Source of the DNA: an uncultured Clostridia bacterium | Lineage (GTDB): Bacteria > Bacillota > Clostridia > Lachnospirales > Anaerotignaceae | Length of the DNA: 64,000 nt | NCBI GenBank assembly: GCA_944384255.1 | Contig: CALWSS010000012.1 | Coordinates: 3,398 to 67,397 of the forward strand | Direction of reading: 5' to 3' | Part shown: one piece after another, positions 1-64,000 of the stretch | How the letters are laid out: the number at the start of each line of letters is the position of its first letter | How positions within the stretch are numbered: the first letter of the stretch is position 1 | The notes under the pieces: generated by a model | The model's input: the letters and a program-made list of their open reading frames with translations, nothing else | What the model was told of the DNA's origin: nothing | Database searches by the model: none | Program-made: the position numbers and the translations under genes

Positions 1-1116
1 AAAAACCATAAGGCAGGCACACCTGTACGTGAGCCTATTGTTTTGTCAAACATATATCATCTGCCAAAAGATGAGGAGCCTAATTGGAGTGGTGTCGGCC
101 ATGGAATATACACAAGAAACGGTTCGGATAATCAATTTTCCCTTGAGGAAAAAATGGCAGCCATAGAACATGCTCAAGACTGTGCCCTTTTTGCCAGCGG
201 TGTAGCTGCTTTATCAGCCGTTTTTTGGACATTTCTGCCTACAGGCTCTCATGTAATTTGTTCAAAGGTATGCTATGCTGCCGTTAACAAACTTTTTGGT
301 GGAATGCTGACAGAAAGATATAAAATAGAAGCTGATTTTGTAGATACAACAAATATCAACGAAATTAAAGAACACATAAAACATAACACAAAGCTTATAC
401 ATGTTGAAACTCCCGGAAATCCTACCACAGGCATAAGCGACATATCCGAAATTTCAAAATTGGCAAAAGAACATAACATACTTTTATCTGTAGACGGAAC
501 ATTTGCAAGTCCTATATATCAAAAATCTCTTGATTTAGGTGCAGATATAAGCATACACAGCATGACTAAATACATAAACGGCCATGGTGACGCTATGGGT
601 GGATGTGTCTGCTCAACAAAAGAAATAATAGAAAAAATAAAGCTTGGCGCCATGATTAATACAGGCGGAATTATAAGTCCATTTAATGCATGGATAATAG
701 ACAGAGGCCTTATGACACTTCCTTTAAGAATGGAAAAACACAGCAATAACGCTATGGAAATTGCAGAATTTCTTCAAAACCAAAACAATGTAACATTTGT
801 TTACTATCCTGGCCTTGAAAGTCATCCTCAGCACAAATTGGCTTTAAAACAGATGAGTGGTTTTTCCGGTATGCTCTGCTTTGGCATAAAAGGTGATGAT
901 TTAAAACAAAAAGAGTTTTTAAATAAGCTAAAGCTAATAACTTATGCCCTTTCATTAGGCGATACTGACACACTTATTGTTCATACTTCAAAAAGTGATG
1001 CAAAAATAAAAAACTATCCTTTGGAATTTCAAAATGGATTTTTCAGAATGAGTGTAGGACTTGAAAGTGCAAAAGACATTATTGCAGACTTAAAATATGC
1101 TCTTGAGAATTACTGA
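1..1116 (+). CDS. Cys/Met-metabolism PLP-dependent enzyme (methionine gamma-lyase / O-acetylhomoserine sulfhydrylase family), 5' end outside window
   Basis: Frame 1 is open from nt 1 (..HKAGTPVREPIVLSNIYH..), so the listed 43..1116 ORF is cut by the window edge. PLP-lysine motif SMTKYINGHGD, ETPGNPT and C-terminal RMSVGLE are typical of this family. Confidence 0.8.
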   Translation, partial: KNHKAGTPVREPIVLSNIYHLPKDEEPNWSGVGHGIYTRNGSDNQFSLEEKMAAIEHAQDCALFASGVAALSAVFWTFLPTGSHVICSKVCYAAVNKLFGGMLTERYKIEADFVDTTNINEIKEHIKHNTKLIHVETPGNPTTGISDISEISKLAKEHNILLSVDGTFASPIYQKSLDLGADISIHSMTKYINGHGDAMGGCVCSTKEIIEKIKLGAMINTGGIISPFNAWIIDRGLMTLPLRMEKHSNNAMEIAEFLQNQNNVTFVYYPGLESHPQHKLALKQMSGFSGMLCFGIKGDDLKQKEFLNKLKLITYALSLGDTDTLIVHTSKSDAKIKNYPLEFQNGFFRMSVGLESAKDIIADLKYALENY

Positions 1117-1142
1117 AATAAAATCATAATTAATTTCACACA

Positions 1143-1174
1143 AAAACTGCCTTATATTAAAGGCAGTTTTAATA
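1143..1174 (+). terminator. Rho-independent terminator after the PLP-enzyme gene
   Basis: Stem AAAACTGCC (1143-1151) / GGCAGTTTT (1162-1170) with a U-rich tail, 27 nt after the stop codon. Confidence 0.5.
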
Positions 1175-1333
1175 TTATTGATTATATTTTAAAATGAAAT
1201 AAACAAAAATATTTATATGCTTAAATAATCTAATAAAAAACCGGTTTAAATAACTGTTAGTATTACTTTAAAATATTTAAAAACTAAAAAGGTGCCTAAA
1301 GCTATACTTAATAACTTTAAACACCTTTTAAAA

Positions 1334-1406
1334 CAGGGGCAGAAGGACTCGAACCCTCGACATTTGGTTTTGGAGACCAACGTTCTACCAACTGAACTAT
1401 ACCCCT
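1334..1406 (-). tRNA. tRNA-Trp (anticodon CCA)
   Basis: The reverse complement folds as a cloverleaf: acceptor AGGGGTA/TGCCCCT, anticodon loop CTCCAAA, T-loop GGTTCGAGTCC. Confidence 0.9.
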
Positions 1407-1414
1407 TTATTAAA

Positions 1415-1486
1415 CTCCCCGAGTAGGATTCGAACCTACGACCCACCGGTTAACAGCCGGTTGCTCTACCGCTGAGCTATCGAGGA
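1415..1486 (-). tRNA. tRNA-Asn (anticodon GTT)
   Basis: Reverse complement TCCTCGATAGCTCAGCGGTAGAGC..., anticodon stem-loop ACCGG-CTGTTAA-CCGGT, T-arm GTAGGTTCGAATCCTAC. Confidence 0.9.
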
Positions 1487-1537
1487 TTATCAGCGATATT
1501 AATTTTACCACAACAACCTGCAAAAATCAACATAAAA

Positions 1538-1626
1538 CGGAGAAAGTGGGATTTGAACCCACGCGCCGCTATTAACGACCTACTCCCTTTCCAGGGGAGC
1601 CCCTTCAACCACTTGGGTACTTCTCC
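1538..1626 (-). tRNA. tRNA-Ser (anticodon GGA), long variable arm
   Basis: Reverse complement GGAGAAGTACCCAAGTGGTTGAAGGGG.., anticodon stem-loop CTCCC-CTGGAAA-GGGAG, long variable arm, T-arm GTGGGTTCAAATCCCAC. Confidence 0.9.
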
Positions 1627-1652
1627 AAATGCTTTACTCCATAACATAAAAA

Positions 1653-1741
<89 letters not shown>

Positions 1742-1841
1742 ACATAGTATTCAGTTCCGTGCTTTTTGTTTTCTGTCGAGCACGTGTTATATAATACTAC
1801 TATCGCCGTAATTTGTCAACAAAAAATTTAAAATTTTTTTA

Positions 1842-2045
1842 TTATTTTTTTTCTTTGTTTTTACACTTTATTTTAGCCGATATTTTTCCGCCTAATTTTC
1901 CGCTTTCACGTGATGTAAGGCTTTTCCATCCCTGCTCTTTTATTTTATCAAAAAGCCCAATCTCTTTTGCCATTTCAAGTTTAAGTTTTTCTTTCTCGGC
2001 TTTAATTTTTTTTGCTTCTATTTTATCAATTTCTTTCTTATCCAT
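1842..2045 (-). CDS. small acid-soluble spore protein, alpha/beta type (SASP)-like
   Basis: 67 aa. KLKLEMAKEIG ... LTSRESGKLGGKISAKI matches the two conserved SASP blocks (KLEIA.E.G and T[ST]R..G..GG.I[TS]K). The antisense ORF 1813..2064 is low complexity. Confidence 0.65.
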   Translation of the reverse strand: MDKKEIDKIEAKKIKAEKEKLKLEMAKEIGLFDKIKEQGWKSLTSRESGKLGGKISAKIKCKNKEKK

Positions 2046-2118
2046 AATAACTGCCTCCTTATAAAACTTCTGCTTTTTATAGTCTGCCTAAAAGTATCTA
2101 TATTATTCATTAAAATAT

Positions 2119-2147
2119 TTGACATGAACTGCTTTTGGTGCTAATAT
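2119..2147 (+). promoter_or_regulatory. sigma-A type promoter for the lysine-riboswitch leader
   Basis: TTGACA (2119-2124), 17-nt spacer, TAATAT (2142-2147), immediately upstream of the L-box. Confidence 0.45.
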
Positions 2148-2157
2148 GATTTTAATT

Positions 2158-2335
2158 GAAAGTAGAGGCGCGTTTTCCATCAGTAACTGCATTTACGCTT
2201 TTATCCGCAAGCGGTTAATAATTCAGCAAAAGGGGCAAACGCCGAAGGAAGCGTTAGGCGGTATTCGCTTTCTGGGCGGTAAGTTAACAGCTTGCCGACT
2301 GTCATCTTTTAAGATGGAGTGCTACTGAATATATC
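2158..2335 (+). promoter_or_regulatory. lysine riboswitch (L-box) in the leader of asd-dapA-dapB
   Basis: Conserved L-box blocks in order: GTAGAGGCGC, CAGTAA, AAAGGGGCAAACGCCGAAGGAAG, CTGTCATC, TGGAGTGCTACTG (closing P1). It lies upstream of lysine-pathway genes. The listed ORF 2146..2328 is therefore not coding. Confidence 0.8.
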
Positions 2336-2438
2336 ATTTGCTTGGCAGCCGTATTGCACCGACTATGATTTATTTGGTGGTGTGTACAGGCTTTTTTATT
2401 GCCTGAATATCAATTTTACACAGGAGTGATTATTTAAA

Positions 2439-3434
2439 ATGAGAAAGGTAAATCTCGCTGTTGTAGGCGCAACAGGTATGGTAGGAAGAACCTTCCTTAA
2501 GGTTCTTGAAGAAAGAAATCTTCCAATTGATAATTTTTATGTAATGGCTTCAGCTCGTTCAGCAGGAAGCAAGCTTACTTTTATGGGTAAGGAATATACA
2601 GTTGAGGAGCTTACAGAACATTCTTTTGACAAACCTATTGATATAGCTCTTTTTTCAGCCGGCGGAAGCACAAGTGCAAAATTTGCACCTATTGCCGCAG
2701 AACATGGCTGTATAGTAGTTGATAACTCAGCTCAGTGGAGACAGGACCCTAAGGTTCCTCTTGTAGTGCCTGAGGTTAACCCAGAGGATATTAAGTGGAA
2801 CAGCGGCATTATAGCTAACCCTAACTGCTCTACTATTCAGGCAATGGTTGTTTTAAAACCATTAGACGATAAATATAAAATTAAAAGAGTTGTTTACTCT
2901 ACATATCAGGCAGTTTCAGGGGCAGGTGTTGCAGGCTGGAAAGACCTTGAAAACGGTCTTAAAGGCGAAGCACCTAAAAAGTTCCCTCATCCTATAGCAA
3001 ATAACTGTCTTCCTCATATAGACGTTTTCCTTGATAACGGATATACTAAAGAAGAAATGAAAATGATTTGGGAAACAAGAAAAATACTTCATCATCCGGA
3101 TATGCGTGTTACAGCAACAACCGTTCGTGTACCTGTATTTAACAGCCACAGCGAATCTATAAATGTAGAGTTTGAAAATCCAGTTGACATTAACGAAGTT
3201 AGAGAAATTCTTTCAAAGGCTCCAGGTGTTATTGTAAAAGATAACCCTGCTAACAACGAATACCCTCTTGCTATTGAAGCAGCAGGAAAAGACGAAGTAT
3301 TTGTCGGCAGAATCCGCCGTGACGAGAGTGTTGAAAACGGTATTAACATTTGGGTTGTAGCCGATAACATAAGAAAAGGCGCAGCAACAAACGCCGTTCA
3401 GATAGCACAGCTTATTGTAAACTCACTTAATTAA
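2439..3434 (+). CDS. asd: aspartate-semialdehyde dehydrogenase
   Basis: N-terminal VGATGMVGR Rossmann motif, active-site IANPNCSTI, 331 aa, pathway context with dapA/dapB. Confidence 0.95.
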   Translation: MRKVNLAVVGATGMVGRTFLKVLEERNLPIDNFYVMASARSAGSKLTFMGKEYTVEELTEHSFDKPIDIALFSAGGSTSAKFAPIAAEHGCIVVDNSAQWRQDPKVPLVVPEVNPEDIKWNSGIIANPNCSTIQAMVVLKPLDDKYKIKRVVYSTYQAVSGAGVAGWKDLENGLKGEAPKKFPHPIANNCLPHIDVFLDNGYTKEEMKMIWETRKILHHPDMRVTATTVRVPVFNSHSESINVEFENPVDINEVREILSKAPGVIVKDNPANNEYPLAIEAAGKDEVFVGRIRRDESVENGINIWVVADNIRKGAATNAVQIAQLIVNSLN

Positions 3435-3457
3435 TGGTTTAAAAGGAGGAAAAGTAA

Positions 3458-4333
3458 ATGTCAATTTTCACAGGCTCAGCAGTAGCCATTATCACACCAT
3501 TTAACAATGATGGTTCAATTAATTACGAAGCATTTAAAAACATGGTAGAATCTCAGATTGCCGCCGGTACAGACGGTATTGTTGTAGCAGGCACAACAGG
3601 CGAGGCTTCAACTATCGACGATGCAGAACAGATTAAACTTATTAAATACTGTGTTGATGTTGTAAATAAGAGAGTTCCTGTTATAGCAGGTGCCGGAAGC
3701 AACGACACAGCTCATGCAATCGAGCTTGCTAAAGAAGCTGAAAAAGCTGGTTCAGACGCCCTTCTTATTGTTACACCTTACTACAACAAAACAACACAGA
3801 AAGGTCTTATTAAGCACTATACAGCAATAGCTGAAAGCGTTAATATTCCTATTATTGTTTACAGTGTAGCAGGCCGTACAGGTATGAACATTACTCCTGC
3901 AACAGTTAAAGAACTTGCTAAAGTTAAAAACATTGTTGCTATTAAAGAAGCAAGCGGCGACCTTTCACAGATTGCTAAAATTGCCGAATCCTGCGATATA
4001 GATATTTATTCAGGCAATGACGACCAGACACTCCCTATACTTTCATTAGGCGGAAAAGGCGTTATATCAGTTCTTGCAAATGTTATGCCTAAAGAAGTTC
4101 ACGAAATGTGTGAGAAATTCTTTGCTAACGATGTAGCAGGTGCAAGAGAGATTTTCTTAAATACTCTTGCATTAGCAAATGCATTATTTATTGAAACAAA
4201 CCCAATACCAGTAAAGACAGCATGCAATCTTATGGGTATGAATGCCGGCATTCTTAAAGCTCCTTTATACGACATGGAGAGCGCTAACCTTGAGGTTCTT
4301 AAAGCTGAACTTAAAAAACACAACCTTATTTAA
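3458..4333 (+). CDS. dapA: 4-hydroxy-tetrahydrodipicolinate synthase
   Basis: GTTGEASTI motif, TPYYNK, Schiff-base lysine context IVAIKEASGD, 291 aa; GGAGG RBS upstream. Confidence 0.95.
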   Translation: MSIFTGSAVAIITPFNNDGSINYEAFKNMVESQIAAGTDGIVVAGTTGEASTIDDAEQIKLIKYCVDVVNKRVPVIAGAGSNDTAHAIELAKEAEKAGSDALLIVTPYYNKTTQKGLIKHYTAIAESVNIPIIVYSVAGRTGMNITPATVKELAKVKNIVAIKEASGDLSQIAKIAESCDIDIYSGNDDQTLPILSLGGKGVISVLANVMPKEVHEMCEKFFANDVAGAREIFLNTLALANALFIETNPIPVKTACNLMGMNAGILKAPLYDMESANLEVLKAELKKHNLI

Positions 4334-4424
4334 TTACATAGGTTAATTAAACTTTAAACGGCGCGGAAAACAAATTCTGCGCCATTTTTAAATTAAATAA
4401 AATATGGAAAAGAGGTTTTTAATT

Positions 4425-5177
4425 ATGATAAATGTTATAATTCACGGCTGCGGCGGCAAAATGGGAAAAGTCGTAGAAGGCCTTGTAAAAGAAGACAGCC
4501 AATTAACAGTAGCAGCCGGTATAGACCCAAGAGATATACAGGCAGATTATCCTGTATTCCATTCAGTCGATGAGTGCACAGTAAAAGGCGATGTTATAAT
4601 AGATTTTTCAACAGCTTCCGCTATACCTGCCCTTCTTGATTACTGCGTAAAGACAGGAACTCCTGCTGTTTTATGCACAACAGGTTTTTCTGATGAGCTT
4701 AATAATAAAGTAAAAGAAGCTTCAAAGTCTGTTGCAATACTTAAATCAGCCAACATGTCAGTTGGTGTAAACCTTATTATGAATCTTGTTAAAAAAGCTG
4801 CTGAAGCTCTTTATGACTCAGGATTTGATATTGAAATTCTTGAAAAACACCATAATCAGAAAATAGATGCACCAAGCGGCACAGCTATTGCCATTGCTGA
4901 CTCTATAAACGAAGCTCTTGACGGAAAGCTTAACTATGTATACGACCGTTCACAAGTTAGGGAAAAACGTACCCGTGACCAGCTTGGCATAAGTGCTATA
5001 AGAGGCGGCACAATAGTTGGTGAGCATGACGTTATATTTGCCGGAAAAGATGAAATAATAACTCTCAGCCACTCAGCTTTAAGTAAAGAAATATTTGCTG
5101 TAGGTGCTGTTAAAGCCGCTAAATTCCTTGCAGGAAAACCAGCGGGATTTTACACAATGAAAGAAGTTCTTGAATAA
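4425..5177 (+). CDS. dapB: 4-hydroxy-tetrahydrodipicolinate reductase
   Basis: GCGGKMG dinucleotide motif, E.HHNQK.DAPSGTA catalytic block. The ATG at 4425 has an AAGAGG RBS 8 nt upstream, so it is preferred over the listed 4404 start. Confidence 0.9.
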   Translation: MINVIIHGCGGKMGKVVEGLVKEDSQLTVAAGIDPRDIQADYPVFHSVDECTVKGDVIIDFSTASAIPALLDYCVKTGTPAVLCTTGFSDELNNKVKEASKSVAILKSANMSVGVNLIMNLVKKAAEALYDSGFDIEILEKHHNQKIDAPSGTAIAIADSINEALDGKLNYVYDRSQVREKRTRDQLGISAIRGGTIVGEHDVIFAGKDEIITLSHSALSKEIFAVGAVKAAKFLAGKPAGFYTMKEVLE

Positions 5178-5194
5178 TTCATAAACAACAAAAG

Positions 5195-5231
5195 CCTCTG
5201 TTTTATATAAAATATAAAGCAGAGGTTTTTA
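5195..5231 (+). terminator. Rho-independent terminator of asd-dapA-dapB
   Basis: Extended hairpin CCTCTGTTTTATAT..ATATAAAGCAGAGG followed by TTTTT. Confidence 0.6.
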
Positions 5232-5372
5232 TATTATTAAAAGCAACCAAACTGAAAAACTTATAGATTTTATAAACAATAAATTTATGGCTTAATTTTT
5301 TTACTGAAATATGTTTATATATTAATACTACTTCATATCTCAGTTATTAATATTAGTCCTCAATAAAATATA

Positions 5373-5419
5373 AAAAACGAACCTGAATTAATTTACTTAA
5401 AGCAAACTTAATCAGGTTC
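5373..5419 (-). terminator. Rho-independent terminator downstream of the adenosyltransferase gene
   Basis: On the minus strand GAACCTGATTAA ... TTAATTCAGGTTC followed by GTTTTTT. Confidence 0.5.
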
Positions 5420-5499
5420 ATTTAATATTTCTTATAATTTTTTATATCACTGTATTGACAAGCCTATGTTTAATACATGAGCTTATAAACTGAATATGT

Positions 5500-5979
5500 T
5501 TATTTTTTTTCTATGTTTATACTGTAAACATAGTCGGCACACTGGGCTATATCATCATATTTATGGCTTCCGGTAACTATAATATCCATATTATTGTTTC
5601 TTTTATTAATCAGTTCAACAATATCTTTTGATGTTATAAATCCAGCATCAACGGCATCAGTTATTCCGTCAAGAATAAGCATGTCACATTCGCCGGTTTC
5701 AATTATTTTTCTGCTGAAGTTATAAGCAAGATTTATTTCATTTGAAAGCTCGCCTTTATCGGCATCAAGATAGCTTTCTCTCTGTTTTTCAAACCTGAAA
5801 GCTCTGAATTCCGGCTCAAGTTTTTTAAGCGGAATATATTCCTTGTTGTGGTTGTAATCCAAAAACTGCACCATAACAACAGAACAATACTCACCTATGG
5901 CTCTCATTCCCTGACCAATAGCAAGGGTTGTCTTTCCTCTGCCTTCGCCGTAATACAAAAACACGTTTCCTTTTCTCAT
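5500..5979 (-). CDS. cob(I)yrinic acid a,c-diamide adenosyltransferase (CobO/BtuR family)
   Basis: P-loop GEGRGKTTLAIGQGMRAIG, VVMVQFL, ILDGI..A...G, IIVTG ... ADYV; this is the layout of the CobA/CobO/BtuR family. Confidence 0.7.
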   Translation of the reverse strand: MRKGNVFLYYGEGRGKTTLAIGQGMRAIGEYCSVVMVQFLDYNHNKEYIPLKKLEPEFRAFRFEKQRESYLDADKGELSNEINLAYNFSRKIIETGECDMLILDGITDAVDAGFITSKDIVELINKRNNNMDIIVTGSHKYDDIAQCADYVYSINIEKK

Positions 5980-6076
5980 GTCAATACCTCCAAGGCTAAA
6001 ATTGCGCCTAAGAAATAATATATCATAAACACGTTCTTGTCAATGAAATAACGACAGATTATCACAAAATAATTAT

Positions 6077-6703
6077 TTATTCTGCATTGTCAGCAGTTGA
6101 CACTTTTTCTATTCTTGATACCGAAATTTCATAAGCTGTTTTTTCTTCAACACCGTCAGGTGTTCTTTTCTGATACTTTCTGCTTTGAATTCTTCCGGTA
6201 ATTTTAATATTATCTCCCACAGCAAGTCTTCCGGCAAATCTTGCATTCCTTCCCCATACAATACATGGTATGTAATCCGATTTGTTGTATGCTCTGTTTA
6301 CGGCAACAAGTAAATCAGTAATTTCACGACCCATAGGCGTAACACGGTATACAGGCTCACGGCAAATAAACCCGTTTATTTCTATTTTATTATCATTTTC
6401 GCTTTTATCATAAAACAGTTCTCTGGCAAAAACCGATATAATAAGCTTGCTTTTAGGCCCGGAGCAATTATTATAACTTCTTACTTGGCCGTCAATTTTT
6501 ACATTTCTACCGACTAATATGTCACTTTTGTCAAAGAGCCTTTCCGAAATAGTTATAGGTATAATATCCTCACTGCCGCTTAGCCTTTTTACGGCTAAAT
6601 TAAAATTATAAAATCCTTCGCCATATATTTTGTGGCTGAAAACACAGTCGGACTCTATACGTCCTGAAATTTCTATCCTGTTATTCTCGTTAACATTATC
6701 CAT
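6077..6703 (-). CDS. OB-fold single-stranded-DNA-binding-like protein with internal duplication
   Basis: Two similar halves (IEISGRIESD..VGRNVKIDGQVRSYN and IEINGFICRE..VGDNIKITGRIQSRKY) resemble SSB/PriB OB folds. No acidic DDDxPF-type C-terminal tip. Confidence 0.4.
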   Translation of the reverse strand: MDNVNENNRIEISGRIESDCVFSHKIYGEGFYNFNLAVKRLSGSEDIIPITISERLFDKSDILVGRNVKIDGQVRSYNNCSGPKSKLIISVFARELFYDKSENDNKIEINGFICREPVYRVTPMGREITDLLVAVNRAYNKSDYIPCIVWGRNARFAGRLAVGDNIKITGRIQSRKYQKRTPDGVEEKTAYEISVSRIEKVSTADNAE

Positions 6704-7202
6704 AAGTTTTTCTCCCCTTTAAGCATGGCTGTGTAATTTACAATTATAAATATTCCGCCAGATTGCTTAATATGCTTAGGATTATATAATCGTTTCTTCA
6801 CATATATAAAAATTATATTCAAAAACAAATTATACTATGAAATTATAACAGTTTTTTACAAAAAGCACAACAATAGTATTAAAAAAATATATTCAAATGA
6901 AATTAATTTTAGTTTAATAATTAAATTTAATGGATAAATGCCATAAATTAAATATAAATTTTTGTTTACATTTTCGGAAATAAAATAAATTTAAAAAGCT
7001 TAAATTAAAGAATGTATAATTCAAGTATAATACACAAGTATATTTATCAAAATACTTTCTAATTTGAAAACTTAAACATATATCATTTCATAAAACAGAA
7101 CTTTTTATTATTAATAATAAAATAAATCTTAATATTTTTAAATTTAATAATATATAAAAATTTTAAATATTCATTTATGCATTTTTTATTTAATCAATAT
7201 TA

Positions 7203-7236
7203 AAAGGCCCTCTTTAAAAATATATTGAGAGCCTTT
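7203..7236 (-). terminator. terminator of the glnA-ANTAR operon
   Basis: Minus-strand stem AAAGGCTCTC / GAGGGCCTTT (one mismatch) followed by a U-rich stretch, 13 nt after the stop at 7249. Confidence 0.45.
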
Positions 7237-7248
7237 AATAAATTATTT

Positions 7249-7812
7249 TTATCCGTTAAGTATATTTCTTGCAGTGTCAACCATTTTCATGCCATGGTTC
7301 ATACTGCTTTTCTGCAAAAACCTGTGAGCCGCTTCTTCAGTTACTTTGTATTTATTCATTAAATACAGCTTTGCACGCTCTATTATAATATCATCCTCAG
7401 ATGTTCTAAAACCTTTATGGCTTTCTTTATTTTTTTCGTCAGAACTTAGGTGAAGCTCGTTAACATAATTTAAAATCATGTTTACAGTTTTTATAACATC
7501 AACTTTAGTAACCGGAAGGACCAATGAAAATATATCCTCATTATCCACCAAGTCAGCCTGTTTTCTTGATAACAAAACAAGCATACCAAATGTGTCAGGC
7601 AGCATTTCGTATATATCAGTATGCAGCATATGAGCTACTTTATAGCCGCATATAACAATGCCTCCGGCACTTTCATTAGCCGCCCTTATGACTTCATCGC
7701 CGTTGGTGCATATAAAAACATTATACAGACCGTTTGCTGTAACAATATCCTTAACGGCCTCGCCTTTTTTTCTGTCAGTAAACCCGATAATCACATTATC
7801 CATTAAAACCAC
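7249..7812 (-). CDS. ANTAR-domain RNA-binding antiterminator with pseudo-receiver N-terminus
   Basis: C-terminal IIERAKLYLMNKYKVTEEAAHRFLQKSSMNHGMKMVDTARNIL matches the ANTAR three-helix pattern. The N-terminal receiver-like fold lacks an obvious phospho-acceptor Asp (..GGIVICGYKV..). It lies directly downstream of glnA. Confidence 0.75.
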   Translation of the reverse strand: MVLMDNVIIGFTDRKKGEAVKDIVTANGLYNVFICTNGDEVIRAANESAGGIVICGYKVAHMLHTDIYEMLPDTFGMLVLLSRKQADLVDNEDIFSLVLPVTKVDVIKTVNMILNYVNELHLSSDEKNKESHKGFRTSEDDIIIERAKLYLMNKYKVTEEAAHRFLQKSSMNHGMKMVDTARNILNG

Positions 7813-7829
7813 TCCACACCGGCAGCCAA

Positions 7830-9164
7830 TTAGTAAATATTAAGATATTTGTCAATCTCCCAGCGGTTAACAGTGTTGCAGTAATCTTTCCACTCTTCTT
7901 TTTTTGCCATTAAATACTTATTATATACATCTATTCCAAGAGCCTGTTTGATAACATCATCTTTTTCAAACTCCTTTATGGCTTCACCTAATGTTTCAGG
8001 CAGTCTGCTTATACCTAATTCCGCTCTCTGTTTATCAGTCATTTCATAAATATTTCCGTTTACACAGTCAGGAGCCGTCATATTTTTTTCTATTCCGTCA
8101 AGACCGGCACACAGTATAGCAGCAAATGCCAAATACGGATTTACAGACACATCCGGATTTCTAAGCTCAATTCTTGTACTTTCACCACGGCCGGAAGGTA
8201 TTCTTATAAGAGGGCTTCTGTTGGCAACAGACCATGCAATATAAGAAGGCGCTTCAAAGCCTGTATTTAATCTTTTGTAAGAATTTACAATAGGGTTTGT
8301 AATTAGCGAAAGACCTTTCATGTGGTATAAAACACCGGCTAAAAACTGATAAGCCGTTTTGCTCATACCTATTTTACGTTCATCATTTTCATCACAGAAA
8401 ATATCTTTTCCGTCTTTTGAAAGGGAGATATTAATATGCATTCCCGAACCGCTCTGGCCGTTTAATGGCTTAGGCATAAATGAAGCAAATACACCGTTTC
8501 TTTGAGCTATAGTCTTAACAACAAGCTTAAGAGTTACTATATTATCTGCCGCTGTTAAAGCATCTGTATACTTAAAATCAACCTCATGCTGCCCAAAAGC
8601 CTGCTCATGGTGGCTTGATTCTATTTCGTAGCCCATATCTTCAAGAGTAAGGCAGATTTCACGCCTTGTATTTTCGCCTCTGTCTACAGGACCCAAATCA
8701 AAATAAGAACCTCTATCATGCGGTTTAATAATAGGCTCACCGCTGTCGTCAGTCTGAAAAAGGAAGAATTCACACTCAGGACCAACATTAAATACGTATC
8801 CCATGTTTTTAGCCTTTTCAAGAGCCTTCTTAAGCACATACCTTGGTGAACCTATAAAAGGAGTTCCGTCGGCATTAAGAAGGTCACAAATAAACCTTGC
8901 CACCTTACCATGCTGAGGGCGCCACGGGAAAATAGCAAACGTATCAAGGTCTGGCTTAAGGTACATGTCAGACTCCTCTATTCTTACAAAACCGTCAATA
9001 GCTGAGCCGTCAAACATACAACGTCCGTCAAGCACCTTTTCAAGCTGGCTTACAGTAACTGCTATATTTTTAAGTGCTCCAAACATATCCGTAAACTGGA
9101 GCCTTATAAACTTAACATCATTTTCACCTATTAACATTCTTATATCGTCTTTTGTATTACTCAC
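7830..9164 (-). CDS. glnA: glutamine synthetase, type I
   Basis: 444 aa. FTDMFG, GPECEFFLF, SGMHINISL, NPYLAFAA motifs. GTG start with a GGAGG RBS 7 nt upstream. Confidence 0.95.
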   Translation of the reverse strand: MSNTKDDIRMLIGENDVKFIRLQFTDMFGALKNIAVTVSQLEKVLDGRCMFDGSAIDGFVRIEESDMYLKPDLDTFAIFPWRPQHGKVARFICDLLNADGTPFIGSPRYVLKKALEKAKNMGYVFNVGPECEFFLFQTDDSGEPIIKPHDRGSYFDLGPVDRGENTRREICLTLEDMGYEIESSHHEQAFGQHEVDFKYTDALTAADNIVTLKLVVKTIAQRNGVFASFMPKPLNGQSGSGMHINISLSKDGKDIFCDENDERKIGMSKTAYQFLAGVLYHMKGLSLITNPIVNSYKRLNTGFEAPSYIAWSVANRSPLIRIPSGRGESTRIELRNPDVSVNPYLAFAAILCAGLDGIEKNMTAPDCVNGNIYEMTDKQRAELGISRLPETLGEAIKEFEKDDVIKQALGIDVYNKYLMAKKEEWKDYCNTVNRWEIDKYLNIY

Positions 9165-9202
9165 AACAATACCTCCGTTAAATAATACTATAGTTATAGA
9201 CT

Positions 9203-9242
9203 AAAAAAGCAAAAAGACGTCTCCAAAAAAGGAAACGTCTTT
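9203..9242 (-). terminator. intrinsic terminator inside the glnA leader (candidate antitermination target)
   Basis: Minus strand AAAGACGTTTCC-TTTTTT-GGAGACGTCTTT followed by TTGCTTTTTT. It lies between the predicted promoter (9253-9280) and the glnA RBS. Confidence 0.55.
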
Positions 9243-9252
9243 GTCTACCTAC

Positions 9253-9280
9253 ATTATACTGCATAAGCAGTATATGTCAA
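9253..9280 (-). promoter_or_regulatory. near-consensus sigma-A promoter for glnA
   Basis: Minus strand TTGACA (9280-9275), 16-nt spacer, TATAAT (9258-9253), starting 11 nt after the truA stop. Confidence 0.5.
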
Positions 9281-9290
9281 TACCATAAAC

Positions 9291-10028
9291 TCAGTACTCA
9301 ACACTTTTTAGCACAAGACCGCAAGGCGGCAGTGTAATGCCGGCATTTTGTCTATCTCGGGTTTCCAAAACAAACGGTATTTTAGTATAATCAAACTCAC
9401 CTGTGCCGCATTGTAAAATAGTTCCTGCCATTATCCTAACCATGTTGTATAGAAAGCCGTCGCCTACAAACTTAATCTGTATTTCTTTGTCAATTTTACT
9501 TATATCTATGGAATAAACTGTTCTTACAGTTGACTTCTTCATTCTTTTATTGGCACAAAATGCCATAAAGTCATGCCTTCCTGTAAGCATATCTGCGGCT
9601 TTTTTCATTTTATCAATATCAAGTTTATTTGGATACTTAAAAACATACCGGCTTTCAAATACGTTGGACTGTAAGTCATTTAATATTCTGTATATATACG
9701 TCTTTTTCTTGGCGTTATATCTGCTGTGAAATCTTTCAGGAACAAGAGAAATATCCGTAACGGCAATATCACTTGGCAAATATTTATTTATATAATCCTT
9801 AACATATTTTTCGTCAAGCTTTTCTTTTAAATAGAAGTTTGCTACCTGCCCAAAAGCATGTACTCCGGCATCTGTTCTGCCGCTTCCTATAACCTGTGTT
9901 TCCTCACCATTAAGCTGTGAAACTATCCTTTCAAACCGCCACTGAATTGTGTTGGACTTTGAAGCCTGTTTCTGCCAGCCGTTATAGTTTGTTCCGTCAT
10001 ATTGTATTTCTATTTTATAGTTATGCAT
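9291..10028 (-). CDS. truA: tRNA pseudouridine(38-40) synthase
   Basis: MHNYKIEIQYDGTNYNGWQKQ ... GSGRTDAGVHA (catalytic Asp) ... GFLYNMVR. Start placed at ATG 10028, 1 nt after the fbp stop; the listed longer ORF overlaps fbp. Confidence 0.9.
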   Translation of the reverse strand: MHNYKIEIQYDGTNYNGWQKQASKSNTIQWRFERIVSQLNGEETQVIGSGRTDAGVHAFGQVANFYLKEKLDEKYVKDYINKYLPSDIAVTDISLVPERFHSRYNAKKKTYIYRILNDLQSNVFESRYVFKYPNKLDIDKMKKAADMLTGRHDFMAFCANKRMKKSTVRTVYSIDISKIDKEIQIKFVGDGFLYNMVRIMAGTILQCGTGEFDYTKIPFVLETRDRQNAGITLPPCGLVLKSVEY

Positions 10029-10029
10029 A

Positions 10030-12012
10030 TTATTTGCTCTCTTTAATAATACCTTTATGATATGCATCCAAAAGTTCCGTAAGCTCATCAATGCTTGCCT
10101 GAAGCTCAGCACCTATATCAGTATTCATAATTCGTATTCTTTCATGTGAATACTGAAGGGCTACTGTTGACGAGTGGATGTCTTTTTCTTCTGCTATTGC
10201 TTTGTCCAGCGACTCAAAAGGCTCATGGGAAACAAGAACAAGACCGTGTGAATTATAAATAAGTGTATAGCCGGCAATACCTGTTTCCTTCTGATATGCC
10301 TTAGCAAAGCCGCCGTCTATTACAAACAATCTGCCTTCTGCCTTAATAGGGCTTTCTCCTTTTGAAACTTTAACAGGAACATGTCCGTTAATTATGTGTG
10401 AGTTTTCAGGGTCCATACCAAAGTTTTCAAGTATCATACGGCATATCTCTTCTTTATCCCTATACTTGTAATATGGACATCTTTCTTCTTTGTGTGTTGT
10501 TTTATCGTCTATAAAGTATCTTTCAAATGTAGCCATTTTCTTTTTGCCGAAAAGAGGAGAATTTTCACCACACCACAAATACCAAATATAGTCCATGCAT
10601 TCACGTTTTCTTTCGGAATGTGGTTTATTAAAGTAGCCTTCTCTAACAGTTCTGTCTACGGCATCAAATAACTCTTTTCCGCTTAAATACTCACCATCAA
10701 CAAGGACTTTTTTAAGTGAGCCGTCATCTTCCATAGGAATACAGCCATGGAACATAAGGTTTGTATTGAACTTCTTGTATAAACTGCCGTGGCTGTAGAG
10801 CATACTTATATGCTTTTGAAGTTTTTCACTGTTTACAAAAGAAGACTTAATTCTGTTCATAACAAATTCTTCTTCCGGTGTAAAGGCATACGGATTTTGA
10901 GGGTCAAGTGTTGGGAAATTAGTATCGTTAAGCGGATACTCAACACCTTCTACTTTAACTGTGCCTTTTTCTTTATCTATAGTGCCTAAAAGCTGTCTGC
11001 TTTCCATTTTATATTCAGGATGACGCATTATAATCTGGCCTTCAGCTTTAAACTGCATTATAGAAATTGCTTTATGTACTTTTGCAATAAGCATTACATC
11101 GCTGTCACTTAATACATCCTCTTCCGAAAGCTTAGGCATAAACTGCACACAAGGGTCATCGGCATACTGCTGGGCTGCAAATGTAACAAGAGGAATAAGG
11201 TTAATACCGTAATCCTCATCAATGGTATCAAGGTTAGCATAACGTGCACATATCCTAACTACATTGCATATAAGTGCCTGACAGCCTGCCGCTGCACCCA
11301 TCCATGAAATATCGTGATTTCCCCACTGAATATCCACACTGTGATAGCTGTCCAAAAGGTCCATTATTTTTGCTGCTTTAGGACCTCTGTCGTAAATATC
11401 ACCTATAACATGAAGCTGATCTATAGCAAGGCGCTGTATAAGGTTTGAAATTGAAATTATAAATCTGTCGGCTTGGTCAAGGCTGATTATTGTTTCTATA
11501 ATTTCTTTATAATAAAGCTGTTTGTCGGCTCCTGTTCCGTCTTCATGTATAAGCTCTTCAAGTATATAAGAAAATTCTTGAGGCAGAGCCTTTCTTACCT
11601 TAGAACGAGTATATTTTGAGCTCATTACCTTACATATTTTAACAAGCCTGTGGAGAGTTATCCTGTACCAGTCGGCCATATCTTCTTCGCTTTCTCTGAT
11701 TATTTCCAGTTTTTGCTCTGGATAATAAATTAAAGTAGCAAGAGCTTTTTTCTCACTTTCTCTTAAAGAAGAACCGAATATAGCAGTAATCTGGTTTTTA
11801 ATAACTCCTGAGGCATTTTTAAGTACATGGTTGAAAGAATCATATTCTCCGTGTATATCACTTACAAAGTGTTCCGTACCTTTTGGCAGATTTAGTATAG
11901 CCTGAAGATTTATAATCTCTGTACTGGCACTGTTTATATTAGGATATTTCTTTGAAAGAAGCCTTAAATATTTAAAATCCTTTTCATTATATTTTTTTAT
12001 ACCGACTGACAT
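10030..12012 (-). CDS. fbp: fructose-1,6-bisphosphatase, class 3 (Firmicute type)
   Basis: 660 aa. Metallophosphatase motifs [11 protein letters not shown] and QWGNHD. Size and layout typical of Bacillus/Clostridium class-3 Fbp. Confidence 0.9.
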
Positions 12013-12045
12013 TTTATTCCCTCCCAGTATTTATAATAAAATGTA

Positions 12046-12846
12046 TCATAAATACATATTATTTTTGTTTTCATTTTTTATATAAAGCGCTTTTCTGTTG
12101 AGATAAAAAACCGTAATAACACTTATTATAAATGTATATAAGAAAAACAAAATAACCATAAACAATATATCACCAATAAAAAATAACTGAAGAGCACCTA
12201 TAAAAAATGTTAACGTTCTTGTTATTAATCCGTTTACAATGCTTATTATTAATATATAAAACGCAGTTTTAAACCATTTGCCTTTAACTAAATCTCTGCT
12301 CATTTTAAATGAGCCCATAATACTTGCATCATCAAAAATAATTGCATACTCGTAAAAATACCATAAAACAATCAAAAATATTCCCGGTATAATAAAAAAC
12401 ATCAATCCGATTACTACAGCAGCCCAATAAATAAATGCAGATGCCATAACAACAGTGCCCTTTGAAAGAGCATTTAATACAGATTTTTTTACATCAACTG
12501 CACGTCCGCTTAAACTGTCTCTGGCAGCATCTGCAACAGCTATTGTAACTAAAGGATAAATTAAAGCCTGTATAAACATAGATATAAGCATAAGCGCCGA
12601 TACGGTTAACAACTGCTCAGTGCTTAAACTTTCAAGCATTTGAGCGCTTCCCGTTATAACTGAAGCAATATCACCATTAGAAATTATTTTGATTAAAATA
12701 TTATCTGCAAAAGAAAGCAATACACTTAAAGGCAGGCCAAGAATGACCGTAATCTTAAAAAATTGAATAAAATTATCCCTAAAGAGTGCCCAACCTATAG
12801 AAAACATTTCAAAAATACTAAGTTCTTTTGTATTAATTTCATTCAT
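12046..12846 (-). CDS. multi-pass membrane protein, unknown function
   Basis: About six hydrophobic segments. Probable start at MNEINTKELS (12846) rather than the listed 12903. Confidence 0.5.
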   Translation of the reverse strand: MNEINTKELSIFEMFSIGWALFRDNFIQFFKITVILGLPLSVLLSFADNILIKIISNGDIASVITGSAQMLESLSTEQLLTVSALMLISMFIQALIYPLVTIAVADAARDSLSGRAVDVKKSVLNALSKGTVVMASAFIYWAAVVIGLMFFIIPGIFLIVLWYFYEYAIIFDDASIMGSFKMSRDLVKGKWFKTAFYILIISIVNGLITRTLTFFIGALQLFFIGDILFMVILFFLYTFIISVITVFYLNRKALYIKNENKNNMYL

Positions 12847-13459
12847 GACATCAACTCCAAAACTGAGAAAATTTATTATATTTATATAAAACTGACTGTA
12901 CAATAAAACTTTTTATGCTTAATAAAAACATTATACTATAAACGCATAAAAATTAAAAGTGAATTATACAGTTATAAACTTTTAATAAATTTACTTAAAA
13001 TCTGACATTTTATTTTAATATTCATAAATTACAAAAAACAATATTATAATTAATATAAAGAAAAACAATGGCTTTCATAAGACGTGCTGCATGATTATAT
13101 TTATAAACAATGATAAAATAAAACTTAATCATACTGTATTCTTTTAATTTTTCATTATTTATAAAGTTTAATTTCATATTTCAGCATTTAAGGAAAGTAA
13201 AAAGCATAAAAATCAAAATTCAGCATAATTTAAAAATAAAAACAAAATTCAAAGCTTTATGTCAGCAACATGTAACATAATAGCTTAAAATCGTTGTAAT
13301 TTTATACATTATTTATATATTTTATACAATTTTTGTTTGAATTTAAAATATTTATTTAATCTTATACAATAAAATCACAGTATATTTATTAATAATTTTT
13401 AAAAAAAACATTTGAAATCAAAATTCTTTTGTAATATCCTATTAATGAACAAGGGCGTT

Positions 13460-13497
13460 CATTCACAGGGTAACTGTGTTTGAATGTCCTTTTTTTA
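13460..13497 (+). terminator. terminator-like hairpin in the leader of the aminotransferase operon
   Basis: CATTCACAG-GGTAA-CTGTGTTTGAATG followed by TCCTTTTTTT, about 50 nt upstream of ATG 13551. Preceded by a small hairpin GAAC-AAGGGC-GTTC. Confidence 0.35.
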
Positions 13498-13550
13498 TTA
13501 TTTAAATTAAATTTATTTTTTATATTATATTTTTATTGGAGGAATGTTAT

Positions 13551-14753
13551 ATGAAAATTGCTGTTGCAGATCGTATGAATCACATCGAAGGTTCAGTTAT
13601 CAGACAGTTTGCTGAAGCTGCACTTAAACCGGGGTTAATTACTTTTGCTAACGGAAATCCGGCTCCTGCTACATACCCTATTGAGGAAATGAAAAGATTC
13701 TTCACTGAAGCTCTTGAAAGCGAACATGTTGAATCACTTCTTATGTACGGTGCAGTTCAGGGTTTCCCTCCTCTTGTAGAATGCCTTAAAGAGCGTCTTG
13801 CAAAAAAATACGGCTTTGATTTTGAAATGAACGACTTATATATTGTAAGCGGTGGAACACAGGCTGCTGATGTTGTATCTAAAATCTGGCTTGAAAAAGG
13901 CGATGCCGTAATAACAGAAGAGCCTTCTTATGCAAGTATGTACAATATTTTCCGTGCTTATGAGGCAGACCTTATAGGAGTACCTATTGATGATTCAGGT
14001 ATTGATGTTGACGCTGTAGAGGAAGTTTTAAAAACTAACCCTAAAGTTAAACTTATATACACAATTCCATCCTTCCAGAATCCTACAGGATTTTCTACAG
14101 TTGCTGAAAAACGTAAAAAACTTTACGACCTTGCATGCAAATATGATGTAATTATTTTCGAGGATGACCCATACGCTGAACTTCGTTTTGCAGGCGAAAC
14201 AGTTAATCCTATTAAATCATACGATACTGAAGGACGTGTTTTCTATACAAGTTCTCTTTCAAAAGTAATAGCTCCTTCATTCCGTCTTGGTTATCTTGTA
14301 GTTAAAAAAGAATTCGGAAAATACGTTAACGTATGCAAACAGTGCACAGACGTACACAGCAATACACTTGGTCAGTATGTTGCATGGGGTGTTATGACAA
14401 AAACAGATTATGAAGCTCATATAAAGAAAGCTCAGGAAGAATACCGCAGAAAATCATCACTTATTGTTGAAACTCTTAAAAAATACATGCATCCATCATG
14501 CAGATTAAGCCAGCCTACAGGCGGTATGTTTATTATGATGTTTATGCCGGAAACAGTAGATGCTGTTGACTTCACATGGAAAGGCATAGACAGAGGCGTT
14601 GTATGTGTTCCGGGTTCAGGCTTTGCAATTGACGGAAGCAAACCTTCACACATGATTCGTATGTGCTATGCTACAGCTACTGATGAAGAAATAGTTAAGG
14701 GTGCCGAAATAGTAGGTAAACTTACATGCGATATGATAAACGGCACAGTTTAA
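13551..14753 (+). CDS. class I/II PLP-dependent aminotransferase
   Basis: GNPAP, PSFQNPTG, FEDDPY, SLSKVIAPSFRLGY (PLP lysine) motifs. GGAGG RBS before ATG 13551. Confidence 0.85.
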   Translation: MKIAVADRMNHIEGSVIRQFAEAALKPGLITFANGNPAPATYPIEEMKRFFTEALESEHVESLLMYGAVQGFPPLVECLKERLAKKYGFDFEMNDLYIVSGGTQAADVVSKIWLEKGDAVITEEPSYASMYNIFRAYEADLIGVPIDDSGIDVDAVEEVLKTNPKVKLIYTIPSFQNPTGFSTVAEKRKKLYDLACKYDVIIFEDDPYAELRFAGETVNPIKSYDTEGRVFYTSSLSKVIAPSFRLGYLVVKKEFGKYVNVCKQCTDVHSNTLGQYVAWGVMTKTDYEAHIKKAQEEYRRKSSLIVETLKKYMHPSCRLSQPTGGMFIMMFMPETVDAVDFTWKGIDRGVVCVPGSGFAIDGSKPSHMIRMCYATATDEEIVKGAEIVGKLTCDMINGTV

Positions 14754-14781
14754 TTTAACTAAATTAAGGGAGATTACAATA

Positions 14782-15705
14782 ATGAAAAAGAAACTTCTTT
14801 TTGCCAATAAACACAGTTTTACTCAAGAGCAGTTTGACAGCCTCAATAATCTTGATTTAGATGTAATATATCTTGACGGTGCAGACCAGCAGAGTTATGA
14901 TATGGATTTTTCTGACATTGACGCTGTTGTTTGCTTCAAGTTTTTTGACTATAACGACATTACAAAATTCAAATCATTAAAATTCGTTCATACTACATCT
15001 ACAGGAATCGACCAGATGCCTATACAGTATCTTAAAGATAATGGAATTATTTTAAAGAACTGCCCAGGTGTTCACAGTGCCCCTATTTCAGAATATGTTA
15101 TAGGTGTTGTTTTGGAAATCTATAAAAGTGCATTTAAGTTAAGAAAACAGCAGATGGAGCATGTTTGGCAGTGTGACTGGAATCTTTTAGAGCTTATAGG
15201 AAAAAGAGTATGTATATTAGGTACAGGCTCTATAGGTTCACACTGTGCTCAGAGATTTAAAGGATTTGAAACTGTTATTTCAGGTGTAGACCCATTTCCT
15301 AAGAATAACGGATATTTTGACGAAGTCCATACAATGGATGACATGTATGATGAAATTGCAAAAGCTGATATTGTAGTAAACTGCATACCTCTTTTTGAAA
15401 ACACACGTCATCTTATCGATAAAAAATGCTTTGACGCAATGAAAGATAAAGCAGTATTTGTAAATGTAACAAGAGGACCGGTTGTAGATACACAGGCACT
15501 TCTTGAAACACTTGAAGAAGGCAAACTTCTTGGTGCAGCCGTTGACGTATTTGAACAGGAGCCTCTTCCTGCCGACAGCAAACTTTGGGATATTGAAAGA
15601 CTTATAATAACACCACACAACAGCTTTGCCGGTGAAGGAAACGCTGACAGAATTTTCAGCTGTATTTATAACGACCTTAAAGAATGGCTTGAATCAGAGA
15701 AATAA
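14782..15705 (+). CDS. D-isomer-specific 2-hydroxyacid dehydrogenase family protein
   Basis: NAD motif GTGSIGS, VNVTRGPVVD, DVFEQEPLP, ITPHNS catalytic-His block. Confidence 0.85.
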   Translation: MKKKLLFANKHSFTQEQFDSLNNLDLDVIYLDGADQQSYDMDFSDIDAVVCFKFFDYNDITKFKSLKFVHTTSTGIDQMPIQYLKDNGIILKNCPGVHSAPISEYVIGVVLEIYKSAFKLRKQQMEHVWQCDWNLLELIGKRVCILGTGSIGSHCAQRFKGFETVISGVDPFPKNNGYFDEVHTMDDMYDEIAKADIVVNCIPLFENTRHLIDKKCFDAMKDKAVFVNVTRGPVVDTQALLETLEEGKLLGAAVDVFEQEPLPADSKLWDIERLIITPHNSFAGEGNADRIFSCIYNDLKEWLESEK

Positions 15706-15735
15706 TTTTATCTGAACTAAATATTTTGTCTTATA

Positions 15736-15779
15736 ACTTAGCGTTTTGAAACATAATTTTAAAACGCTAAGTTTTTTTA
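15736..15779 (+). terminator. Rho-independent terminator
   Basis: ACTTAGCGTTTT ... AAAACGCTAAGT followed by TTTTTT. Confidence 0.6.
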
Positions 15780-15969
15780 TTGAATTTTTTAATTTAAAAT
15801 TTTTAATACATAAAGCATATTTTTTCAATTCATGAAATATACATTTTGTGTTGAAAAATCAATGCAGATATGTTATTTTATAAATATAATTTCTTAATAT
15901 TTTTTTAATTTCACTGTTTTATCCTTTTTCTATTCTAAATATAAATGTATAACGCTTAGGGGGTATTCT

Positions 15970-16710
15970 ATGGATTTAAAAGGAAAGACCGTTTTGATTA
16001 CCGGTTCTTCGCGTGGAATAGGCAAGGCCATAGCTTACGCTTTTGCAAAAAAAGGCTGCAATCTTGTACTTAATGCTTCTGTCAGCTCAGATGAACTGCT
16101 TAAAACCCAAGAAGAACTTAAATCTATGGGTTATTATTCTTATTCATACCTTGCAGATGTTTCAGATTATGCACAATGTTCAGATATGTTTAACACCATT
16201 TCAACAATTTACGGCAGTGTAGATATATTGATTAATAATGCCGGTATATCCTATTTGGGGTTATTTACAGATATGAAGCCGGAAAACTGGAACAGAATTA
16301 TAGATGTTAACTTAAAATCAGTTTTAAACTGCTGTCATTTAGCCGTACCAAAAATGGTAAGCCATAAATCCGGTATAATAATAAACATATCTTCTATATG
16401 GGGCGACCGAGGAGCCTCATGTGAAGCCGTATATTCAGCCACAAAAGGAGCTGTAAATTCATTTACAAAAGCAATGGCCAAAGAATTAGGTCCAAGCGGA
16501 ATAAGAGTAAATGCCATTTCCTGTGGTGTAATTGACACAAAAATGAACCAGTGTTTCACACCTGAAGAAAGAGAAGTTCTTACTGAAGAAATATCACTTA
16601 TGCGCTTCGGCACACCTGAAGAGATAGCTAATCTGGCCGTATTTTTAGCCGGAAACGAATCATCATTTATAAACGGCCAAGTTATAACATCCGACGGATG
16701 CATGTTCTAA
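15970..16710 (+). CDS. SDR-family oxidoreductase (FabG-like)
   Basis: TGSSRGIGKA cofactor motif, NNAG, catalytic S..YSATK. Confidence 0.85.
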   Translation: MDLKGKTVLITGSSRGIGKAIAYAFAKKGCNLVLNASVSSDELLKTQEELKSMGYYSYSYLADVSDYAQCSDMFNTISTIYGSVDILINNAGISYLGLFTDMKPENWNRIIDVNLKSVLNCCHLAVPKMVSHKSGIIINISSIWGDRGASCEAVYSATKGAVNSFTKAMAKELGPSGIRVNAISCGVIDTKMNQCFTPEEREVLTEEISLMRFGTPEEIANLAVFLAGNESSFINGQVITSDGCMF

Positions 16711-16790
16711 AACTTTATACTAAAATATTAATAAAAATAAAAGCCTTCTTTTTTATAAAAATCAAAGAAGACTTTTGTTTAATATAAAAA

Positions 16791-16814
16791 GGCAGGTAAC
16801 TTAAATTCCCTGCC
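16791..16814. terminator. bidirectional hairpin between convergent genes
   Basis: GGCAGG-loop-CCTGCC flanked by A-run/T-run, between the SDR gene (+) and the DUF2085-like gene (-). Confidence 0.4.
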
Positions 16815-16865
16815 AAAAAAAATCAATATGTAATATCAGCAAAACAAGCGTTTTTTAACTGTTTT

Positions 16866-17228
16866 TCATTTAATATTATTACCAACAGTATATCCTTTGG
16901 ACATAACCCAAAGTGATGAAATTATAAATAATGTAATTAGTCCGTAGCCGAATAAAAAACCAGTTATACAGCGCTTTATATTATTGCTCTCATACTTAGT
17001 CAGTGACTGTAAAAAGCCGTCAAATATCATAGGAATCATTAAAATAAAATACACCCAAACTGACGTACTGAAAAAAGCATAAATTATAATTCCAAATATA
17101 ATCCCTATAAGCTCACCAAAACATCTGGCACAAATAGGAAACTTCCTGCCTTTAAAATGAAAAGACCTGCTTTCCATACAGTGGCAGCCAAATATAACAG
17201 GCAGCCATTTATAAATCCAGCAAATCAT
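16866..17228 (-). CDS. DUF2085-like small membrane protein
   Basis: GCHCMESRSFHFKGRKFPICARCFG motif followed by TM helices. Confidence 0.55.
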   Translation of the reverse strand: MICWIYKWLPVIFGCHCMESRSFHFKGRKFPICARCFGELIGIIFGIIIYAFFSTSVWVYFILMIPMIFDGFLQSLTKYESNNIKRCITGFLFGYGLITLFIISSLWVMSKGYTVGNNIK

Positions 17229-17229
17229 A

Positions 17230-17571
17230 TTACATCATAGCAATAGAGCCGCCTATTCCTATAAGGAACATTATAACATACCATAAAACGCCTATAATAA
17301 CAGAAACAAGAGCACCTATACCTGCTGCCTTGGCTGTACGTGGCTTTGTATCTTTCCAAACAAGGAAAAGCACAAGGCCTACAATAGGAATACAGCATCC
17401 AAGCAAACCCCAAAGGAATCCTCCGTTATCAACTACAGGCGGAGTTGACTGCTGTTCATTTTGAGCATAATTAACACTTACATTTGTTGTACTTGACTGA
17501 GTTGCACCGCATTTTGGGCATATAATAGTACCGTCGTCGATTTTTTCTCCACAATTTCTGCAATATGCCAT
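17230..17571 (-). CDS. zinc-ribbon membrane protein
   Basis: N-terminal CRNCG..x..CPKCG zinc ribbon, then two TM helices. Translationally coupled to the downstream gene. Confidence 0.6.
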   Translation of the reverse strand: MAYCRNCGEKIDDGTIICPKCGATQSSTTNVSVNYAQNEQQSTPPVVDNGGFLWGLLGCCIPIVGLVLFLVWKDTKPRTAKAAGIGALVSVIIGVLWYVIMFLIGIGGSIAMM

Positions 17572-17965
17572 AACAATTCCTCCCTCTATAACAATACCTT
17601 TTACTGTTAGTTTATTTGTAAACTATTCTTATGTCAATATTTTAGTATTAAGTTTAATAAATATTAAATAAAAATTAAACTGTTTTGAAATAGTGTTACT
17701 CTATATTTTATATCGCCAGAAGAATATATATTGTTAAGTTTGAAATACAGTTAACAACTAAACATATAATCAATAATAATTATAAAATATTCAGAGCTTT
17801 TATTATATTTTATTTAAACAACATATTTAAAATCATAGCCTTATATTTATTCATTAAACAATTCTGCAATATTTTATCCATAGTTAATAAATAGCGTCAA
17901 ATTGAACAAATATTTATAAACATCTACAAATGGTGTTTTTCTGTAAATACTTACTAATTAAGTTA

Positions 17966-18568
17966 TCAACTTTCGCTGAAAACCGGTAAACTAATATGTT
18001 TAATATAACACATCATTCTTGTTCCAAAAACAATAACAAAGCTTATTAAAATTAGTAATTCGTTGCTGAATACATCTTTTAAACAGAATATAATCAGTGC
18101 TCCTTCAACAGATGTTATTGCATATATGTCTTTTTGAAAAACGTAAGGCTTGCGATTAACCATAATATCCCGTATAATTCCTCCACCAACAGCTGACAAA
18201 AAACAGCAGAATATAACTGTTATGCAGTTGTATCCGGCATTTATGGCATTTATTCCGGCAGAAACGGTAAAAGCAGCAAGGCCTATGGCATCAAGGGCAA
18301 TTACCCAAAAATTATCCTGTATTTTTTTAAACTTCAAAGCCGTTGTCATACCTAAAGCAATTACAATATACGGCAAATAGTTTGATAAAGCATAAGGTGA
18401 TTGAGAATTTACAATAACATCCCTTAGTATGCCTCCGCCAAGGGCAGTTGTTATTGAAAGTATTGCAATACCGAGAAAATCAAAGTCTTCTTCCCTACCT
18501 ACTACAGCACCTGAAAAAGCAAACATAAACATGCCTATATATTCAAATAATATTATAAAATCCATATT
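17966..18568 (-). CDS. TRIC / UPF0126 (YadS-like) cation-channel family membrane protein
   Basis: Duplicated signature GGGILRDV and GGGIIRDI in a 7-TM-like profile. Start placed at MDFIILFEY. Confidence 0.75.
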   Translation of the reverse strand, partial: NMDFIILFEYIGMFMFAFSGAVVGREEDFDFLGIAILSITTALGGGILRDVIVNSQSPYALSNYLPYIVIALGMTTALKFKKIQDNFWVIALDAIGLAAFTVSAGINAINAGYNCITVIFCCFLSAVGGGIIRDIMVNRKPYVFQKDIYAITSVEGALIIFCLKDVFSNELLILISFVIVFGTRMMCYIKHISLPVFSES

Positions 18569-18693
18569 TGTACCCCTTCTCAAATATTTCAATAATACCA
18601 CAATAACATATTTAAACAAATAATGTACTTATACAACTTAAATAAACGTATAAGTACATTATATTAAATCTGATTATTACAAATTGAAAATTA

Positions 18694-20376
18694 TCAGTCC
18701 AAATCAAGGAATTTAAGAACACCTTTATGCTTAAAAGTTTTATGCTCCCTGTTAGCCCGTCTTGATTTAAGTTCCGTATCAATATCACTTATGCTGCGCT
18801 TTTTTCCGTTAAAGCCAATAATATTAATACTTCTTTTATTAATGTCTATTTCTATAATGTCTCCATCATCAACATAGGCCATTGTTCCGCCTTCTGCTGC
18901 TTCCGGTGAAATATAACCGATACAAGGTCCCCGTGATGCCCCAGAAAATCTTCCGTCTGTAATAAGAGCACAGCTGTTGTTTAATTCTTCCTTGTTGCAA
19001 ACGGCATCTGTAGCTTTTAGCATTTCCGGCATACCGGCAGCTTTTTGGCCCACATACCGAATTACAACCACATCTCCCGGCTTAATTGTGCCGTTATAAA
19101 TGGCTTCTTCTGCACTTTCTTCGTTTTCAAAAACTTTTGCTGTGCCTTCAAAATGATACATGCTCTTATCAACAGCATAATGCTTTATAACTGAACCGTT
19201 TGGGGCTAAATTGCCTTTAAGTATAGATACACCGCTATCGGTATCTTCCGGCGAATCAAAAGGCCTTATTATATCTGAAGCCTTTAAATTGAAATTACCC
19301 ATGTATTCATCACTTCTACGGAAATACCCGATTTTTTCAAGATACTCCATATTCTCACCTACAGTATGCCCTGTCACAGTAAGAGCATCCATATCAAGTA
19401 TATTTTGAAGCTCCTTTATAATCCTTGGTATACCGCCTGCATACCAAAAATACTGGGTAGGCCATTTTCCGGCAGTCATTATACTTGTTAAAAGAGGTAC
19501 ACCTTTTGCTAACCTTTCAAAATCATCAAGTGTAATATCTATGCCCATCTCTTTTGCCACTGCCGGAATATGCAAAATAGCATTTGTGGAACCTCCTATT
19601 GCCGCATGTATTTTTATTGCATTTTCAAAAGAGCTTTTAGTCAATATTTTGCTTGGCCTTAAATCCCTATTAACAAGCTCAGCTATTTTTACTCCAGCTT
19701 CAGCAGCAATTTGACTAATGATATTTCCGTTTGCCGGTGCAAGAGCATTTGCCGGCAAAGCCATGCCAAGAGCCTCACTCATGCACTGCATAGTGCTTGC
19801 TGTACCCATATACTGACATGCACCGCAGCTTGGGCATGCATTTCGCTTATAGTATAATTCTTCTTCTTTTGTCATTTTGCCTTCCGAAACCCTAAGATTA
19901 GTTTCATAACAGGTATCGGCAGAGATAAAAGCCGGCCCCGGTGCCATTGAACCGCCACAAACATGTATAGCCGGAATATCCAGCCTTAAAAGAGCCATTA
20001 AATGCCCCGGTACAGCTTTATCACATGTAGAAGCTGCTACAATGCCGTCAAATCCTGAAGCTTTTGCATGTATTTCTACCATGCCGGCTATTACATTCCT
20101 TGACACAAGAGAATAATTCATACCTGAATGTCCTGTGGCTACCCCGTCACACATATCAGTAACAGTATAAACCGAAGGCACTGCCTGAGAAGCATACACT
20201 GAATTTTTAATGGATTCAACAACAGAAAACAAATGTCTGCTTCCAGGATGGCTGTCGCCTGCCGTAGATTCAATAAGTATCTGAGGTTTTGATATATCAC
20301 TTAGACTTTTGCCGCTGCCAATCCATAAAGGGTCTATTTCAGGCCCTAATTTACGTATGCTTTGACTCTTTAACAT
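18694..20376 (-). CDS. IlvD/Edd-family dehydratase (dihydroxy-acid / sugar-acid dehydratase)
   Basis: MCDGV, CDKAVPG, TDGRFSG motifs of the IlvD/Edd family; 560 aa. Confidence 0.85.
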   Translation of the reverse strand: MLKSQSIRKLGPEIDPLWIGSGKSLSDISKPQILIESTAGDSHPGSRHLFSVVESIKNSVYASQAVPSVYTVTDMCDGVATGHSGMNYSLVSRNVIAGMVEIHAKASGFDGIVAASTCDKAVPGHLMALLRLDIPAIHVCGGSMAPGPAFISADTCYETNLRVSEGKMTKEEELYYKRNACPSCGACQYMGTASTMQCMSEALGMALPANALAPANGNIISQIAAEAGVKIAELVNRDLRPSKILTKSSFENAIKIHAAIGGSTNAILHIPAVAKEMGIDITLDDFERLAKGVPLLTSIMTAGKWPTQYFWYAGGIPRIIKELQNILDMDALTVTGHTVGENMEYLEKIGYFRRSDEYMGNFNLKASDIIRPFDSPEDTDSGVSILKGNLAPNGSVIKHYAVDKSMYHFEGTAKVFENEESAEEAIYNGTIKPGDVVVIRYVGQKAAGMPEMLKATDAVCNKEELNNSCALITDGRFSGASRGPCIGYISPEAAEGGTMAYVDDGDIIEIDINKRSINIIGFNGKKRSISDIDTELKSRRANREHKTFKHKGVLKFLDLD

Positions 20377-20430
20377 GGTTTCAACTCCTTATAATATATT
20401 ATTATTTAGCTATACAAAAGTTCATTAATA

Positions 20431-21690
20431 TTAAAACTCAGGCATGTTAACAATATTACCTTCATTATCAAATTCAAGAACAAACGGTCCGCTTATTATT
20501 TCTATGTGTTTATTGCTTTTAATCTCCTCATAAAGCGGCAGTGATACAGCCATTTTTTCAAGTGAATTTGTATCACGAATAAATGCTGCCTTTAAAGAGT
20601 CAATATTTTTAACTTTAGATGATTCAAAAGCTGTTTTTATGGCGTCATAGTCATTTTGAGCCACACACGGTATTTTTGCCTGTAAAAGACATTTTGAAGT
20701 TATACCTGTAAGGGATGTAGCATTAATATCTATTTTGTCATAGGCACGTTTTGTAATAACATCTACTATGCCAAGGCCCATTGCGTTTCCGTGGGATTCA
20801 TCTGTAAAGTTTAAAACGGCTATTGATCTTATGTCAGGCTTTTCAGGTTCTTTTTGTCCTGTAATCATTATACGACCTACAACCTTAGTGTCTACACATG
20901 TGCCGGATATGTTCTTTCCTGCATCACGAATAATAAGAGAGTCAATATCATCTGCCGGAAGATGAACAAGCTCTTTTTTAACTTTAGCCAGTATACGTTT
21001 TTCAAACTCAAGAAGGTTCTCTGGCAGTGTTGCTTCAACATAATTTAATTCATGCTTCCAGTTTTCAGTTACTGCCAAAGCCAAAAATACAGGGAGTTTT
21101 TTAAGCATTAAATTTCCTGCTTCACGTATTGCCGGACCATAGCCCATTCTTAAAGCATTGGAATGAATTATTGATGCACCTTCCGGATTTCCAAGGCCTA
21201 TAGCCATAAGTTTAAATAAACCGCTTTCCGTAACATCCTCAAAATCTGTATGTGGCTTAATTCTGTTTACCAGTATAACATAATCAAATTTAAGAGCAAG
21301 TTTATTGCAGTAAACATCAATATCGTTTTCAGTTATGCCTAAAAATGTACTTTCGGCACATGTCTTAATAGGTGCTTCTACATTGCTTTCTGTAATACCT
21401 ATAGACTCAAGAACTTCTTTTTGTCCCTCTGGTGTTCCGCCGCCATGGCTTCCCATTGCGTTAAATATTACAGGACTTCCGCCGTTTTCTTTAACTATCC
21501 TTACAATAGACCTTACTACTTGGTCTATTTTGTTAATGCCCCTGCTTCCAACTGCTATGCCTACTTTTTTACCTTTAAGCTTGCTGAGCTCATCACTGTA
21601 AACATTAACGGCATCTCTTACGACCTTTTCTGTATCGTTTATTTTTTCAGCAGGATAATTCTGTTTAATCATTACAAATTTTGTTAACAT
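20431..21690 (-). CDS. LarA-N-terminal-domain-like (DUF2088-type) protein, possible hydroxyacid racemase/epimerase
   Basis: Weak recollection-based match only (..VGSRGI.., AMGSHGGGT resembling the LarA GTHR-type block). Operon context with sugar-acid dehydratases. Confidence 0.4.
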   Translation of the reverse strand: MLTKFVMIKQNYPAEKINDTEKVVRDAVNVYSDELSKLKGKKVGIAVGSRGINKIDQVVRSIVRIVKENGGSPVIFNAMGSHGGGTPEGQKEVLESIGITESNVEAPIKTCAESTFLGITENDIDVYCNKLALKFDYVILVNRIKPHTDFEDVTESGLFKLMAIGLGNPEGASIIHSNALRMGYGPAIREAGNLMLKKLPVFLALAVTENWKHELNYVEATLPENLLEFEKRILAKVKKELVHLPADDIDSLIIRDAGKNISGTCVDTKVVGRIMITGQKEPEKPDIRSIAVLNFTDESHGNAMGLGIVDVITKRAYDKIDINATSLTGITSKCLLQAKIPCVAQNDYDAIKTAFESSKVKNIDSLKAAFIRDTNSLEKMAVSLPLYEEIKSNKHIEIISGPFVLEFDNEGNIVNMPEF

Positions 21691-21706
21691 ATCAGTACCT
21701 CCATAA

Positions 21707-22867
21707 TTATGTTAAAATAGGTGAAACTCTATAAAGAGAAAACTCTCTGTGACCCAGCTTTTCGGCCGCTGTCTGTGTGCCTTCGGCAGTTTCCAATACT
21801 TTGTTGAACACAATTTCGCCGCCTTCTTTTATTGAAAGCTCTCCGTCAACTATATCAGAAAGGCACAAATCAAAGTTCTCACCCATTATGTTATAAATAT
21901 TTTTATTAGCCGTTACCTTAATTACCGGTGCACAAGCAAAGCCCATAGGCGTTCCCTTGCCTGTTGTAAATATAATTATCTGTGCTCCAGCACAGCCAAG
22001 ACCAAGACTGCAGGCTATGTCATTTCCCGGTGTATCAACAAATGTAACACCGCTTTTTTCAGCGCTTTGGCCAAAACCTATGGCATCCACAATTTTTGAA
22101 CTGCCTATTTTGCATATTCCGCCTAAAGATTTTTCTTCTATAGTAGAAAGGCCGCCTTCTATATTTCCCGGTGAAGGCTGAGTACCTCTTAAATCAACAT
22201 GCATATTTATGGCAGTATCTTCAACATTCTTAATTCTGCCTTTTATAAAATCAAAAATCTCTTTATTCTCACAAAGATTTTCTATTATGCCCTCTGCTCC
22301 CATAAGCTCGGTAGTTTCACCAAAAACAACTTTTCCGCCTAAAAAGCAGATTTTGTCTGTAAAAACTCCCACTGCCGGGTTTGAAGCTATGCCTGATGTA
22401 AAATCAGAACCACCGCATTCAACGCCTATAGTCAAGTTTGAAATATCCGTTTCAACCCTTTTCTGAGATGAAAGTATGTTTTCAAACTTTTGACATATTT
22501 TAACGCCTAAATCTACACAGTAATCCGTTCCGCCGTTTTCCTGCATAACCAAAAGTTCTGTATTCGGCTGTTCTTTTTTTATTTCTTCATAAAGCTTTTT
22601 AGGTATAATTTCTTCACAACAAAGGCCTAAAACCAAAACGGCGCCGTTATTAGGGTGAGTTCCCATTTTTTTAAGACAGTTAAATGAAAGCTCCAAGTCA
22701 TATCCCAGCTGGTCACAGCCGTAAGGGTGTGTATATGCATCAGCTGTAGGAACAAGAGAAGCTATTTTCTCAGCCACATGATTTACACATGCAACAGTAG
22801 GTATAACTGCTATTCTGTTTCTTACACCAAATGAACCGTTTGGTCGCTTATACATTTTTATTTTCAA
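21707..22867 (-). CDS. UxaA-family hydrolyase/dehydratase, large (C-terminal) subunit
   Basis: FGVRNRIAVIPTVACVNHV and CGGSDFTSG blocks typical of altronate/galactarate dehydratase C-terminal domains. Confidence 0.8.
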   Translation of the reverse strand: MKIKMYKRPNGSFGVRNRIAVIPTVACVNHVAEKIASLVPTADAYTHPYGCDQLGYDLELSFNCLKKMGTHPNNGAVLVLGLCCEEIIPKKLYEEIKKEQPNTELLVMQENGGTDYCVDLGVKICQKFENILSSQKRVETDISNLTIGVECGGSDFTSGIASNPAVGVFTDKICFLGGKVVFGETTELMGAEGIIENLCENKEIFDFIKGRIKNVEDTAINMHVDLRGTQPSPGNIEGGLSTIEEKSLGGICKIGSSKIVDAIGFGQSAEKSGVTFVDTPGNDIACSLGLGCAGAQIIIFTTGKGTPMGFACAPVIKVTANKNIYNIMGENFDLCLSDIVDGELSIKEGGEIVFNKVLETAEGTQTAAEKLGHREFSLYRVSPILT

Positions 22868-23157
22868 ATTAAATCACCCCTTCCTCTTTCACTTTCAAGA
22901 TTATGAGTATGAACTCTATCACCTTTTTGTATAAACATAGATGCTTTGCCTATTATTTGGCCGTACTTCATTACATGGCTGTCTTTTTCAATATCTTTAA
23001 CAGCAATTTTATGCCCTCGATTTATATCATCTAATGACTTTAAAACACAAACTGTATTTTTTTCAGAATCTTTTACTTCAACATCGTCGTTTTTAAAAAC
23101 ATCTTCAAGCACAGTAGCAACATTGTCCTTATGTGAAAGAATAATGGCTTTTTTCAT
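22864..23157 (-). CDS. UxaA-family dehydratase small subunit (SAF domain)
   Basis: 97 aa. DNVATVLEDV...GHKIAVKDI..G..V.KYGQ.IG pattern of the SAF/UxaA N-terminal domain. 4-nt overlap with the large subunit. Confidence 0.7.
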   Translation of the reverse strand: MKKAIILSHKDNVATVLEDVFKNDDVEVKDSEKNTVCVLKSLDDINRGHKIAVKDIEKDSHVMKYGQIIGKASMFIQKGDRVHTHNLESERGRGDLI

Positions 23158-23353
23158 TGTACCACTCCTTTATTCATAAGTCATTCTAATATTAAGGATG
23201 ACATTCTATATTTGTCTTATTGACATAAAAATATCACAATTATTCTGTTTTGTCAAATAAAATATAAAACAATAAATTAATGCATATTGCCATAAAACAT
23301 AAATACATGTAAAATAAAACTATCCTTTTTGTTAGGAGGTTTTGTATTAAATA

Positions 23354-24163
23354 ATGATAAAAGGAAGTTATAAAGCTAAATATCCTGTGCAAACAGTAGA
23401 AAAAGCTATAGATATTTTAATATTTCTTAAAAACCATAGTTCTGCCAAAGGTCTTACACTCAACGAAATTTCCGAAGGCGTTAATATTGGCAAAAGCTCT
23501 GTACATCGGTTTTTAGACACATTCCTTGAGTATGATTTTGTCGAAAAATCCGATGACGGCATATTTTATAAACTGGGCTGGGGTGCCTTTGAGATAGGAA
23601 GCGATGTGCCTAAATATAACGGCATGGACTCGGAAAAAATATCTTCATACCTTAAAGAGCTCAGCAACTATTTCGGCGAGATAATAAATATCGGTATTAA
23701 AAGCGGTAATTATATGGTAATTATAAAAAGGTTTTTCCCTGATAAAACATCCGGAAACCACAAGCTTATAACAAATGTAAACATCGGGGAAAGAGAGCCT
23801 TTGCACTGTACCGGTATAGGCAAGCTTTATTTAAGCGAAATGGATACAAAAGATGCTCTTTTAATATTTGAGTCACAAAAAGATATGGGAATTACAGAAA
23901 CATCAATTCATGATAAAGACAAGTTTTTAAACGAGATAGAACAGGTAAGAAAAAACGGTTATGCTATTGATAACAGAGAGTCATCAGATGATGTGTGCTG
24001 TATAGCCGTGCCTTTAAGGGACTATACTGGCAAAATAAAAGCCGGTATAAGTATTTCGGTTCCTGCCGGAAGGCTTTCCGGTGAAGAAATATATAAAGCG
24101 GCTGAAAAAATGAAAGACTCCGCTCTTATTGTTTCAAAATCAATAGGATACGCTGAAAATTAA
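23354..24163 (+). CDS. IclR-family transcriptional regulator
   Basis: N-terminal wHTH (LTLNEISEGVNIGKSSVHRFL) plus C-terminal effector domain (..HCTGIGK..). Divergent from the dehydratase operon. Confidence 0.85.
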   Translation: MIKGSYKAKYPVQTVEKAIDILIFLKNHSSAKGLTLNEISEGVNIGKSSVHRFLDTFLEYDFVEKSDDGIFYKLGWGAFEIGSDVPKYNGMDSEKISSYLKELSNYFGEIINIGIKSGNYMVIIKRFFPDKTSGNHKLITNVNIGEREPLHCTGIGKLYLSEMDTKDALLIFESQKDMGITETSIHDKDKFLNEIEQVRKNGYAIDNRESSDDVCCIAVPLRDYTGKIKAGISISVPAGRLSGEEIYKAAEKMKDSALIVSKSIGYAEN

Positions 24164-24181
24164 ATAAAGGTATGGTATTTT

Positions 24182-24367
24182 ATGTTTAATATCATTAAAG
24201 AGCTTTTAACAAAACCATTGGGATTTACTGAGATATTAATTATTTTTCTAATAATTGCATTTTTATTAATGCTCCTTATTGCCATTGATATTTATTATCA
24301 AATAATAAAAGCAAAAAAATTTATAAATAAATATCCCAAAGCGGCTCTTGTTTACATTATATGCTAA
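24182..24367 (+). CDS. small single-TM protein (first part of an ORF interrupted by an in-frame TAA)
   Basis: 61 codons with one hydrophobic helix. The same frame stays open for 59 more codons after the TAA, up to a terminator hairpin (see findings). Confidence 0.3.
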   Translation: MFNIIKELLTKPLGFTEILIIFLIIAFLLMLLIAIDIYYQIIKAKKFINKYPKAALVYIIC

Positions 24368-24980
24368 AAAGACAACATTAAAAATGCCGAAATAATCTGT
24401 TCAAAAGGCACATATTCCAAAGCATTTTGGACTAAAACTCCTTTTTTTAGTTACCCAAATAAAGTTATGGCATTTTATGTGCTTTCCGATTTAACATATA
24501 TTAATATATTAATACACTCTAAAAAATGTATAATTCAAAGCGGCTAAAACAAAAGTTTTAACCGCTTTTTTGTGCCTATAAATTAAAATAGTTTTCTGCT
24601 TTTGAGAACTTTAAACAAAAGAATAATATTCATTATTTTTAATTATAAATCCAGAGCATATAATTGGAACAATAATACATACCATGACATAAACCACGAC
24701 AACTGGCCACCCTGTAAAATTTATTAACCCCAATCTAAATATAATTACTAACTTTTATTAGCATAAATTCATACCACAGATTGAATATTATTTCAATGTA
24801 TATATGAAAATAATTGACGGTAATAATCTGTTTTTTGTATAATTATATAGTAATATTATTCTATTTTTTACACTGGAATAAATATTTAATAAACTGCTCT
24901 TTAAGCCGGTTTTATCTGTATTTTATCTCATGTGCAATAATAAAATAATGTTAAATATTCAGAGGAATTGGAGGTTAAAT

Positions 24981-27900
24981 ATGTTATTTAAAAAATTAAT
25001 ACGCAAAACTCTTGCTGTAGCAACAGCCCTTTCAGTCAGCCTGTCCGTACTGCCATTTAGCGCTTTTGCCGAAGAAAAAACAGCAACAATACAAATTGTA
25101 CATACCAATGACATACACGGATACTATACCGAAACAGAAGACGGAACACTTGGTTTTTCTATTTTAAAGGAAATTGCTGATAACCAAGGTGCTGACTTAA
25201 TTCTTGATGCCGGTGACTGTTTTCATGGTCAGGCTTTTGCCACAATAGAGCAAGGCAGAAGCATTGCCGAGCTTATGAAAGCAGTTGGCTATGACGCTGT
25301 TACCCCGGGTAATCATGACTGGAGCTATGGAGCAGAGCATTTAAAGGAGCTTGAGGAAATAGGCGGATTTAAAATACTTGCTTCTAATGTAATAAAATCC
25401 GACGGAACAGAATTTTTTGATTATGATTATTTAATAAAAGACGTTACAGCCGATGACGGAACAGAATTAAAAGTTGGTGTTGTAGGTGTAATTGACGATG
25501 CTTTTTATTCATCTACACCTTCTGAAAATTTGGAAGGCTTAAAATTCCAAGAAGAATCAGAAAAAGCTGCTCAAACGGCAGAATATTTAAAAGATACAGA
25601 AAAATGCGACATAGTTATTGCTCTTACACATCAAAGCAACTGTGAAGGCTTTGTATCTAATTTAAAAGATGTTGACGCCGTAATTGCAGGCCATGAACAT
25701 ATTGTTCTGGATGAAAGCTATCCTGACAGTGAAGGTAAACTTGTGCCTGTTGTTGAAGCAGGATATTACTTCAACAACGTAGGCGTTATGGATTTAACTG
25801 TTGATGCTGATACAAAACAGGTAACATCCATTGATGAAACGGTTTACAGTTTAGATACACTGACTGACAAAACAGGCGATGAAACCGTAGAAAATGAAAT
25901 TTCACAAATTGAAGAACGTCAGCAGTCTGTTCTTAGTGAAACAATAGGTTATTCAAACAAAGAATACCCATACTCATGGGAAGATATAAGAGTTTCTCAG
26001 CAGGAAATAGGCAAATTAGTAACAGAAAGCTATATTGCCCAAACCGGTGCAGACATAGCTTTTGAAAATGCCGGCGGAATACGTTCCGGCATAGACTCAG
26101 GCGATATTACATATCAGGATATAATAAGTATCTCTCCTTATGGAAATGTTTTAGTTACTAAAAAGCTGACAGGCAAAGAAATAATTGATATTTTAAATAA
26201 ATCTCTTGCCATAGGCAAAGAATGCAATGATGTTTACTCAGTTCAAAAAGAAGCAGTTCTTAAAGGTGAGGACCCGTATCAGTACCAGTGGCCGGATAAC
26301 AGTGGTTCTTACATACAGTTTAGCGGAATAGAAATTGAAACTGATGAAAACAACAGCATTGTTTCAGCCAAAATTGGCCAAACTGCTCTTGACGAAAACA
26401 AAATTTATACAGTAGCTACAAATAACTATTTATCAGAAAGCGAAGATTATCCTGCTTTAGCCTCAGCACTCCTTGATAAGGAATATGGTACATGTGAACA
26501 GGCACTTATTGCATATATAAGCAGCACATCTGTTTTGGATGAAAGTTCCGAAAGCACAGATAGCATTGAAAATACCGAAAGTATTACAGAAAAATCCGAT
26601 GATGAAGAAGCAACACGTGGTGAAGTGGCACAAATGCTTATTGTAGCCGCTGATGACTATAACCCGGGTGTTCAAAAGACAGATATACTTAAAGGCTATG
26701 GTGACGGCCAGCTTCATGAAGAAGAACCTGTAACAAGAGCCGAAGCCCTTGTTATGTTAAAACGTGCTTTTGGAGAAATTCCTGTTCCTACAGGAGTAAA
26801 TGCTGTTTTGGCATATCCGTCAGAAGAATTTACAGATATACCGGATTGGGCCAAAACAGAGCTTGAAGACGTATTTAACGCCGGAATAGTAGCAGGCACA
26901 TCAGAAGGCACTTTTTCACCTGATGAGCATGTTACAATAGGTCAAATGAAACTCTTTATAAGCCGTATGTACACTCTTTACGGAAGCAATGAAAAAGATG
27001 ATTTTTACGCAGCCGTAAATAAAGAATACCTTGAAAATTTTGAGTTTACACCGGGACAGCCAATAGGCGGTCTTACCTATGATATATCAGGCACAGTTAT
27101 GAATCAGGTAAACGACATAATAAACGAAGTTTTGTCTAAACCTCATGAAAAAGGAACACCGGAACAGAAAATAGCCGATTTATACGAAACTGTAATGGAT
27201 ATGGACGGCAGAAATAAAGCCGGATATGAGCCTTTAAAGCCTTATCTTGATTTAATTGACAGTGCTGAAAGTATAGACGACTTAATTTCTGTGCAGTCAG
27301 TTTTAAAAGAAGAAACAAGCACATATCAGTTTATGGACTTTTATTTAGATATAGATTATACAGATTCTACAAAAACAAGCTTATTCTTTGGCACTGCATA
27401 TCCGGAAATGGATAAAGCTTTTTATTCATCAGATGATGAAAACTCAAAAGAAATTTATTTAAATTATATAAAAGACAGACTTGCTCTTTTAGGCGATAAA
27501 AGCAACGTATCAGCCGAAGAAATTTTTAATTTTGACAAACAGCTTTCCGAAAAACAGCTTTCACCTGAGGCAGAAAGCGATGTTGACCAAATAAACAATG
27601 CATTTACATTCGATGAAATAGCAGATTTATTCCCAAATGTTGATATGGAAAAAGTGCTTAATGCATCAGGTCTTAAAAAAGAAGATAAAATCATTGTAAA
27701 CGATGTTGAAATTACAAAAGAATATGCAAAACTTTTTAGCAACAGCAACATTGATATTTTAAAAGCTAGAGCTAAATTGGAGTTATTTAATGATTTCGGC
27801 ACTTATTTAAGTCAGGACTTTATTGATTTAATAAATCAATTTAATGCTGATTTTTATGGCATTGACGGCTCATACACCATTGAAGAAATGGCTAACTTGG

Positions 27901-28865
27901 CAGTGCAAAACAATTTAAGTCAGTATGTTGGCAAAATTTATGCCGAAAAATACTTCTCTCCTGAAGCAAAATCAGATATTACAAATATGGTTGAAGATAT
28001 AATATCTGTTTATAAAAACCGTATTAAAAATCTTGACTGGATGAGTGAAACAACAAAAGAACAGGCTTTAAAGAAACTTGATACAATGTATATTAAAGTC
28101 GGTTATCCAGACACATGGGAATCTGTTGCTGACAATGTCGAGATTAAATCTGTTGAAGAAGGCGGCTCATATTTTTCAAACAAGGTAGCGTTATTAAAAG
28201 CTTCAAAAGAAAGCATTACAAACAGTCAAGGTGAACCTGTTGATAAAACTCAATGGTCAACTCCTGTTTTTACAGTAAATGCATTTTACTCCCCGTCTTA
28301 TAACGACATTACATTCCCTGCGGCATTTCTGCAAAAACCAATATATGACCCTGAAAAATCATACGAATATAATCTTGGTTCAGTCGGAATTGTAATTGCC
28401 CACGAAATTACTCATGCTTTCGACAACAATGGAGCAAAGTATGATGAAAACGGCAACGCAGCCGACTGGTGGACTGAAGAAGACTATACTGCTTTTGTTG
28501 AATTATGCAATAAAATGGCTGAACTTTATGACGGATACGAATTTGCTCCTGGTATAGCCATAAACGGAACACTTACACTTAGCGAAAATGTAGCCGACCA
28601 AGGTGCCCTTTCATGTGTACTTGAAATAGCTTCAGATTTGGAAGACCCTAATTACAAAGAGCTTTTCTACAGTCTTGGAGAGATGTTCTCTTTTGTAACA
28701 TCAAGGGAATATGCTGAATATATTGCTAATACCGATGTTCACGCTTTTGGCAGAACAAGGGTAAATCCGCTTGTTTCAAACTTCAGTGAATTTTACGATG
28801 CTTTCGGCATTACAGAAAAAGACGGAATGTATATTTCTCCTGAAAAAAGGGTTAAAATATGGTAA
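24981..28865 (+). CDS. secreted multidomain protein: 5'-nucleotidase/metallophosphoesterase + SLH repeats + M13 (PepO/neprilysin-like) zinc peptidase
   Basis: GGAGG RBS and signal peptide from ATG 24981 (MLFKKLIRKTLAVATALSVSLSVLPFSAFA). HTNDIHG, DAGD, GNHD, GHEH and NAGGIRS belong to the UshA-like part. Three SLH-like segments (ATRGEVAQML, VTRAEALVML, VTIGQMKLFI). C-terminal HEITHAFD and ENVADQGA are M13 motifs. Confidence 0.8.
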   Translation: MLFKKLIRKTLAVATALSVSLSVLPFSAFAEEKTATIQIVHTNDIHGYYTETEDGTLGFSILKEIADNQGADLILDAGDCFHGQAFATIEQGRSIAELMKAVGYDAVTPGNHDWSYGAEHLKELEEIGGFKILASNVIKSDGTEFFDYDYLIKDVTADDGTELKVGVVGVIDDAFYSSTPSENLEGLKFQEESEKAAQTAEYLKDTEKCDIVIALTHQSNCEGFVSNLKDVDAVIAGHEHIVLDESYPDSEGKLVPVVEAGYYFNNVGVMDLTVDADTKQVTSIDETVYSLDTLTDKTGDETVENEISQIEERQQSVLSETIGYSNKEYPYSWEDIRVSQQEIGKLVTESYIAQTGADIAFENAGGIRSGIDSGDITYQDIISISPYGNVLVTKKLTGKEIIDILNKSLAIGKECNDVYSVQKEAVLKGEDPYQYQWPDNSGSYIQFSGIEIETDENNSIVSAKIGQTALDENKIYTVATNNYLSESEDYPALASALLDKEYGTCEQALIAYISSTSVLDESSESTDSIENTESITEKSDDEEATRGEVAQMLIVAADDYNPGVQKTDILKGYGDGQLHEEEPVTRAEALVMLKRAFGEIPVPTGVNAVLAYPSEEFTDIPDWAKTELEDVFNAGIVAGTSEGTFSPDEHVTIGQMKLFISRMYTLYGSNEKDDFYAAVNKEYLENFEFTPGQPIGGLTYDISGTVMNQVNDIINEVLSKPHEKGTPEQKIADLYETVMDMDGRNKAGYEPLKPYLDLIDSAESIDDLISVQSVLKEETSTYQFMDFYLDIDYTDSTKTSLFFGTAYPEMDKAFYSSDDENSKEIYLNYIKDRLALLGDKSNVSAEEIFNFDKQLSEKQLSPEAESDVDQINNAFTFDEIADLFPNVDMEKVLNASGLKKEDKIIVNDVEITKEYAKLFSNSNIDILKARAKLELFNDFGTYLSQDFIDLINQFNADFYGIDGSYTIEEMANLAVQNNLSQYVGKIYAEKYFSPEAKSDITNMVEDIISVYKNRIKNLDWMSETTKEQALKKLDTMYIKVGYPDTWESVADNVEIKSVEEGGSYFSNKVALLKASKESITNSQGEPVDKTQWSTPVFTVNAFYSPSYNDITFPAAFLQKPIYDPEKSYEYNLGSVGIVIAHEITHAFDNNGAKYDENGNAADWWTEEDYTAFVELCNKMAELYDGYEFAPGIAINGTLTLSENVADQGALSCVLEIASDLEDPNYKELFYSLGEMFSFVTSREYAEYIANTDVHAFGRTRVNPLVSNFSEFYDAFGITEKDGMYISPEKRVKIW

Positions 28866-28898
28866 TATAATAATTAATATAAGAATTCAGTAAACATA

Positions 28899-28930
28899 AA
28901 AGACAGAGCCTTTATTTAGGTTCTGTCTTT
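28899..28930. terminator. bidirectional terminator between convergent transcription units
   Basis: AGACAGAGCC-TTTATTT-AGGTTCTGTCT with flanking A/T runs. Ends both the + strand fusion gene and the minus-strand CIS array. Confidence 0.6.
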
Positions 28931-28964
28931 ATTGTTATGGCTTTATTGAATTAATAATGTTATA

Positions 28965-29381
28965 TTACGGCAGTTGTTTTACAATATCATGGCAGTAATT
29001 ATCTGCAATCATACCGGAAAGAAGGACTATCTGCTCAATTAATGCCTTTTGCTCATCATCACTTCCGTATATGTACTGACATGTTCTTACACTTATGTCA
29101 CCTGTGTTTGGGTCCATTTGAAAGCTTCCTGTTTTAAGCTGATAATTTATTTTCATTAGATACTCACTTATAAGCCCTCTGTACTGAGCCTCTACACGTA
29201 TGTTGCAGTCAACAAAAAATGCCAGCATTCTTTCTTCTTCCATACACATGGCAAAGGCATTATATTTTCCTTTTTCACCGCTTATATAAAAAGATAAAAT
29301 ATCGCTGCCGTTTTCGTTTTTCTCATGAAGCGGCAGGTTATACTTTTTAGCAAAGGCCATAAACCCGTCTCTAACTGTCAT
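28965..29381 (-). CDS. YbjN / type-III-secretion-chaperone-like small protein (last gene of the CIS array)
   Basis: 138 aa, acidic. Pattern (..ILSFYISGEKGKYNAFAMCMEEERMLAFFV.. then ..TGDISVRT..) resembles YbjN-family chaperone-like folds; recollection only. Confidence 0.4.
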   Translation of the reverse strand: MTVRDGFMAFAKKYNLPLHEKNENGSDILSFYISGEKGKYNAFAMCMEEERMLAFFVDCNIRVEAQYRGLISEYLMKINYQLKTGSFQMDPNTGDISVRTCQYIYGSDDEQKALIEQIVLLSGMIADNYCHDIVKQLP

Positions 29382-29402
29382 TTTAATTCCTCCGTTTAAT
29401 TT

Positions 29403-32400
29403 TTACTCAGTATCTTTAATTACTTCAGGAATATTTACTACATCATTTTGTGTCTTTTCAAGTACGTTTTCAATATAGTCTTTTGTATTCTCTTCATTTT
29501 CAAATACAGAGCTTGGATTATTTATAACATTCTCAGTATCATGTATAACTTTCAAACACTGTTCCGACTGCTGAGCTAAAAGCATAATTCTATCCAAAGT
29601 GTCTGTTTCAAGCTGTTTCCACTTCTTCTGCATATCTTCCTGATTTTCTTTTTCCTTTTTTTCATAAGAAGTAAGTTCTTCAGCCATTGACTTAGGATCG
29701 AATATAATTTTACTTTGAAGCTCATTATATATTCTTTCAACATCTTCTTTTTCCGGCTCAAAACGAGTACCGTCATAAGCCTGTATTTTGTCTTCATCAG
29801 TCAGATTTTCATCTGTTGATAAAAGTTCTTCAATACGTCTGTCATGAATTGACATTTTAACTGACTGACGCAATTCCTCAGCTGCTATAATGTCGTTAAG
29901 TGAAATTTGAAGAGCAATGTCGCCACCCACTTTATCAAATCTCTCTGCTGTTTCGGCATATTCTTTAGCAGCTTGAGCTTTTTCTTCCTCTGTTCCGTTT
30001 TCGGCAGCTTTAAGTGCTTCTATACGGTCGTAGTGTTTTTGATAAATACTCTTCATTCTGTTTCTTTCATAGCCCAAAATCATATCAGGTGTAACCCAGC
30101 TGCCGGCTTCCTTCTGCTCATGCTTCAAAAATGATTTACCTCTACCCATTTTTTTGTATGTTTCAAGCATCTCAGGGTAATCATTTATTTTCTCAATAGC
30201 CTCTAAAACCGTTATATGGTCAGCCTTATTTTTTGAATGGAAATCAGCTGCTGTTGCTCTGTGGATTTGGTATGTATAATACCTATCCAAGTCCTCGGAT
30301 GTATATTCTCTTTGGCCCTTTGATTTTAAATAAGCTTTTAAAATATTCCTGTTTTGATCGTGATCTATTTTAGTACCGCTTTTTATCCCATGAGCCCTTA
30401 TCTGTTCATATACACTTCCGCCTTCTTTACGTATGGCACTAATCTCTTTGCCTTCATCCGGTGTCCACTGCTCGCTTCTGAAAAGTCTTTGAACTGATGA
30501 ATCGCCTTTTTCAGCAAGCTCAATTACATTATCCAAAAAGCCTACAGAACCTAAAGATTTATTTTCAAAATTAAAATACTGCTGTATAGCATCATATAAT
30601 ATTTTTTCTGCCTGTTCAGAATTCTTTTGAGGATCTGCTGCTCGAATAGCTTCGGCTTCACTCTTTTTTCTTTCAAGAAATGCAAGCCTTGAAACATGTT
30701 TCTGTTTTTTATCAGCTAAAAGCTTTTTGCCTTCAGAATTTGCTATACGTTTTTTCTCATACTCAATAAGGTCATCAATGGTTAATTCGCTTTTAATGGC
30801 TTCATAAACCCATTTTTTATTCTTGCTCTTTTTATTTTCTTCTTTTTTTCTTTTAATTAATGATTTTAAAGCTTCTGCCTTTTCATTCTGTCTTAAAGCC
30901 TCTATTAAGTCATCAGTAGTTGCAGACATATAATATGCTTTTTTATCACCGGACATTTGTGTTAATCCGGAAGAAACAAGCTCTTCAAGTCTTGTCTGCT
31001 GGTTTTCATCTCTTACACCTAAAGTTTGAAGCTGTCTAATTTCATCACGTTTTTCAAAAGCACTTTTTCCCTCTGTATCTGAATTTAATTTTTGGCTTAA
31101 TGTACTGCGTTCGTAAGCCAAAAGCCTATCCCTATTGGAATATGCATCAAGAGTATTTTTAAAATGTCTTGCACCTAATACATCAACATAATATTTATAA
31201 AACTGTGCATTAGGCACATTTGAACCGTTTTTAACTATCTCAGGGAAATTAGCTGCCAATTCACTTATTCTGTCTAAGTGAGACCTATAGTTTTCAGCTC
31301 TATAGCTGTTTACATCTGAGTATTTTTCTCTTAGTCTTTCTTCTTCATACTGCCTTAATGCAGAAATATCAGTAAAAGCTGCTCTATTTACGGCTTTACC
31401 GCCAAGACTCTTATATTTATTTAAAAGCTGACTTCCTTGCGTTGTATCACTGTCCGAAACACCAAGGCTCTTAGCAAAAGCACGCATCTGCTCTATTCGC
31501 TCATTTGACTTTCTTGTAAGTTCTTTTCTTCGGCTTACTTCATAACTGATAAGTGAACCAACAGTTACTGCCTGACGTTTTGACTTTTCTCTTAAATATT
31601 TATCAAAACCTTTTCTGTTGCCGCCGCCTTGAACATAGGCATCCATTAAATTTGCACTTGGTGTACTTGTAGGTATACTTGATTTATTTGGGTCTTGTTC
31701 AATTTTTTCCAAAGATTGAGCAATTTTTGTAATATTGCCTGAATGTAAATTTATTTTGCTCTGTATTTGATCCCCAACTTTTTTGTAGTCCTTATCCTTT
31801 TTTAAGTCCTCTACTTCCTGCATTTGAACAGCTATGGCATCTTCATTAGTACGAAGCTGAACATAGAACCTGCGCTGAATATCCCTAATGGCATCATTCA
31901 TGCTTAAAAATCCCGAGCCGACATCTTTTAAATTTACAAACATAGGCTGGCTTTTATCATGGTATGCCATAAGTATATTTTTGGCATCCTCAAATGAGCT
32001 TTGGCTGGCATCAAAGGCCTTTTTACCATAAGATGCTTCCTTCTTTTCAAACATTTTTTCCAAGTCATCTCCGCTTTCAAGACCGCCTTTAACTTTTCCT
32101 GCAAGAGCTCTGTAAGACATGCTTCCTTCTGCTCTCCATTTTTGTCCGTTTTCCTTAGTAGCCTTAATTTCAGCCGCAATGGCAGCAAGTTCCCAGTCCT
32201 TGAAAGTATAGCTGTAAAGTGTTTTCTCCCAGCCTAAAATTTGGGCATCAATACTTCCTTCAACAATAGCTCTAAGACGAAGCTCTCCTGCAGCATCAAA
32301 TTCTACTTTTTCAAAATGCGGCATGCCTTTTCTGCCTTTTTTAAACTCAGTATGTACTCCGGCTGAAAGCACATTATTGCCATCTCCTCCGGTTAATGCT

Positions 32401-34061
32401 ATTTTTGCACCTATATTGGCACTTACATTCATTAAAAATGACGGACCAGCCGTAATACCGGCCTTAAGTCCTGCATAAGCACTGCCTGTAATTGCTGCAC
32501 CAAGGTCAAGGCCAAATGTTTCAGACTGCTGATTTTTTAAAGCACCAACAATATTGTTAACAGAACCTTTAACTTTATATCCTACACTTGCTCCGGCATT
32601 AAACTTTGCATCTACTGAAACTAAGCCTGGAATAACCGGGAAAGTTAAAAATGTAATACTGTAATTAAATTTGTTGTCGCCTTCTTCGGCCTCTTCTTCG
32701 CTTTCGCCTTCTTCGTCAGGGTCTTCTTTTATAATATTAAAGTATTTAAGCACTGTTGTAGCTAAATCAAAATAACTGCTTTCGTCATCGTCTTTGCCAA
32801 TTATACTGTCAGAAAATTCCAGCTCTGTTGTATTGCCGATTTTTAACTCCCAATCATCGTCTAAATTAAAATCAAGAGCAGAATCCCTAATTGAGCCAAA
32901 GAAAATACCGTCTTCCGTAAATTCCAAATTTCTATAACAAATCTCGTTTGTATCATTTTCAATTTTGTCCGTGGCAAATAAGCCTACAATACCGTTTATA
33001 ACGCCTACTTTATCTTCTAATTCAGCAGTTAAACTATCAGCAGTATATTTATGATGAACATCAGTTTTGTCCAGCTCAATTTCGTTTTCTTTTCCTTTGA
33101 TAACTACTACAGCCACAAGCCTGCCGTTTTTACGTTCTACTGAAAATCTGTCATACCGACCAAGCTTTATACCTCTTAATCTTGAGCGGAACCTTCCGCC
33201 AGGAGCCATAAATATTATACGGTCAGGCTCTTGATATTCCAGCTCTTTTTCCAGCATTTCTTCAGATGTTTTCGGCATGCTTTCAGATGTTTCTGATGTA
33301 TTTTCATTTTCTTCAGTTGTATTTACAGGTGTTTCTTCATTATTTTCATTTACTTCTGTATTGGCATCATTTAAGCCTGCTTCCGGTGCCTTAAGGCGTA
33401 AATAATTTGTAAGCAGCTTAGGCGTTATTCCGCTTTCATCTACATATACATTTTCCGGAACGGGAACAGAGCTTTCTTCTTCTTTTGTTGTGTAAAACAA
33501 TCTCGGATTTATAAATTCTGCCTTATCCATTGTAACATGAATTTTTTCGGCTGTTAAACGTATGTGGCTCCCGTGAAATCCGCTTCTGTTATTAAGCAAA
33601 ATATCACCGTCAATATAGTTTTCTTTAAGCTTAATATTATTAAAAGGCAGTGTAAGGCCTTGATTAAATTTCTGCGGCATTATAGCCAATACACCGCCTT
33701 TACCGCTTGCTTCCGGCGGTTTAAGAAACTTTTTTTCACCTGTAGCATTTAAACTTGATAAGTCAATAGCTGCACCGGCAAAAAGCGGTATAGCTCCGCC
33801 TGTAATCTTTTGGCCTTTAGAACCCAATATCGGTCTGTTATTTATTTTGAAAAAAACTTTATTTGAGCCTTTAGTTAAATTTCTGTTTCTTATAAACTGG
33901 TAGAGCATTTCATTTTCCTGATCCATAAGCTCAGAATCAGTTTCAAACTCCAAAGACTCCTCTCCGTCTTCAGCCTCATGCCGGGCTAAGACCAAATCTA
34001 TTGCCGATACAGTCGGCTTGTTTTTTTCTGTTCCATTAATTAAAGTTTTTGCCATTTTCAA
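29403..34061 (-). CDS. 1552-aa protein of unknown function (candidate CIS cargo/effector)
   Basis: Long uninterrupted ORF, 12 nt after the ATPase gene. Acidic N-terminus, central Gly/Ala/Ser-rich beta-type segment, C-terminal ~900 aa charged helical region with a recurring YE[KR]xR module. No enzymatic toxin motif recognised. Confidence 0.6.
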   Translation of the reverse strand: MKMAKTLINGTEKNKPTVSAIDLVLARHEAEDGEESLEFETDSELMDQENEMLYQFIRNRNLTKGSNKVFFKINNRPILGSKGQKITGGAIPLFAGAAIDLSSLNATGEKKFLKPPEASGKGGVLAIMPQKFNQGLTLPFNNIKLKENYIDGDILLNNRSGFHGSHIRLTAEKIHVTMDKAEFINPRLFYTTKEEESSVPVPENVYVDESGITPKLLTNYLRLKAPEAGLNDANTEVNENNEETPVNTTEENENTSETSESMPKTSEEMLEKELEYQEPDRIIFMAPGGRFRSRLRGIKLGRYDRFSVERKNGRLVAVVVIKGKENEIELDKTDVHHKYTADSLTAELEDKVGVINGIVGLFATDKIENDTNEICYRNLEFTEDGIFFGSIRDSALDFNLDDDWELKIGNTTELEFSDSIIGKDDDESSYFDLATTVLKYFNIIKEDPDEEGESEEEAEEGDNKFNYSITFLTFPVIPGLVSVDAKFNAGASVGYKVKGSVNNIVGALKNQQSETFGLDLGAAITGSAYAGLKAGITAGPSFLMNVSANIGAKIALTGGDGNNVLSAGVHTEFKKGRKGMPHFEKVEFDAAGELRLRAIVEGSIDAQILGWEKTLYSYTFKDWELAAIAAEIKATKENGQKWRAEGSMSYRALAGKVKGGLESGDDLEKMFEKKEASYGKKAFDASQSSFEDAKNILMAYHDKSQPMFVNLKDVGSGFLSMNDAIRDIQRRFYVQLRTNEDAIAVQMQEVEDLKKDKDYKKVGDQIQSKINLHSGNITKIAQSLEKIEQDPNKSSIPTSTPSANLMDAYVQGGGNRKGFDKYLREKSKRQAVTVGSLISYEVSRRKELTRKSNERIEQMRAFAKSLGVSDSDTTQGSQLLNKYKSLGGKAVNRAAFTDISALRQYEEERLREKYSDVNSYRAENYRSHLDRISELAANFPEIVKNGSNVPNAQFYKYYVDVLGARHFKNTLDAYSNRDRLLAYERSTLSQKLNSDTEGKSAFEKRDEIRQLQTLGVRDENQQTRLEELVSSGLTQMSGDKKAYYMSATTDDLIEALRQNEKAEALKSLIKRKKEENKKSKNKKWVYEAIKSELTIDDLIEYEKKRIANSEGKKLLADKKQKHVSRLAFLERKKSEAEAIRAADPQKNSEQAEKILYDAIQQYFNFENKSLGSVGFLDNVIELAEKGDSSVQRLFRSEQWTPDEGKEISAIRKEGGSVYEQIRAHGIKSGTKIDHDQNRNILKAYLKSKGQREYTSEDLDRYYTYQIHRATAADFHSKNKADHITVLEAIEKINDYPEMLETYKKMGRGKSFLKHEQKEAGSWVTPDMILGYERNRMKSIYQKHYDRIEALKAAENGTEEEKAQAAKEYAETAERFDKVGGDIALQISLNDIIAAEELRQSVKMSIHDRRIEELLSTDENLTDEDKIQAYDGTRFEPEKEDVERIYNELQSKIIFDPKSMAEELTSYEKKEKENQEDMQKKWKQLETDTLDRIMLLAQQSEQCLKVIHDTENVINNPSSVFENEENTKDYIENVLEKTQNDVVNIPEVIKDTE

Positions 34062-34073
34062 ACCCTCCTGTAT

Positions 34074-36161
34074 TTAGGCAAGGTAGCCAAAATCATCTTT
34101 AGTCAGCTGTTTTCCGTATTTTATATAGTTCCATGTAATGGCCTCTTTAATTTGTTCGTTGCCAAGTGGCTTGTTATCTGAAACGGCTATATATGCTGCA
34201 TTAAGCAGAATTTCCTTAATCTGGCTGCCTGAAAGCTCAAATTCTTTAGCAAAAAAGTCCAAATCTATGCCGTCATCCAATGGAGTTTTATCAGGAATTA
34301 AAGAATGCCAAAGCTCTTTTCTTGTACTCTCATCAGGGAATCTGAATGGAATCATAAACTTAATTCTCCGGCGGAATGCATCATCTATCTGCTCTACAAG
34401 GTTTGTTGCAAGAATTACCATTCCGTCATACTCTTCCATTTTTTGCAGTAAATGTGCCGTTTCGGCATTGGCATTTCTGTCATTTGAGTCCTTTACTTCA
34501 CTTCTTTTGGCAAAAAGTGAGTCTGCCTCATCAAAAAACAGTATAACATTCATGTGTTTTGCTTTATCAAACAATGCAGATATGTTTTTTTCCGTTTCAC
34601 CAATATATTTGCTTACCATTTTAGATAAATCTATACGATACAGCTCAAGTCCCAGCTCATAAGCCATTATCTGCACAGCCATAGTTTTGCCTGTTCCCGG
34701 TGGACCATAAAAAAGAACGCTTACACCTCTGCCATAAGGTGTCTTTTCAAAAAAGCCCCACTCTTCACCAACCACATTTCTGTATTTAATCTGATTGCAT
34801 ATATACTTCATCTGACGTTTAACGGATTCATCCACAATAAGGTCGTCCCATACAAAAGAGCCGTTAATAAGTGAAGCATAAGCACCTAACTTTCCTGCAT
34901 CCCTTTGCTTTACTGCATCTGTTATATATTCGGCTTTAACACATATATCGTTTTTTGATACGGATGTAAGGTATGCTGTGGCAAATGTGTTTTCTATTTC
35001 ACCAACACTCATAACATATTTATTTCCGTTTAAGTTTGAATCAACATCACTGTCGGCATTATATATACTGCTGTAATAGGACCATACGGATATTTTTTCC
35101 GTTGCCGAAAGGTCCCATAATTCAAGGGACATAAAGTTTTGACTAAGCCATACCGGAAAATAATACCTTCCTTCGCCTAAAACAACAGTAAAACTGCTTA
35201 TATCAAGTAATTTAGAAAAAACAGTGCTGTAAGAGGTTTCTTTTTCTTCTGAAAAGTCAGGTATGCCGTAAAGGCACATAAAACCTTTTTCAAGGCGTAA
35301 TTTAATACTTATAGTATCAAAAAACTTTTCTTTTTTATCCTCCGGCATATTTATAACATCGTCCCAATTTATAAAAAGCACAGGAATGCCAGTAATTTCA
35401 GATAAATGAGAAACCAAAAGCTTTTTACCGGATTTTCTTATTCCATAAATATAAAGAGCAATAGCTTTATGTTCAGTATTCCAATTATTGGCAACATTAA
35501 CTGCCTTTTCAAGAACGTCGTTATATATTAAAAGTTCCGGCAAAGGCTCTTTAAAATACGGCTGTTTGTATGAAAAATTAAAGCTTTCTCCCAGAAGATA
35601 TGATAAAAGAGCACTTTTAATCTGAAAACTTTCATTATTTAAAGCCCGGTTTTTATTTAAAGCATTATGTTCAATACAAAGTTTAAAATCGCCTTTAACA
35701 TCAATTAAAAGTGCAGTTTCTTTTAAATCAGGTGTTTGAATCATACTGTAAAGCCTTAAAATCATTTCAACTGTAGGTGAGTGAACATTTTTGCTCTTTT
35801 CTTCTGAAGACAGAACAAAATTAAACTCATAATCTGCTCCGGCACAGCCTAAAAGCACAACAGCAAACTTCTCTATAGGCTCAAGCTTAAATTCTTTAAA
35901 AAACTCAGTTGTATGCAGTTTTATACCGCTTATGTCAGAAAGTTTCATACGGCGTTTAATGACTTCTTCGGCTTCTTGAATTTCGTCTTCTACAGCAAGG
36001 CAGAAATCATCGGCAAATTCACCTTGGTTTATAATTTTTTCTTTTTCAACAGCAGCCCAAAGGAGATACTCCATTACAGCAGTAAAATCAGACCATAGCT
36101 CGCTGTCCCATAGATACGGCATATTATTATCTTTATTTATCCTACAGTTAATATTGTTCAA
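34074..36161 (-). CDS. CIS-associated AAA+ ATPase (Afp15/Pvc15-like)
   Basis: C-terminal canonical AAA+ module (Walker A GPPGTGKTM, Walker B ILFFDEADS, VILATN). The N-terminal half has a degenerate P-loop (YGIRKSGKK). Start uncertain (TTG 36161 overlapping the upstream stop, or ATG 36122). Confidence 0.85.
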   Translation of the reverse strand: MNNINCRINKDNNMPYLWDSELWSDFTAVMEYLLWAAVEKEKIINQGEFADDFCLAVEDEIQEAEEVIKRRMKLSDISGIKLHTTEFFKEFKLEPIEKFAVVLLGCAGADYEFNFVLSSEEKSKNVHSPTVEMILRLYSMIQTPDLKETALLIDVKGDFKLCIEHNALNKNRALNNESFQIKSALLSYLLGESFNFSYKQPYFKEPLPELLIYNDVLEKAVNVANNWNTEHKAIALYIYGIRKSGKKLLVSHLSEITGIPVLFINWDDVINMPEDKKEKFFDTISIKLRLEKGFMCLYGIPDFSEEKETSYSTVFSKLLDISSFTVVLGEGRYYFPVWLSQNFMSLELWDLSATEKISVWSYYSSIYNADSDVDSNLNGNKYVMSVGEIENTFATAYLTSVSKNDICVKAEYITDAVKQRDAGKLGAYASLINGSFVWDDLIVDESVKRQMKYICNQIKYRNVVGEEWGFFEKTPYGRGVSVLFYGPPGTGKTMAVQIMAYELGLELYRIDLSKMVSKYIGETEKNISALFDKAKHMNVILFFDEADSLFAKRSEVKDSNDRNANAETAHLLQKMEEYDGMVILATNLVEQIDDAFRRRIKFMIPFRFPDESTRKELWHSLIPDKTPLDDGIDLDFFAKEFELSGSQIKEILLNAAYIAVSDNKPLGNEQIKEAITWNYIKYGKQLTKDDFGYLA

Positions 36162-38781
36162 AAGCGTTCATTCCTTTTTCTTTACCCAATATTTTGTCAC
36201 TGCATAGTTTTAAATAACGTCCTGCAGCCATATCATCTTTGTTCTTTCGTAATACATGAATAAAACATTTTTTTGCCTCGGCATAATTTCCCGACTGATA
36301 ATAATCAACTCCGGACTCAAAATCCTGTTTAGTCAGCTCTTTAAGTTTAACTAATTCAGGTTTCTGTCCACCAAAATCCTCATATACTGTTCTGTATGAA
36401 TTTATGCTGCCGGAAAAACTTATTCTGCCTATACATCTTATGTTCTCTTTTTCGACAGATCGCTCTATGCTTTCTTTAAATGTCTCATCAATAAGTATAC
36501 CAAGACCATAAGAAGCGCTTAGTTTTTGCAAATACCTTGCAAATGACATTTCAGGCGATACAGCACGAATTTCCATTCGTTCTTCATCACCTATTACACC
36601 TACGTTTATATCACCTATAATCAAGCCTGAACCGAATACAATTTTTTCGCCTTTTTTCTCACATTTTTTCTCACATTTTTCCTCACATTTTTTCTCATTT
36701 TTTTCTTTAAATCTTTCTCCGCCTATTTCTTTTGGAATACTTTGAAGGCTTTTTTGTATATTTACGGCAGCATTTAAAGCGTTATCCGGCATATTTTGGA
36801 AAAAGGCAAACAGTCCAGTATCAGTAAACTGCAGTACAACACCGCCTTCGTTTTCAACACCTGATACAATTTTTTCCAAGGCGCTGTTAACAAATGAAAA
36901 CATTTCCTGCACACCAACTTTTGAAACAGCTTTTGAAAAACCTATGGCGTCAATAACCAGTATAGCTGCATCCCTAATTGTCGTTTCATCTTCCGGTGAT
37001 ATCTGACGTATGTCAGACTTGCCAAAAAGACTTATAAGCTTTTGAGGAATATACGGCTCATAGGCTTTTTTTAGCTGGTCTACATTATACAGATGTTCTT
37101 TTACATTAACCGTAAGGTTATAAAATAAATTCATCATCTCGCTTATTTCGCTGCCAGTGCCGCTTTCAGGCTCTTCCATATCAATACCCACAGAAAAATC
37201 AGCCAAAGCATTTTTAATTTTATTTAAAGGCCTAAGAAGCAAAAAACTGATAACAGATAAAAACAGCACTATGCCAAAAAGAAAAATAAATATATTATTA
37301 AGAAGCTGAGGTTTTTGTTCTCTTATATCTTCCGTTATGGCTTTTTCAGTGTAAAGCATTCTTATAACACCTGTTACTTCATTATCCTGAATTACAGGAT
37401 AATACAAAGCCAAACATTTACCCATACTGTATGTATCTATAACACTTTTTACAGGAATTTTAATTTCGCAGGCTTTATTAATAGAATTATTCTCGTTTTC
37501 CATGTCAAGCAAAACAAGAGGCTCACAAAAAAGACTTCCAGAATCCATACTGAAAAAAGTACCGTCTTTATAGCCGAAAACAGAAACTGAACCAAGTATT
37601 CCCTTAAAATCACCTACCGGCTCTCCTTTATAGTCGTATATAACATCATATACAGTGCTGTCGGCTATGTTTTCGTATGAATCAACAGTTTGTCCATTTA
37701 AATACAACTCTTTTAAATCAGTATTATTATTAACTGTTCCGGCTGTATAACGCATCTGTGAGAAAATACGGTTTTCAACATCATCCTTTAAAAGACCCTC
37801 AACAGCTATCTTAAGTACAAGAGAACTTAAAATAAGCAAAGGTATTGAAATTGTGATTATTTTCAGCTCTGTAGGAAATGTTTTTCGTATTTTTCTAATT
37901 AAAACTAAAACAGATAATACAACAGCTATTAAAACACAAGCTAATGCAATTACAATAAAAAATGCCTGCTGTGTCGGAATATTCAGTCTTTCAATAGGTT
38001 CAGAGCTTTTGCCTGCAACCATAGGCAAAAGCTTTGAGTCAGCATTATAAAAACTTGCTGTCCAAGTTCCGTCTTTTGACTCACTTAATGAATAAAGTGT
38101 GCCAAAGGAGCTTATATCAGCACTAAATGGTATATTATCTGTCTTTTTCATAACTTCGCTGCTGTATGAAATTTCATAGCATGCATTATTTGCTGAGTTA
38201 TAAAAATACAAACCGTCATTTCCAAATGTATAAGCACTGTTTTGCTGTGGTATTATGCTTCCGTCATTTGAAAACAACTCTGTATTGCTTTCCATGTCGT
38301 TTTTCCAAACAGAGCCGTTATTTGAAACATACCATGTGTCACTGCCTATTTCTTTTTTTATGTATACATTATTGTCCTGAGAAATATCGGTATATTCTTT
38401 TTCAATAATCTGCCTTTCTTTTACGTCATAGCTAATCAAAATATACCTGTTTTTTTCTGTTACTTCTTTAGCTTTTAAAAGCAAGCTGCAAATACCGTCT
38501 TCAGTAATGCTTAAATTTTCAACACCGTATAACGTTTCATTTTTGCCATCTGATTTATATACAGTATCTATCCATGCATTATTGCCATACTCATCACAGC
38601 CAAAAATACGAATTTTGCCGTTTTTCTCATCAGTGCCGTATAAAACACCGTTTTCCCAAACGGTATGTTTAACGTATCCTATATCCCAAACAGGCAGTTC
38701 GTGAATAAATATCGCGGACAGCACTATAGCAGGCAGTATCAAAACCAATATTAATTTTTTAAATAACCGTCCGCTTATCAC
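36148..38781 (-). CDS. 2-TM membrane protein: extracytoplasmic domain + HAMP-like linker + degenerate class-III cyclase-homology domain + TPR tail (paralogue A)
   Basis: TM1 LILVLILPAIVLSAIFI, TM2 about residue 270, another hydrophobic segment NIFIFLFGIVLFLSVISFLLL. Cyclase-like blocks YIPQKL.., AAILVIDAIGFSKAV, GGVVLQFTDTGLFAFF, GLIIGDINVGVIGDE, FARYLQKL. C-terminal YYQSGNYAEAKKCF is TPR-like. GTG start with a GGGGGA RBS. Confidence 0.6.
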   Translation of the reverse strand: MISGRLFKKLILVLILPAIVLSAIFIHELPVWDIGYVKHTVWENGVLYGTDEKNGKIRIFGCDEYGNNAWIDTVYKSDGKNETLYGVENLSITEDGICSLLLKAKEVTEKNRYILISYDVKERQIIEKEYTDISQDNNVYIKKEIGSDTWYVSNNGSVWKNDMESNTELFSNDGSIIPQQNSAYTFGNDGLYFYNSANNACYEISYSSEVMKKTDNIPFSADISSFGTLYSLSESKDGTWTASFYNADSKLLPMVAGKSSEPIERLNIPTQQAFFIVIALACVLIAVVLSVLVLIRKIRKTFPTELKIITISIPLLILSSLVLKIAVEGLLKDDVENRIFSQMRYTAGTVNNNTDLKELYLNGQTVDSYENIADSTVYDVIYDYKGEPVGDFKGILGSVSVFGYKDGTFFSMDSGSLFCEPLVLLDMENENNSINKACEIKIPVKSVIDTYSMGKCLALYYPVIQDNEVTGVIRMLYTEKAITEDIREQKPQLLNNIFIFLFGIVLFLSVISFLLLRPLNKIKNALADFSVGIDMEEPESGTGSEISEMMNLFYNLTVNVKEHLYNVDQLKKAYEPYIPQKLISLFGKSDIRQISPEDETTIRDAAILVIDAIGFSKAVSKVGVQEMFSFVNSALEKIVSGVENEGGVVLQFTDTGLFAFFQNMPDNALNAAVNIQKSLQSIPKEIGGERFKEKNEKKCEEKCEKKCEKKGEKIVFGSGLIIGDINVGVIGDEERMEIRAVSPEMSFARYLQKLSASYGLGILIDETFKESIERSVEKENIRCIGRISFSGSINSYRTVYEDFGGQKPELVKLKELTKQDFESGVDYYQSGNYAEAKKCFIHVLRKNKDDMAAGRYLKLCSDKILGKEKGMNAFEQY
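36652..36700. repeat. 12-nt tandem repeat (about 4 units) inside paralogue A
   Basis: TTTTTTCTCACA x2, TTTTTCCTCACA, TTTTTTCTCA.. on the + strand. Encodes EKKCEEKCEKKCEKKGEK within the cyclase-like domain. Confidence 0.8.
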
Positions 38782-38796
38782 AGTTTTTCCCCCGTT

Positions 38797-41496
38797 CTAA
38801 AACTCTTTAAGCCAAGGCTTAACTATCTCGCCTTTTAAACTTCTGTCACATAATAAAACATATTCTCTGGCAGCTTTGTCTTTGCTGTCACGCTGAAGAA
38901 CATCTATAAAACGCTTTCTTGCATATACAAATGATTCTGCCATAAAAAGCTTTACACCTTCTTCAAAATCAGTTTTGGTGTCTAACTTTAATCTTTGACG
39001 CTCTTGGCTTTCACCATTTAATATTTCATAAACCGCTTCTAACCTGTTTTCAGATGATATATGCAAGTAACCTATTGTTCTGGTGCTGTAGCGATTAAAA
39101 AAGTTTTCTATATCATCGGCAGCACTTGAAGATATAAGTATACATGAACCAAAATCAACTGCCATTTGCTGCAAAAACCATGAAAGGCTTCCATGTTCCG
39201 AAATTGTAAGAGGCACCATTCTTTTTGGCAAACCTATAACACCAAATCTCAAAGCTTCTTTAGCTATGCCTATGCTAAACCCTTCCTTGGTGTCATTAAG
39301 TTTCTGCATTAAATCAACTGCACATTCGGCTGCATTATTTTTACTTTCTTTAGTAAAAACAGTTTCTTCTCCGCCTTCAAATATACGTCGGACAGTTCCC
39401 CCATAAGAATGTATAATAGGTATTTCCTTAGGCAGATATTTATTGCTGTATGAAAACACCTCATCATATTTCTTTAAAACTGCCCTCTTATATCCTACAG
39501 AATTAACAGCCATAACTGTTGCATTAAAATTTTTCCCTTCCCCGGCAGATACACCCTTTATACCGCTTTTTTGTAAAATGTAAAACAGCTTAGACGGCAC
39601 AAAAGATTCATACTTCTTTTGAAATGCTTCCATTTCAGATACTCTGTTTTCTATTACTTCAGCCATTTTATCAAATTCATCGGCAATTACCGCTATTTCA
39701 TGATTACCCTTAATATTGGCTCTTGCATATACATTGCCGTTTGCAGCCTCAGTCATAGCTTGTCTTAAAACTTTAAGAGACCTTGTATTTATCCACAGAA
39801 CAACCTGAATTAATATAAATATTATTGCTGCTGAGAGCAAAAGAAGTTTTTTAATTGTAATAGCATTATTTAATATTTCAAGCTCAAGAACAATTATATT
39901 TTCTTTAAACTCAAGAACACCTAAAATCTCACCTTCAGTATTTTTAATAGGTGTAAATACTGATATATATCTTCCCGATATATCGTTATACTCTGTATAT
40001 ACGACTTTATTGTCCTCAGCCGCTTCTTTCATACAATCATATACATTAGATGCAACCTGATACTTTACAGGCACACCTAACTGATAATTATGTGTAGCAC
40101 TGTATACTTCACCATTTTTATAAAAATATACATCAGGATATACAAAATCAGTAACTTTCTCTGAAGTATTTTGCAAATAATCTATATCTTGGGTTTTATA
40201 AAATCTTTTATTTATATTTATAAGCTCATCTATTGTAAGGCGGTCTTTTTTCCTATATTGCTCGAATAATTCAACATCAAGGTATTTTTTAGCTTCTTCA
40301 GCTTTTACAGCTAGCTCCTGAATCTTTTGATTTTTTTCATCAGAAGGCTGTTTATCTATAAAATAAAACAACCCGGCTGTGCCTATAACCATAACAGGAA
40401 TAATAAGCATTGTTGCTATAGCCAAAACAGGAGCTCCGTATTTTCTTTTCCAAATTTTATAAAAAATATAAGCATATATTTCCAAAGCTGCAAATATACT
40501 TAATGCCATTATTGCAGAGACAAAAATCACTTGTCCTTCAGACCAAGTAAGCTCATCAAGCACATATTCTTTTTGACCGCATATAGCAGGTACATTTCTA
40601 CCATCTTCTAAAGGCAGAACTCCACAATATACTCCGTCTTCTTCATATGCATTATACATTTTAGAAGCATTAAATGATTGAGCATATATAACCTTATGGT
40701 CAAAACACAGCTCTACTTTTTCATAGTTAGTTTGGCTTGTTACTTTATAGTCATATCCTGTATCAAGGTTATGAAAATGCAGTTCATTTTTGTTTACATC
40801 ATAATTAACATTTTGAGTACCTATTTGTGAGCCGTCATTTAAAAATATCAAGCGTTCTTTACCGGTCTTATCAACATTACTTATATCACCATTTAATGTC
40901 AGAACAAAAAAGCCGTCGCCATAATCATAAATCAAATAACTTGTATCCTGAATTTTTGTTTCGCTTAATTTATTTGCTGTATTATCAGAATTAAGCACAT
41001 ACTGGCTTATTACATTTTCATACGGTTCATATGTGTTAAGTATTGCGTTGTTATCTTCATCAAAGTTAAAACTAAAAAAATCCTCATCAGCCAAATCTGA
41101 TACATTCCATAATGTATCAAGATGTCTGGAATTAAAATTACAATAATCTATAGTATCAATATACATTTCTTTTTCTGTTTCATACTGCTGGCGGTGGATG
41201 TATATGTTTAAGTCATTATCCATAATCATATTATTGAGTATTACCATATTATCGTTATACTCTATAGGATATGTAAAATATTCATTTTCGTCTTTATCCA
41301 CATTGTACCGAAAAATATAGTACTTATCCTCTGCCATGTCTATTCCATATATGTATCCGTTTTTGTAATAAGCCATATTAACGGACTGTATTTTATGTAT
41401 GCTGTGATTTGAAACAAAACGGTATGAGAATACCGATACTACAGCTAATATTAATATAGAAAATATAACAGCTAATTTTTTAACCATACATACCAT
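38797..41496 (-). CDS. 2-TM membrane protein: extracytoplasmic domain + HAMP + more degenerate cyclase-homology domain + TPR tail (paralogue B)
   Basis: Same architecture as 36148..38781. HAMP-like LKVLRQAMTEAANGN...IAVIADEFDKMAEVIE. Cyclase-like FVPSKL.., ATVMAVNSVGYKRAV (Asn in place of the metal Asp), GGTVRRIFEGGEETVF. C-terminal TPR-like FMAESFVYARKRFIDVL. Confidence 0.6.
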   Translation of the reverse strand: MVCMVKKLAVIFSILILAVVSVFSYRFVSNHSIHKIQSVNMAYYKNGYIYGIDMAEDKYYIFRYNVDKDENEYFTYPIEYNDNMVILNNMIMDNDLNIYIHRQQYETEKEMYIDTIDYCNFNSRHLDTLWNVSDLADEDFFSFNFDEDNNAILNTYEPYENVISQYVLNSDNTANKLSETKIQDTSYLIYDYGDGFFVLTLNGDISNVDKTGKERLIFLNDGSQIGTQNVNYDVNKNELHFHNLDTGYDYKVTSQTNYEKVELCFDHKVIYAQSFNASKMYNAYEEDGVYCGVLPLEDGRNVPAICGQKEYVLDELTWSEGQVIFVSAIMALSIFAALEIYAYIFYKIWKRKYGAPVLAIATMLIIPVMVIGTAGLFYFIDKQPSDEKNQKIQELAVKAEEAKKYLDVELFEQYRKKDRLTIDELININKRFYKTQDIDYLQNTSEKVTDFVYPDVYFYKNGEVYSATHNYQLGVPVKYQVASNVYDCMKEAAEDNKVVYTEYNDISGRYISVFTPIKNTEGEILGVLEFKENIIVLELEILNNAITIKKLLLLSAAIIFILIQVVLWINTRSLKVLRQAMTEAANGNVYARANIKGNHEIAVIADEFDKMAEVIENRVSEMEAFQKKYESFVPSKLFYILQKSGIKGVSAGEGKNFNATVMAVNSVGYKRAVLKKYDEVFSYSNKYLPKEIPIIHSYGGTVRRIFEGGEETVFTKESKNNAAECAVDLMQKLNDTKEGFSIGIAKEALRFGVIGLPKRMVPLTISEHGSLSWFLQQMAVDFGSCILISSSAADDIENFFNRYSTRTIGYLHISSENRLEAVYEILNGESQERQRLKLDTKTDFEEGVKLFMAESFVYARKRFIDVLQRDSKDKAAREYVLLCDRSLKGEIVKPWLKEF

Positions 41497-41557
41497 CCCT
41501 GAAACAGAAAATTATACTTGTCTTTTGAAAATAATTAATTAAAATACTTTTTTATAA

Positions 41558-41944
41558 TTACTTAACCTGAATATTTGTTGTACCTGGGTTTTTAATTTCT
41601 ATTATGCCGCCGTAAGCACATGTAAGCTTGCAGTTTTGATTAAGGGCAGGCTTACCACCAACTAAAACTGTAGGGGAGCCCGGCACCCAAGTTCCGGCAA
41701 TAACAGGAAGGCACGGCATAGGTGTTAATACACCAAAAGCCGCAGCTGTAGCCGATGCAACAGTAGGGTTAGACATACTGGAGCACATTCCAAAAGGCAT
41801 TATATTAACCAGCGGCACACAGTCTGAAATATTGGCCATAGGCATTGACGACATTACTCTTGAAAGCGGCAGTACATTAAGCACAGAAGGCGCCATACCA
41901 AAACTGCACTGCAAAACTGCTCCGCCAAGCACACTATAAGGCAT
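41558..41944 (-). CDS. DUF4280 (PAAR-like) spike-tip protein
   Basis: GAVLQCSFGMAPS.L.V ... D..P..NI.PFGMC ... PC.P...G.W.PGSPTVLVGGKPAL...CKL.C..GG.I.I, the DUF4280 pattern. Confidence 0.8.
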   Translation of the reverse strand: MPYSVLGGAVLQCSFGMAPSVLNVLPLSRVMSSMPMANISDCVPLVNIMPFGMCSSMSNPTVASATAAAFGVLTPMPCLPVIAGTWVPGSPTVLVGGKPALNQNCKLTCAYGGIIEIKNPGTTNIQVK

Positions 41945-41958
41945 ATAAATTCATCTCC

Positions 41959-42666
41959 TTAAAACTGTGTAATTATCTCATCTATTTTTTCACACTTAGA
42001 ATTTAAAATAATAAAATTGTTTTTTTCACTTCGTTTTAAAACTGCTATTTCACAAATTCCAGATTCATCAGCTGTAGAAAACATTAATTGATAAAGCCCG
42101 GTTTTTATTTTTTTATGGTTTTCTTTAAGTGGTTTATTTAACTCACAAATGCCGTTTTCTGCATATTTAACATTTATTATCTCAAATATCTTATCGTTTT
42201 CTTTTGAATAAAGAAGCATATCTGCACCGTTTAAATTAAGTTTTCTTTCCTGATATATCTTTAATGAAACATCATCTTTTTTGGCATTTTCCAAAAGCCG
42301 TATATGCGGCTCATATCCGTTCTCAAAGGCATATACTTTTTCATAAGGCTTTGCCGATGTTTTAATCCAAGCTATATTACCTGCCAAAGAATATCCTTTT
42401 TTAGGTTCTGCCCATAAATTAAGTACAGAATCATCTTCTTTCAAAGTAAAATCAATGTTTATATCCTTATAAAACGGACTTTTAATTGTAATACTTTTTG
42501 GTTTTTCATTGCCTGTCACTACAAAAAAGCCTTCATCTTTAGGCAGTATTTTGGCATTACTGCCGCAGGAAAAAATAAGATAATTTTTATCGACAGGTTT
42601 ATATGTAAAACTGTCGAAAACTCTAAGTACAGAAAGAACACGTATGGAAAACCGGTCTTTAATCAT
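41959..42666 (-). CDS. hypothetical protein, beta-rich, CIS-associated
   Basis: ATG 42666 lies 4 nt after the cap-gene stop. No recognisable motif. Confidence 0.5.
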   Translation of the reverse strand: MIKDRFSIRVLSVLRVFDSFTYKPVDKNYLIFSCGSNAKILPKDEGFFVVTGNEKPKSITIKSPFYKDINIDFTLKEDDSVLNLWAEPKKGYSLAGNIAWIKTSAKPYEKVYAFENGYEPHIRLLENAKKDDVSLKIYQERKLNLNGADMLLYSKENDKIFEIINVKYAENGICELNKPLKENHKKIKTGLYQLMFSTADESGICEIAVLKRSEKNNFIILNSKCEKIDEIITQF

Positions 42667-42670
42667 TGCT

Positions 42671-43252
42671 CTATTCCTCCGAATTATCATTAAGCTCAAC
42701 AGTAAATTCTGTTACCCTGCTTATTCTTCTTGCCTTAGTTGACTCAAGCTCTATTGGTGTAACTCTGTAGCAAAGAGATGTTTTATAAGGCTTAGTTGTA
42801 TCGTTCCATAACTTCATTTTTTCTTCTGTATCTAAATTCAAAAGCTCTATTCTTATATCAGCACCCATGGTATCATTGCCGAATTCTTCTCCGCTTATTA
42901 TTGAATTATTGGATAATATCTGCATAACACGGCCTAAAATACGTTGTTCCTGAACAGCTCTGAATTTAATGTCACTGGCAGAATATGCCGTAATCATGTA
43001 GTACAGACTTAAAACAACAGGCGGAAATTTCTGCTGGTCATAGCTGTAGTTAACCATACCGCTTCTTTTAAAATCATTATTTTCTGCAATATCATATAAA
43101 TAAATGCCGACAGAAAAATCACCTTTTTCATCCGGTCCACAAAGGCCTATACCATTTTTGTCCGGTATCAAGTCCGGAACCATCCCGTCACAAAGCAAAC
43201 TGACTATTTTTTCGCTTATATCAGCAATAACAGTATACCTTCCCATAGGCAT
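42671..43252 (-). CDS. DUF4255 tail terminator/cap protein (Afp16/Pvc16-like)
   Basis: ..FSVGIYLYDIAENNDFKRSG...PPVVLSLYYMITAYS...EEKMKLWN....YKTSLCYRVTPIELE matches the Pvc16 N-terminal (DUF4255) pattern. Confidence 0.8.
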   Translation of the reverse strand: MPMGRYTVIADISEKIVSLLCDGMVPDLIPDKNGIGLCGPDEKGDFSVGIYLYDIAENNDFKRSGMVNYSYDQQKFPPVVLSLYYMITAYSASDIKFRAVQEQRILGRVMQILSNNSIISGEEFGNDTMGADIRIELLNLDTEEKMKLWNDTTKPYKTSLCYRVTPIELESTKARRISRVTEFTVELNDNSEE

Positions 43253-43375
43253 CTCCTTTTAAAAACTTAAATTACAAAATCGTTTGGCACAGTATGTAAA
43301 GTGCCTTGTCAAAATACTTCAACAAAAAATTATTTAAAGATTCACAGTAAGAACATATTATGCAAAAAGCATTTA

Positions 43376-45124
43376 TTAACCGCTAATTTCATTTTCAGTA
43401 TCTGATAAAATTTCAGAATCCATATTCTGTGTTTTGCCGGATACTTCGGTATCATCTGAATTATTATCAGATTCTGAGATGTCTTTGCTATCGTTTGAGT
43501 TATCTTCTTTATTTTCTTCTGTCTCTGACTGTTCTTCAGCCGAGCTTTGGCCGTTTTCCTGCTGTTCATTATCTCCGGATAATTCCTCTTGAGGTGTAAC
43601 AAGTACTCCGTCACGGAATTCACCTTCTTCAACAACTGCTCCTGTAGCTGAATCATACAATGCACCTGAACCGCTGTACCGTCCAAGAAGGAATGAACCT
43701 TTATATTTTACGGCTCCGTTTGTATCATATAATGTGCCTTCACCGTCATACTGGCCCATACGGAAACTGCCTTCATATACTTTAAAATTCGTTTCGGCAT
43801 TATAAAGTGTGCCGTTTCCGTCATACATGCCTTCTGCAAAGCTTCCGCTGTAAATTAATGAACCATTCTCAGCGTTATAAAGCTTGCCTTCTCCGTCATA
43901 TACTCCGTTTTTCCACTGTCCGTCATAAATAAGAACATCTTTTTCGTAAGCTTTGCCTGAACCGCTTTCAAGGCCTTCCTCAAAACTTCCGCTATATACA
44001 AGATTGCCCTCTTCGTCATACAGCTTGCCTTCACCTGAGAAATTGCCGTTTTCATAACCGCCTTCATAGCGTATTGTACCGTCTTCATACCTTAATACAA
44101 TATTGCCGCTTGTAAGACCTGTATTGTCATTTTCTCCTGTAGGCCCTATTATTCCGTTTTCGTTATAATCAACAACTACATCTGGCAGTACATTTTCAAA
44201 ATTACCCTGATAAACTATATTTCCATTTTGATAAAGAGTACCTGTGCCGCTATACAAGCCATTGGCAAAGTTGCCTTCATAGCATTTTAAACCGTTGCTG
44301 TATAAAATACCCATTCCTGAAAAACTGCCCTGAGAAAATCCACCGCTATATGTAAGTACACCCTTTGTATCATAAAGATTACCCTGACCGTCATATATGC
44401 CGTTGGCAAAACTGCCTTCATACAATTTAACACCGGTTGGGTAATACAATATTCCGCTTCCGTTATAAAGCCCGGCTGTAAATCCGCCTTCATACTTTTT
44501 TTCTCCATTTTCATAAAACAGTGTGCCGTTTCCGTCATACTCATTCATTGCAAAATTACCCATATATTCCATTGTGCCGTTAGGGTAATACATCTCACCG
44601 TATCCGTCAAATGCTTCCATTTGCAAAGAACCGCTGTAAACCATATTTCCAGCTTCGTCATAAACGGTTCCTGTGCCTACTATTCTGCCGTTTTCAAGAG
44701 TGCCTTCAAACCGCAGAACACCGCTTTTTCTGTCTATAAGACGCACCTTTCCATTGTATCCCGGTATTATATCCGAATCTATAGGCATTGTTTTTACAAG
44801 AAACTTCTGCTCAATAACCGGGTAAGCATAGTTTAAGAAAAGCCCCGGCAGTACAATTATAAAAAGCAGAAGCAGAAAAAGCAGTTTTTTTGCCACATAA
44901 TGCTCACCTATCAAAACGTATGCCTTAATGTTCTGAGGAGCCTTTTTAATTGATTTCATCTCCTGCATAACATCATTTGTAGCCCGTCTTGCAATGGAGC
45001 TTGGCTGTGCAAGGGTTTTAACCTTACGTACAGCATTTGACAAAGGCATAAATATTGTTCTGCCCATACGTTTTATGTATATATCCATGCTGTCTTTGAA
45101 ATTTGACGAACTTGAAAATTTCAT
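43376..45124 (-). CDS. single-TM MORN-repeat protein with acidic C-terminal tail
   Basis: TM LLFLLLLFIIVLPGLFL about residue 85, followed by more than 12 MORN-type repeats (YEG.F..G...G.G.LY...G). C-terminal Glu/Asp/Ser/Asn-rich tail. Confidence 0.8.
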   Translation of the reverse strand: MKFSSSSNFKDSMDIYIKRMGRTIFMPLSNAVRKVKTLAQPSSIARRATNDVMQEMKSIKKAPQNIKAYVLIGEHYVAKKLLFLLLLFIIVLPGLFLNYAYPVIEQKFLVKTMPIDSDIIPGYNGKVRLIDRKSGVLRFEGTLENGRIVGTGTVYDEAGNMVYSGSLQMEAFDGYGEMYYPNGTMEYMGNFAMNEYDGNGTLFYENGEKKYEGGFTAGLYNGSGILYYPTGVKLYEGSFANGIYDGQGNLYDTKGVLTYSGGFSQGSFSGMGILYSNGLKCYEGNFANGLYSGTGTLYQNGNIVYQGNFENVLPDVVVDYNENGIIGPTGENDNTGLTSGNIVLRYEDGTIRYEGGYENGNFSGEGKLYDEEGNLVYSGSFEEGLESGSGKAYEKDVLIYDGQWKNGVYDGEGKLYNAENGSLIYSGSFAEGMYDGNGTLYNAETNFKVYEGSFRMGQYDGEGTLYDTNGAVKYKGSFLLGRYSGSGALYDSATGAVVEEGEFRDGVLVTPQEELSGDNEQQENGQSSAEEQSETEENKEDNSNDSKDISESDNNSDDTEVSGKTQNMDSEILSDTENEISG

Positions 45125-45127
45125 GCC

Positions 45128-46075
45128 TTACTCAACTCCACTCGTATCTGCTTTTTCCGATTCTGCGTTTTCTGATGAATTTTCATCAACTGACTCTTTA
45201 TCTTCAGCTGTATCTTTATTAGTTACAATAACTGTACCTATTGTTGTAAAGTTTTCATTATATCCCGGCTCAGCTAAAACTCCCATTATAGATACTGCAA
45301 GATAGCCTACAGCAAGTATTAAAAGTGCCGGCTGTATTAGCTTTTTTATAAATGAGCCGATTTTTTTTATAATATCCCAGACTTTAAATTTAAAGCTTTG
45401 CGGCTCCAAATCTTCCTGTTTTCTGCCAAAATAAATTTGATAAACCTGATAATATTTTTCATAAATTTCCATATAATTTGTCATATCATTATGTCCAGCA
45501 CTATAAACAAAAGTTTCCAGTTCCGGCATTGAGCGTTCTTTAAGCTCATAGGCAAATACAAATTTAATTACTTCAGCAAGAGATTTAGTACCGTCTTTAA
45601 ACTCAACTGAATCAAATTTATCAATGTCGAGGCAGTTATAATTAAAATAAACTTCATTGTCACTTGTTAATGTAATCCGCCTTATATCCATAGCAGATGA
45701 AAAAAAATACACCGGCATATTAAGTATAAGTATCTTTTCCAGAATATTTTTAATAATTTCAAGTCTTTCGCTTAAACTGCATTTTTCAGAAGCAATTTTT
45801 CTCTCCAGCTCAGTTCCGGCATGATACTTAAGGAGTACATACAAACAGTCATTATTAATAAAAAAATCCGTTAAATCCGAAAAATTCTCATTTTTCATCT
45901 CTTCCATAAGAAATCTTATCTCTTCACCTCTTACAGATGAAAGTTTCTGGCAGAGAGCGCAGTACTGGCTTTTATCCGGTGTATCAAGCTCATAACAAAT
46001 ATACTGGTGCACATTATCGTTGCCCAGATATTCCTGCGTTACCATATATTTTTTGGTAAGATTTCTGATAATCAT
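45128..46075 (-). CDS. membrane-anchored protein, possibly a degenerate protein-kinase-like fold
   Basis: N-terminal ~230 aa loosely kinase-shaped (..CLYVLLKYHAGTEL.., ..MDIRRITLTSDNEVYFNY.. where HRD..N/DFG would be, catalytic residues absent). TM ALLILAVGYLAVSIMGVL, then an acidic tail. Low-confidence fold guess. Confidence 0.45.
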   Translation of the reverse strand: MIIRNLTKKYMVTQEYLGNDNVHQYICYELDTPDKSQYCALCQKLSSVRGEEIRFLMEEMKNENFSDLTDFFINNDCLYVLLKYHAGTELERKIASEKCSLSERLEIIKNILEKILILNMPVYFFSSAMDIRRITLTSDNEVYFNYNCLDIDKFDSVEFKDGTKSLAEVIKFVFAYELKERSMPELETFVYSAGHNDMTNYMEIYEKYYQVYQIYFGRKQEDLEPQSFKFKVWDIIKKIGSFIKKLIQPALLILAVGYLAVSIMGVLAEPGYNENFTTIGTVIVTNKDTAEDKESVDENSSENAESEKADTSGVE

Positions 46076-46081
46076 TTGTTT

Positions 46082-47812
46082 TTACTCCCTTACAACTATA
46101 AAAATAGAAGCTTTTATTTCCGGCGCTTCCTGACACTGTGCTGTTACCTCATAAACACCCGGTATATTAGGTGCCGTATATGTTCCGTCAGAAGCAATGC
46201 TTCCGCTTTGTTCATCTTTAACATGCCATATTATTGTGGCATACGGCATATTTTCACATACCGCTTTTAAATAATATGATTCCCTAACTTTCAGCTCAAG
46301 TTTGTTAGGTACAATATACATATATTTGTTTTCGCTTTCATCATCTTCAGGCATAAAATCCGCTTCAGCTCTCCAGCAAACATTAATAAACTGTCTGCTT
46401 GTAGGCTCTGTAAGTCTTACACCTATTACAAAAGAGCCTTTTGATGTATCAAGTCTTGCTGCAAGCTCAGCACAGACTTCCATATCGTTAAAAATCTCGC
46501 CTGAGCCGAAATACATTAAATCGTCCTGTTGTATAGAAAGCTCAATATTAACAGGCCCTATGCCAAGGCCATGAATAATTTCATGTGAGAAAAAGCTCTG
46601 CTCACGTTTTCCTCCTATGCCTAATGGAATCTGTACAACGCCATGAGCTTTTCTTAAACTTATGTTATTTTTAGCAGGCGCTTTATCATCTGCCTTATTT
46701 TCATGCTCCAACATTTTATAGTTGTTTTTTAATGCTTTAATTTCCTGCTGCATACCGCCTGTTATTCCCATTAAAAGGAATGTGCTGTATAAATATTGAT
46801 TAAACGGCACTTGTGTTATTTTTTCTATCATATAAGAGCTGTCAATTTTAATAAGTGAAATTTTAGCAAGATATATACCTTGAGGGTAATTATTTCGTAC
46901 TGTTTTTTCCATTACAGACTCAAAATATCTTTCTTTCATAGCCTGTATATTGTCTAAATGTGTTAATGGAATATCAATAATTTTTTTACTTTGCGGATGA
47001 AGCACTTCTCTGCCTTCCTGAATTTTTATGTTTTCAGGAACGATATGTATATTTACACTGCCATACTCCAGTTCCATTGCCTCAAGCACAAATGTTTTGC
47101 TTTGCTTTTCGCCTCTTTCCAGTATTACATTATCCCATTTTGCATTTAAAGCAGGTTTTCCGCCGCAGAATGCTTTTGAAATGTCTTCTTGTATATCAAC
47201 TGAAACCTGAGCGGCATTGCTTATATTTTCAAGCTCAATAGTTGTTTCCATTACTCCGCCGCTTGTTACACTTAAAGGAAATATTTGTATAATTCGGATT
47301 TGGTAATCCTCATAAATAATTTCTTTCTTTTCAAATAAGCCTTCCAATGTCATATCACTGTTTTCCGGCTCTTTATCTGTTAAATAAAGATGATATTTTT
47401 CACGGGTCTTGTCAAATGTATCTTCCTGCTTAATTTCTCCGGAAGCTATATTGTGTGAAGGAAATTCTCCCTGCTCATCATAAGCGATACATAAATATGC
47501 AAAGTCACCACGGCCGTTTTCCATAATAGCATCAAATCCGTCTATAGTAGAAAGACGGTAAACTGACGGTATATCAACTAAAATTTCCCTGCCTGAAAAA
47601 TCAAAAGCAACTCCGTCCTCAACAGAAATACTCTTTTCATCTACCATAACTACACGAAGACCGGCCGCAATGCCGACACCATGAAGAAAACGGTTGTGCA
47701 GACGTCGTTTATCATTAAAATACTGCTGTTCCTGTATAAAATCCTGTTCAGTCAACAGCTTGCCATAATAATATCTGTTCCTTTCAAAAGGAAAATATTT
47801 AAGGTTATTCAT
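46082..47812 (-). CDS. CIS baseplate-distal protein, candidate fibre/receptor-binding protein with C-terminal Ig-like domain
   Basis: Sits at the Afp13 position after the gpI-like gene. Has an N-terminal FERNRYYYGKLLTEQDF..NRFLHGVGIAAGLRV block. C-terminal ..SDGTYTAPNIPGVYEVTAQ.. resembles Big_2-type Ig domains. Confidence 0.4.
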   Translation of the reverse strand: MNNLKYFPFERNRYYYGKLLTEQDFIQEQQYFNDKRRLHNRFLHGVGIAAGLRVVMVDEKSISVEDGVAFDFSGREILVDIPSVYRLSTIDGFDAIMENGRGDFAYLCIAYDEQGEFPSHNIASGEIKQEDTFDKTREKYHLYLTDKEPENSDMTLEGLFEKKEIIYEDYQIRIIQIFPLSVTSGGVMETTIELENISNAAQVSVDIQEDISKAFCGGKPALNAKWDNVILERGEKQSKTFVLEAMELEYGSVNIHIVPENIKIQEGREVLHPQSKKIIDIPLTHLDNIQAMKERYFESVMEKTVRNNYPQGIYLAKISLIKIDSSYMIEKITQVPFNQYLYSTFLLMGITGGMQQEIKALKNNYKMLEHENKADDKAPAKNNISLRKAHGVVQIPLGIGGKREQSFFSHEIIHGLGIGPVNIELSIQQDDLMYFGSGEIFNDMEVCAELAARLDTSKGSFVIGVRLTEPTSRQFINVCWRAEADFMPEDDESENKYMYIVPNKLELKVRESYYLKAVCENMPYATIIWHVKDEQSGSIASDGTYTAPNIPGVYEVTAQCQEAPEIKASIFIVVRE

Positions 47813-47834
47813 AATACGGAAGTCCTCCTTTTAT

Positions 47835-48950
47835 TCATTCATTCTTTCCCACCGATGCCAGCGATACCAAAGAAAGTCCGTCTAAGCGCATTGGTTTATA
47901 ATAACCAAGAGCGCTGTTTATACCCAAATAAGTATGTCCGCCTAAGTTTATAAACTCTCTTAGCGCCACAAGACGAGGCTGTGTATGTGCCGGGGACATA
48001 TCCTGAATTAAGCTTAAAAGTGCCTCCTGCTCCCTTTTGCCTGAGCAGTATTTTTCTTTTACCAAAACTAAAAATTCATTCTCATCCGTTCCGTAAAGTC
48101 TGTCCAAAACTTCTTTTTCATGGCTCAACTGCTTAAACTGCCGTATCTGCCACTGCTCTACAATAAACGGCTCTTCACCTGTAAAAAGTTTAATAATTTC
48201 TATTAAACCACTTCGTGTACCACGTTTTTTAAAAAGACTCGGTGCCAAAGATATAAGCTTTCTCAGCTTGTCCTGACTCCAAATATCGGTATTTGTAATA
48301 TCCAGCCATTTTGCTATGTATTGAAGAAATGCCATATCACAGGACATTGGTTCAAGCATGGATGTACTGTTTTCATACTTAGTGTCAAAATCATCATACA
48401 GTGATTGAAAAATACTCAAATACCTGTCCAAAAACTCTGCACTTTCACGATTTTTCTGGTAAATAGACGGAAGATAATTTATCCAGCTTTTGTATGGAAA
48501 ATAAACAAATATGTTTTCTATTCCTGCATTTTCTTCCTGACCGGAATAAATTTCTATGCAAAACCAAAAGTATCTTCCTTTAATACCATGAAGCAGTGTA
48601 TCGCTCTGATTTAAAAATTCTTCTTTTAAAAATGCTCCGCAAGCCTTTCGCTTTAAATCAGGTGAAATATGGGAAAACAGTATATCTTCTATGTCTGTTT
48701 TAGTGCCGTTATAGAATATCTCTCTTTTATCTGAGCAGTACAGCCAAAAACGAACACCAGACCTAAAAATAGGTATATCACAAGTCATTCTGTGCCAAAA
48801 AGTTTCTTTTTCACCGCTGTCAAGAATTTTTGAAAAAAACACACCTTTTTCACTGCCTTGTGATAAACAAATGCCATGCTCTGTGCATAAACAGTTTTCC
48901 AAATATCCTCTTTTATAGTCCATTGGCTTATTAAAAACAAAATATTTCAT
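47835..48950 (-). CDS. baseplate protein, phage P2 gpI-like (Afp12-like)
   Basis: ..EFLDRYLSIFQSLYDDFD......FLQYIAKWLDI.. matches the tail-protein-I type block of phage-tail-like loci. Confidence 0.7.
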   Translation of the reverse strand: MKYFVFNKPMDYKRGYLENCLCTEHGICLSQGSEKGVFFSKILDSGEKETFWHRMTCDIPIFRSGVRFWLYCSDKREIFYNGTKTDIEDILFSHISPDLKRKACGAFLKEEFLNQSDTLLHGIKGRYFWFCIEIYSGQEENAGIENIFVYFPYKSWINYLPSIYQKNRESAEFLDRYLSIFQSLYDDFDTKYENSTSMLEPMSCDMAFLQYIAKWLDITNTDIWSQDKLRKLISLAPSLFKKRGTRSGLIEIIKLFTGEEPFIVEQWQIRQFKQLSHEKEVLDRLYGTDENEFLVLVKEKYCSGKREQEALLSLIQDMSPAHTQPRLVALREFINLGGHTYLGINSALGYYKPMRLDGLSLVSLASVGKNE

Positions 48951-48968
48951 ATTCAGTCCCCTTCCCCA

Positions 48969-50960
48969 TTAACGAATTACAATGCAGTCTACATTTTTAA
49001 GCAAAAGCACTCCCAAAGGCGGCAAAAGCACATCTCCGTTTCTGTTTCTTGAAATTCCGCCGCCTCTTGCGTCAATATACAGCATACCAACTTCAATTAC
49101 TTCCTCAAGACTGTCTATACTGGCAAATAAAGTGCCGTAATTAATTACAGGCCCAAAACCCTTGAGTTTTGAAAAGTATTCTCTTATAGCTGTTTCAACA
49201 TTTTTCTCAGCATTTATATACTGCGGCTTTACACGCAGTTCTGCATAAACCGATACATCAATGTAAATTGGTGAGAAGAGCTTTACAAAACTGCATATTA
49301 GCCGTTTGTCCATAATATAATTTAATATATTTTTTTGATATGCCTCTGACAAAGCAGTATTGCCGTTTTCAGAATATGGCCTTACTACAATATGCACTTC
49401 ATTTTTATAATGCTCATCGTTAAAGTTTGATAAATCCAATACTTTGCAGTCCCAAATACGAAGACCCGGTGTTTTAAGAACAAGTCTTTCGTAATCTTTT
49501 TCACTTACGGCTCTTCCATCATCATTTAGAAAATTTCTGGCTCTTGAAAAGCCTTCTTCCAAGCTTTCAATATCAGCACCACCTGATGAATCCACAATAC
49601 TTTTTACATAAACATCTTTTGGCAGTACATTATTTTTGGCTTCCTGCCCTGCTTTGATGTTTCCTCCGCTTCCGGCACTAAACTGGCAAGAAATAATTCT
49701 TATCTCATTTTCCGGCATTCTGCCTCTTATACCGTTTCCGAAATAAATACAGTTATTTTCTTCATCAACAATATAATGACTGTCATCAGGCCCTGAGCTG
49801 TCAAAATCATTAACCTTTGTCCATTTACGTAAGAATCCTTTATATTTAGAACTTGAAACCAAAATTTCAAATGAATCCCACATGACACCTTTATCCGTCA
49901 GAAAATACTTCTGATTAGGCAAGCCGTTGCCTATGGCTATAATACGGTCTTTATAAAAATCTTTTTCATAAAGAGCCGCTTTATCTGCTTTATCCTCTGT
50001 TGTCTCAATATAGCAACCGTAATTTTCGTTCCAAGCGTAATAGTCTGTTTTAAAGTTATCGCTTTGCCTAAGCTTTAACTGGCTTTTATCAATAAATACA
50101 GCTTTTGTATCCCTCTGTATAAGTGTTATATCATTAAAACTGAAATCCTTTATTGCAGGCGAAACATCAAGACTGTCGTTAACAAGTGTAAACTTTATAA
50201 AATAGCCTTCAACGCCTTCTATAGCCGAATAAGCCATATTGCTTTTAATTGAAAATTTATATTCACCGCTTCGAATCATTCCCAATGTACTGTCAAGAGC
50301 AGATATTTCAGTTTCACCATTTTCGCTTAAATATGTAATTTTTATTTTGGAAAGCGGTACAAACCGGCTTATATCTTTTATCGGGTTTCTTTTTACACTG
50401 TAATGCTCGTCCAATACTACCGAAAGCTTATATGTTTTTCCAACTTCAAGGCTATTTTTAAGGCATATATAAAATTCACTGCCAACACCGGTTCTTTTAC
50501 CAAACGGATATATAACCATGCTGCCCATATCATTTTTTTGGAGCATATCTGACTTAAATATACTGCCGTATTTCGGCTTTACAATTACAGATTTTATTAT
50601 ATCTGCCGGTATATTTTCAGTTTCTGTTGTTTCAAAGCACAATCCGTTTATATAAAACTTAGTTCCTGCTAAAATAGAAACCGGATTAGGTGTATTTATT
50701 CTTACAGTTGTTATGGCATTCTTTCTTTTTTCAAGACTGATTCCCATTAACTGCAAAAACTTTTTACGTAAATCATCACTTAACTGGTCTATATAAAACT
50801 GCTGTGCTTCTTTTAAGAAAGCAAACAACTCCAAAATTGTAATTCCCGGGTCATGATAGTTATAGTCCGTCCAATTAGGATACACTTCCGCTATCTGGCT
50901 TCTGGCTTTTTTTACAATTTCCTCAAAATTAGAGGTATCCAAGCTAATTTCAGGCAGCAT
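48969..50960 (-). CDS. baseplate J-like assembly protein (Afp11-like)
   Basis: N-terminus LPEISLDTSNFEEIVKKARSQIAEVYPNWTDYNYHDPGITILELFAFL is the classic baseplate-assembly-protein start of phage-tail-like regions. Confidence 0.8.
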   Translation of the reverse strand: MLPEISLDTSNFEEIVKKARSQIAEVYPNWTDYNYHDPGITILELFAFLKEAQQFYIDQLSDDLRKKFLQLMGISLEKRKNAITTVRINTPNPVSILAGTKFYINGLCFETTETENIPADIIKSVIVKPKYGSIFKSDMLQKNDMGSMVIYPFGKRTGVGSEFYICLKNSLEVGKTYKLSVVLDEHYSVKRNPIKDISRFVPLSKIKITYLSENGETEISALDSTLGMIRSGEYKFSIKSNMAYSAIEGVEGYFIKFTLVNDSLDVSPAIKDFSFNDITLIQRDTKAVFIDKSQLKLRQSDNFKTDYYAWNENYGCYIETTEDKADKAALYEKDFYKDRIIAIGNGLPNQKYFLTDKGVMWDSFEILVSSSKYKGFLRKWTKVNDFDSSGPDDSHYIVDEENNCIYFGNGIRGRMPENEIRIISCQFSAGSGGNIKAGQEAKNNVLPKDVYVKSIVDSSGGADIESLEEGFSRARNFLNDDGRAVSEKDYERLVLKTPGLRIWDCKVLDLSNFNDEHYKNEVHIVVRPYSENGNTALSEAYQKNILNYIMDKRLICSFVKLFSPIYIDVSVYAELRVKPQYINAEKNVETAIREYFSKLKGFGPVINYGTLFASIDSLEEVIEVGMLYIDARGGGISRNRNGDVLLPPLGVLLLKNVDCIVIR

Positions 50961-50973
50961 TGGCCCAGCCTCC

Positions 50974-53900
50974 TTATTCTGTCCTTACAAAAATACGGTG
51001 ATTTCCGTTTACCGGAAGAGCAAAAGGAAATTTTTTCATTTCTTCCGTATTAATCTCTATCATTTCTCCGCCTTTAAATATTCTGCCTGATATAACAAGG
51101 TTTCTTATTTCCTTAACAAAAGGTATTGCCTTAATAACTGTTTCTATTTGGCTTCTGTTTGGCATTACCCCGGCATTAAATCCATTTGAATTAAAATTTC
51201 CGCTAATAGGATTTAAAAATTCTTTAAGGCGTTGGTTTATTCTGCGTTTGCATATAAAAATCTCGTTAAAGTCATCAACTTTAATGTCTGCACCTATTTG
51301 TATCTCAATAAAATCAGGTGATACTATCTGAAGTCGGTTTTGGGCAATAAGATTTCCAAATACTTTATCTTTTAAATAATCCATAACTATTTCTTTTAAT
51401 GAATGAAAATAGTAATGGCTGTTTTCAAAGTCCTTTTGAAGCAAAACAAGAGTAATATATCCGCTTTTCTGCTTTCCGTCAGCAGTTCTGCCTGTAAAGC
51501 AAAAGGCCTTATGTATCATTCTTGATGCTTCTTTTGCCAGTTTTTCATAGTCTTCTGCCGTAACGGCTTTGTAATGATGTTTAAATGCACTGGCTGTTCT
51601 TTCTATAGCTTCGTCAACAGTTTCCCTGCCGCATCCCCCTGCAAAACCCACAGGGTTATAAGCCGAATTTATAAAACCGTAGTTCAATTCCATACCATTT
51701 ACGGCACCTTTTTTAATATTGTCCTCTTCTCCTCCGCCAATACTCATTTTTATGTATATTCCGTTGGCTACTCCCGGCGGAGGCAGGCGGTAATTAGTTC
51801 CGGCTGAAAATGTAAGTATACCATTACCTTTATCCAGCATATACTTTCTTCCATCTCCGGCTTTTTCGTTAAAGCTCTCTGTTCTTTCCCAAAGTACCCA
51901 AGTTTGTGCCTGTAAATCATTGTCATTTGTTATACGTAGCCGGCCTTCTTTTTCAAGACTTATTTCTTCGCTTTTTGATAATGTTCCGCTTTCGTTTACC
52001 CATACCTGCTCGTTATATACAGGATAGTTTAAAAGCTGAAACTCAGCAGAAGACTCAAAGTTTTCCAGTGTAATATATTCCTCAACATTTGTTCTTAATG
52101 TCCAAGCTTTAACACTGTTAATAAAAAGTCCTTCTACCAAAGGCAAGTTTTCTTTTTTTGCACCGTTATAGCCATTTGAAATATCCTGAATACGTATCCA
52201 GTATCCGTCTTGACCAAAGCACTGGGTCTTTTCAAAATCAGGTGCACCATTAAAACTAATAAGCCCGCTGTTTTCAAAGCCACGTGTTTCGTCAGCGGCA
52301 TTAATGTCCCGCCATTTTCCGCCTCCGAAATACTGCCAATTAAGACGTGGTCTTTGCCACAAAGCAGAAGAGCCTAAAAGCGCTAAAATACGGATAGGCC
52401 CGTTAATAAGCGGCATACTGAAACAGCAGTACACAGCCGGAATACTATCCCCAGCCGGACGTATAGGGCTGTAACCCCCTAACTGACTTAAAGAGCTTTT
52501 GGCACTTTTAATACTGCCCACACCATTATTCTGCTCATATATAAATTCCGGAATAACGCCTTTTCCTTCGTATTCATAAGAAAAATATGTTTCAGAAATC
52601 ATAGGCGTTACATATTGTCCTGTTGTTTTAAATCTATTGTTTAAATTAATAATTCTGGCTCTTATGCATCTGCCTTCTGATGAGTTAACTATGGCCGATG
52701 ACATATCATCAGGACAAATAAAACGCAGTGTTTTTTTCTGCCTGCCTGTAAACTGCTCAGGTGTAAAAACATTGTCATATCTGTTATCTTCAAATAACCG
52801 TGCCCAGCCCGTTCCGTTAAAATACTCCCATATAACTTTAGAAATAGTTACATCATATTCCGGCTCTACCTTAACAGCGCTTTTTGGCATAATCAAACGC
52901 CAGTTAATTTCTTCTTTTTCCGCAATATTTAAAGGTATCTTTGTATAATCCAGCAAAAAGGTCATTGTAATAAGAGCACCTTTTTTGCTGAAAGCTTCAT
53001 CACAAGAAAAATAAACTTCCTCATAAATCGATAGCTGTTCTCCAAAAGGAAAATAAAAGCCATGGCTGTCAGCTTCTGTACCTGCAGCATATACCGACTG
53101 CGGCGGAATCATAGCGGCTCTGCTTTTAAGGCGTATATCCCCAAGAGCCATGTCGTAAAGTGCTTTTCCGTTATCAATTTCATATTTAATCCAGTATTGG
53201 CTTATGCCGTCTATATCTGTTTTAACCCACGGCTCCTGATTGTTTGACTTAACAAATACAAAAGCACTGCCTTTGCGGTAAAATTTTTCAAAAGGCACAA
53301 AACCGTTTTCGGATGAATAATAAAATTTACCTGCTGAACCAAGTCTATAAAGTATATCTTCCGGCAGAGAATGATTATCTGCTGTATAAAACTCAACTTC
53401 AGCTTCTCCGCCTTTAGTTATGGCAAATATATCGCTGTGGCCTATTAAAAAAGCATGCTTTTGAATGTTTTTCCCGTCAAAGCCGAAAATACAAAACTTT
53501 TTATTATCTGTTTCGTCCCAAAGTTTGCCTATGTAATCCAAAGAATCATTGCTTTCATATACAGCCTGAATATGTGACGGGGATACAAAAACATCATCTC
53601 TTGTTTCAACCGGTATTATATTTCCCGACTTATCCGTTACATCTACAGTGAGCTTTGTTCCTGCCGGAAGCTCAGTTCCGTTTACTTCCTCATTTACTGT
53701 GCTAAAAGAAACATAGCCGAAAGACGGCTGTTCCGGCAGCAAAGAGGCATGCAGATTGTTAAAATATTCTGTTCGCCATTTTAACGGCAGCTCGTTATAC
53801 CGCATTAAAGTATCTGCCTGCATACCGGCAAAAATAACTGCTAATGCCGTTCCTAAATCAGGATTTGACTCATCAAAGCGCCATTGCGGTGTATATGACT

Positions 53901-53976
53901 GCGATAAATGCTTTACCTGCTCAAGTATTTTTTCTTTGCTGTCGTGATTTATATTAGGTATTTTATCCATCTGCAT
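50974..53976 (-). CDS. large baseplate wedge protein, second baseplate-J-like paralogue
   Basis: 1000 aa. N-terminal ..YTPQWRFDESNPDLGTALAVIFAGMQADTLMRYNELP.. resembles the gpJ/gp6 N-terminal block. Lies between gp25 and the other J-like gene. Confidence 0.6.
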   Translation of the reverse strand: MQMDKIPNINHDSKEKILEQVKHLSQSYTPQWRFDESNPDLGTALAVIFAGMQADTLMRYNELPLKWRTEYFNNLHASLLPEQPSFGYVSFSTVNEEVNGTELPAGTKLTVDVTDKSGNIIPVETRDDVFVSPSHIQAVYESNDSLDYIGKLWDETDNKKFCIFGFDGKNIQKHAFLIGHSDIFAITKGGEAEVEFYTADNHSLPEDILYRLGSAGKFYYSSENGFVPFEKFYRKGSAFVFVKSNNQEPWVKTDIDGISQYWIKYEIDNGKALYDMALGDIRLKSRAAMIPPQSVYAAGTEADSHGFYFPFGEQLSIYEEVYFSCDEAFSKKGALITMTFLLDYTKIPLNIAEKEEINWRLIMPKSAVKVEPEYDVTISKVIWEYFNGTGWARLFEDNRYDNVFTPEQFTGRQKKTLRFICPDDMSSAIVNSSEGRCIRARIINLNNRFKTTGQYVTPMISETYFSYEYEGKGVIPEFIYEQNNGVGSIKSAKSSLSQLGGYSPIRPAGDSIPAVYCCFSMPLINGPIRILALLGSSALWQRPRLNWQYFGGGKWRDINAADETRGFENSGLISFNGAPDFEKTQCFGQDGYWIRIQDISNGYNGAKKENLPLVEGLFINSVKAWTLRTNVEEYITLENFESSAEFQLLNYPVYNEQVWVNESGTLSKSEEISLEKEGRLRITNDNDLQAQTWVLWERTESFNEKAGDGRKYMLDKGNGILTFSAGTNYRLPPPGVANGIYIKMSIGGGEEDNIKKGAVNGMELNYGFINSAYNPVGFAGGCGRETVDEAIERTASAFKHHYKAVTAEDYEKLAKEASRMIHKAFCFTGRTADGKQKSGYITLVLLQKDFENSHYYFHSLKEIVMDYLKDKVFGNLIAQNRLQIVSPDFIEIQIGADIKVDDFNEIFICKRRINQRLKEFLNPISGNFNSNGFNAGVMPNRSQIETVIKAIPFVKEIRNLVISGRIFKGGEMIEINTEEMKKFPFALPVNGNHRIFVRTE

Positions 53977-53991
53977 ACCTCCTTTCTATTT

Positions 53992-54420
53992 TTACAGTTC
54001 AATTCCTTCATTAATAAAGAATGGAAATACCAAGTTATACGGGTTATTAGTTGAACGCACCACATAAGAAATCGAAATAAAAGCTTTCCCGTCTTCCGGT
54101 GTGTCCTGTGATACTTCTACTGAAATATCACGAATTCTTGGTTCCCATTTTATCAGTGCTTCTTTTATGCTTTTTTCCATTTGGGAAACAGTAGTATAAT
54201 CAAGAGTAGCAAAGGCAAAATCGTGTATTCCACAGCCAAAATCCGGACGCATTAGTCGTTCGCCTTTTTTTGTCATTAATATTATATATATAGCTTCTTT
54301 TATATCTTCCTCAAAGGATGAGGACATAAATCGGCCTGTTGCCGAATCCGGCATAACAGGGAAACTAAATCCAGTTCCCAAAAACTCCATACCGTTTTTA
54401 TTGTCCCCCATATATATCAC
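53992..54420 (-). CDS. baseplate wedge protein gp25/GPW family (Afp9-like)
   Basis: GTGFSFPV ... I...I..IL.T..GER.MRPDFGCGIHDF.F, the GPW_gp25 signature. Confidence 0.85.
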   Translation of the reverse strand: MIYMGDNKNGMEFLGTGFSFPVMPDSATGRFMSSSFEEDIKEAIYIILMTKKGERLMRPDFGCGIHDFAFATLDYTTVSQMEKSIKEALIKWEPRIRDISVEVSQDTPEDGKAFISISYVVRSTNNPYNLVFPFFINEGIEL

Positions 54421-54424
54421 CTCT

Positions 54425-55198
54425 TTAATTTATTTTAACCATACTGCCCTTTATCTCGGTTATGCCGCTGGAGTTTATTTTTAAAGAGCCTTTTGAGTTT
54501 ACTTCCGTTGTGCTTCCCTTAATACTTACTGACTGGCCGTTAACTTTAAAATTCTGTTTAACGCTTATATCTACAGTGCCAGTGTTAACTGTTTCCTTAT
54601 CACTTTCCAGTGTAACCAGGGCCTTATTATTTACTTTAAGCTCTATTTTTTTATTGGCATTAAGCGAAATAGCGCCGTTTTTTGCATCTAAAACAATGCT
54701 GTTTTTGTTGTCCTTATCCGATATAGTCACATTGTTTTTTTCATCATCAATATTTATTTTCATTCCGGCTGGTGTTGTTATTTCAATAAACTGTTTTTTA
54801 TCCTCGTCAGAAAACTTTACCTGACTGCCGCCTTTTGTTTTTATTGTTTTAAATGTATTTTTCTCATTAGGCAAATCAGCCGGTATAGGGCTTTGTTTAT
54901 TCCATAATGAACCTATAACAACAGGCTTATCCCAGTTGCCCATTATAAAAGATATTACAACTTCCGTTCCTATCTCAGGCAAAAAGTATGAGCCGTAATC
55001 CTTACCGGAATAAAACGAAGCAACGGGAATCCAGCCGCTTTTGTTTTTCCCTTCTTCACCTGAATTGTATTCAACTTTAACCATTCCGGGATACTCTTTA
55101 TCATAATTTTCAAGCACTATTCCCGACACTAACCCCGGAGCTGTGGATGCTTTTTTTTCAACATTAAGCAGTTCATCAAAAAAATCCATTATTCCCAT
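54425..55198 (-). CDS. spike protein, gpV/gp5/VgrG-like (Afp8-like)
   Basis: N-terminal OB-like GLVSGIVLENYD..PGMVKVEY...SGWIPVA..YSG.DYG.YFLPEIGTEV. C-terminal repetitive beta-helix-like segment. 10-nt overlap with the gpD-like gene. Confidence 0.8.
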   Translation of the reverse strand: MGIMDFFDELLNVEKKASTAPGLVSGIVLENYDKEYPGMVKVEYNSGEEGKNKSGWIPVASFYSGKDYGSYFLPEIGTEVVISFIMGNWDKPVVIGSLWNKQSPIPADLPNEKNTFKTIKTKGGSQVKFSDEDKKQFIEITTPAGMKINIDDEKNNVTISDKDNKNSIVLDAKNGAISLNANKKIELKVNNKALVTLESDKETVNTGTVDISVKQNFKVNGQSVSIKGSTTEVNSKGSLKINSSGITEIKGSMVKIN

Positions 55199-56268
55199 CC
55201 CTCCGCAGTAAAGTTAGTTAAAAATCCGTTATAATTTATTGTGTGTGTTACATCTGTAATATAAAACTTTTTATTAACAAGGCTGTCAACACCGGAAATC
55301 TTTATAAACCTGCCCGGCACAATTTCCGGAAGGCCTATACATGTACCGTATGCCTTTTTATTCTCATTTTTTGCTTTTTCCGCCATACTCTTAGCCGCTT
55401 CATTGGCATCCGTCTGTGTTTTGCAGTCAGGAAGAGCCACTACTTCAACACCGGCTTTAATTACATTAACCTGATTATCACCATTTTTGGCAGTAGCTGA
55501 AGCAACAATATGAGTTTTAGTATCCGGGTTATAACCGTGCACTTCAAAAACTTTATTAAGGTAGTTTAAACTGCGGTTGAAGCTTTTAAGACCGCTGTTA
55601 ATTCCGAGGGTTATTACAGGTGTTTTAACGCTTTGAACTTTTCTGAAATATGCTTTATCTGCTACAATAAAAAACTCTCGGTCAACTCTGCCGCCTTCAA
55701 TAAGCTTTTTAGTAATAAAGTCGTAGTCCGATTCTCTTTGGCAGACAACATCTTTTAACTTGTCATCAGTTGCATCACAATCCAAAGAGCACAGTGCTGA
55801 ATAACGCGACATAATTTCTTTTACTATATCCGAATAGTTGGCTTTATTATATAAAATATATGGTTTATTGTCTGTCATCATAAGACGCCTTGCATCCATA
55901 GCCATAATAGTAAAAAATATGCCGTTTTCCACATCAAGCTGTATATCAACTGAGGCTATAAAGCCTTTAAACACCACAATTGAAGATGACATGTAACCAA
56001 GCTTTACCGTTACGGTTTTTCCCGGTGCTGCCTTATCTTTTAAAACACTGCTGAAACTGCTGTTTTCATAATCATATCCGCTGTTTACGGTAAATGATGC
56101 ACTTCCGGCGTTTTCAACAGAAAGCTTAACCTGAACTTGGTTTACTGATACACCTTTTTGTTCCAAAAGTGAAACACCGCCTATATTAAGCTCTACTTTT
56201 GGTGTTGTAAAATCGTCATATTTTTTTCTCAGCTCACTGTATGTATAGCTGCCATCCATTAATCCCAT
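55189..56268 (-). CDS. baseplate hub, phage late control protein D (gpD)-like (Afp7-like)
   Basis: 359 aa. ..V.V.LGY......VF.G.I... and ..QRESDYDFITKKLIEGG..FFIV..KAYF.. match the gpD pattern. Confidence 0.7.
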   Translation of the reverse strand: MGLMDGSYTYSELRKKYDDFTTPKVELNIGGVSLLEQKGVSVNQVQVKLSVENAGSASFTVNSGYDYENSSFSSVLKDKAAPGKTVTVKLGYMSSSIVVFKGFIASVDIQLDVENGIFFTIMAMDARRLMMTDNKPYILYNKANYSDIVKEIMSRYSALCSLDCDATDDKLKDVVCQRESDYDFITKKLIEGGRVDREFFIVADKAYFRKVQSVKTPVITLGINSGLKSFNRSLNYLNKVFEVHGYNPDTKTHIVASATAKNGDNQVNVIKAGVEVVALPDCKTQTDANEAAKSMAEKAKNENKKAYGTCIGLPEIVPGRFIKISGVDSLVNKKFYITDVTHTINYNGFLTNFTAEGWE

Positions 56269-56292
56269 AAACTCGCCGCCTTCTGAATATGA

Positions 56293-56985
56293 TTAAAGTG
56301 CAGGAATTTTTAACACCTGTCCCGGATATATTTTAAGCGGGTTAAGAAGGCCATTTGCCTTTGCTATAACACGCCATTTTTCACAGTCGCCGTATTCTTC
56401 ATAAGCTATATTCCAAAGGCTTGTCCCTTCCAGAACCGTTCTGTATTTAGTTCTGTCCGGCGATTCAAAAGGCTCGGCTTTTTTTGTCAGGCCTTCTTCC
56501 TGTGCTTCTTTAATAGTTAAATCCATTTTAGCCCTAATAGGCTTGCCAAATGTATCAAACATGGTAAAAGTTTCCGTTACGGAAGTAATAACACCTTTAA
56601 AGCTTAAATTGCCCCATACAAAAGAAACAAGCGGCGGTTTATGGTCACTGCCTGAAACCTGAACGGCTGATGTTATTTTTTTCATTATATCCGTTACCGG
56701 CTTAACTGAACTGCTGGAGCTGAGCATTCCGGTAGCTATTCCAATTAAACTTTCGGAACGGCCCTTTTCACCTTCGCTGTCAAAAAAAAGTGTTGTGGTA
56801 AATTCCTTTTGTGCTCCGGATAAAAATACCATTCTTGATACATCCGTACCTAATGAATTGTCTTCTTTATAATTAGCAGTACTTTTTATTGTGTACTGTG
56901 ACGGGTTAAATGAGCACTCAACTTCTTCTTTGCTTTTGCCGTTATTTTTGTATATTATGATTTTGGCTTTTTTAAGCGTTCCCAT
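56293..56985 (-). CDS. tube-initiator-like protein with C-terminal LysM domain
   Basis: N-terminal KAKIIIY.....EEVECSFNPSQYTI resembles CIS tube-fold proteins. C-terminal YRTVLEGTSLWNIAYEEYGD..KWRVIAKANGL.NPLKIYPGQVLKIP is a LysM motif. Confidence 0.75.
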   Translation of the reverse strand: MGTLKKAKIIIYKNNGKSKEEVECSFNPSQYTIKSTANYKEDNSLGTDVSRMVFLSGAQKEFTTTLFFDSEGEKGRSESLIGIATGMLSSSSSVKPVTDIMKKITSAVQVSGSDHKPPLVSFVWGNLSFKGVITSVTETFTMFDTFGKPIRAKMDLTIKEAQEEGLTKKAEPFESPDRTKYRTVLEGTSLWNIAYEEYGDCEKWRVIAKANGLLNPLKIYPGQVLKIPAL

Positions 56986-57004
56986 ATTGGCTCAGCCGCC
57001 TTTC

Positions 57005-60000
57005 TTAAAGTCCTCTTCGCATTTTCTCAAGCCTTAGCTGTGACTGCATTTGATTCATTACTTTTTCAGCCACTACGGAAATATCGGTTATTTTGAGCAT
57101 CTGCTTTTGAGTAGTTAAAATATTTTCAATTTCTTTCTGCTGTGAGTTAATGCGCTTTGTAAGCTCATAAATGGTTTGTTTTTCCTTCTGCTGAAATTCT
57201 GTGCTTTTATTAAGCTTTATAATATCGTTTACCTGTGTTTTTACTGTCTGCTGAACCTGAGTTGATATATCCGGTATTTTAACCGGGCTGTTTACAGTAT
57301 TCTGAGCTTTGCTATTTTTTGCTATAACCAAATCAGCTGTTTTATACTGGTTTAGTTCATTTTCAGCAACACTTTTGTTATTGCGGTTAATTAAATTTGA
57401 TGTAAAATAATTGACATTTTCAGCTATTGAAGAATTTAAACTTTCATCAGTATAAACCGGATTTATATTATTTGGAAAATGTGTTTTGTTCATTATCTGA
57501 AACACGGTTTCTTGTGGATTTTGATATAAGTTTTCAAAAATTGTATCAGCAAAAGCATTTTCTTCCGCTGTACTTTTTTTCATAACTTTATTTCCAACTA
57601 CACTTCCAACTGTATTTCTAACTGTATTTCTAACTGCATTATTAACAATGTTCTGAAATCTATTTTGAACTGCATTTCTGTTTTCCGTGTTATAAACCCA
57701 ATTTATTATTCGTTTAATTGTTGCATTGTTTGCTTTTGTAATTTGAACATTAGACAATATTTTTTTCACATCACCGGTTTTATATGCTTCTTCCACTTTG
57801 TTTAATGAATTTGTATCAGCTTTTTCTGCCAAATCAGATATAATGGCATTTATTCTTTCATTTTGTGAAGCAAGCTTTATAAAACTGCCTGCATAGTCTT
57901 TATTATTTATAATTTTCCGTATAAACTCATCTTTTTGTTCTTCAAAAGACTGTTCATTATTTTTCTCAGGCTGACTTTTTACATTTTCCAAAACCGGTTT
58001 TAAATACTCAGCCTCATTTTGTGTGTTAATAAACGTTCTTATTTCATCCAACTGAGGTTTTGTAATATATTTCATCCAGTTTCCAAGTTTTTCTGAAACA
58101 TCAGTTGTATGTTCGTTTAAATATAAAGAAGTATTTTTTAATTTGTTATTATTTAAAAGATTGTTTTGAGTATTTCCATTGGATTTATTAATATTAGTTT
58201 TTCTATTCTCCGATGCTTTTAAGTCTACCCAGCCCGTTAGCTCTTTTTTTATTTCTTTGTTTTCAGCAAGTTTATTCAGTATATTTAAGCTCTGGATTTT
58301 ATTGTTTTTGATATACTCTATTACTTCTCGTTTTTCTGCCGAAAACTCCGGCTCCGTTTCCTGTTTTTTATTCTTTACTGTTTCAAGCAAAGGCCTTATG
58401 TATTCTGTTTCCTCACTTGCGGTAAGAACGGTCTTTACACTTTCCCACTGGGTTTCTGTTAAATATGTAATCCAGTCTGTAAGCTGTGTTGTTACGTTAT
58501 TTACTAATTCTCGGTTTTGGGTTATTTCTTCTGATTCTTTGTTTATTTCTGTTTTTTCATTTATATTGTTATTAACAGTTTTATTTTCTGTTGTTGTTTT
58601 CTTTTCTAATTCTTTTAAATCTACCCAGCCCGTTAGCTCTTTTTTTATTTCTTCGTTTTCAGCAAGTTTATTCAGTATATTTAAGCTCTGGGTTTTATTG
58701 TTTTTGATATACTCTATTACTTCTCGTTTTTCTGCCGAAAACTCAGGCTCCGTTTCCTGTTTTTTATTCTTTACCGTTTCAAGCAAAGGCCTTATGTATT
58801 CTGTTTCTTCGCTTGTTGTAAGAATGGTCTTTACACTTTCCCACTGGGTTTCTGTTAAATATGTTATCCAGTCTGTAAGCTGTGCCGATGTATTATTTAT
58901 TATTTCTCTGTTTTGAGTTATTTCTTCTGGACTTCTGTTTATTTCCGTTTTTTCATTTATATTGTTATTAACAGTTTTATTTACTGTTGTTGTTTTCTTT
59001 TCTAATACTTTTAAATTTACCCAGCCCGTTAGCTCTTTTTTTATTTCCTCGTTTTCGGTAAGTTTATGAAGTATATCTAAGCTCTGGGTTTTATTGTTTT
59101 TTATATACTCTATTACTTCTCGTTTTTCTGCTGAAAACTCAGGCTCGGTTTCCTGTTTTTTATTCTTTACCGTTTCAAGCAAAGGCTTTATATACTCCGT
59201 TTCTTTACTTGCGGTAAGAACGGTCTTTACTTCTTCCCACTGGCTTTCTGTTAAGTATGTTATCCAGTCTGTAAACTTAGATGATATTTCATTAATTTCA
59301 AGCTCAGAAACATTTATATTATTTAAATTATATTTATTAATTTCAGTTGATTTAACAGCTTCATTAACAATTGGTGCATAGTTGTTATTATAAATAAAAT
59401 TAATAAACTCCTGTTTTTCACTTTCCCACTTATCAAATGACTTATTTTCTCCAACCGTAGTTTTAAAAAACTGTTTTATAGTGTTTATATTATTATCAGT
59501 ACTATTTAAAAGAACAGTTTTAAAATTAAGCCACTGATTTTGTGTCATATCCAGTACATATCTTAAATTTTGGTTTTGCTTTATGTAGTTTTGCAGATTA
59601 ATGTTATCTTCTGCATTTTTAACATATAAAGACACTTGCGGAAGCACATTTTGCAAAAAAACACTCCACTGTTCTTTTGTCATTCTTTTAACTGAAGTAA
59701 TATCATACTCAGTCATTGAAACAGCTTTAAGAAACTCTTTTTGCTCATTTTCACCCATAGATTTATATATATTATAAAATTCATAGGCATCCTTCTGCCA
59801 AGGCTCTCTTTGAGCTGACGTAATTATATAATTTACAGGCTTAAAAAGGCTGTTTCCAGCAACAGAAATATTGCTTATTTTATTTGAATTATTTAACTTA
59901 TTTTCATACTTTTTTATATTGGACAAGTTAAAAACAGGCCTGTTGGCATAAGGCTTAAAACTATAATTATTAATCTGATTATTTATTTGTTTGTGATTGC

Positions 60001-60418
60001 TAATAATAGCTTCTGCTTTATTTTTAATGTTTTCAATGCGGCTGTTCCAGTAATCGGTTTTATTAATTAACCCGTCATTTAAAACAATTTCTGCAGTTTC
60101 TTTATAAATATTACTAATTATTTCTCTGCTGCTGCCCAAAACAGATTCTGATGCTGCTTTCAGTTCCTGAAGGAGCATACGTATTTCAAGCTTAACAAAA
60201 TACAGATTCCTGCTTTGTATGTCGTAATTAAAAATTTGTGATACCAAATTATAAACACGTTCTTCTTGGCCTAAAGAGTCCGGTTCTTTTTTTAATATCA
60301 AAGAAGGCTCAGGAAACATAAATATATTCCCGTTTTCTGCTGCTCTTGAAGAAAGTTCAATTATTGAAGGCGATATGAAATTAGTTATTTGAGATATATT
60401 ACGAGCAGTCGTTCTCAT
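57005..60418 (-). CDS. tape-measure-protein candidate (Afp14 position) with internal 132-aa tandem repeats
   Basis: 1137 aa, helical, Asn/Lys/Glu-rich. Located between the chaperone/tube genes and the baseplate hub, as in phage and eCIS loci. No enzymatic motif. Confidence 0.6.
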   Translation of the reverse strand: MRTTARNISQITNFISPSIIELSSRAAENGNIFMFPEPSLILKKEPDSLGQEERVYNLVSQIFNYDIQSRNLYFVKLEIRMLLQELKAASESVLGSSREIISNIYKETAEIVLNDGLINKTDYWNSRIENIKNKAEAIISNHKQINNQINNYSFKPYANRPVFNLSNIKKYENKLNNSNKISNISVAGNSLFKPVNYIITSAQREPWQKDAYEFYNIYKSMGENEQKEFLKAVSMTEYDITSVKRMTKEQWSVFLQNVLPQVSLYVKNAEDNINLQNYIKQNQNLRYVLDMTQNQWLNFKTVLLNSTDNNINTIKQFFKTTVGENKSFDKWESEKQEFINFIYNNNYAPIVNEAVKSTEINKYNLNNINVSELEINEISSKFTDWITYLTESQWEEVKTVLTASKETEYIKPLLETVKNKKQETEPEFSAEKREVIEYIKNNKTQSLDILHKLTENEEIKKELTGWVNLKVLEKKTTTVNKTVNNNINEKTEINRSPEEITQNREIINNTSAQLTDWITYLTETQWESVKTILTTSEETEYIRPLLETVKNKKQETEPEFSAEKREVIEYIKNNKTQSLNILNKLAENEEIKKELTGWVDLKELEKKTTTENKTVNNNINEKTEINKESEEITQNRELVNNVTTQLTDWITYLTETQWESVKTVLTASEETEYIRPLLETVKNKKQETEPEFSAEKREVIEYIKNNKIQSLNILNKLAENKEIKKELTGWVDLKASENRKTNINKSNGNTQNNLLNNNKLKNTSLYLNEHTTDVSEKLGNWMKYITKPQLDEIRTFINTQNEAEYLKPVLENVKSQPEKNNEQSFEEQKDEFIRKIINNKDYAGSFIKLASQNERINAIISDLAEKADTNSLNKVEEAYKTGDVKKILSNVQITKANNATIKRIINWVYNTENRNAVQNRFQNIVNNAVRNTVRNTVGSVVGNKVMKKSTAEENAFADTIFENLYQNPQETVFQIMNKTHFPNNINPVYTDESLNSSIAENVNYFTSNLINRNNKSVAENELNQYKTADLVIAKNSKAQNTVNSPVKIPDISTQVQQTVKTQVNDIIKLNKSTEFQQKEKQTIYELTKRINSQQKEIENILTTQKQMLKITDISVVAEKVMNQMQSQLRLEKMRRGL
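58088..59275. repeat. three near-identical 396-bp tandem repeats inside the tape-measure candidate
   Basis: Landmark CCAGTCTGT recurs at 58472, 58868 and 59264. Landmark [CT]TACCCAGCCCGTTAGCTC recurs at 58225, 58621 and 59017. The period is exactly 396 bp (132 codons). Degenerate copies flank both sides. Confidence 0.9.
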
Positions 60419-60443
60419 AAGAATTCCCTTCTTTAATATAAAT

Positions 60444-60857
60444 TTAAACCTCGATTAAGCCTGTATGGGATATTTCAATACGTCTTATAAAAACATCAGA
60501 CCTTAAAGCGTCAAGACCGTTTGTTTCCCATTTAGTAATTAAACCGTATTCAAAGGCATAAGTCTTAGCAATACTGCCATTATGCATAACCATTATAGTG
60601 CCTGCATTAACGGCCATTCCTACTTTAAGATTTATTTCCATGCTTGATGTCTGAACACCTTTTTCAAGGACTAAAGTGTCAAAAGAAGTTTTAGGCTTTC
60701 TCAGTATTCTTGGACTATCGTTATAGCCGCCTTCCTCAAGAGCTTCCATTTCTATATTGCCCGATATATTTGTAACTTTTGAAAAACTGAATACCAAGAG
60801 ATTAAGTGAAACTATAAAATTATTGTTTGTCACAATGGAATTTTGTACACTGCCCAT
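60444..60857 (-). CDS. tail tube protein paralogue (gp19-like, Afp5-like)
   Basis: ..NFIVSLN..VFSFSKVTNISG.IEMEALEEGG.N..P.IL.KP.....LVLEKG matches the phage T4 gp19-type tube pattern. Confidence 0.75.
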   Translation of the reverse strand: MGSVQNSIVTNNNFIVSLNLLVFSFSKVTNISGNIEMEALEEGGYNDSPRILRKPKTSFDTLVLEKGVQTSSMEINLKVGMAVNAGTIMVMHNGSIAKTYAFEYGLITKWETNGLDALRSDVFIRRIEISHTGLIEV

Positions 60858-60874
60858 TTTAAATGCCTCCGCTT

Positions 60875-61111
60875 TTAAATTTTAAACATATTTTCCGGTT
60901 CATCATTTAACTTTCGGTTTATACCGGAAATCTCATTACACCAGCGTACTCTTTCAAGATGGCTCATACTCATAATTTCATCATGACTCCAATGAACATA
61001 ATAAGCTATAAATGCCGCTTCCTCGTATATTTTATCTGCCGGATATGTTTTTATAGACCGGCTTGCATAAAATTTATAGGAACTTCTATCTCCTTTTTGC
61101 AGTGAGGACAT
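60875..61111 (-). CDS. small conserved CIS protein; possibly the -1 frame extension of the upstream chaperone-like ORF
   Basis: ..AFIAYYVHWSHDEIMSMSHLERVRWCNEISGINRKLN.. is a small-protein block I associate with eCIS loci. No good RBS before ATG 61111. Overlaps 61051..61434 by 61 nt. Confidence 0.5.
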   Translation of the reverse strand: MSSLQKGDRSSYKFYASRSIKTYPADKIYEEAAFIAYYVHWSHDEIMSMSHLERVRWCNEISGINRKLNDEPENMFKI

Positions 61112-61434
61112 ATAGCTTTATAAACCGGAAACTCCATAGTATTTATCCTCTGATATAAATCCTGGAGATATGCCAAATCCATAGTAAAAAGATTTTCAAT
61201 AACCCTTGTGTCAACAGCCGGCATAGAACCAAGTCTTGTTACAACACGGGCTAAAAGTATAATAGTTAGGTATCCCGGGTTTTGCTGAACTCTCGGGTCT
61301 TTAAGCGGAAGAATTTCGTCTGCTGCATTGGCAAGACGCATAGTGCCTTCTTTATGAATATTTCCGTCTTTATCTATGTAGCCCTTAGGCAGTACAAAAT
61401 CAAATTCTGTTTGAAAAGCCATTTTATATTTCAC
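61051..61434 (-). CDS. tail assembly chaperone-like protein
   Basis: 127 aa between tube and tape-measure genes. ..GTMRLANAADEILPLKDPRVQQNPGYLTIILLARVVTRLG......VIENLFTMDLAYLQDLY block. Confidence 0.5.
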   Translation of the reverse strand: MKYKMAFQTEFDFVLPKGYIDKDGNIHKEGTMRLANAADEILPLKDPRVQQNPGYLTIILLARVVTRLGSMPAVDTRVIENLFTMDLAYLQDLYQRINTMEFPVYKAICPHCKKEIEVPINFMQAGL

Positions 61435-61568
61435 CTCATTTTTGAAAACAAGACCGCACTAAAGCGAATATCTAATATGTTTTTAAGCTGCCAAAACCTT
61501 ATTTTAATTAAAAATTCGGCTTTGCTTAAAAGATACACTTAGTGCAGTCTTTATGTTTTATTGTTATA

Positions 61569-61997
61569 TTACGATACTCTTGTCATACCTTCATGAACAA
61601 TCTCAAGTGTTTCGATTGCTATTTCAGAAGCTGAAGCATTAAAGTCCGGTGCTGTATATTTTGTAGGCCATGCATTTATTATCTGCCATGAAGCAGCCGG
61701 AGCCTGTGTTTCGTTTAATAATGTAATAGTAAGAGTTTTACGCTCAATTTCACCGTTTATGCCTGTTGTTATCCAGTCATATAATACTCTTGAATCTGTA
61801 ACACCCTGTTTTAAAGTTATGTTTCCATATTTTTTAAGACCTGTTACTTTCATAGGTGTTTCAGCCGTCATGTCGCCTTCTCTATATTCAATAGGCTCGA
61901 TTGTAGCATCAAAGCCTGTAACTTCTGAAAAGCCGCCGGCCTCCAAGCCGTCAATTTCAACCTTATATCTAAATTTTGCCTGAGGATAGCCTGCCAT
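61569..61997 (-). CDS. tail tube protein (Afp1-like, gp19 family)
   Basis: KFRYKVEIDGLEAGGFSEVTGFDATIEPIEYREGD.. is the canonical CIS/phage tube N-terminus; 142 aa. Confidence 0.9.
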   Translation of the reverse strand: MAGYPQAKFRYKVEIDGLEAGGFSEVTGFDATIEPIEYREGDMTAETPMKVTGLKKYGNITLKQGVTDSRVLYDWITTGINGEIERKTLTITLLNETQAPAASWQIINAWPTKYTAPDFNASASEIAIETLEIVHEGMTRVS

Positions 61998-62028
61998 TTA
62001 TATTTACTCCTTTCGTGCTTTAATTTAA

Positions 62029-63759
62029 TTATTCTGCATCTGCTGTTTTCTGAGAAATACGGAATATTACAAATTCTGCCGGTTTTACAGGTGCTACACC
62101 TATAACACAGATAAGTCTTCCGTTATCAATATCGTCTTGGCTCATTGTATCTCTGCCTATATGAACAAAAAATGCTTCTTCTGGAGAAGTACCGGCAAGA
62201 GAACCGCCTCTCCAAAGATTTGTTAAAAATACACTTATTGTTCTTTGTACTCTTACCCAAAGCACCTCGTCATTAGGCTCAAAAACAGCCCAGTTTGTAT
62301 TTGCTTTAATTGATTCTTCAATAAATATAAAAAGTCTACGTACATTTATGTATTTCCAGCTGCTGTTGCTTGTTGCAGTTCTTGCACCCCAAACACGTAT
62401 ACCCTGTCCTGCAAAAGCTCTGATAAGGTTAACACCCTTAGGGTTAAGTATATCCTGCTCGCCTGTGTTAAACTGGCACTCAAGACCTATACAGCCTCTA
62501 ACTACTTCGTTTGCAGGAGCTTTATGCACACCTCTTGTATTGTCGCTTCTTGCATAAATTCCAAGTATTGAGCCTGAAGGCGGTATTGAAATGTTTTTCT
62601 TATCAAGTGGGTCAAAAACCTTGAGCCATGGATGATAAAGAGCTGCATAATTTGTATCAAATATATTTCTGTGAGCTATAATATCTTCTACTTTTTTGGC
62701 ATCTTTCGGAATATCAAGTACGGCAAATCTGCTGCCTGTGTTTTCACAGTGTGCCACAAGTGTGAGCTGAACGTTAGGGTCAGTAACACCCGGTACAGCT
62801 ATTAATGAAACAACATCGTTATCCAAAAATGCCTGTATACCAGTTCTGCTGCCTGCACCTTTATCCTCACCTATAAAGTCTGCTGCTGAAATGTTTGATA
62901 CACTGCCGTTGCTTCCGCCTGAAAATACAGCTGAGCCTACGGATTCTTCTTTACCTGCAAGCTGCTCAAAAGGCGGCTCAACTGCTTTGTTGTCGCCTAA
63001 ATAATGTACTTCTACCAAGTCGGACTTAGCCATTTTCTTATCAACGTAGTTAGGTGCCTCTACATTAAAAGACATCTGGTCGTAAAACTCAACTATTTCG
63101 TTGAAGCTTACTTCCATTGCAAATTCACATGTTGATATAATTTTTGTTGGAAGTATAGATTTATCAACAACATCAATGTCAAATTCCTTTTCAAAAGAAA
63201 TTACATTGTCGCGGCTGTTAACTACTTTATTATACACAATTTCTGTGCCGTCTGTATACATTACAACATCTCCGGCATAAAAACCTGCTCCGTTTTTAAC
63301 AAGATATTTATTGCCTTCGTTTGTTTCAATAACTTCTAATATCTGTGTTTTAGCCTTGCTTGAAGGTGTTACTACAACACGGATATTATTGCCCCACATA
63401 CCCGGGTTTTTAGCTGTAAGCTGTAAAACAGCCTCATCTTTATTAGGCATAAAGCCTGTAGCACATGCTGCATCCTGAGGTGCAACCCTGCAAACGAAAC
63501 ATCTTGAGCCGCCGTTTAAAAAGAACTGCTCTACTGCATAAGCTAAATAACGGTATTCTCCAAACTCGTTTTCAGAAAGATAACCTCCATAAATTCTGTG
63601 AAAATTAGCCGGGTTTGTAACAAGCTGCGGCACACCTTCAACAGGGCCTCTTTCCGCAAGGCCTATAAAACCTGCTGTACTTGTGCTAACGCCTTCCATA
63701 GGTTTAGAACCGGATTCAAATTCCTCCACATATACTCCTGGTGACAAATATTCAGCCAT
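62029..63759 (-). CDS. contractile tail sheath protein (Afp2-4-like)
   Basis: MAEYLSPGVYVEEFESGSKPMEGVSTSTAGFIG start and C-terminal ..VNLIRAFAGQGIRVWGARTA.....WKYINVRRL block typical of phage/CIS sheaths. Confidence 0.95.
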   Translation of the reverse strand: MAEYLSPGVYVEEFESGSKPMEGVSTSTAGFIGLAERGPVEGVPQLVTNPANFHRIYGGYLSENEFGEYRYLAYAVEQFFLNGGSRCFVCRVAPQDAACATGFMPNKDEAVLQLTAKNPGMWGNNIRVVVTPSSKAKTQILEVIETNEGNKYLVKNGAGFYAGDVVMYTDGTEIVYNKVVNSRDNVISFEKEFDIDVVDKSILPTKIISTCEFAMEVSFNEIVEFYDQMSFNVEAPNYVDKKMAKSDLVEVHYLGDNKAVEPPFEQLAGKEESVGSAVFSGGSNGSVSNISAADFIGEDKGAGSRTGIQAFLDNDVVSLIAVPGVTDPNVQLTLVAHCENTGSRFAVLDIPKDAKKVEDIIAHRNIFDTNYAALYHPWLKVFDPLDKKNISIPPSGSILGIYARSDNTRGVHKAPANEVVRGCIGLECQFNTGEQDILNPKGVNLIRAFAGQGIRVWGARTATSNSSWKYINVRRLFIFIEESIKANTNWAVFEPNDEVLWVRVQRTISVFLTNLWRGGSLAGTSPEEAFFVHIGRDTMSQDDIDNGRLICVIGVAPVKPAEFVIFRISQKTADAE

Positions 63760-63837
63760 TTTATTTCCAATTTCCGCTTTAAAATCAGAAACTGGTTCCT
63801 CCTTTCTTTTTGCTTTTATATAAAACCAATAATGCCA

Positions 63838-63866
63838 CTTATAAAAACAAATAAGTATTTTAACAA
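63838..63866 (-). promoter_or_regulatory. possible promoter of the CIS array
   Basis: Minus strand TTGTTA (63866-63861), 17-nt spacer, TATAAG (63843-63838), about 80 nt upstream of the sheath ATG. Confidence 0.3.
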
Positions 63867-64000
63867 TGAAGCCTTATTATTTTTAAAATTATGCATTATT
63901 TTGTGTTTACACCTAATTTAATCTTTGTTTTCATTGTTGCTTTTATTATTGCTTCCTTCGTTTTGGCCTTCATCAATGTTGTTTTCACTATCAGAATATC

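What the first reader, a model, noticed from the sequence alone, without database searches (positions are those of the whole stretch)
28965..63759. Complete contractile injection system (eCIS / phage-tail-like) locus as one ~35-kb co-directional array
Twenty-six ORFs sit on the minus strand with overlaps or gaps under 30 nt. Only three gaps are larger: 134 nt after the tube gene, 123 nt before the cap gene and 61 nt after the DUF4280 gene. All CIS hallmarks are recognisable: sheath, 2 tube proteins, chaperone-like pair, tape-measure candidate, LysM tube initiator, gpD hub, gpV spike, gp25, 2 baseplate-J-like, gpI-like, DUF4255 cap, DUF4280 tip and Afp15-like AAA+ ATPase. No capsid, portal, terminase, integrase or lysis genes and no T6SS membrane-complex genes are visible. 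About 10 of the 26 ORFs are not standard CIS parts, and four of those are membrane proteins, so this looks like an atypical CIS lineage rather than a standard Afp/PVC-type particle.
Basis: partly seen in the sequence, partly recalled or inferred. Interest (0 to 1): 0.8.

Follow-up and report, generated by a model that had tools for sequence, protein, structure and literature searches.

The report
Gut Clostridia injection system with membrane sensors
This is a real phage-tail-like contractile injection system in the chromosome of a gut Clostridia bacterium, and it always comes with a conserved set of membrane receptor-like proteins and one giant protein of unknown function, which suggests it fires from the cell membrane under signal control instead of being released as a free particle.

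Summary
Positions 28965-63759 carry 24 (not 26) tightly packed minus-strand genes, and profile searches confirm sheath, two tube proteins, LysM tube initiator, gpD, gpV, gp25, two Cis11/baseplate-J proteins, Cis12, Cis13-like, Pvc16 cap, DUF4280 tip and a Cis15-type AAA+ ATPase. It is not a prophage. A 98.7%-identical contig shows only a 234-aa protein, a second Cis15 paralog and a LytTR regulator upstream, then housekeeping genes. The locus therefore runs about 4 kb past the window. The closest solved sheath is the membrane-bound, T6SS-like haloarchaeal CIS, followed by the cytoplasmic Streptomyces CIS; Afp/PVC score much lower.

The unusual part is a conserved accessory module:
- a membrane pseudokinase-like protein;
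- a membrane MORN protein;
- two paralogous 4-TM HAMP receptors ending in catalytically degenerate class III cyclase domains;
- an orphan 1,552-aa protein with long amphipathic beta-hairpins;
- a YbjN-like 138-aa partner.

This module persists in distant loci (22-30% identity), so it belongs to the machine and is not swappable cargo. The best reading is a cell-bound, signal-gated CIS of a monoderm bacterium. That mode of action is inferred, not shown. It is a new variant of a known kind, and a cultured carrier exists: Anaerotignum lactatifermentans DSM 14214.

The parts
63919..64000 (-). 3' end of a conserved 216-234-aa soluble, highly charged protein that always precedes the sheath gene; the rest lies outside the window
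   Evidence: Window 63701-64000 matches L007 7551-7850 at 98.7%. The gene is present in L001, L005-L008, L019 and L020 between an AAA+ ATPase and the sheath gene. No Pfam hit.
62029..63759 (-). Contractile sheath (Cis2)
   Evidence: Phage_sheath_1 78.7 bits and Phage_sheath_1C 66.3 bits. Best PDB match is 9EZM Halogeometricum Cis2, E 2.5e-133.
61569..61997 (-). Inner tube protein (Cis1, gp19-like)
   Evidence: Phage_T4_gp19 153 bits.
61445..61559 (-). Long hairpin followed by a U-tract in the 134-nt gap; candidate partial terminator or mRNA-stabilising element after the sheath-tube genes
   Evidence: dG -39 kcal/mol, z -5.8 against shuffles. The outer stem and U-tract are conserved in 4 relatives, with one compensatory pair.
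61051..61434 (-). Tail assembly chaperone-like protein (ORF3) with a C-terminal CxxC
   Evidence: phrog_508 tail assembly chaperone, E 2.5e-6.
60875..61111 (-). DUF6760 protein (ORF4), in the -1 frame and overlapping ORF3 by 61 nt; possible G/GT-type frameshift partner
   Evidence: DUF6760 65 bits. The -1 frame and a C-AAA-AAG site lie inside the overlap. The overlap is conserved in relatives.
60444..60857 (-). Second tube-family protein (Cis5/Afp5-like)
   Evidence: Phage_T4_gp19 38 bits; TIGR02241 43 bits.
57005..60418 (-). Tape-measure candidate (1137 aa) with a 132-aa tandem repeat
   Evidence: Assigned by position and size only; no family hit. It carries a 396-bp x 2.7 tandem repeat at 58216-59274. 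Its length varies among relatives from 1133 to 1413 aa.
56293..56985 (-). Tube initiator with LysM (Cis7/Afp7-like)
   Evidence: CIS_tube 119.7 bits and LysM 22.1 bits.
55189..56268 (-). Baseplate hub gpD-like (N-terminal half of a VgrG equivalent)
   Evidence: Phage_GPD 41 bits and YQBQ 42 bits.
54425..55198 (-). Spike gpV-like OB-fold plus beta-helix (C-terminal half of a VgrG equivalent)
   Evidence: Phage_base_V 70.8 bits. It also matches the C-terminal parts of VgrG models.
53992..54420 (-). gp25-like sheath initiator (Cis9)
   Evidence: GPW_gp25 93 bits.
50974..53976 (-). Large Cis11-like baseplate protein (1000 aa)
   Evidence: TIGR02243 C-terminal part 78.5 bits, below cut-off. phrog_6 baseplate wedge, E 7.5e-9.
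48969..50960 (-). Baseplate-J / Cis11 protein (663 aa)
   Evidence: Baseplate_J 58 bits. TIGR02243 164 bits, above cut-off. It matches the Streptomyces baseplate chain 9GTP_1K, E 8e-19.
47835..48950 (-). Cis12-like / Tail_P2_I baseplate protein (TssG-like by literature)
   Evidence: Tail_P2_I 26.8 bits. CIS12_fam 151 bits (partial) and TIGR02242 81 bits. Literature: PMC12923769.
46082..47812 (-). Cis13-like peripheral baseplate protein; candidate eBAP3/TssK-like connector or fibre
   Evidence: CIS13_fam N-terminal 71.6 bits, below cut-off. It lies directly downstream of the Tail_P2_I gene, as described for eBAP3 proteins. eBAP3 membership was not tested.
45128..46075 (-). Bitopic membrane protein: N-terminal kinase-like (pseudokinase) cytoplasmic domain, TM at residues 243-261, short acidic outer tail ending in an invariant SGVE
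   Evidence: TM from hydropathy. All 4 orthologs scanned give weak Pkinase hits, best E 0.013. The weak PDB hits are nearly all Ser/Thr kinases. The DFG Asp and catalytic-loop Asn are absent.
43376..45124 (-). Bitopic membrane protein: conserved 78-aa N-terminal cytoplasmic segment, TM at residues 81-99, about 9 or more MORN repeats and an acidic tail outside
   Evidence: MORN 84 bits. TM from hydropathy. The N-terminal segment plus TM is the most conserved part at 80%. Orthologs are present in distant loci L021 and L022.
42671..43252 (-). Tube/sheath terminator cap (Cis16/Pvc16)
   Evidence: Pvc16_N 97 bits.
41959..42699 (-). Conserved unknown protein (ORF18) between the cap and tip genes
   Evidence: No family hit. 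Orthologs sit at the same position in L009-L015 and L021-L023.
41558..41944 (-). DUF4280 PAAR-like spike tip (Cis10)
   Evidence: DUF4280 119 bits, plus a weak PAAR hit.
38797..41496 (-). Receptor-like membrane protein A (899 aa): 4 TM, two ectodomains, HAMP, degenerate class III cyclase-homology domain, TPR-like tail
   Evidence: TM from hydropathy. HAMP 21.6 bits. Paralog of ORF21, E 3e-38. Profile against bPAC, E 0.002. Catalytic residues are absent.
36148..38781 (-). Receptor-like membrane protein B (877 aa): same architecture as protein A; its cyclase-homology domain keeps only the first metal Asp
   Evidence: Profile against PDB cyclases, E 1.2e-7. AF2 model C-terminal pLDDT 70-89. Foldseek matches CyaC/Cya2/bPAC at E 1e-9 to 1e-12, TM-target 0.7-0.8. 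Residue analysis.
34074..36161 (-). Cis15/Afp15-type AAA+ ATPase (copy b)
   Evidence: AAA 115.6 bits and a weak WHD hit. It is 38% identical to the upstream 618-aa paralog.
29403..34061 (-). Orphan 1,552-aa protein: beta-rich N-terminal domains, eight long amphipathic Gly/Ala-rich beta-strands (residues 463-652), then about 900 aa of helical repeats
   Evidence: No hit in Pfam, NCBIfam, PHROGs or PDB. The family has only 46 clusters among 1.84 billion proteins. AF2 model. It is always linked to this CIS module.
28965..29381 (-). 138-aa YbjN-like protein, candidate chaperone for the 1,552-aa protein
   Evidence: 5 of 5 orthologs give weak YbjN hits, best E 0.007. It always follows the giant gene.
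28899..28930 (.). 13-bp-stem hairpin between convergent genes; likely bidirectional terminator marking the 3' end of the locus
   Evidence: z -5.4.

Best explanation
The region is a chromosomal contractile injection system (CIS) of an uncultured gut bacterium close to Anaerotignum (Lachnospirales, Clostridia). It is not a prophage. The full unit has about 27 genes and about 39 kb: a LytTR regulator, a Cis15a ATPase and a 234-aa protein (all three outside or at the edge of the window), followed by the 24 genes in the window. The contractile core is shown by profile matches: sheath, two tube proteins, chaperone pair, tape-measure candidate, LysM tube initiator, split gpD and gpV spike, gp25, two Cis11 proteins, Cis12, Cis13-like, cap, DUF4280 tip and Cis15b ATPase. 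It belongs to the CIS branch whose characterised members are the membrane-bound haloarchaeal 'T6SS-like' CIS and the cytoplasmic Streptomyces CIS. What defines this subtype is a co-inherited envelope and signalling module. It comprises a membrane-anchored pseudokinase-like protein, a membrane MORN-repeat protein, a pair of paralogous 4-TM HAMP receptors whose cytoplasmic class III cyclase-homology domains have lost the catalytic residues, a 246-aa unknown, an orphan 1,552-aa protein with long amphipathic beta-hairpins, and a YbjN-like partner. The following steps are inferred. The particle is assembled in the cytoplasm and docked baseplate-first on the cytoplasmic membrane. Docking would use the TssG/TssK-like Cis12 and Cis13 proteins and the cytoplasmic parts of the bitopic membrane proteins. 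The receptor pair, probably a heterodimer as cyclase domains normally are, would relay an extracellular or envelope cue through HAMP to the pseudo-cyclase and TPR-like output, which gates docking or firing by protein contact and not by making cAMP. The giant protein, kept competent by the YbjN-like protein, would be a conserved delivered or membrane-inserting component (translocator or pore) and not a variable toxin.
For: Core identity comes from Pfam, NCBIfam and PHROG matches above cut-off for 15 genes. It is not a phage: the upstream context in L007 (98.7% identical), L001, L005, L006 and L008 has no head or terminase genes. The downstream flank is a convergent M13-peptidase gene and housekeeping genes. 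The best phage sheath is only 35% identical. The same gene order with the same ends lies in different flanks in several species. Lineage: the sheath is closest to 9EZM (E 2.5e-133) and 8BKY/8BL4 (E 1e-106 to 1e-109), against E 1e-47 to 1e-54 for Afp2/Pvc2. It has two cis11 genes, as in Halogeometricum. Membrane module: TM predictions. ORF20 and ORF21 are paralogs. The cyclase fold is supported by profile and by model plus Foldseek. All 20 aligned family members lack the Lys-x3-Asp, Asn and Arg catalytic residues. HAMP scores above cut-off in distant orthologs. The cytoplasmic HAMP, cyclase and tail parts are more conserved (60-73%) than the ectodomains (44-54%). The N-terminal cytoplasmic segment of ORF16 is its most conserved part. 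The module from MORN protein to ORF24 is retained in three distant loci at 22-51% identity. ORF23 is therefore lineage-conserved, unlike typical swappable cargo. ORF23 has long amphipathic beta-strands. ORF24 is YbjN-like. Precedents exist for membrane adaptors of CIS: CisA in Streptomyces and Hbor_38620 in haloarchaea. Tail_P2_I and eBAP3 proteins resemble TssG and TssK.
Against: No experiment or structure shows where the particle sits, so the cell-bound mode is inferred from gene content and from the nearest characterised relatives. Those relatives themselves differ: one is membrane-bound and the other free in the cytoplasm. The gene set (cap, tape measure, Cis15, LysM initiator) is also that of released eCIS. 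The Cis13-like protein could be a receptor-binding fibre of the eBAP3 type, which a recent catalogue treats as extracellular. A thick Gram-positive wall is an obstacle to outward firing from the membrane. The pseudokinase and YbjN assignments rest on weak hits (E 0.007-0.013). The ORF23 model has no real structural relative (TM-scores 0.12 or less), so 'pore or translocator' is a guess from strand length and amphipathicity. The loss of cyclase activity is inferred from sequence only. The ORF20/21 pair was not seen within 10 kb of the Cis15 homologs in two other Clostridia CIS loci (L019, L020), so the module is subtype-specific.
Confidence: 0.6

Rival explanations
1. It is a classical extracellular CIS (Afp/PVC/AlgoCIS mode). 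Particles would be assembled in the cytoplasm, released by lysis of a subpopulation, bind targets through the Cis13-like fibre, and inject the 1,552-aa protein as cargo. The membrane proteins would serve regulation or release only.
For: The full Afp-like gene set is present, including cap, tape-measure candidate, Cis15 ATPase and LysM initiator. A Cis13-like gene lies downstream of a Tail_P2_I gene, as in eBAP3 'fibre' loci of Bacillota that are catalogued as eCIS. A large protein encoded after the ATPase occupies the position of the Afp17/18 toxins.
Against: No holin, endolysin or other lysis gene is present in or next to the locus. Four membrane proteins and the giant protein are co-conserved with the core across distant loci, whereas cargo toxins normally vary. 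The closest characterised sheaths belong to systems that are not released (PMC11566945, PMC12237407).
Confidence: 0.25
2. It is a Streptomyces-like intracellular CIS. Particles would float in the cytoplasm and, on stress, be recruited to the producer's own membrane by bitopic adaptors, then fire to cause regulated cell death or a developmental switch. Sporulation would be a candidate switch in this Clostridia lineage, although whether these bacteria form spores was not checked. There would be no inter-cellular delivery.
For: The host is a Gram-positive monoderm. Streptomyces sheaths are the second-best solved match. ORF15 and ORF16 have the CisA-like topology of cytoplasmic N-terminus, one TM and an outside C-terminus. 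A stress-sensing receptor pair would fit stress-triggered firing. A locus disrupted by an IS element in one metagenome (L006) shows it is dispensable.
Against: There is no tested sequence relationship to CisA. A PAAR-like tip and a conserved giant beta-hairpin protein with a chaperone-like partner look like delivery equipment. The sheath is closer to the haloarchaeal antagonistic system than to Streptomyces (449 vs 369 bits).
Confidence: 0.2
3. It is an R-type tailocin (diffocin-like bacteriocin) or the tail module of a defective myovirus prophage.
For: Sheath, tube, chaperone pair with a possible frameshift, tape measure and baseplate genes are phage-tail genes. R-type bacteriocins are known in Clostridia (own knowledge).
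Against: CIS-specific markers are present: Pvc16_N cap, CIS_tube, Cis15 AAA+ ATPases, DUF4280, and CIS12 and CIS13 models. There are no lysis, integrase, head or terminase genes on either side. The best phage sheath is 35% identical. The locus is conserved across species in different flanks.
Confidence: 0.04

Closest known systems
Haloarchaeal 'clade IIa' CIS / archaeal T6SS of Halogeometricum borinquense (Zachs et al. 2024, PMC11566945; sheath PDB 9EZM)
   Same: It is the best solved sheath match by far (E 2.5e-133). Both have two cis11 genes, Cis12 and Cis13, and a cluster-linked membrane protein proposed as an anchor. Both hosts lack an outer membrane.
   Different: The archaeal cluster lacks a recognisable tape measure and is split into two sub-clusters with toxin-immunity pairs. 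Its proposed anchor is one 6-TM protein. The locus here has a tape-measure candidate, four different membrane proteins including HAMP pseudo-cyclase receptors, a conserved giant protein, and a peptidoglycan wall to cross.
Streptomyces cytoplasmic CIS with membrane adaptor CisA (Casu et al. 2023/2025, PMC12237407; PDB 8BKY, 9GTP)
   Same: It is the second-best sheath match, and its baseplate-J chain matches ORF12. The host is Gram-positive. A bitopic membrane protein encoded in the cluster is required for firing, with its N-terminus in the cytoplasm. That topology is shared by ORF15 and ORF16.
   Different: CisA has a substrate-binding-protein-like outer domain. Here the outer parts are MORN repeats or a short acidic tail. 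Streptomyces has no reported HAMP pseudo-cyclase pair or 1,500-aa conserved protein. Sequence homology to CisA was not tested.
Afp / PVC / AlgoCIS extracellular CIS
   Same: The core parts list and gene nomenclature are the same (Afp1-16 equivalents): cap, AAA+ ATPase, LysM initiator and PAAR-like tip.
   Different: The sheath is much more distant (163-195 bits vs 449). There is a single sheath gene instead of three. The spike is split into gpD and gpV genes. There are two Cis15 paralogs, a phage-type chaperone pair, a Tail_P2_I-type baseplate and the membrane/signalling module. No adenovirus-like tail fibre was found.
eBAP3 / Tail_P2_I-type CIS loci of Bacillota and Actinobacteriota (catalogue of eCIS receptor-binding domains, PMC12923769)
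   Same: A Tail_P2_I gene is followed by a Cis13-like gene. The phylum matches. The baseplate is described as TssG/TssK-like.
   Different: That study treats the loci as extracellular and does not describe (in the passages read) the membrane receptors, pseudokinase, MORN protein or giant protein. eBAP3 membership of ORF14 was not tested here.
Receptor-type class III adenylate cyclases with HAMP (e.g. mycobacterial/cyanobacterial HAMP-cyclases; fold references bPAC, CyaC, Cya2)
   Same: ORF20 and ORF21 share the TM-HAMP-transducer helix-cyclase fold order and the fold itself.
   Different: The catalytic Lys/Asp, Asn and Arg are replaced in every family member. Pfam Guanylate_cyc is not hit. The proteins occur as an adjacent paralog pair inside a CIS operon.

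Membership tests
Contractile injection system (Afp/PVC-type core gene set, 'CIS') | Sheath and inner tube proteins | tested here: met
   Phage_sheath_1 and Phage_sheath_1C; Phage_T4_gp19 at 153 and 38 bits.
Contractile injection system (Afp/PVC-type core gene set, 'CIS') | Baseplate and spike set: LysM tube initiator, gpD/gpV (VgrG), gp25, baseplate J, Cis12 | tested here: met
   CIS_tube plus LysM, Phage_GPD, Phage_base_V, GPW_gp25, Baseplate_J/TIGR02243, and Tail_P2_I/CIS12_fam (partial).
Contractile injection system (Afp/PVC-type core gene set, 'CIS') | CIS-specific cap (Pvc16/Afp16) and AAA+ ATPase (Afp15/Cis15) | tested here: met
   Pvc16_N 97 bits. AAA 115.6 bits with an N-terminal WHD-type domain. 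A second paralog lies upstream.
Contractile injection system (Afp/PVC-type core gene set, 'CIS') | Tape measure protein | tested here: inconclusive
   The 1137-aa gene is in the expected position and shows repeat-driven length variation, but it has no family hit.
Contractile injection system (Afp/PVC-type core gene set, 'CIS') | No capsid, portal, terminase or integrase linked to the tail genes | tested here: met
   No such family in any window gene. The upstream context comes from near-identical and related contigs.
Extracellular CIS (released particle) | Receptor-binding tail fibres | tested here: inconclusive
   ORF14 matches only the N-terminal part of CIS13_fam (71.6 bits against a cut-off of 370). 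No fibre or Ig domain was hit in Pfam. Membership of eBAP3 could not be tested.
Extracellular CIS (released particle) | Release route (lysis cassette or equivalent) and particles found outside cells | tested here: not met
   No holin or endolysin family in the locus or its flanks. Particle location is not testable with these tools.
Canonical T6SS (subtypes i-iii) | TssJ/L/M membrane complex, TssA, ClpV double-AAA unfoldase | tested here: not met
   None of these families was hit. The two ATPases are single-AAA Cis15-type proteins.
Haloarchaeal clade IIa T6SS-like CIS | Cis2 sheath of that clade and duplicated cis11 | tested here: met
   9EZM is the top PDB hit. There are two Cis11-like genes. 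This rests on similarity ranking only; no phylogeny was built.
Haloarchaeal clade IIa T6SS-like CIS | Homolog of the 6-TM anchor Hbor_38620; membrane-bound particles | not tested
None of the four membrane proteins here has six TM segments.
Streptomyces-type cytoplasmic CIS | CisA-like bitopic adaptor needed for firing | not tested
   Only the topology analogy was established. No sequence comparison was possible.
Class III nucleotidyl cyclase (for ORF20/ORF21) | Cyclase catalytic fold | tested here: met
   Profile against PDB cyclases, E 1.2e-7. Foldseek E 1e-9 to 1e-12 with TM-target 0.7-0.8. ORF20 profile E 0.002.
Class III nucleotidyl cyclase (for ORF20/ORF21) | Two metal-binding Asp, a base-specifying Lys, and the transition-state Asn and Arg | tested here: not met
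   Alignment with bPAC shows that ORF21-type proteins keep only the first Asp and ORF20-type proteins keep none. Asn is replaced by Ser and Arg by Tyr, Phe or Trp in all 20 sequences. No Guanylate_cyc Pfam hit.
Protein kinase (for ORF15) | Kinase fold with catalytic HRD...N and DFG motifs | tested here: inconclusive
   Only weak Pkinase hits in 4 of 4 orthologs (best E 0.013) and weak PDB kinase hits. The DFG Asp and catalytic-loop Asn are absent in the alignment. No structure model could be made.
R-type tailocin / myovirus prophage | Lysis cassette, phage-type tail fibres and (for a prophage) head, packaging and integration genes | tested here: not met

The most novel reading that the evidence does not exclude
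This is the first example of a signal-gated, membrane-docked contractile injection system in a monoderm bacterium, functionally a Gram-positive 'T6SS'. A heterodimeric HAMP pseudo-cyclase receptor, a pseudokinase and a MORN protein would form the envelope complex that positions and triggers the machine. A conserved 1,500-aa beta-hairpin protein with a T3SS-chaperone-like partner would act as a dedicated translocator or pore, in place of a variable toxin.
Probability: 0.3. Interest if true: 0.85.

Novelty: new variant of a known kind. Interest (0 to 1): 0.62.

Why it matters
CIS are being engineered as protein-delivery tools, and they shape microbial communities. I found no report of a system from Bacillota that has been localised or characterised in cells. 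CIS are also reported to be depleted from human-associated microbes. This locus occurs in human-gut and animal-gut Clostridia MAGs and in a cultured strain, Anaerotignum lactatifermentans DSM 14214, so it can be tested directly. If the conserved membrane module really docks and gates the machine, it would show how a phage-tail device is coupled to an envelope sensor in a cell with a thick wall and no outer membrane. It would also give a use to a degenerate cyclase domain as a mechanical or signalling adaptor, and it would add a new large protein family (46 clusters in 1.84 billion proteins) to the CIS parts list.

Tried and rejected
- **Exact look-ups that found nothing.** The window's sheath and its 100%-identical cluster representative gave no contig. 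The DUF4280 protein gave only contigs under 1 kb. The identical tube protein gave usable context.
- **Promoter and terminator scans.** Counts were no different from shuffles and were not used, except for the hairpin at 28899-28930.
- **The 123-nt gap before the cap gene.** It has no significant structure (z +0.46).
- **Single-sequence PDB searches.** ORF20 and the cap gave nothing useful.
- **ORF23.** There was no hit in Pfam, NCBIfam, PHROGs or PDB sequences, even with 5-sequence and 28-sequence profiles. Foldseek against PDB and BFVD gave only low-TM matches to large beta-barrels and pore hairpins, which I do not treat as homology.
- **Active cyclase signalling.** I considered it and rejected it on residue evidence.
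- **Prophage and tailocin readings.** Both were rejected on context.
- **ORF23 as a variable cargo toxin.** I rejected this because the protein is conserved with the module in distant loci.
- **Literature.** Searches found no paper linking CIS to Lachnospiraceae biology, HAMP, MORN, pseudokinases or Anaerotignum.

Full report
**Observation.** Between 28965 and 63759 the minus strand carries 24 ORFs of at least 60 aa. Only 577 of 34,795 nt are non-coding. Most genes are preceded by GGAGG-like ribosome-binding sites. GC content (0.30-0.39) does not differ from the rest of the window, and GC skew is uniformly negative across the array. The only plus-strand ORFs inside the region are short and nested in the minus-strand genes.

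**Core identification.**
- Pfam confirms these genes above the gathering thresholds: sheath (62029-63759), gp19-type tube (61569-61997), a second tube-family protein (60444-60857), DUF6760 (60875-61111), CIS_tube plus LysM (56293-56985), gpD hub (55189-56268), gpV spike (54425-55198), gp25 (53992-54420), Baseplate_J (48969-50960), Tail_P2_I (47835-48950), Pvc16_N cap (42671-43252), DUF4280 (41558-41944) and an AAA ATPase (34074-36161).
- NCBIfam adds TIGR02243 for both large baseplate genes, CIS12_fam for 47835-48950 and the N-terminal part of CIS13_fam for 46082-47812.
- PHROGs calls 61051-61434 a tail assembly chaperone and 50974-53976 a baseplate wedge subunit.
- The 1137-aa gene at 57005-60418 has no family hit. 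It remains a tape-measure candidate by position, size and a 396-bp x 2.7 tandem repeat. Its length differs among relatives, from 1133 to 1413 aa.

**Not a prophage, and not complete in the window.**
- The last 300 nt of the window are 98.7% identical to metagenome contig L007.
- In L007 and in relatives L001, L002, L005, L006 and L008, the genes upstream of the sheath are a 216-234-aa soluble charged protein (its 3' end is window 63919-64000), a 618-aa AAA+ ATPase and a 270-aa SnoaL-LytTR regulator. Beyond these lie housekeeping genes that differ between genomes.
- The upstream ATPase is a paralog of the window's ATPase, 38% identical over about 400 residues including the region before the AAA domain.
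- Downstream, the array ends at a strong hairpin (28899-28930) facing a convergent gene for a metallophosphatase / 5'-nucleotidase / SLH / M13-peptidase fusion.
- The rest of the window is housekeeping: glutamine synthetase, Firmicute FBPase, DapA, Asd and IlvD, plus a cluster of four tRNA genes.
- The best phage sheath is 35% identical.
- The same gene order with the same ends occurs next to different neighbours: Spo0A and an HTH gene in L010, SecE in L022.
- The unit is therefore about 27 genes and about 39 kb, chromosomal, and conserved as a block.

**Host and distribution.**
- Close sheath homologs (78-100% identity) are abundant in gut metagenomes and MAGs. The few that carry names are Lachnoclostridium, Hungatella and Clostridium sp..
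- A scan of one genome per species found the ORF21 family in only about seven species. All are Clostridia or Lachnospiraceae MAGs, apart from the cultured Anaerotignum lactatifermentans DSM 14214 (taxonomy).
- In that strain all downstream genes are present in the same order at 46-88% identity.

**Which kind of CIS.**
- Against all solved structures, the sheath matches the following, best first:
  - 9EZM: E 2.5e-133, 449 bits;
  - the Streptomyces sheaths 8BKY and 8BL4: about 360-369 bits;
  - Pvc2, Afp2, the Anabaena sheath and AlgoCIS: 163-195 bits;
  - pyocin and T4: 61 bits or less.
- 9EZM is Cis2 of Halogeometricum borinquense. Its 'clade IIa' CIS is bound to the cytoplasmic membrane and mediates contact-dependent killing. 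Its cluster also has two cis11 genes and a linked membrane protein proposed as an anchor.
- The Streptomyces CIS is cytoplasmic and needs the bitopic membrane protein CisA to fire.
- ORF12 matches the Streptomyces baseplate-J chain.
- The two characterised systems with the closest sheaths are therefore not released particles.

**The accessory module.** Seven genes are outside the standard parts list.
- *ORF15 (45128-46075).* It has one TM segment at residues 243-261 and a short acidic outer tail. Its N-terminal domain of about 215 aa gives only weak but consistent kinase matches: 4 of 4 orthologs hit Pkinase (best E 0.013), and the PDB hits are nearly all Ser/Thr kinases. It lacks the DFG Asp and the catalytic-loop Asn.
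- *ORF16 (43376-45124).* It has a TM segment at residues 81-99 followed by MORN repeats (84 bits) and an acidic tail. Positive charges before the TM place the N-terminus in the cytoplasm. That 78-aa segment plus the TM is the most conserved part of the protein (80%, against 37% for the tail).
- *ORF18 (41959-42699).* It has no match anywhere.
- *ORF20 (38797-41496) and ORF21 (36148-38781).*
  - They are paralogs (22% identity over the full length, E 3e-38) with four TM segments, two ectodomains, a HAMP domain and a C-terminal domain.
  - A 9-sequence profile matches that C-terminal domain to class III adenylate cyclases (E 1.2e-7).
  - An AlphaFold model (C-terminal pLDDT 70-89) superposes on CyaC, Cya2, CyaB and bPAC (Foldseek E 1e-9 to 1e-12, TM-target 0.7-0.8).
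  - An alignment of 20 family members with bPAC shows that the Lys-x3-Asp, Asn and Arg catalytic residues are replaced in all of them. The ORF21 clade keeps only the first metal Asp. No member hits Pfam Guanylate_cyc.
  - The cytoplasmic parts are more conserved (60-73% mean pairwise identity) than the ectodomains (44-54%).
  - I therefore read them as a receptor pair with a pseudo-cyclase output. They are probably heterodimeric, because cyclase domains dimerise; this last step is inference.
- *ORF23 (29403-34061, 1,552 aa).*
  - It has no hit in any library, even with profiles.
  - An exhaustive HMMER search of 1.84 billion representative proteins found only 46 clusters, nearly all 1,300-1,960 aa long.
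  - A model of residues 1-720 built on 28 homologs (mean pLDDT 71) shows two beta-rich domains and eight very long beta-strands at residues 463-652 (pLDDT 85-93). These strands are Gly/Ala-rich and alternate hydrophobic and polar residues.
  - Foldseek returns only low-TM resemblances to large beta-barrels and pore-state MACPF hairpins.
- *ORF24 (28965-29381).* It gives weak YbjN hits in 5 of 5 orthologs (best E 0.007). From my own knowledge, YbjN proteins share the fold of type III secretion chaperones.

**The module is part of the machine.** I looked up the contexts of three distant ORF23 relatives (23-33% identity). All three show the same run: cap, ORF18-like, DUF4280, two large HAMP membrane proteins, AAA ATPase, ORF23-like and a protein of about 140 aa. 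The MORN membrane protein lies just upstream in the two loci that extend far enough. Cargo toxins of CIS and T6SS are typically variable between loci, so a protein retained over this divergence is more likely a fixed functional component. By contrast, two other Clostridia CIS loci recovered through the ATPase (L019, L020) show a different arrangement near the sheath, with a DUF4157 'eCIS_core' protein and a SARP-type regulator. The module therefore defines a subtype and is not present in all Clostridia CIS.

**Mechanism proposed.**
- *Shown:* a complete contractile core with two Cis15 paralogs and a dedicated regulator, and four membrane proteins and a giant orphan protein that are co-inherited with it.
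- *Inferred, docking:* the particle docks on the cytoplasmic membrane through its peripheral baseplate. The Cis12/Tail_P2_I and Cis13-like proteins resemble TssG and TssK according to PMC12923769. Their partners would be the conserved cytoplasmic parts of ORF15 and ORF16, whose genes directly follow the Cis13-like gene.
- *Inferred, gating:* ORF20/21 transmit an outside or envelope signal through HAMP to a non-catalytic cyclase/TPR-like platform that gates docking or firing.
- *Inferred, delivery:* ORF23, held by ORF24, is delivered or inserted as a pore or translocator.
- *Precedents:* CisA and Hbor_38620. From my own knowledge, the PpkA/TagQRST threonine-phosphorylation pathway gates the Pseudomonas H1-T6SS.

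**Rivals.**
- A released eCIS remains possible (confidence 0.25). The parts list is the same, and the Cis13-like protein may be an eBAP3-type fibre. However, there is no lysis gene, and the conserved membrane module is then unexplained.
- A Streptomyces-like self-directed, stress-triggered CIS is also possible (confidence 0.2).
- Tailocin or defective prophage readings are essentially excluded.

**Novelty.** CIS loci in Firmicutes have been catalogued by genome mining, so the kind is known. I found no paper in the library that describes a CIS linked to HAMP receptors, MORN proteins, pseudokinases or Anaerotignum, and none that characterises a Bacillota CIS in cells. I rate the locus as a new variant of a known kind. 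Its interest is moderate to high because a cultured carrier makes the membrane-docking and gating hypothesis directly testable.

Noticed in passing
window 58216-59274 (inside the tape-measure candidate 57005-60418): A 396-bp (132-aa) tandem repeat is present in 2.7 copies at 92% identity. The gene length differs among relatives (1133, 1136, 1145 and 1413 aa). If the protein is a tape measure, strains may differ in particle length.
   Followed up: partly
window 36641-36706 (inside ORF21): A 12-bp tandem repeat in 5.8 copies encodes a Lys/Glu/Cys-rich insertion (EKKCEEKCEKKCEKKGEK) in a loop of the cyclase-homology domain. The insertion is absent from all eight aligned orthologs.
   Followed up: partly
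window 61445-61559, minus strand: A long hairpin (dG -39 kcal/mol, z -5.8) followed by UUGUUUU lies between the tube gene and the chaperone gene. Its outer stem and U-tract are conserved in four relatives, including a compact version in L001. It may attenuate transcription so that sheath and tube transcripts are in excess.
   Followed up: partly
window 61051-61111 (ORF3/ORF4 overlap): ORF4 (DUF6760) is in the -1 frame relative to the chaperone-like ORF3, and a C-AAA-AAG slippery-type site lies inside the 61-nt overlap. This arrangement resembles the phage G/GT tail-chaperone frameshift. The overlap is conserved in relatives.
   Followed up: partly
L006 17203-18410 (relative from ERZ21563605, otherwise ~100% identical to the window): An IS element (rve-family transposase plus an HTH gene) interrupts the gpV spike gene, and the tape-measure and upstream ATPase genes are also split. 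The locus is inactivated in at least one natural population.
   Followed up: no
outside the window; L007 3672-7632, L005 4271-8079: Three conserved genes precede the sheath: a SnoaL-LytTR regulator, a second Cis15-like AAA+ ATPase (618 aa) and a 216-234-aa charged protein. The pair of ATPase plus small charged protein is also found before the sheath or tube genes in distant loci L019 and L020.
   Followed up: partly
window 24930-28865, plus strand: A 1,311-aa fusion protein combines a metallophosphatase/5'-nucleotidase, an SLH cell-wall anchor and an M13 peptidase. It is convergent with the CIS locus. It is also present next to the locus in L009 but not in L010, so it is probably unrelated to the CIS.
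   Followed up: no
L019 12147-17082 and L020 13757-16234: Other Clostridia CIS loci (sheath 69-78% identical) carry a DUF4157 'eCIS_core' protein after a Cis15-type ATPase, and a SARP/BTAD-type regulator in place of LytTR. This points to a different subtype with a different regulatory input.
   Followed up: no
window 1334-1741, minus strand: A cluster of four tRNA genes (Trp, Asn, Ser-GGA, Ser-TGA) lies about 27 kb from the CIS locus. No integrase is nearby.
   Followed up: no

Follow-up and report, generated by a model that had tools for sequence, protein, structure and literature searches.

The length of phage tails scales with that of a tape-measure protein, and length-changing deletions and duplications are known in gpH of phage lambda. 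The window analysed here, a stretch of 64,000 nucleotides from an uncultured Clostridia bacterium, carries an injection-machine operon in which a gene of 1137 codons (57,005–60,418, minus strand, as are all features located below) contains an array of long tandem repeats. Is its product, hereafter P0001, the ruler of this machine, and do the repeats provide a means of varying its length? The first-pass annotation had proposed both. We put the probability at roughly three in four that P0001, from a Clostridia bacterium of the chicken gut, serves a contractile injection system as its tape measure, a role deduced from gene order, conservation and structure prediction. Its array seems to encode a ruler length that is fixed in each species and shifts over the time scales of speciation, and not an active length-variation module.

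A candidate for the ruler slot of an injection-machine operon

The operon is a complete contractile-injection operon of the extracellular contractile injection system (eCIS) type. It begins with the sheath protein (62,029–63,759; 576 aa; PF04984 and PF17482) and the tube protein (61,569–61,997; 142 aa; PF06841, E=5e-45), which are followed by a tail-assembly-chaperone-like ORF (61,051–61,434; 127 aa; PHROG 508 'tail assembly chaperone', E=2.5e-6) and an overlapping DUF6760 ORF that is its possible frameshift partner (60,875–61,111; PF20546, E=6e-18), and by a second tube-like protein, tube2 (60,444–60,857; 137 aa; PF06841, E=1.8e-9). P0001 comes next, then a tube-initiator protein with CIS_tube and LysM domains (56,293–56,985; 230 aa; PF19266, E=1e-34), a gpD-like baseplate hub (55,189–56,268; 359 aa; PF05954 and PF24032), a spike with a gpV/VgrG OB domain (54,425–55,198; 257 aa; PF04717, E=1e-19), and gp25, J-like and P2_I-like genes. 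A Pvc16-like cap or terminator (42,671–43,252; 193 aa; PF14065, E=1e-27), a DUF4280 gene and an AAA ATPase gene complete the series. P0001 thus occupies the slot held by the tape-measure gene in P2 and in diffocins, between the tube and chaperone genes and those of the baseplate hub, and the same order is found in lineages B and C of its relatives; the presence of a tube-like gene between the chaperone-like ORFs and P0001 is, however, unlike P2 or lambda. A tape-measure gene typically follows tail assembly chaperone genes that form a frameshift pair. In the cluster that encodes Afp14, the ruler gene lies near the ATPase at the cluster's end, not between the tube and baseplate genes. The other large ORFs of the operon match baseplate, MORN, HAMP or ATPase families, or no family at all.

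Alignment of 11 homologues reveals invariant termini and a middle of variable length. The conserved N-terminal region (59,801–60,418; aa 1–206; MRTTARNISQIT.., FPEPS.. and NYD..YF.KLE) includes the invariant columns M1, T3, A5, I8, Q10, T12, P17, F35, P36, P38, K44 and E45, among others, and the distant relatives P0036, P0038 and P0040 start with the same N-terminus. The C-terminal region (57,008–57,406; aa 1005–1137; ..TADLVIAK..PKIPD..KQMLKITDISVVAEKVMNQMQSQLRLEKMRRGL) holds the densest run of invariant columns and, apart from that shared N-terminal start, is the only part that distant relatives of 888–1312 aa have in common with P0001. In diffocin, the 817-aa tape measure CD1366 forms a trimer that spans 1388 Å of the tube lumen, with its C-terminal helices on the spike and its N-terminus at the collar (PMC11329794). 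By analogy with CD1366 residues 795–817, which bind the spike, the C-terminal region of P0001 would be its docking end for the baseplate and spike, and the N-terminal region may be the docking end on the cap or chaperone side. AlphaFold2 predicts helices only in P0001, with zero strands; the protein has few Pro or Gly residues and no predicted transmembrane (TM) segment. The model of the whole protein (pLDDT 56, pTM 0.25) was judged too poor for a fold search. Given its position, the chaperone-like ORF upstream, the all-alpha prediction and the conserved ends flanking a variable middle, P0001 is the best and only tape-measure candidate of the operon, as had been proposed.

The look-up by profile and structure turned out less favourable, as neither sequence nor fold linked P0001 to a known tape-measure family. 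Searches of P0001 and 10 relatives against Pfam, PHROGs and NCBIfam returned no tape-measure protein (TMP) family, such as those of Afp14, gp29 and PF10145, and P0001 itself has neither a significant Pfam or NCBIfam domain nor an enzymatic core domain. PDB searches by sequence and by profile yielded no match to a solved TMP, the profile search retrieving no chain at E<=10, and tblastn against phage genomes gave no P0001 match. Hits to DUF7071, RelB antitoxin, AprA_N and HigB fell below threshold and were rejected as chance; the 'tail fiber' PHROG matches of P0036 lie in a Gly/Ala low-complexity stretch; and P0037, a eukaryote-like repeat protein of 1557 aa that the representative search had turned up, has only a YLTWLxxEQK-like motif in common and is unrelated. 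The RefSeq name of the family member WP_303025631.1 is 'hypothetical protein', and P0003 and P0004 carry the precomputed label PF27445.1.

Two kinds of module set the length of the protein family

The frame of P0001 is stop-free and remains open through the whole array. Tandem Repeats Finder (TRF) reports 58,216–59,274 with a period of 396, 2.7 copies, 92% matches, 0% indels and a score of 1780, and self-identity by in-frame offset is highest at 396 nt (0.465) and 792 nt (0.407) against a background of ~0.34. When the units are aligned on [FL]TDW, their first residues fall at aa 382, 514, 646 and 778, a spacing of exactly 132 aa. These three approaches confirm the exact 396-nt in-frame period and the three 132-codon units at 58,088–59,275 that had been read from the letters alone. 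Calling the units near-identical was nevertheless an overstatement: their nucleotide identity is 75–89%, with 43 mismatches per 396 nt between units 0 and 1, 84 between units 1 and 2 and 101 between units 0 and 2, and the longest identical runs measure 39–52 nt. Unit 0 (58,880–59,275; aa 382–513; 138 bits with the unit HMM) combines a 93-aa helical core with a 39-aa Asn/Thr/Lys spacer, and unit 1 (58,484–58,879; aa 514–645) is 89% identical to it in nucleotides. Unit 2 (58,088–58,483; aa 646–777) has only the 93-codon core in common with them; this core is 94% identical in nucleotides to that of unit 1, while its spacer is unrelated to the other two (42% identity). Across the three units, the cores are 88–94% identical.

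Degenerate copies had been claimed on both sides of the array, a claim that holds clearly for one side. The stretch LGNWMKYITKPQL.. (aa 778–862) is a clear degenerate fourth unit (LGNWMKYITKPQLDEI..; 57,833–58,087; 51 bits), which must be old because fourth units cluster by position across genomes. On the other side, the M2-like stretch QNQWLNFKTVLL.. (59,333–59,548; aa 291–362), where M2 denotes the 132-aa unit, is weak at only 13 bits and sits at the same place in all lineages. The remaining candidate, KEQWSVFLQNVL.., is not a copy: it belongs to a separate 67-aa module, M1 (59,600–59,800; aa 207–273; WQKD..YKSM..EK.FL..S.TE..S...MTKEQW.VFL), present once in P0001 and scoring 110 bits with an HMM built from 15 copies. 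M1 and the M2 unit have only a T-x-x-Q-W motif in common, and their homology was rejected (hhalign probability 3%, 10 columns). Closer to the C-terminus lies a 12-nt micro-repeat encoding about five (V/A)RNT motifs (57,578–57,640; aa 927–947; TRF period 12, 5.2 copies), at which strain P0094 lacks 8 aa. AlphaFold2 models the M2 core as a confident compact domain of seven short helices (pLDDT 85, pTM 0.75) and not as a long coiled coil. The unit model found no match among PDB folds at E<=0.001, and its sole match in the BFVD fold search was a member of the P0001 family, listed there under 'Myoviridae sp. ctB7y8'.

Homologues were found only in gut Clostridia, namely Lachnospiraceae MAGs and Anaerotignum lactatifermentans, and their lengths of 678–1709 aa go with differing counts of the two module types (1–3 M2 units and 1–5 M1 modules); M1 reaches 3–5 copies in relatives of 1413–1709 aa. 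The rest of the machine does not follow suit. The sheath (576 aa), tube (142 aa) and tube2 (137 aa) are of equal size in all lineages, A. lactatifermentans DSM 14214 included, the baseplate genes are also size-constant, and synteny is kept in lineage B and A. lactatifermentans, whereas the ruler candidate measures 800–922 aa in the former and 1562 aa in the latter, lengths that are explained by module counts. Gain and loss of modules thus gave rulers of 678–1709 aa in related species with the other tail parts unchanged. Shorter members of 1210, 1278, 1081, 1096, 875, 712 and 739 aa were considered as module-deletion alleles and set aside as truncations resulting from frameshifts, alternative starts or contig ends; P0060, which has four M1 copies in a five-copy cluster, is the exception. 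As unit periods vary among lineages (120, 122, 132–134 and 147 aa), no constant length step corresponds to the rise of a tube ring. The earlier remark that 1137 aa is long for an eCIS ruler applies when P0001 is set against Alg14 (526 aa) or CD1366 of diffocin, but within its own family P0001 is mid-range.

Recombination and the number of units

The units have clearly exchanged sequence. In a tree they group by lineage and not by position, and the core of unit 1 differs at 8/279 nt from unit 2 of L012, a 96%-identical strain with gene flanks at 97.8–99.0% identity, and at 25/279 nt from unit 1 of that strain. Being closer to unit 2 of L012 than to its positional counterpart, the middle unit was converted. 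Gene conversion or unequal exchange keeps the M2 units similar to one another. Their number is another matter: all five assemblies in the 90% cluster of the window's species have three units, P0002, P0090, P0094 and P0091 of this cluster also have the degenerate fourth, and copy number is fixed in three related species clusters (12/12, 13/13 and 9/9 full-length members). The suggestion that recombination changes ruler length in discrete steps therefore stands for the recombining units and for the module number, which differs among relatives, but not within the species, and the proposed comparison among strains brought out no variation in the window's own cluster. With its number of units fixed at three, the array sets a length characteristic of this species and does not act as a switch.

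Could it nonetheless be a contingency locus, in which frequent unequal recombination would yield discrete tail lengths within a species or population? We regard this as improbable. Besides the concerted evolution and the converted unit, it would account for the sister lineage B, where near-identical genes encode 1, 2, about 2.4 or 3 units (678, 800, 849 and 922 aa) and copy number and flank haplotype segregate together, for the rare 4-copy M1 forms P0015 and P0060 of the 1709-aa cluster, and for a 2-unit allele near P0004 (L013). The constancy in the four species clusters speaks against it, as do the three units of P0003 and P0004, which at 65% identity keep the same 3+1 architecture, and identical tracts as short as those of the window make poor substrates for exchange. 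Several of the variant alleles are themselves open to doubt: the contigs of the 678-aa, 849-aa and P0015 forms are low-coverage, Logan-built or both, L013 has an in-frame TAG, and the identical runs of 117–199 nt between lineage B units are skippable by short-read assemblers, so that the polymorphism of two versus three units, the only case within a lineage, could be an assembler collapse. The same concern applied to the window would make its repeat structure an artefact, by collapse or expansion of a tandem repeat, and the window is apparently derived from a metagenome, all matching public runs being chicken or other gut metagenomes. The four best of these DNA runs (chicken gut metagenomes) consist of Logan contigs at depth 2–5 in pieces of 150–700 nt and are uninformative on copy number. 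Yet collapse or expansion is very unlikely in this array, whose units short reads can tell apart: differing at 43–101 of 396 nt and sharing no identical run above 52 nt, they are resolved by 150-nt reads. Moreover, the 3+1 architecture recurs in P0002, P0090, P0094 and P0091 and in two assemblies at 65% identity, and the frame is open throughout.

A more basic objection is that P0001 may be no ruler. It could be another protein of the tube lumen or of assembly, for instance a scaffold, an adaptor that docks cargo or an effector that is ejected, whose M2 domains bind cargo or target structures while length is set elsewhere. Its lack of homology to known TMPs and the confident prediction that each unit core folds into a compact domain would fit such a role. 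Lineage II eCIS generally lack Afp14 homologues and have subtype-specific genes without identified functional domains (Chen et al., 2019, PMC6899500), and a TMP-related effector is reported for a Streptomyces CIS (PMC11126660). On the other hand, P0001 has the position and the chaperone-like neighbour that a TMP would have, its conserved ends around a freely variable middle are a TMP signature, the operon offers no other plausible ruler ORF, and the diffocin TMP, too, contains short helices in a 'predicted globular domain', which run linearly along the lumen. We consider this objection unlikely to be correct, if slightly less so than a contingency locus, and retain the ruler as the preferred reading of P0001.

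A probable modular ruler among known systems

Among characterised rulers, CD1366 offers the closest setting for comparison. Both proteins come from Gram-positive Clostridia, both genes follow those for sheath, tube and a chaperone (chaperone-like in the case of P0001) and precede LysM-type and hub genes, both proteins are almost wholly alpha-helical, by prediction for P0001, and the predicted M2 cores resemble the short-helix domain of CD1366. No sequence similarity is detectable between them, however; five TM helices are predicted in CD1366 and none in P0001, P0001 is built from long tandem modules unlike CD1366, and the diffocin is an R-type bacteriocin whereas the cluster of P0001 is of the eCIS type and includes a Pvc16 cap, DUF4280 and an AAA ATPase. 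Alg14 and Afp14 share with P0001 the inferred role, as rulers of extracellular contractile injection systems, together with mixed termini and a variable helical middle. Engineered duplication or deletion of internal Alg14 helices lengthens or shortens AlgoCIS by 0.229 nm per aa and changes cargo load (preprint 10.64898/2026.05.27.728243), and Afp14 is reported to be implicated in the length of Afp (Rybakova, 2015). Neither protein has detectable homology to P0001, and no natural tandem-module series is reported for them in the literature examined. Such series are instead familiar from phages, whose TMPs may carry tandem-repeat units, of 11 aa in mycobacteriophages (Belcaid, 2011, PMC3271669); repeats are also reported in the TP901-1 TMP (Mahony, 2016). 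In these phage proteins, as in the P0001 family, in-frame gain or loss of units varies TMP length, which in phages is tracked by tail length. The units of P0001 differ in being much longer, at 132 aa, and in looking like folded helical domains with a spacer, and they belong to a gut-Clostridia eCIS with a copy number fixed within species and not to a phage.

If phage tails, diffocin and AlgoCIS are a guide, P0001 would act as an all-helical, chaperone-coated oligomer, probably a trimer. Its invariant C-terminal helices would hold it to the hub and spike, it would be surrounded by the polymerising tube and sheath, and growth would end at the conserved N-terminal end, where the Pvc16-like cap would bind. 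The interior comprises one M1, three M2 units and one old degenerate M2. Each M2 unit may add roughly 20–30 nm to the particle, a figure for which the nm-per-residue coefficient is uncertain because the M2 cores are modelled as compact and not as a long coiled coil, and possibly also lumen space for cargo.

That repeats in a TMP change tail length is a principle already known from phages, of which the present family is a natural example in unannotated proteins. It would fill the ruler slot of Clostridia and Lachnospiraceae systems, Afp14-type rulers being generally absent from lineage II eCIS (PMC6899500). Only tentatively do we suggest that gut Clostridia tune the length and lumen cargo capacity of their injection machines by gain and loss of two folded helical modules in this previously unrecognised ruler family, which would produce a natural range of particle lengths, about 100 to about 290 nm (678–1709 aa), on an otherwise constant chassis; M2 could also be a lumenal docking site whose copy number sets cargo stoichiometry. 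The natural length series, in which 1–3 M2 units and 1–5 M1 modules are combined with sheath, tube and baseplate parts that stay identical, includes one member in a culturable strain, A. lactatifermentans DSM 14214. Its alleles would allow ruler length to be tested against particle length and cargo load, a relation engineered in AlgoCIS (2026 preprint), and its modules might be used in engineering as prefabricated length spacers.

Operon context and the candidate ruler protein

The minus strand of the window carries a complete contractile-injection operon, in which the sheath gene (62029-63759(-)) comes first and the tube gene (61569-61997(-)) follows. Within 60875-61434(-), a 127-aa tail-assembly-chaperone-like ORF, matching PHROG 508 'tail assembly chaperone' (E=2.5e-6), overlaps a DUF6760 ORF, and a second tube-like protein (tube2) is encoded between the latter and P0001, the candidate ruler (57005-60418(-), 1137 codons without a stop). 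Directly after P0001 lies the gene of a CIS_tube and LysM protein, followed on the same strand by a gpD-like hub, the spike, gp25, two large baseplate genes (one with a Baseplate_J match, the other without a family match), a P2-I-like protein and, farther along, a Pvc16-like cap, DUF4280 and an AAA ATPase. The P0001 gene occupies the tape-measure position of P2 and diffocins, and no second ruler-like ORF was found in the contractile-injection cluster. The 127-aa ORF and the overlapping DUF6760 ORF would fit a putative chaperone pair of the G/GT or E/E' type serving the ruler. Two chicken-gut 'metagenomic RNA-Seq' runs (X21 and X22) yielded a handful of 151-nt contigs with 99-100% identity to the genes of the ruler, tube2, chaperone region and LysM protein (window 56553-61093), which hints weakly at transcription of the operon in vivo, DNA carry-over being possible.

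AlphaFold2, run with an 11-sequence alignment, predicted only helices and zero strands in P0001, with moderate confidence in the module cores (pLDDT 72-84) and low confidence in the spacers and ends. The protein lacks hydrophobic segments and is poor in Pro and Gly. Modeled from an alignment of 26 units, a single 132-aa repeat unit yields a confident model with seven short helices (pLDDT 84.7, pTM 0.75). The structure search with this unit model returned no PDB match, and its sole match in the viral structure library BFVD was A0A8S5LDW9, a family member of 1124 aa with 45% identity to the unit and the UniProt label 'Myoviridae sp. ctB7y8'; eCIS clusters of gut Clostridia have probably been binned as phages in virome studies. 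Searches of P0001 and its relatives against Pfam, PHROGs, NCBIfam, PDB (by sequence and by profile) and phage genomes found no known family, thereby placing P0001 outside the Afp14-type and phage TMP sequence families. Its ruler role is supported by position, architecture and comparative behavior, in that the P2/diffocin location of the gene, the helical build of the protein and the conserved ends around a variable middle all back the tape-measure reading proposed in the first-pass annotation.

A small candidate ruler family in gut Clostridia

Word-indexed and exhaustive searches recovered a small family of 20 cluster representatives at 90% identity, with only 28 matches among 1.84 billion 50%-identity representatives. 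All of these proteins belong to Clostridia of the gut, namely Anaerotignum lactatifermentans DSM 14214 and MAGs of uncultured Clostridia and Lachnospiraceae; RefSeq labels the family protein WP_303025631.1 'hypothetical protein'. Both ends of the protein (~200 aa at the N-terminus and ~130 aa at the C-terminus, the latter ending ..KQMLKITDISVVAEKVMNQMQSQLRLEKMRRGL) are near-invariant; more distant relatives of 888-1312 aa have only these two ends in common with the family and carry their own internal W-x2-[YF]-L-E-P-x2-W repeats.

Based on module HMMs, ruler lengths are explained by the copy counts of M1, a 67-aa module, and M2, the repeat unit. Lineage A (the window and P0002-P0004; ~1135-1145 aa) has one M1, three full M2 and an old degenerate M2 downstream. 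Lineage B (678, 800, 849 and 922 aa) has one M1, 1, 2, ~2.4 and 3 full M2, respectively, and no degenerate copy downstream, and lineage C (1413-1709 aa) has 3-5 M1, 2-3 full M2 and weaker copies downstream. Across lineages the sheath (576 aa), tube (142 aa) and tube2 (137 aa) are constant, and the LysM protein (229-231 aa), spike (254-257 aa) and gp25 (139-142 aa) nearly so. A ruler would be expected to behave in this way, as the one part whose length varies (2.5-fold, with both ends conserved) while the chassis stays constant.

The amplification of M1 to 3-5 copies is seen in L005 6001-10689 (A. lactatifermentans DSM 14214), P0008, P0010, P0013, P0020 and P0022, where the motif W.KD..Y.SM..EK..FL..S.TE...MTKEQWEVFLTN..PLISSYVKKQE recurs in super-units of ~147-280 aa; a single 147-aa super-unit accounts exactly for the difference between the 1709-aa form and the 1562-aa forms. 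Lineage B loci (L008; L011 1-2284) encode a dCache-HAMP-MCPsignal sensor of the methyl-accepting chemotaxis type and a LytTR regulator immediately upstream of the sheath gene, in place of which L012, a locus closely related to the window, has an AAA/nSTAND-like gene.

The repeat array and exchange between its units

Tandem Repeats Finder reported a single large array in the P0001 gene (58216-59274; period 396, 2.7 copies, 92% matches, 0 indels, score 1780), and a scan of all in-frame offsets gave a self-identity of 0.465 at 396 nt and 0.407 at 792 nt, over a background of ~0.34. Set in the register of the [FL]TDW motif, units start at aa 382, 514, 646 and 778, exactly 132 aa apart, and correspond to unit 0 (58880-59275(-)), unit 1 (58484-58879(-)) and unit 2 (58088-58483(-)), beyond which a fourth slot begins at 58087(-) and runs down from there; the span of 58088-59275 assigned to the array by the first-pass annotation is therefore exact. 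Each unit consists of a 93-codon core and a 39-codon Asn/Thr/Lys-rich spacer. Cores share 88-94% nucleotide identity, and the spacer is common to units 0 and 1 (85%) and unrelated in unit 2 (42%). Calling these units near-identical was an overstatement, given this unrelated spacer and the 43 (units 0/1), 84 (units 1/2) and 101 (units 0/2) mismatches per 396 nt; the longest identical run between units is 39-52 nt. Degenerate copies had also been proposed on both sides: the unit HMM detects the downstream one clearly (aa 778-862, 51 bits) and the upstream QNQWLNFKTVLL stretch weakly (aa 291-362, 13 bits), but KEQWSVFLQNVL is part of M1 (aa 207-273), whose resemblance to the unit is limited to a T-x-x-Q-W motif (hhalign probability 3%), and is discarded as a copy.

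Two further features accompany the array. A (V/A)RNT micro-repeat with a 12-nt period and ~5 copies occupies 57578-57640(-) (aa 927-947), within the C-terminal third of P0001, and is also length-variable, since strain P0094 of the window's cluster lacks 8 aa there. Long antisense ORFs at 58179-58916(+) (245 aa) and 59094-59381(+) (95 aa) are most likely by-products of repeated, stop-poor sequence, with no evidence of being genes.

Runs matching the window are chicken gut metagenomes, present as fragmentary low-depth contigs, and no Nanopore or PacBio run was found for this stretch. The array is probably not an assembly artefact. Its units differ every few dozen bases, so that short reads resolve them, and three units plus a degenerate one recur in other assemblies of the 90%-identity cluster (P0002, on a 34-kb contig, P0090, P0091 and P0094), as well as in P0003 and P0004 at 65% identity. 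One chicken-gut contig (run X4) joins 58890 back to 58498, an offset of 393 nt (window 58498-58890); this is a unit-to-unit junction from a strain whose middle unit, like that of L012 and P0002, has 131 aa.

In a maximum-likelihood tree of unit cores, full units group by lineage and not by position; grouping by position is seen for the degenerate fourth unit and for units of lineage C. This is a pattern of concerted evolution in lineages A and B. L012 is the closest strain, with gene flanks at 97.8-99.0% nucleotide identity to the window. The core of window unit 1 differs from L012 unit 2 at 8/279 nt and from L012 unit 1 at 25/279 nt, while the spacers are still orthologous; one strain of the pair has therefore undergone conversion of its middle core. 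These data show that units do exchange sequence.

Copy number and predicted particle length

Within species, copy number is stable with few exceptions. Three units are found in all five assemblies of the window's cluster, 5+2 modules (M1+M2) in 12/12 full-length members of the 1709-aa cluster, and 4+2 modules in each of 13 A. lactatifermentans sequences and in 9/9 members of the 1566-aa cluster. The length-variation module postulated in the first-pass annotation thus receives partial support: the array does recombine, yet unit number is fixed in the window's species. P0015 and P0060 have four M1 inside a five-copy species. Within the wider lineage of the window, L013, a relative of P0004, is the sole allele with two units; it has an in-frame TAG at 85-90 where P0004 has Tyr, and represents a pseudogene or else a 3.4-kb scaffold of low quality. 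In lineage B, 800-aa and 922-aa forms both occur, the shorter without the middle unit of the longer. Identical runs between lineage B units reach 117-199 nt, which short-read assemblers can skip, and the contigs behind the 678-aa and 849-aa forms are short or of low coverage. Flank haplotypes, on the other hand, segregate perfectly with copy number (INMR with 922 aa; INMK and MDIR with 800 aa or less), which argues for heritable alleles, and we lean towards a real 2-versus-3-unit polymorphism. The longest identical tracts occur in lineage B, which varies, whereas the window's lineage (39-52 nt) shows no variation; this contrast fits homologous recombination as the mechanism, a link that we infer.

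The diffocin TMP (817 aa) is a helical trimer spanning 1388 A of lumen, or 0.170 nm per aa, with its C-terminal helices on the spike and its N-terminus at the collar, and its 'globular' domain of short helices is linear in the lumen (PMC11329794). Duplications and deletions in Alg14 shift AlgoCIS length by 0.229 nm per aa, along with cargo load, and the slope across CIS is 0.216 nm per aa (preprint 10.64898/2026.05.27.728243). By analogy, P0001 would run through the tube lumen like the diffocin TMP, and unit number would set particle length. With these borrowed coefficients, from which the family's own may differ since unit cores may stay folded, a 132-aa unit would add ~20-22 nm and P0001 would set a particle length of ~170-195 nm at 0.15-0.17 nm per aa (~235-265 nm for the 1562-aa A. 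lactatifermentans protein, and ~100 to 290 nm for the 678-1709 aa of the family), or ~28-30 nm and ~245-260 nm, respectively, at ~0.22-0.23 nm per aa. Gain or loss of one unit would thereby equal ~5-7 tube rings. Since the unit period varies by lineage (120, 122, 132-134 or 147 aa), a fixed quantum tied to ring rise is not evident.

Phage tape measures with tandem repeats that gain or lose units are well known (PMC3271669; PMC13585406), and engineered eCIS rulers (Alg14) show the same length behavior (preprint 10.64898/2026.05.27.728243). What is new here is the family itself, unannotated, confined to gut Clostridia and built of long, apparently folded modules, whose species-specific ruler lengths span 2.5-fold. 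As a candidate ruler family, P0001 and its relatives would fill the slot left in systems of this kind, from which Afp14 homologues were reported absent (PMC6899500).
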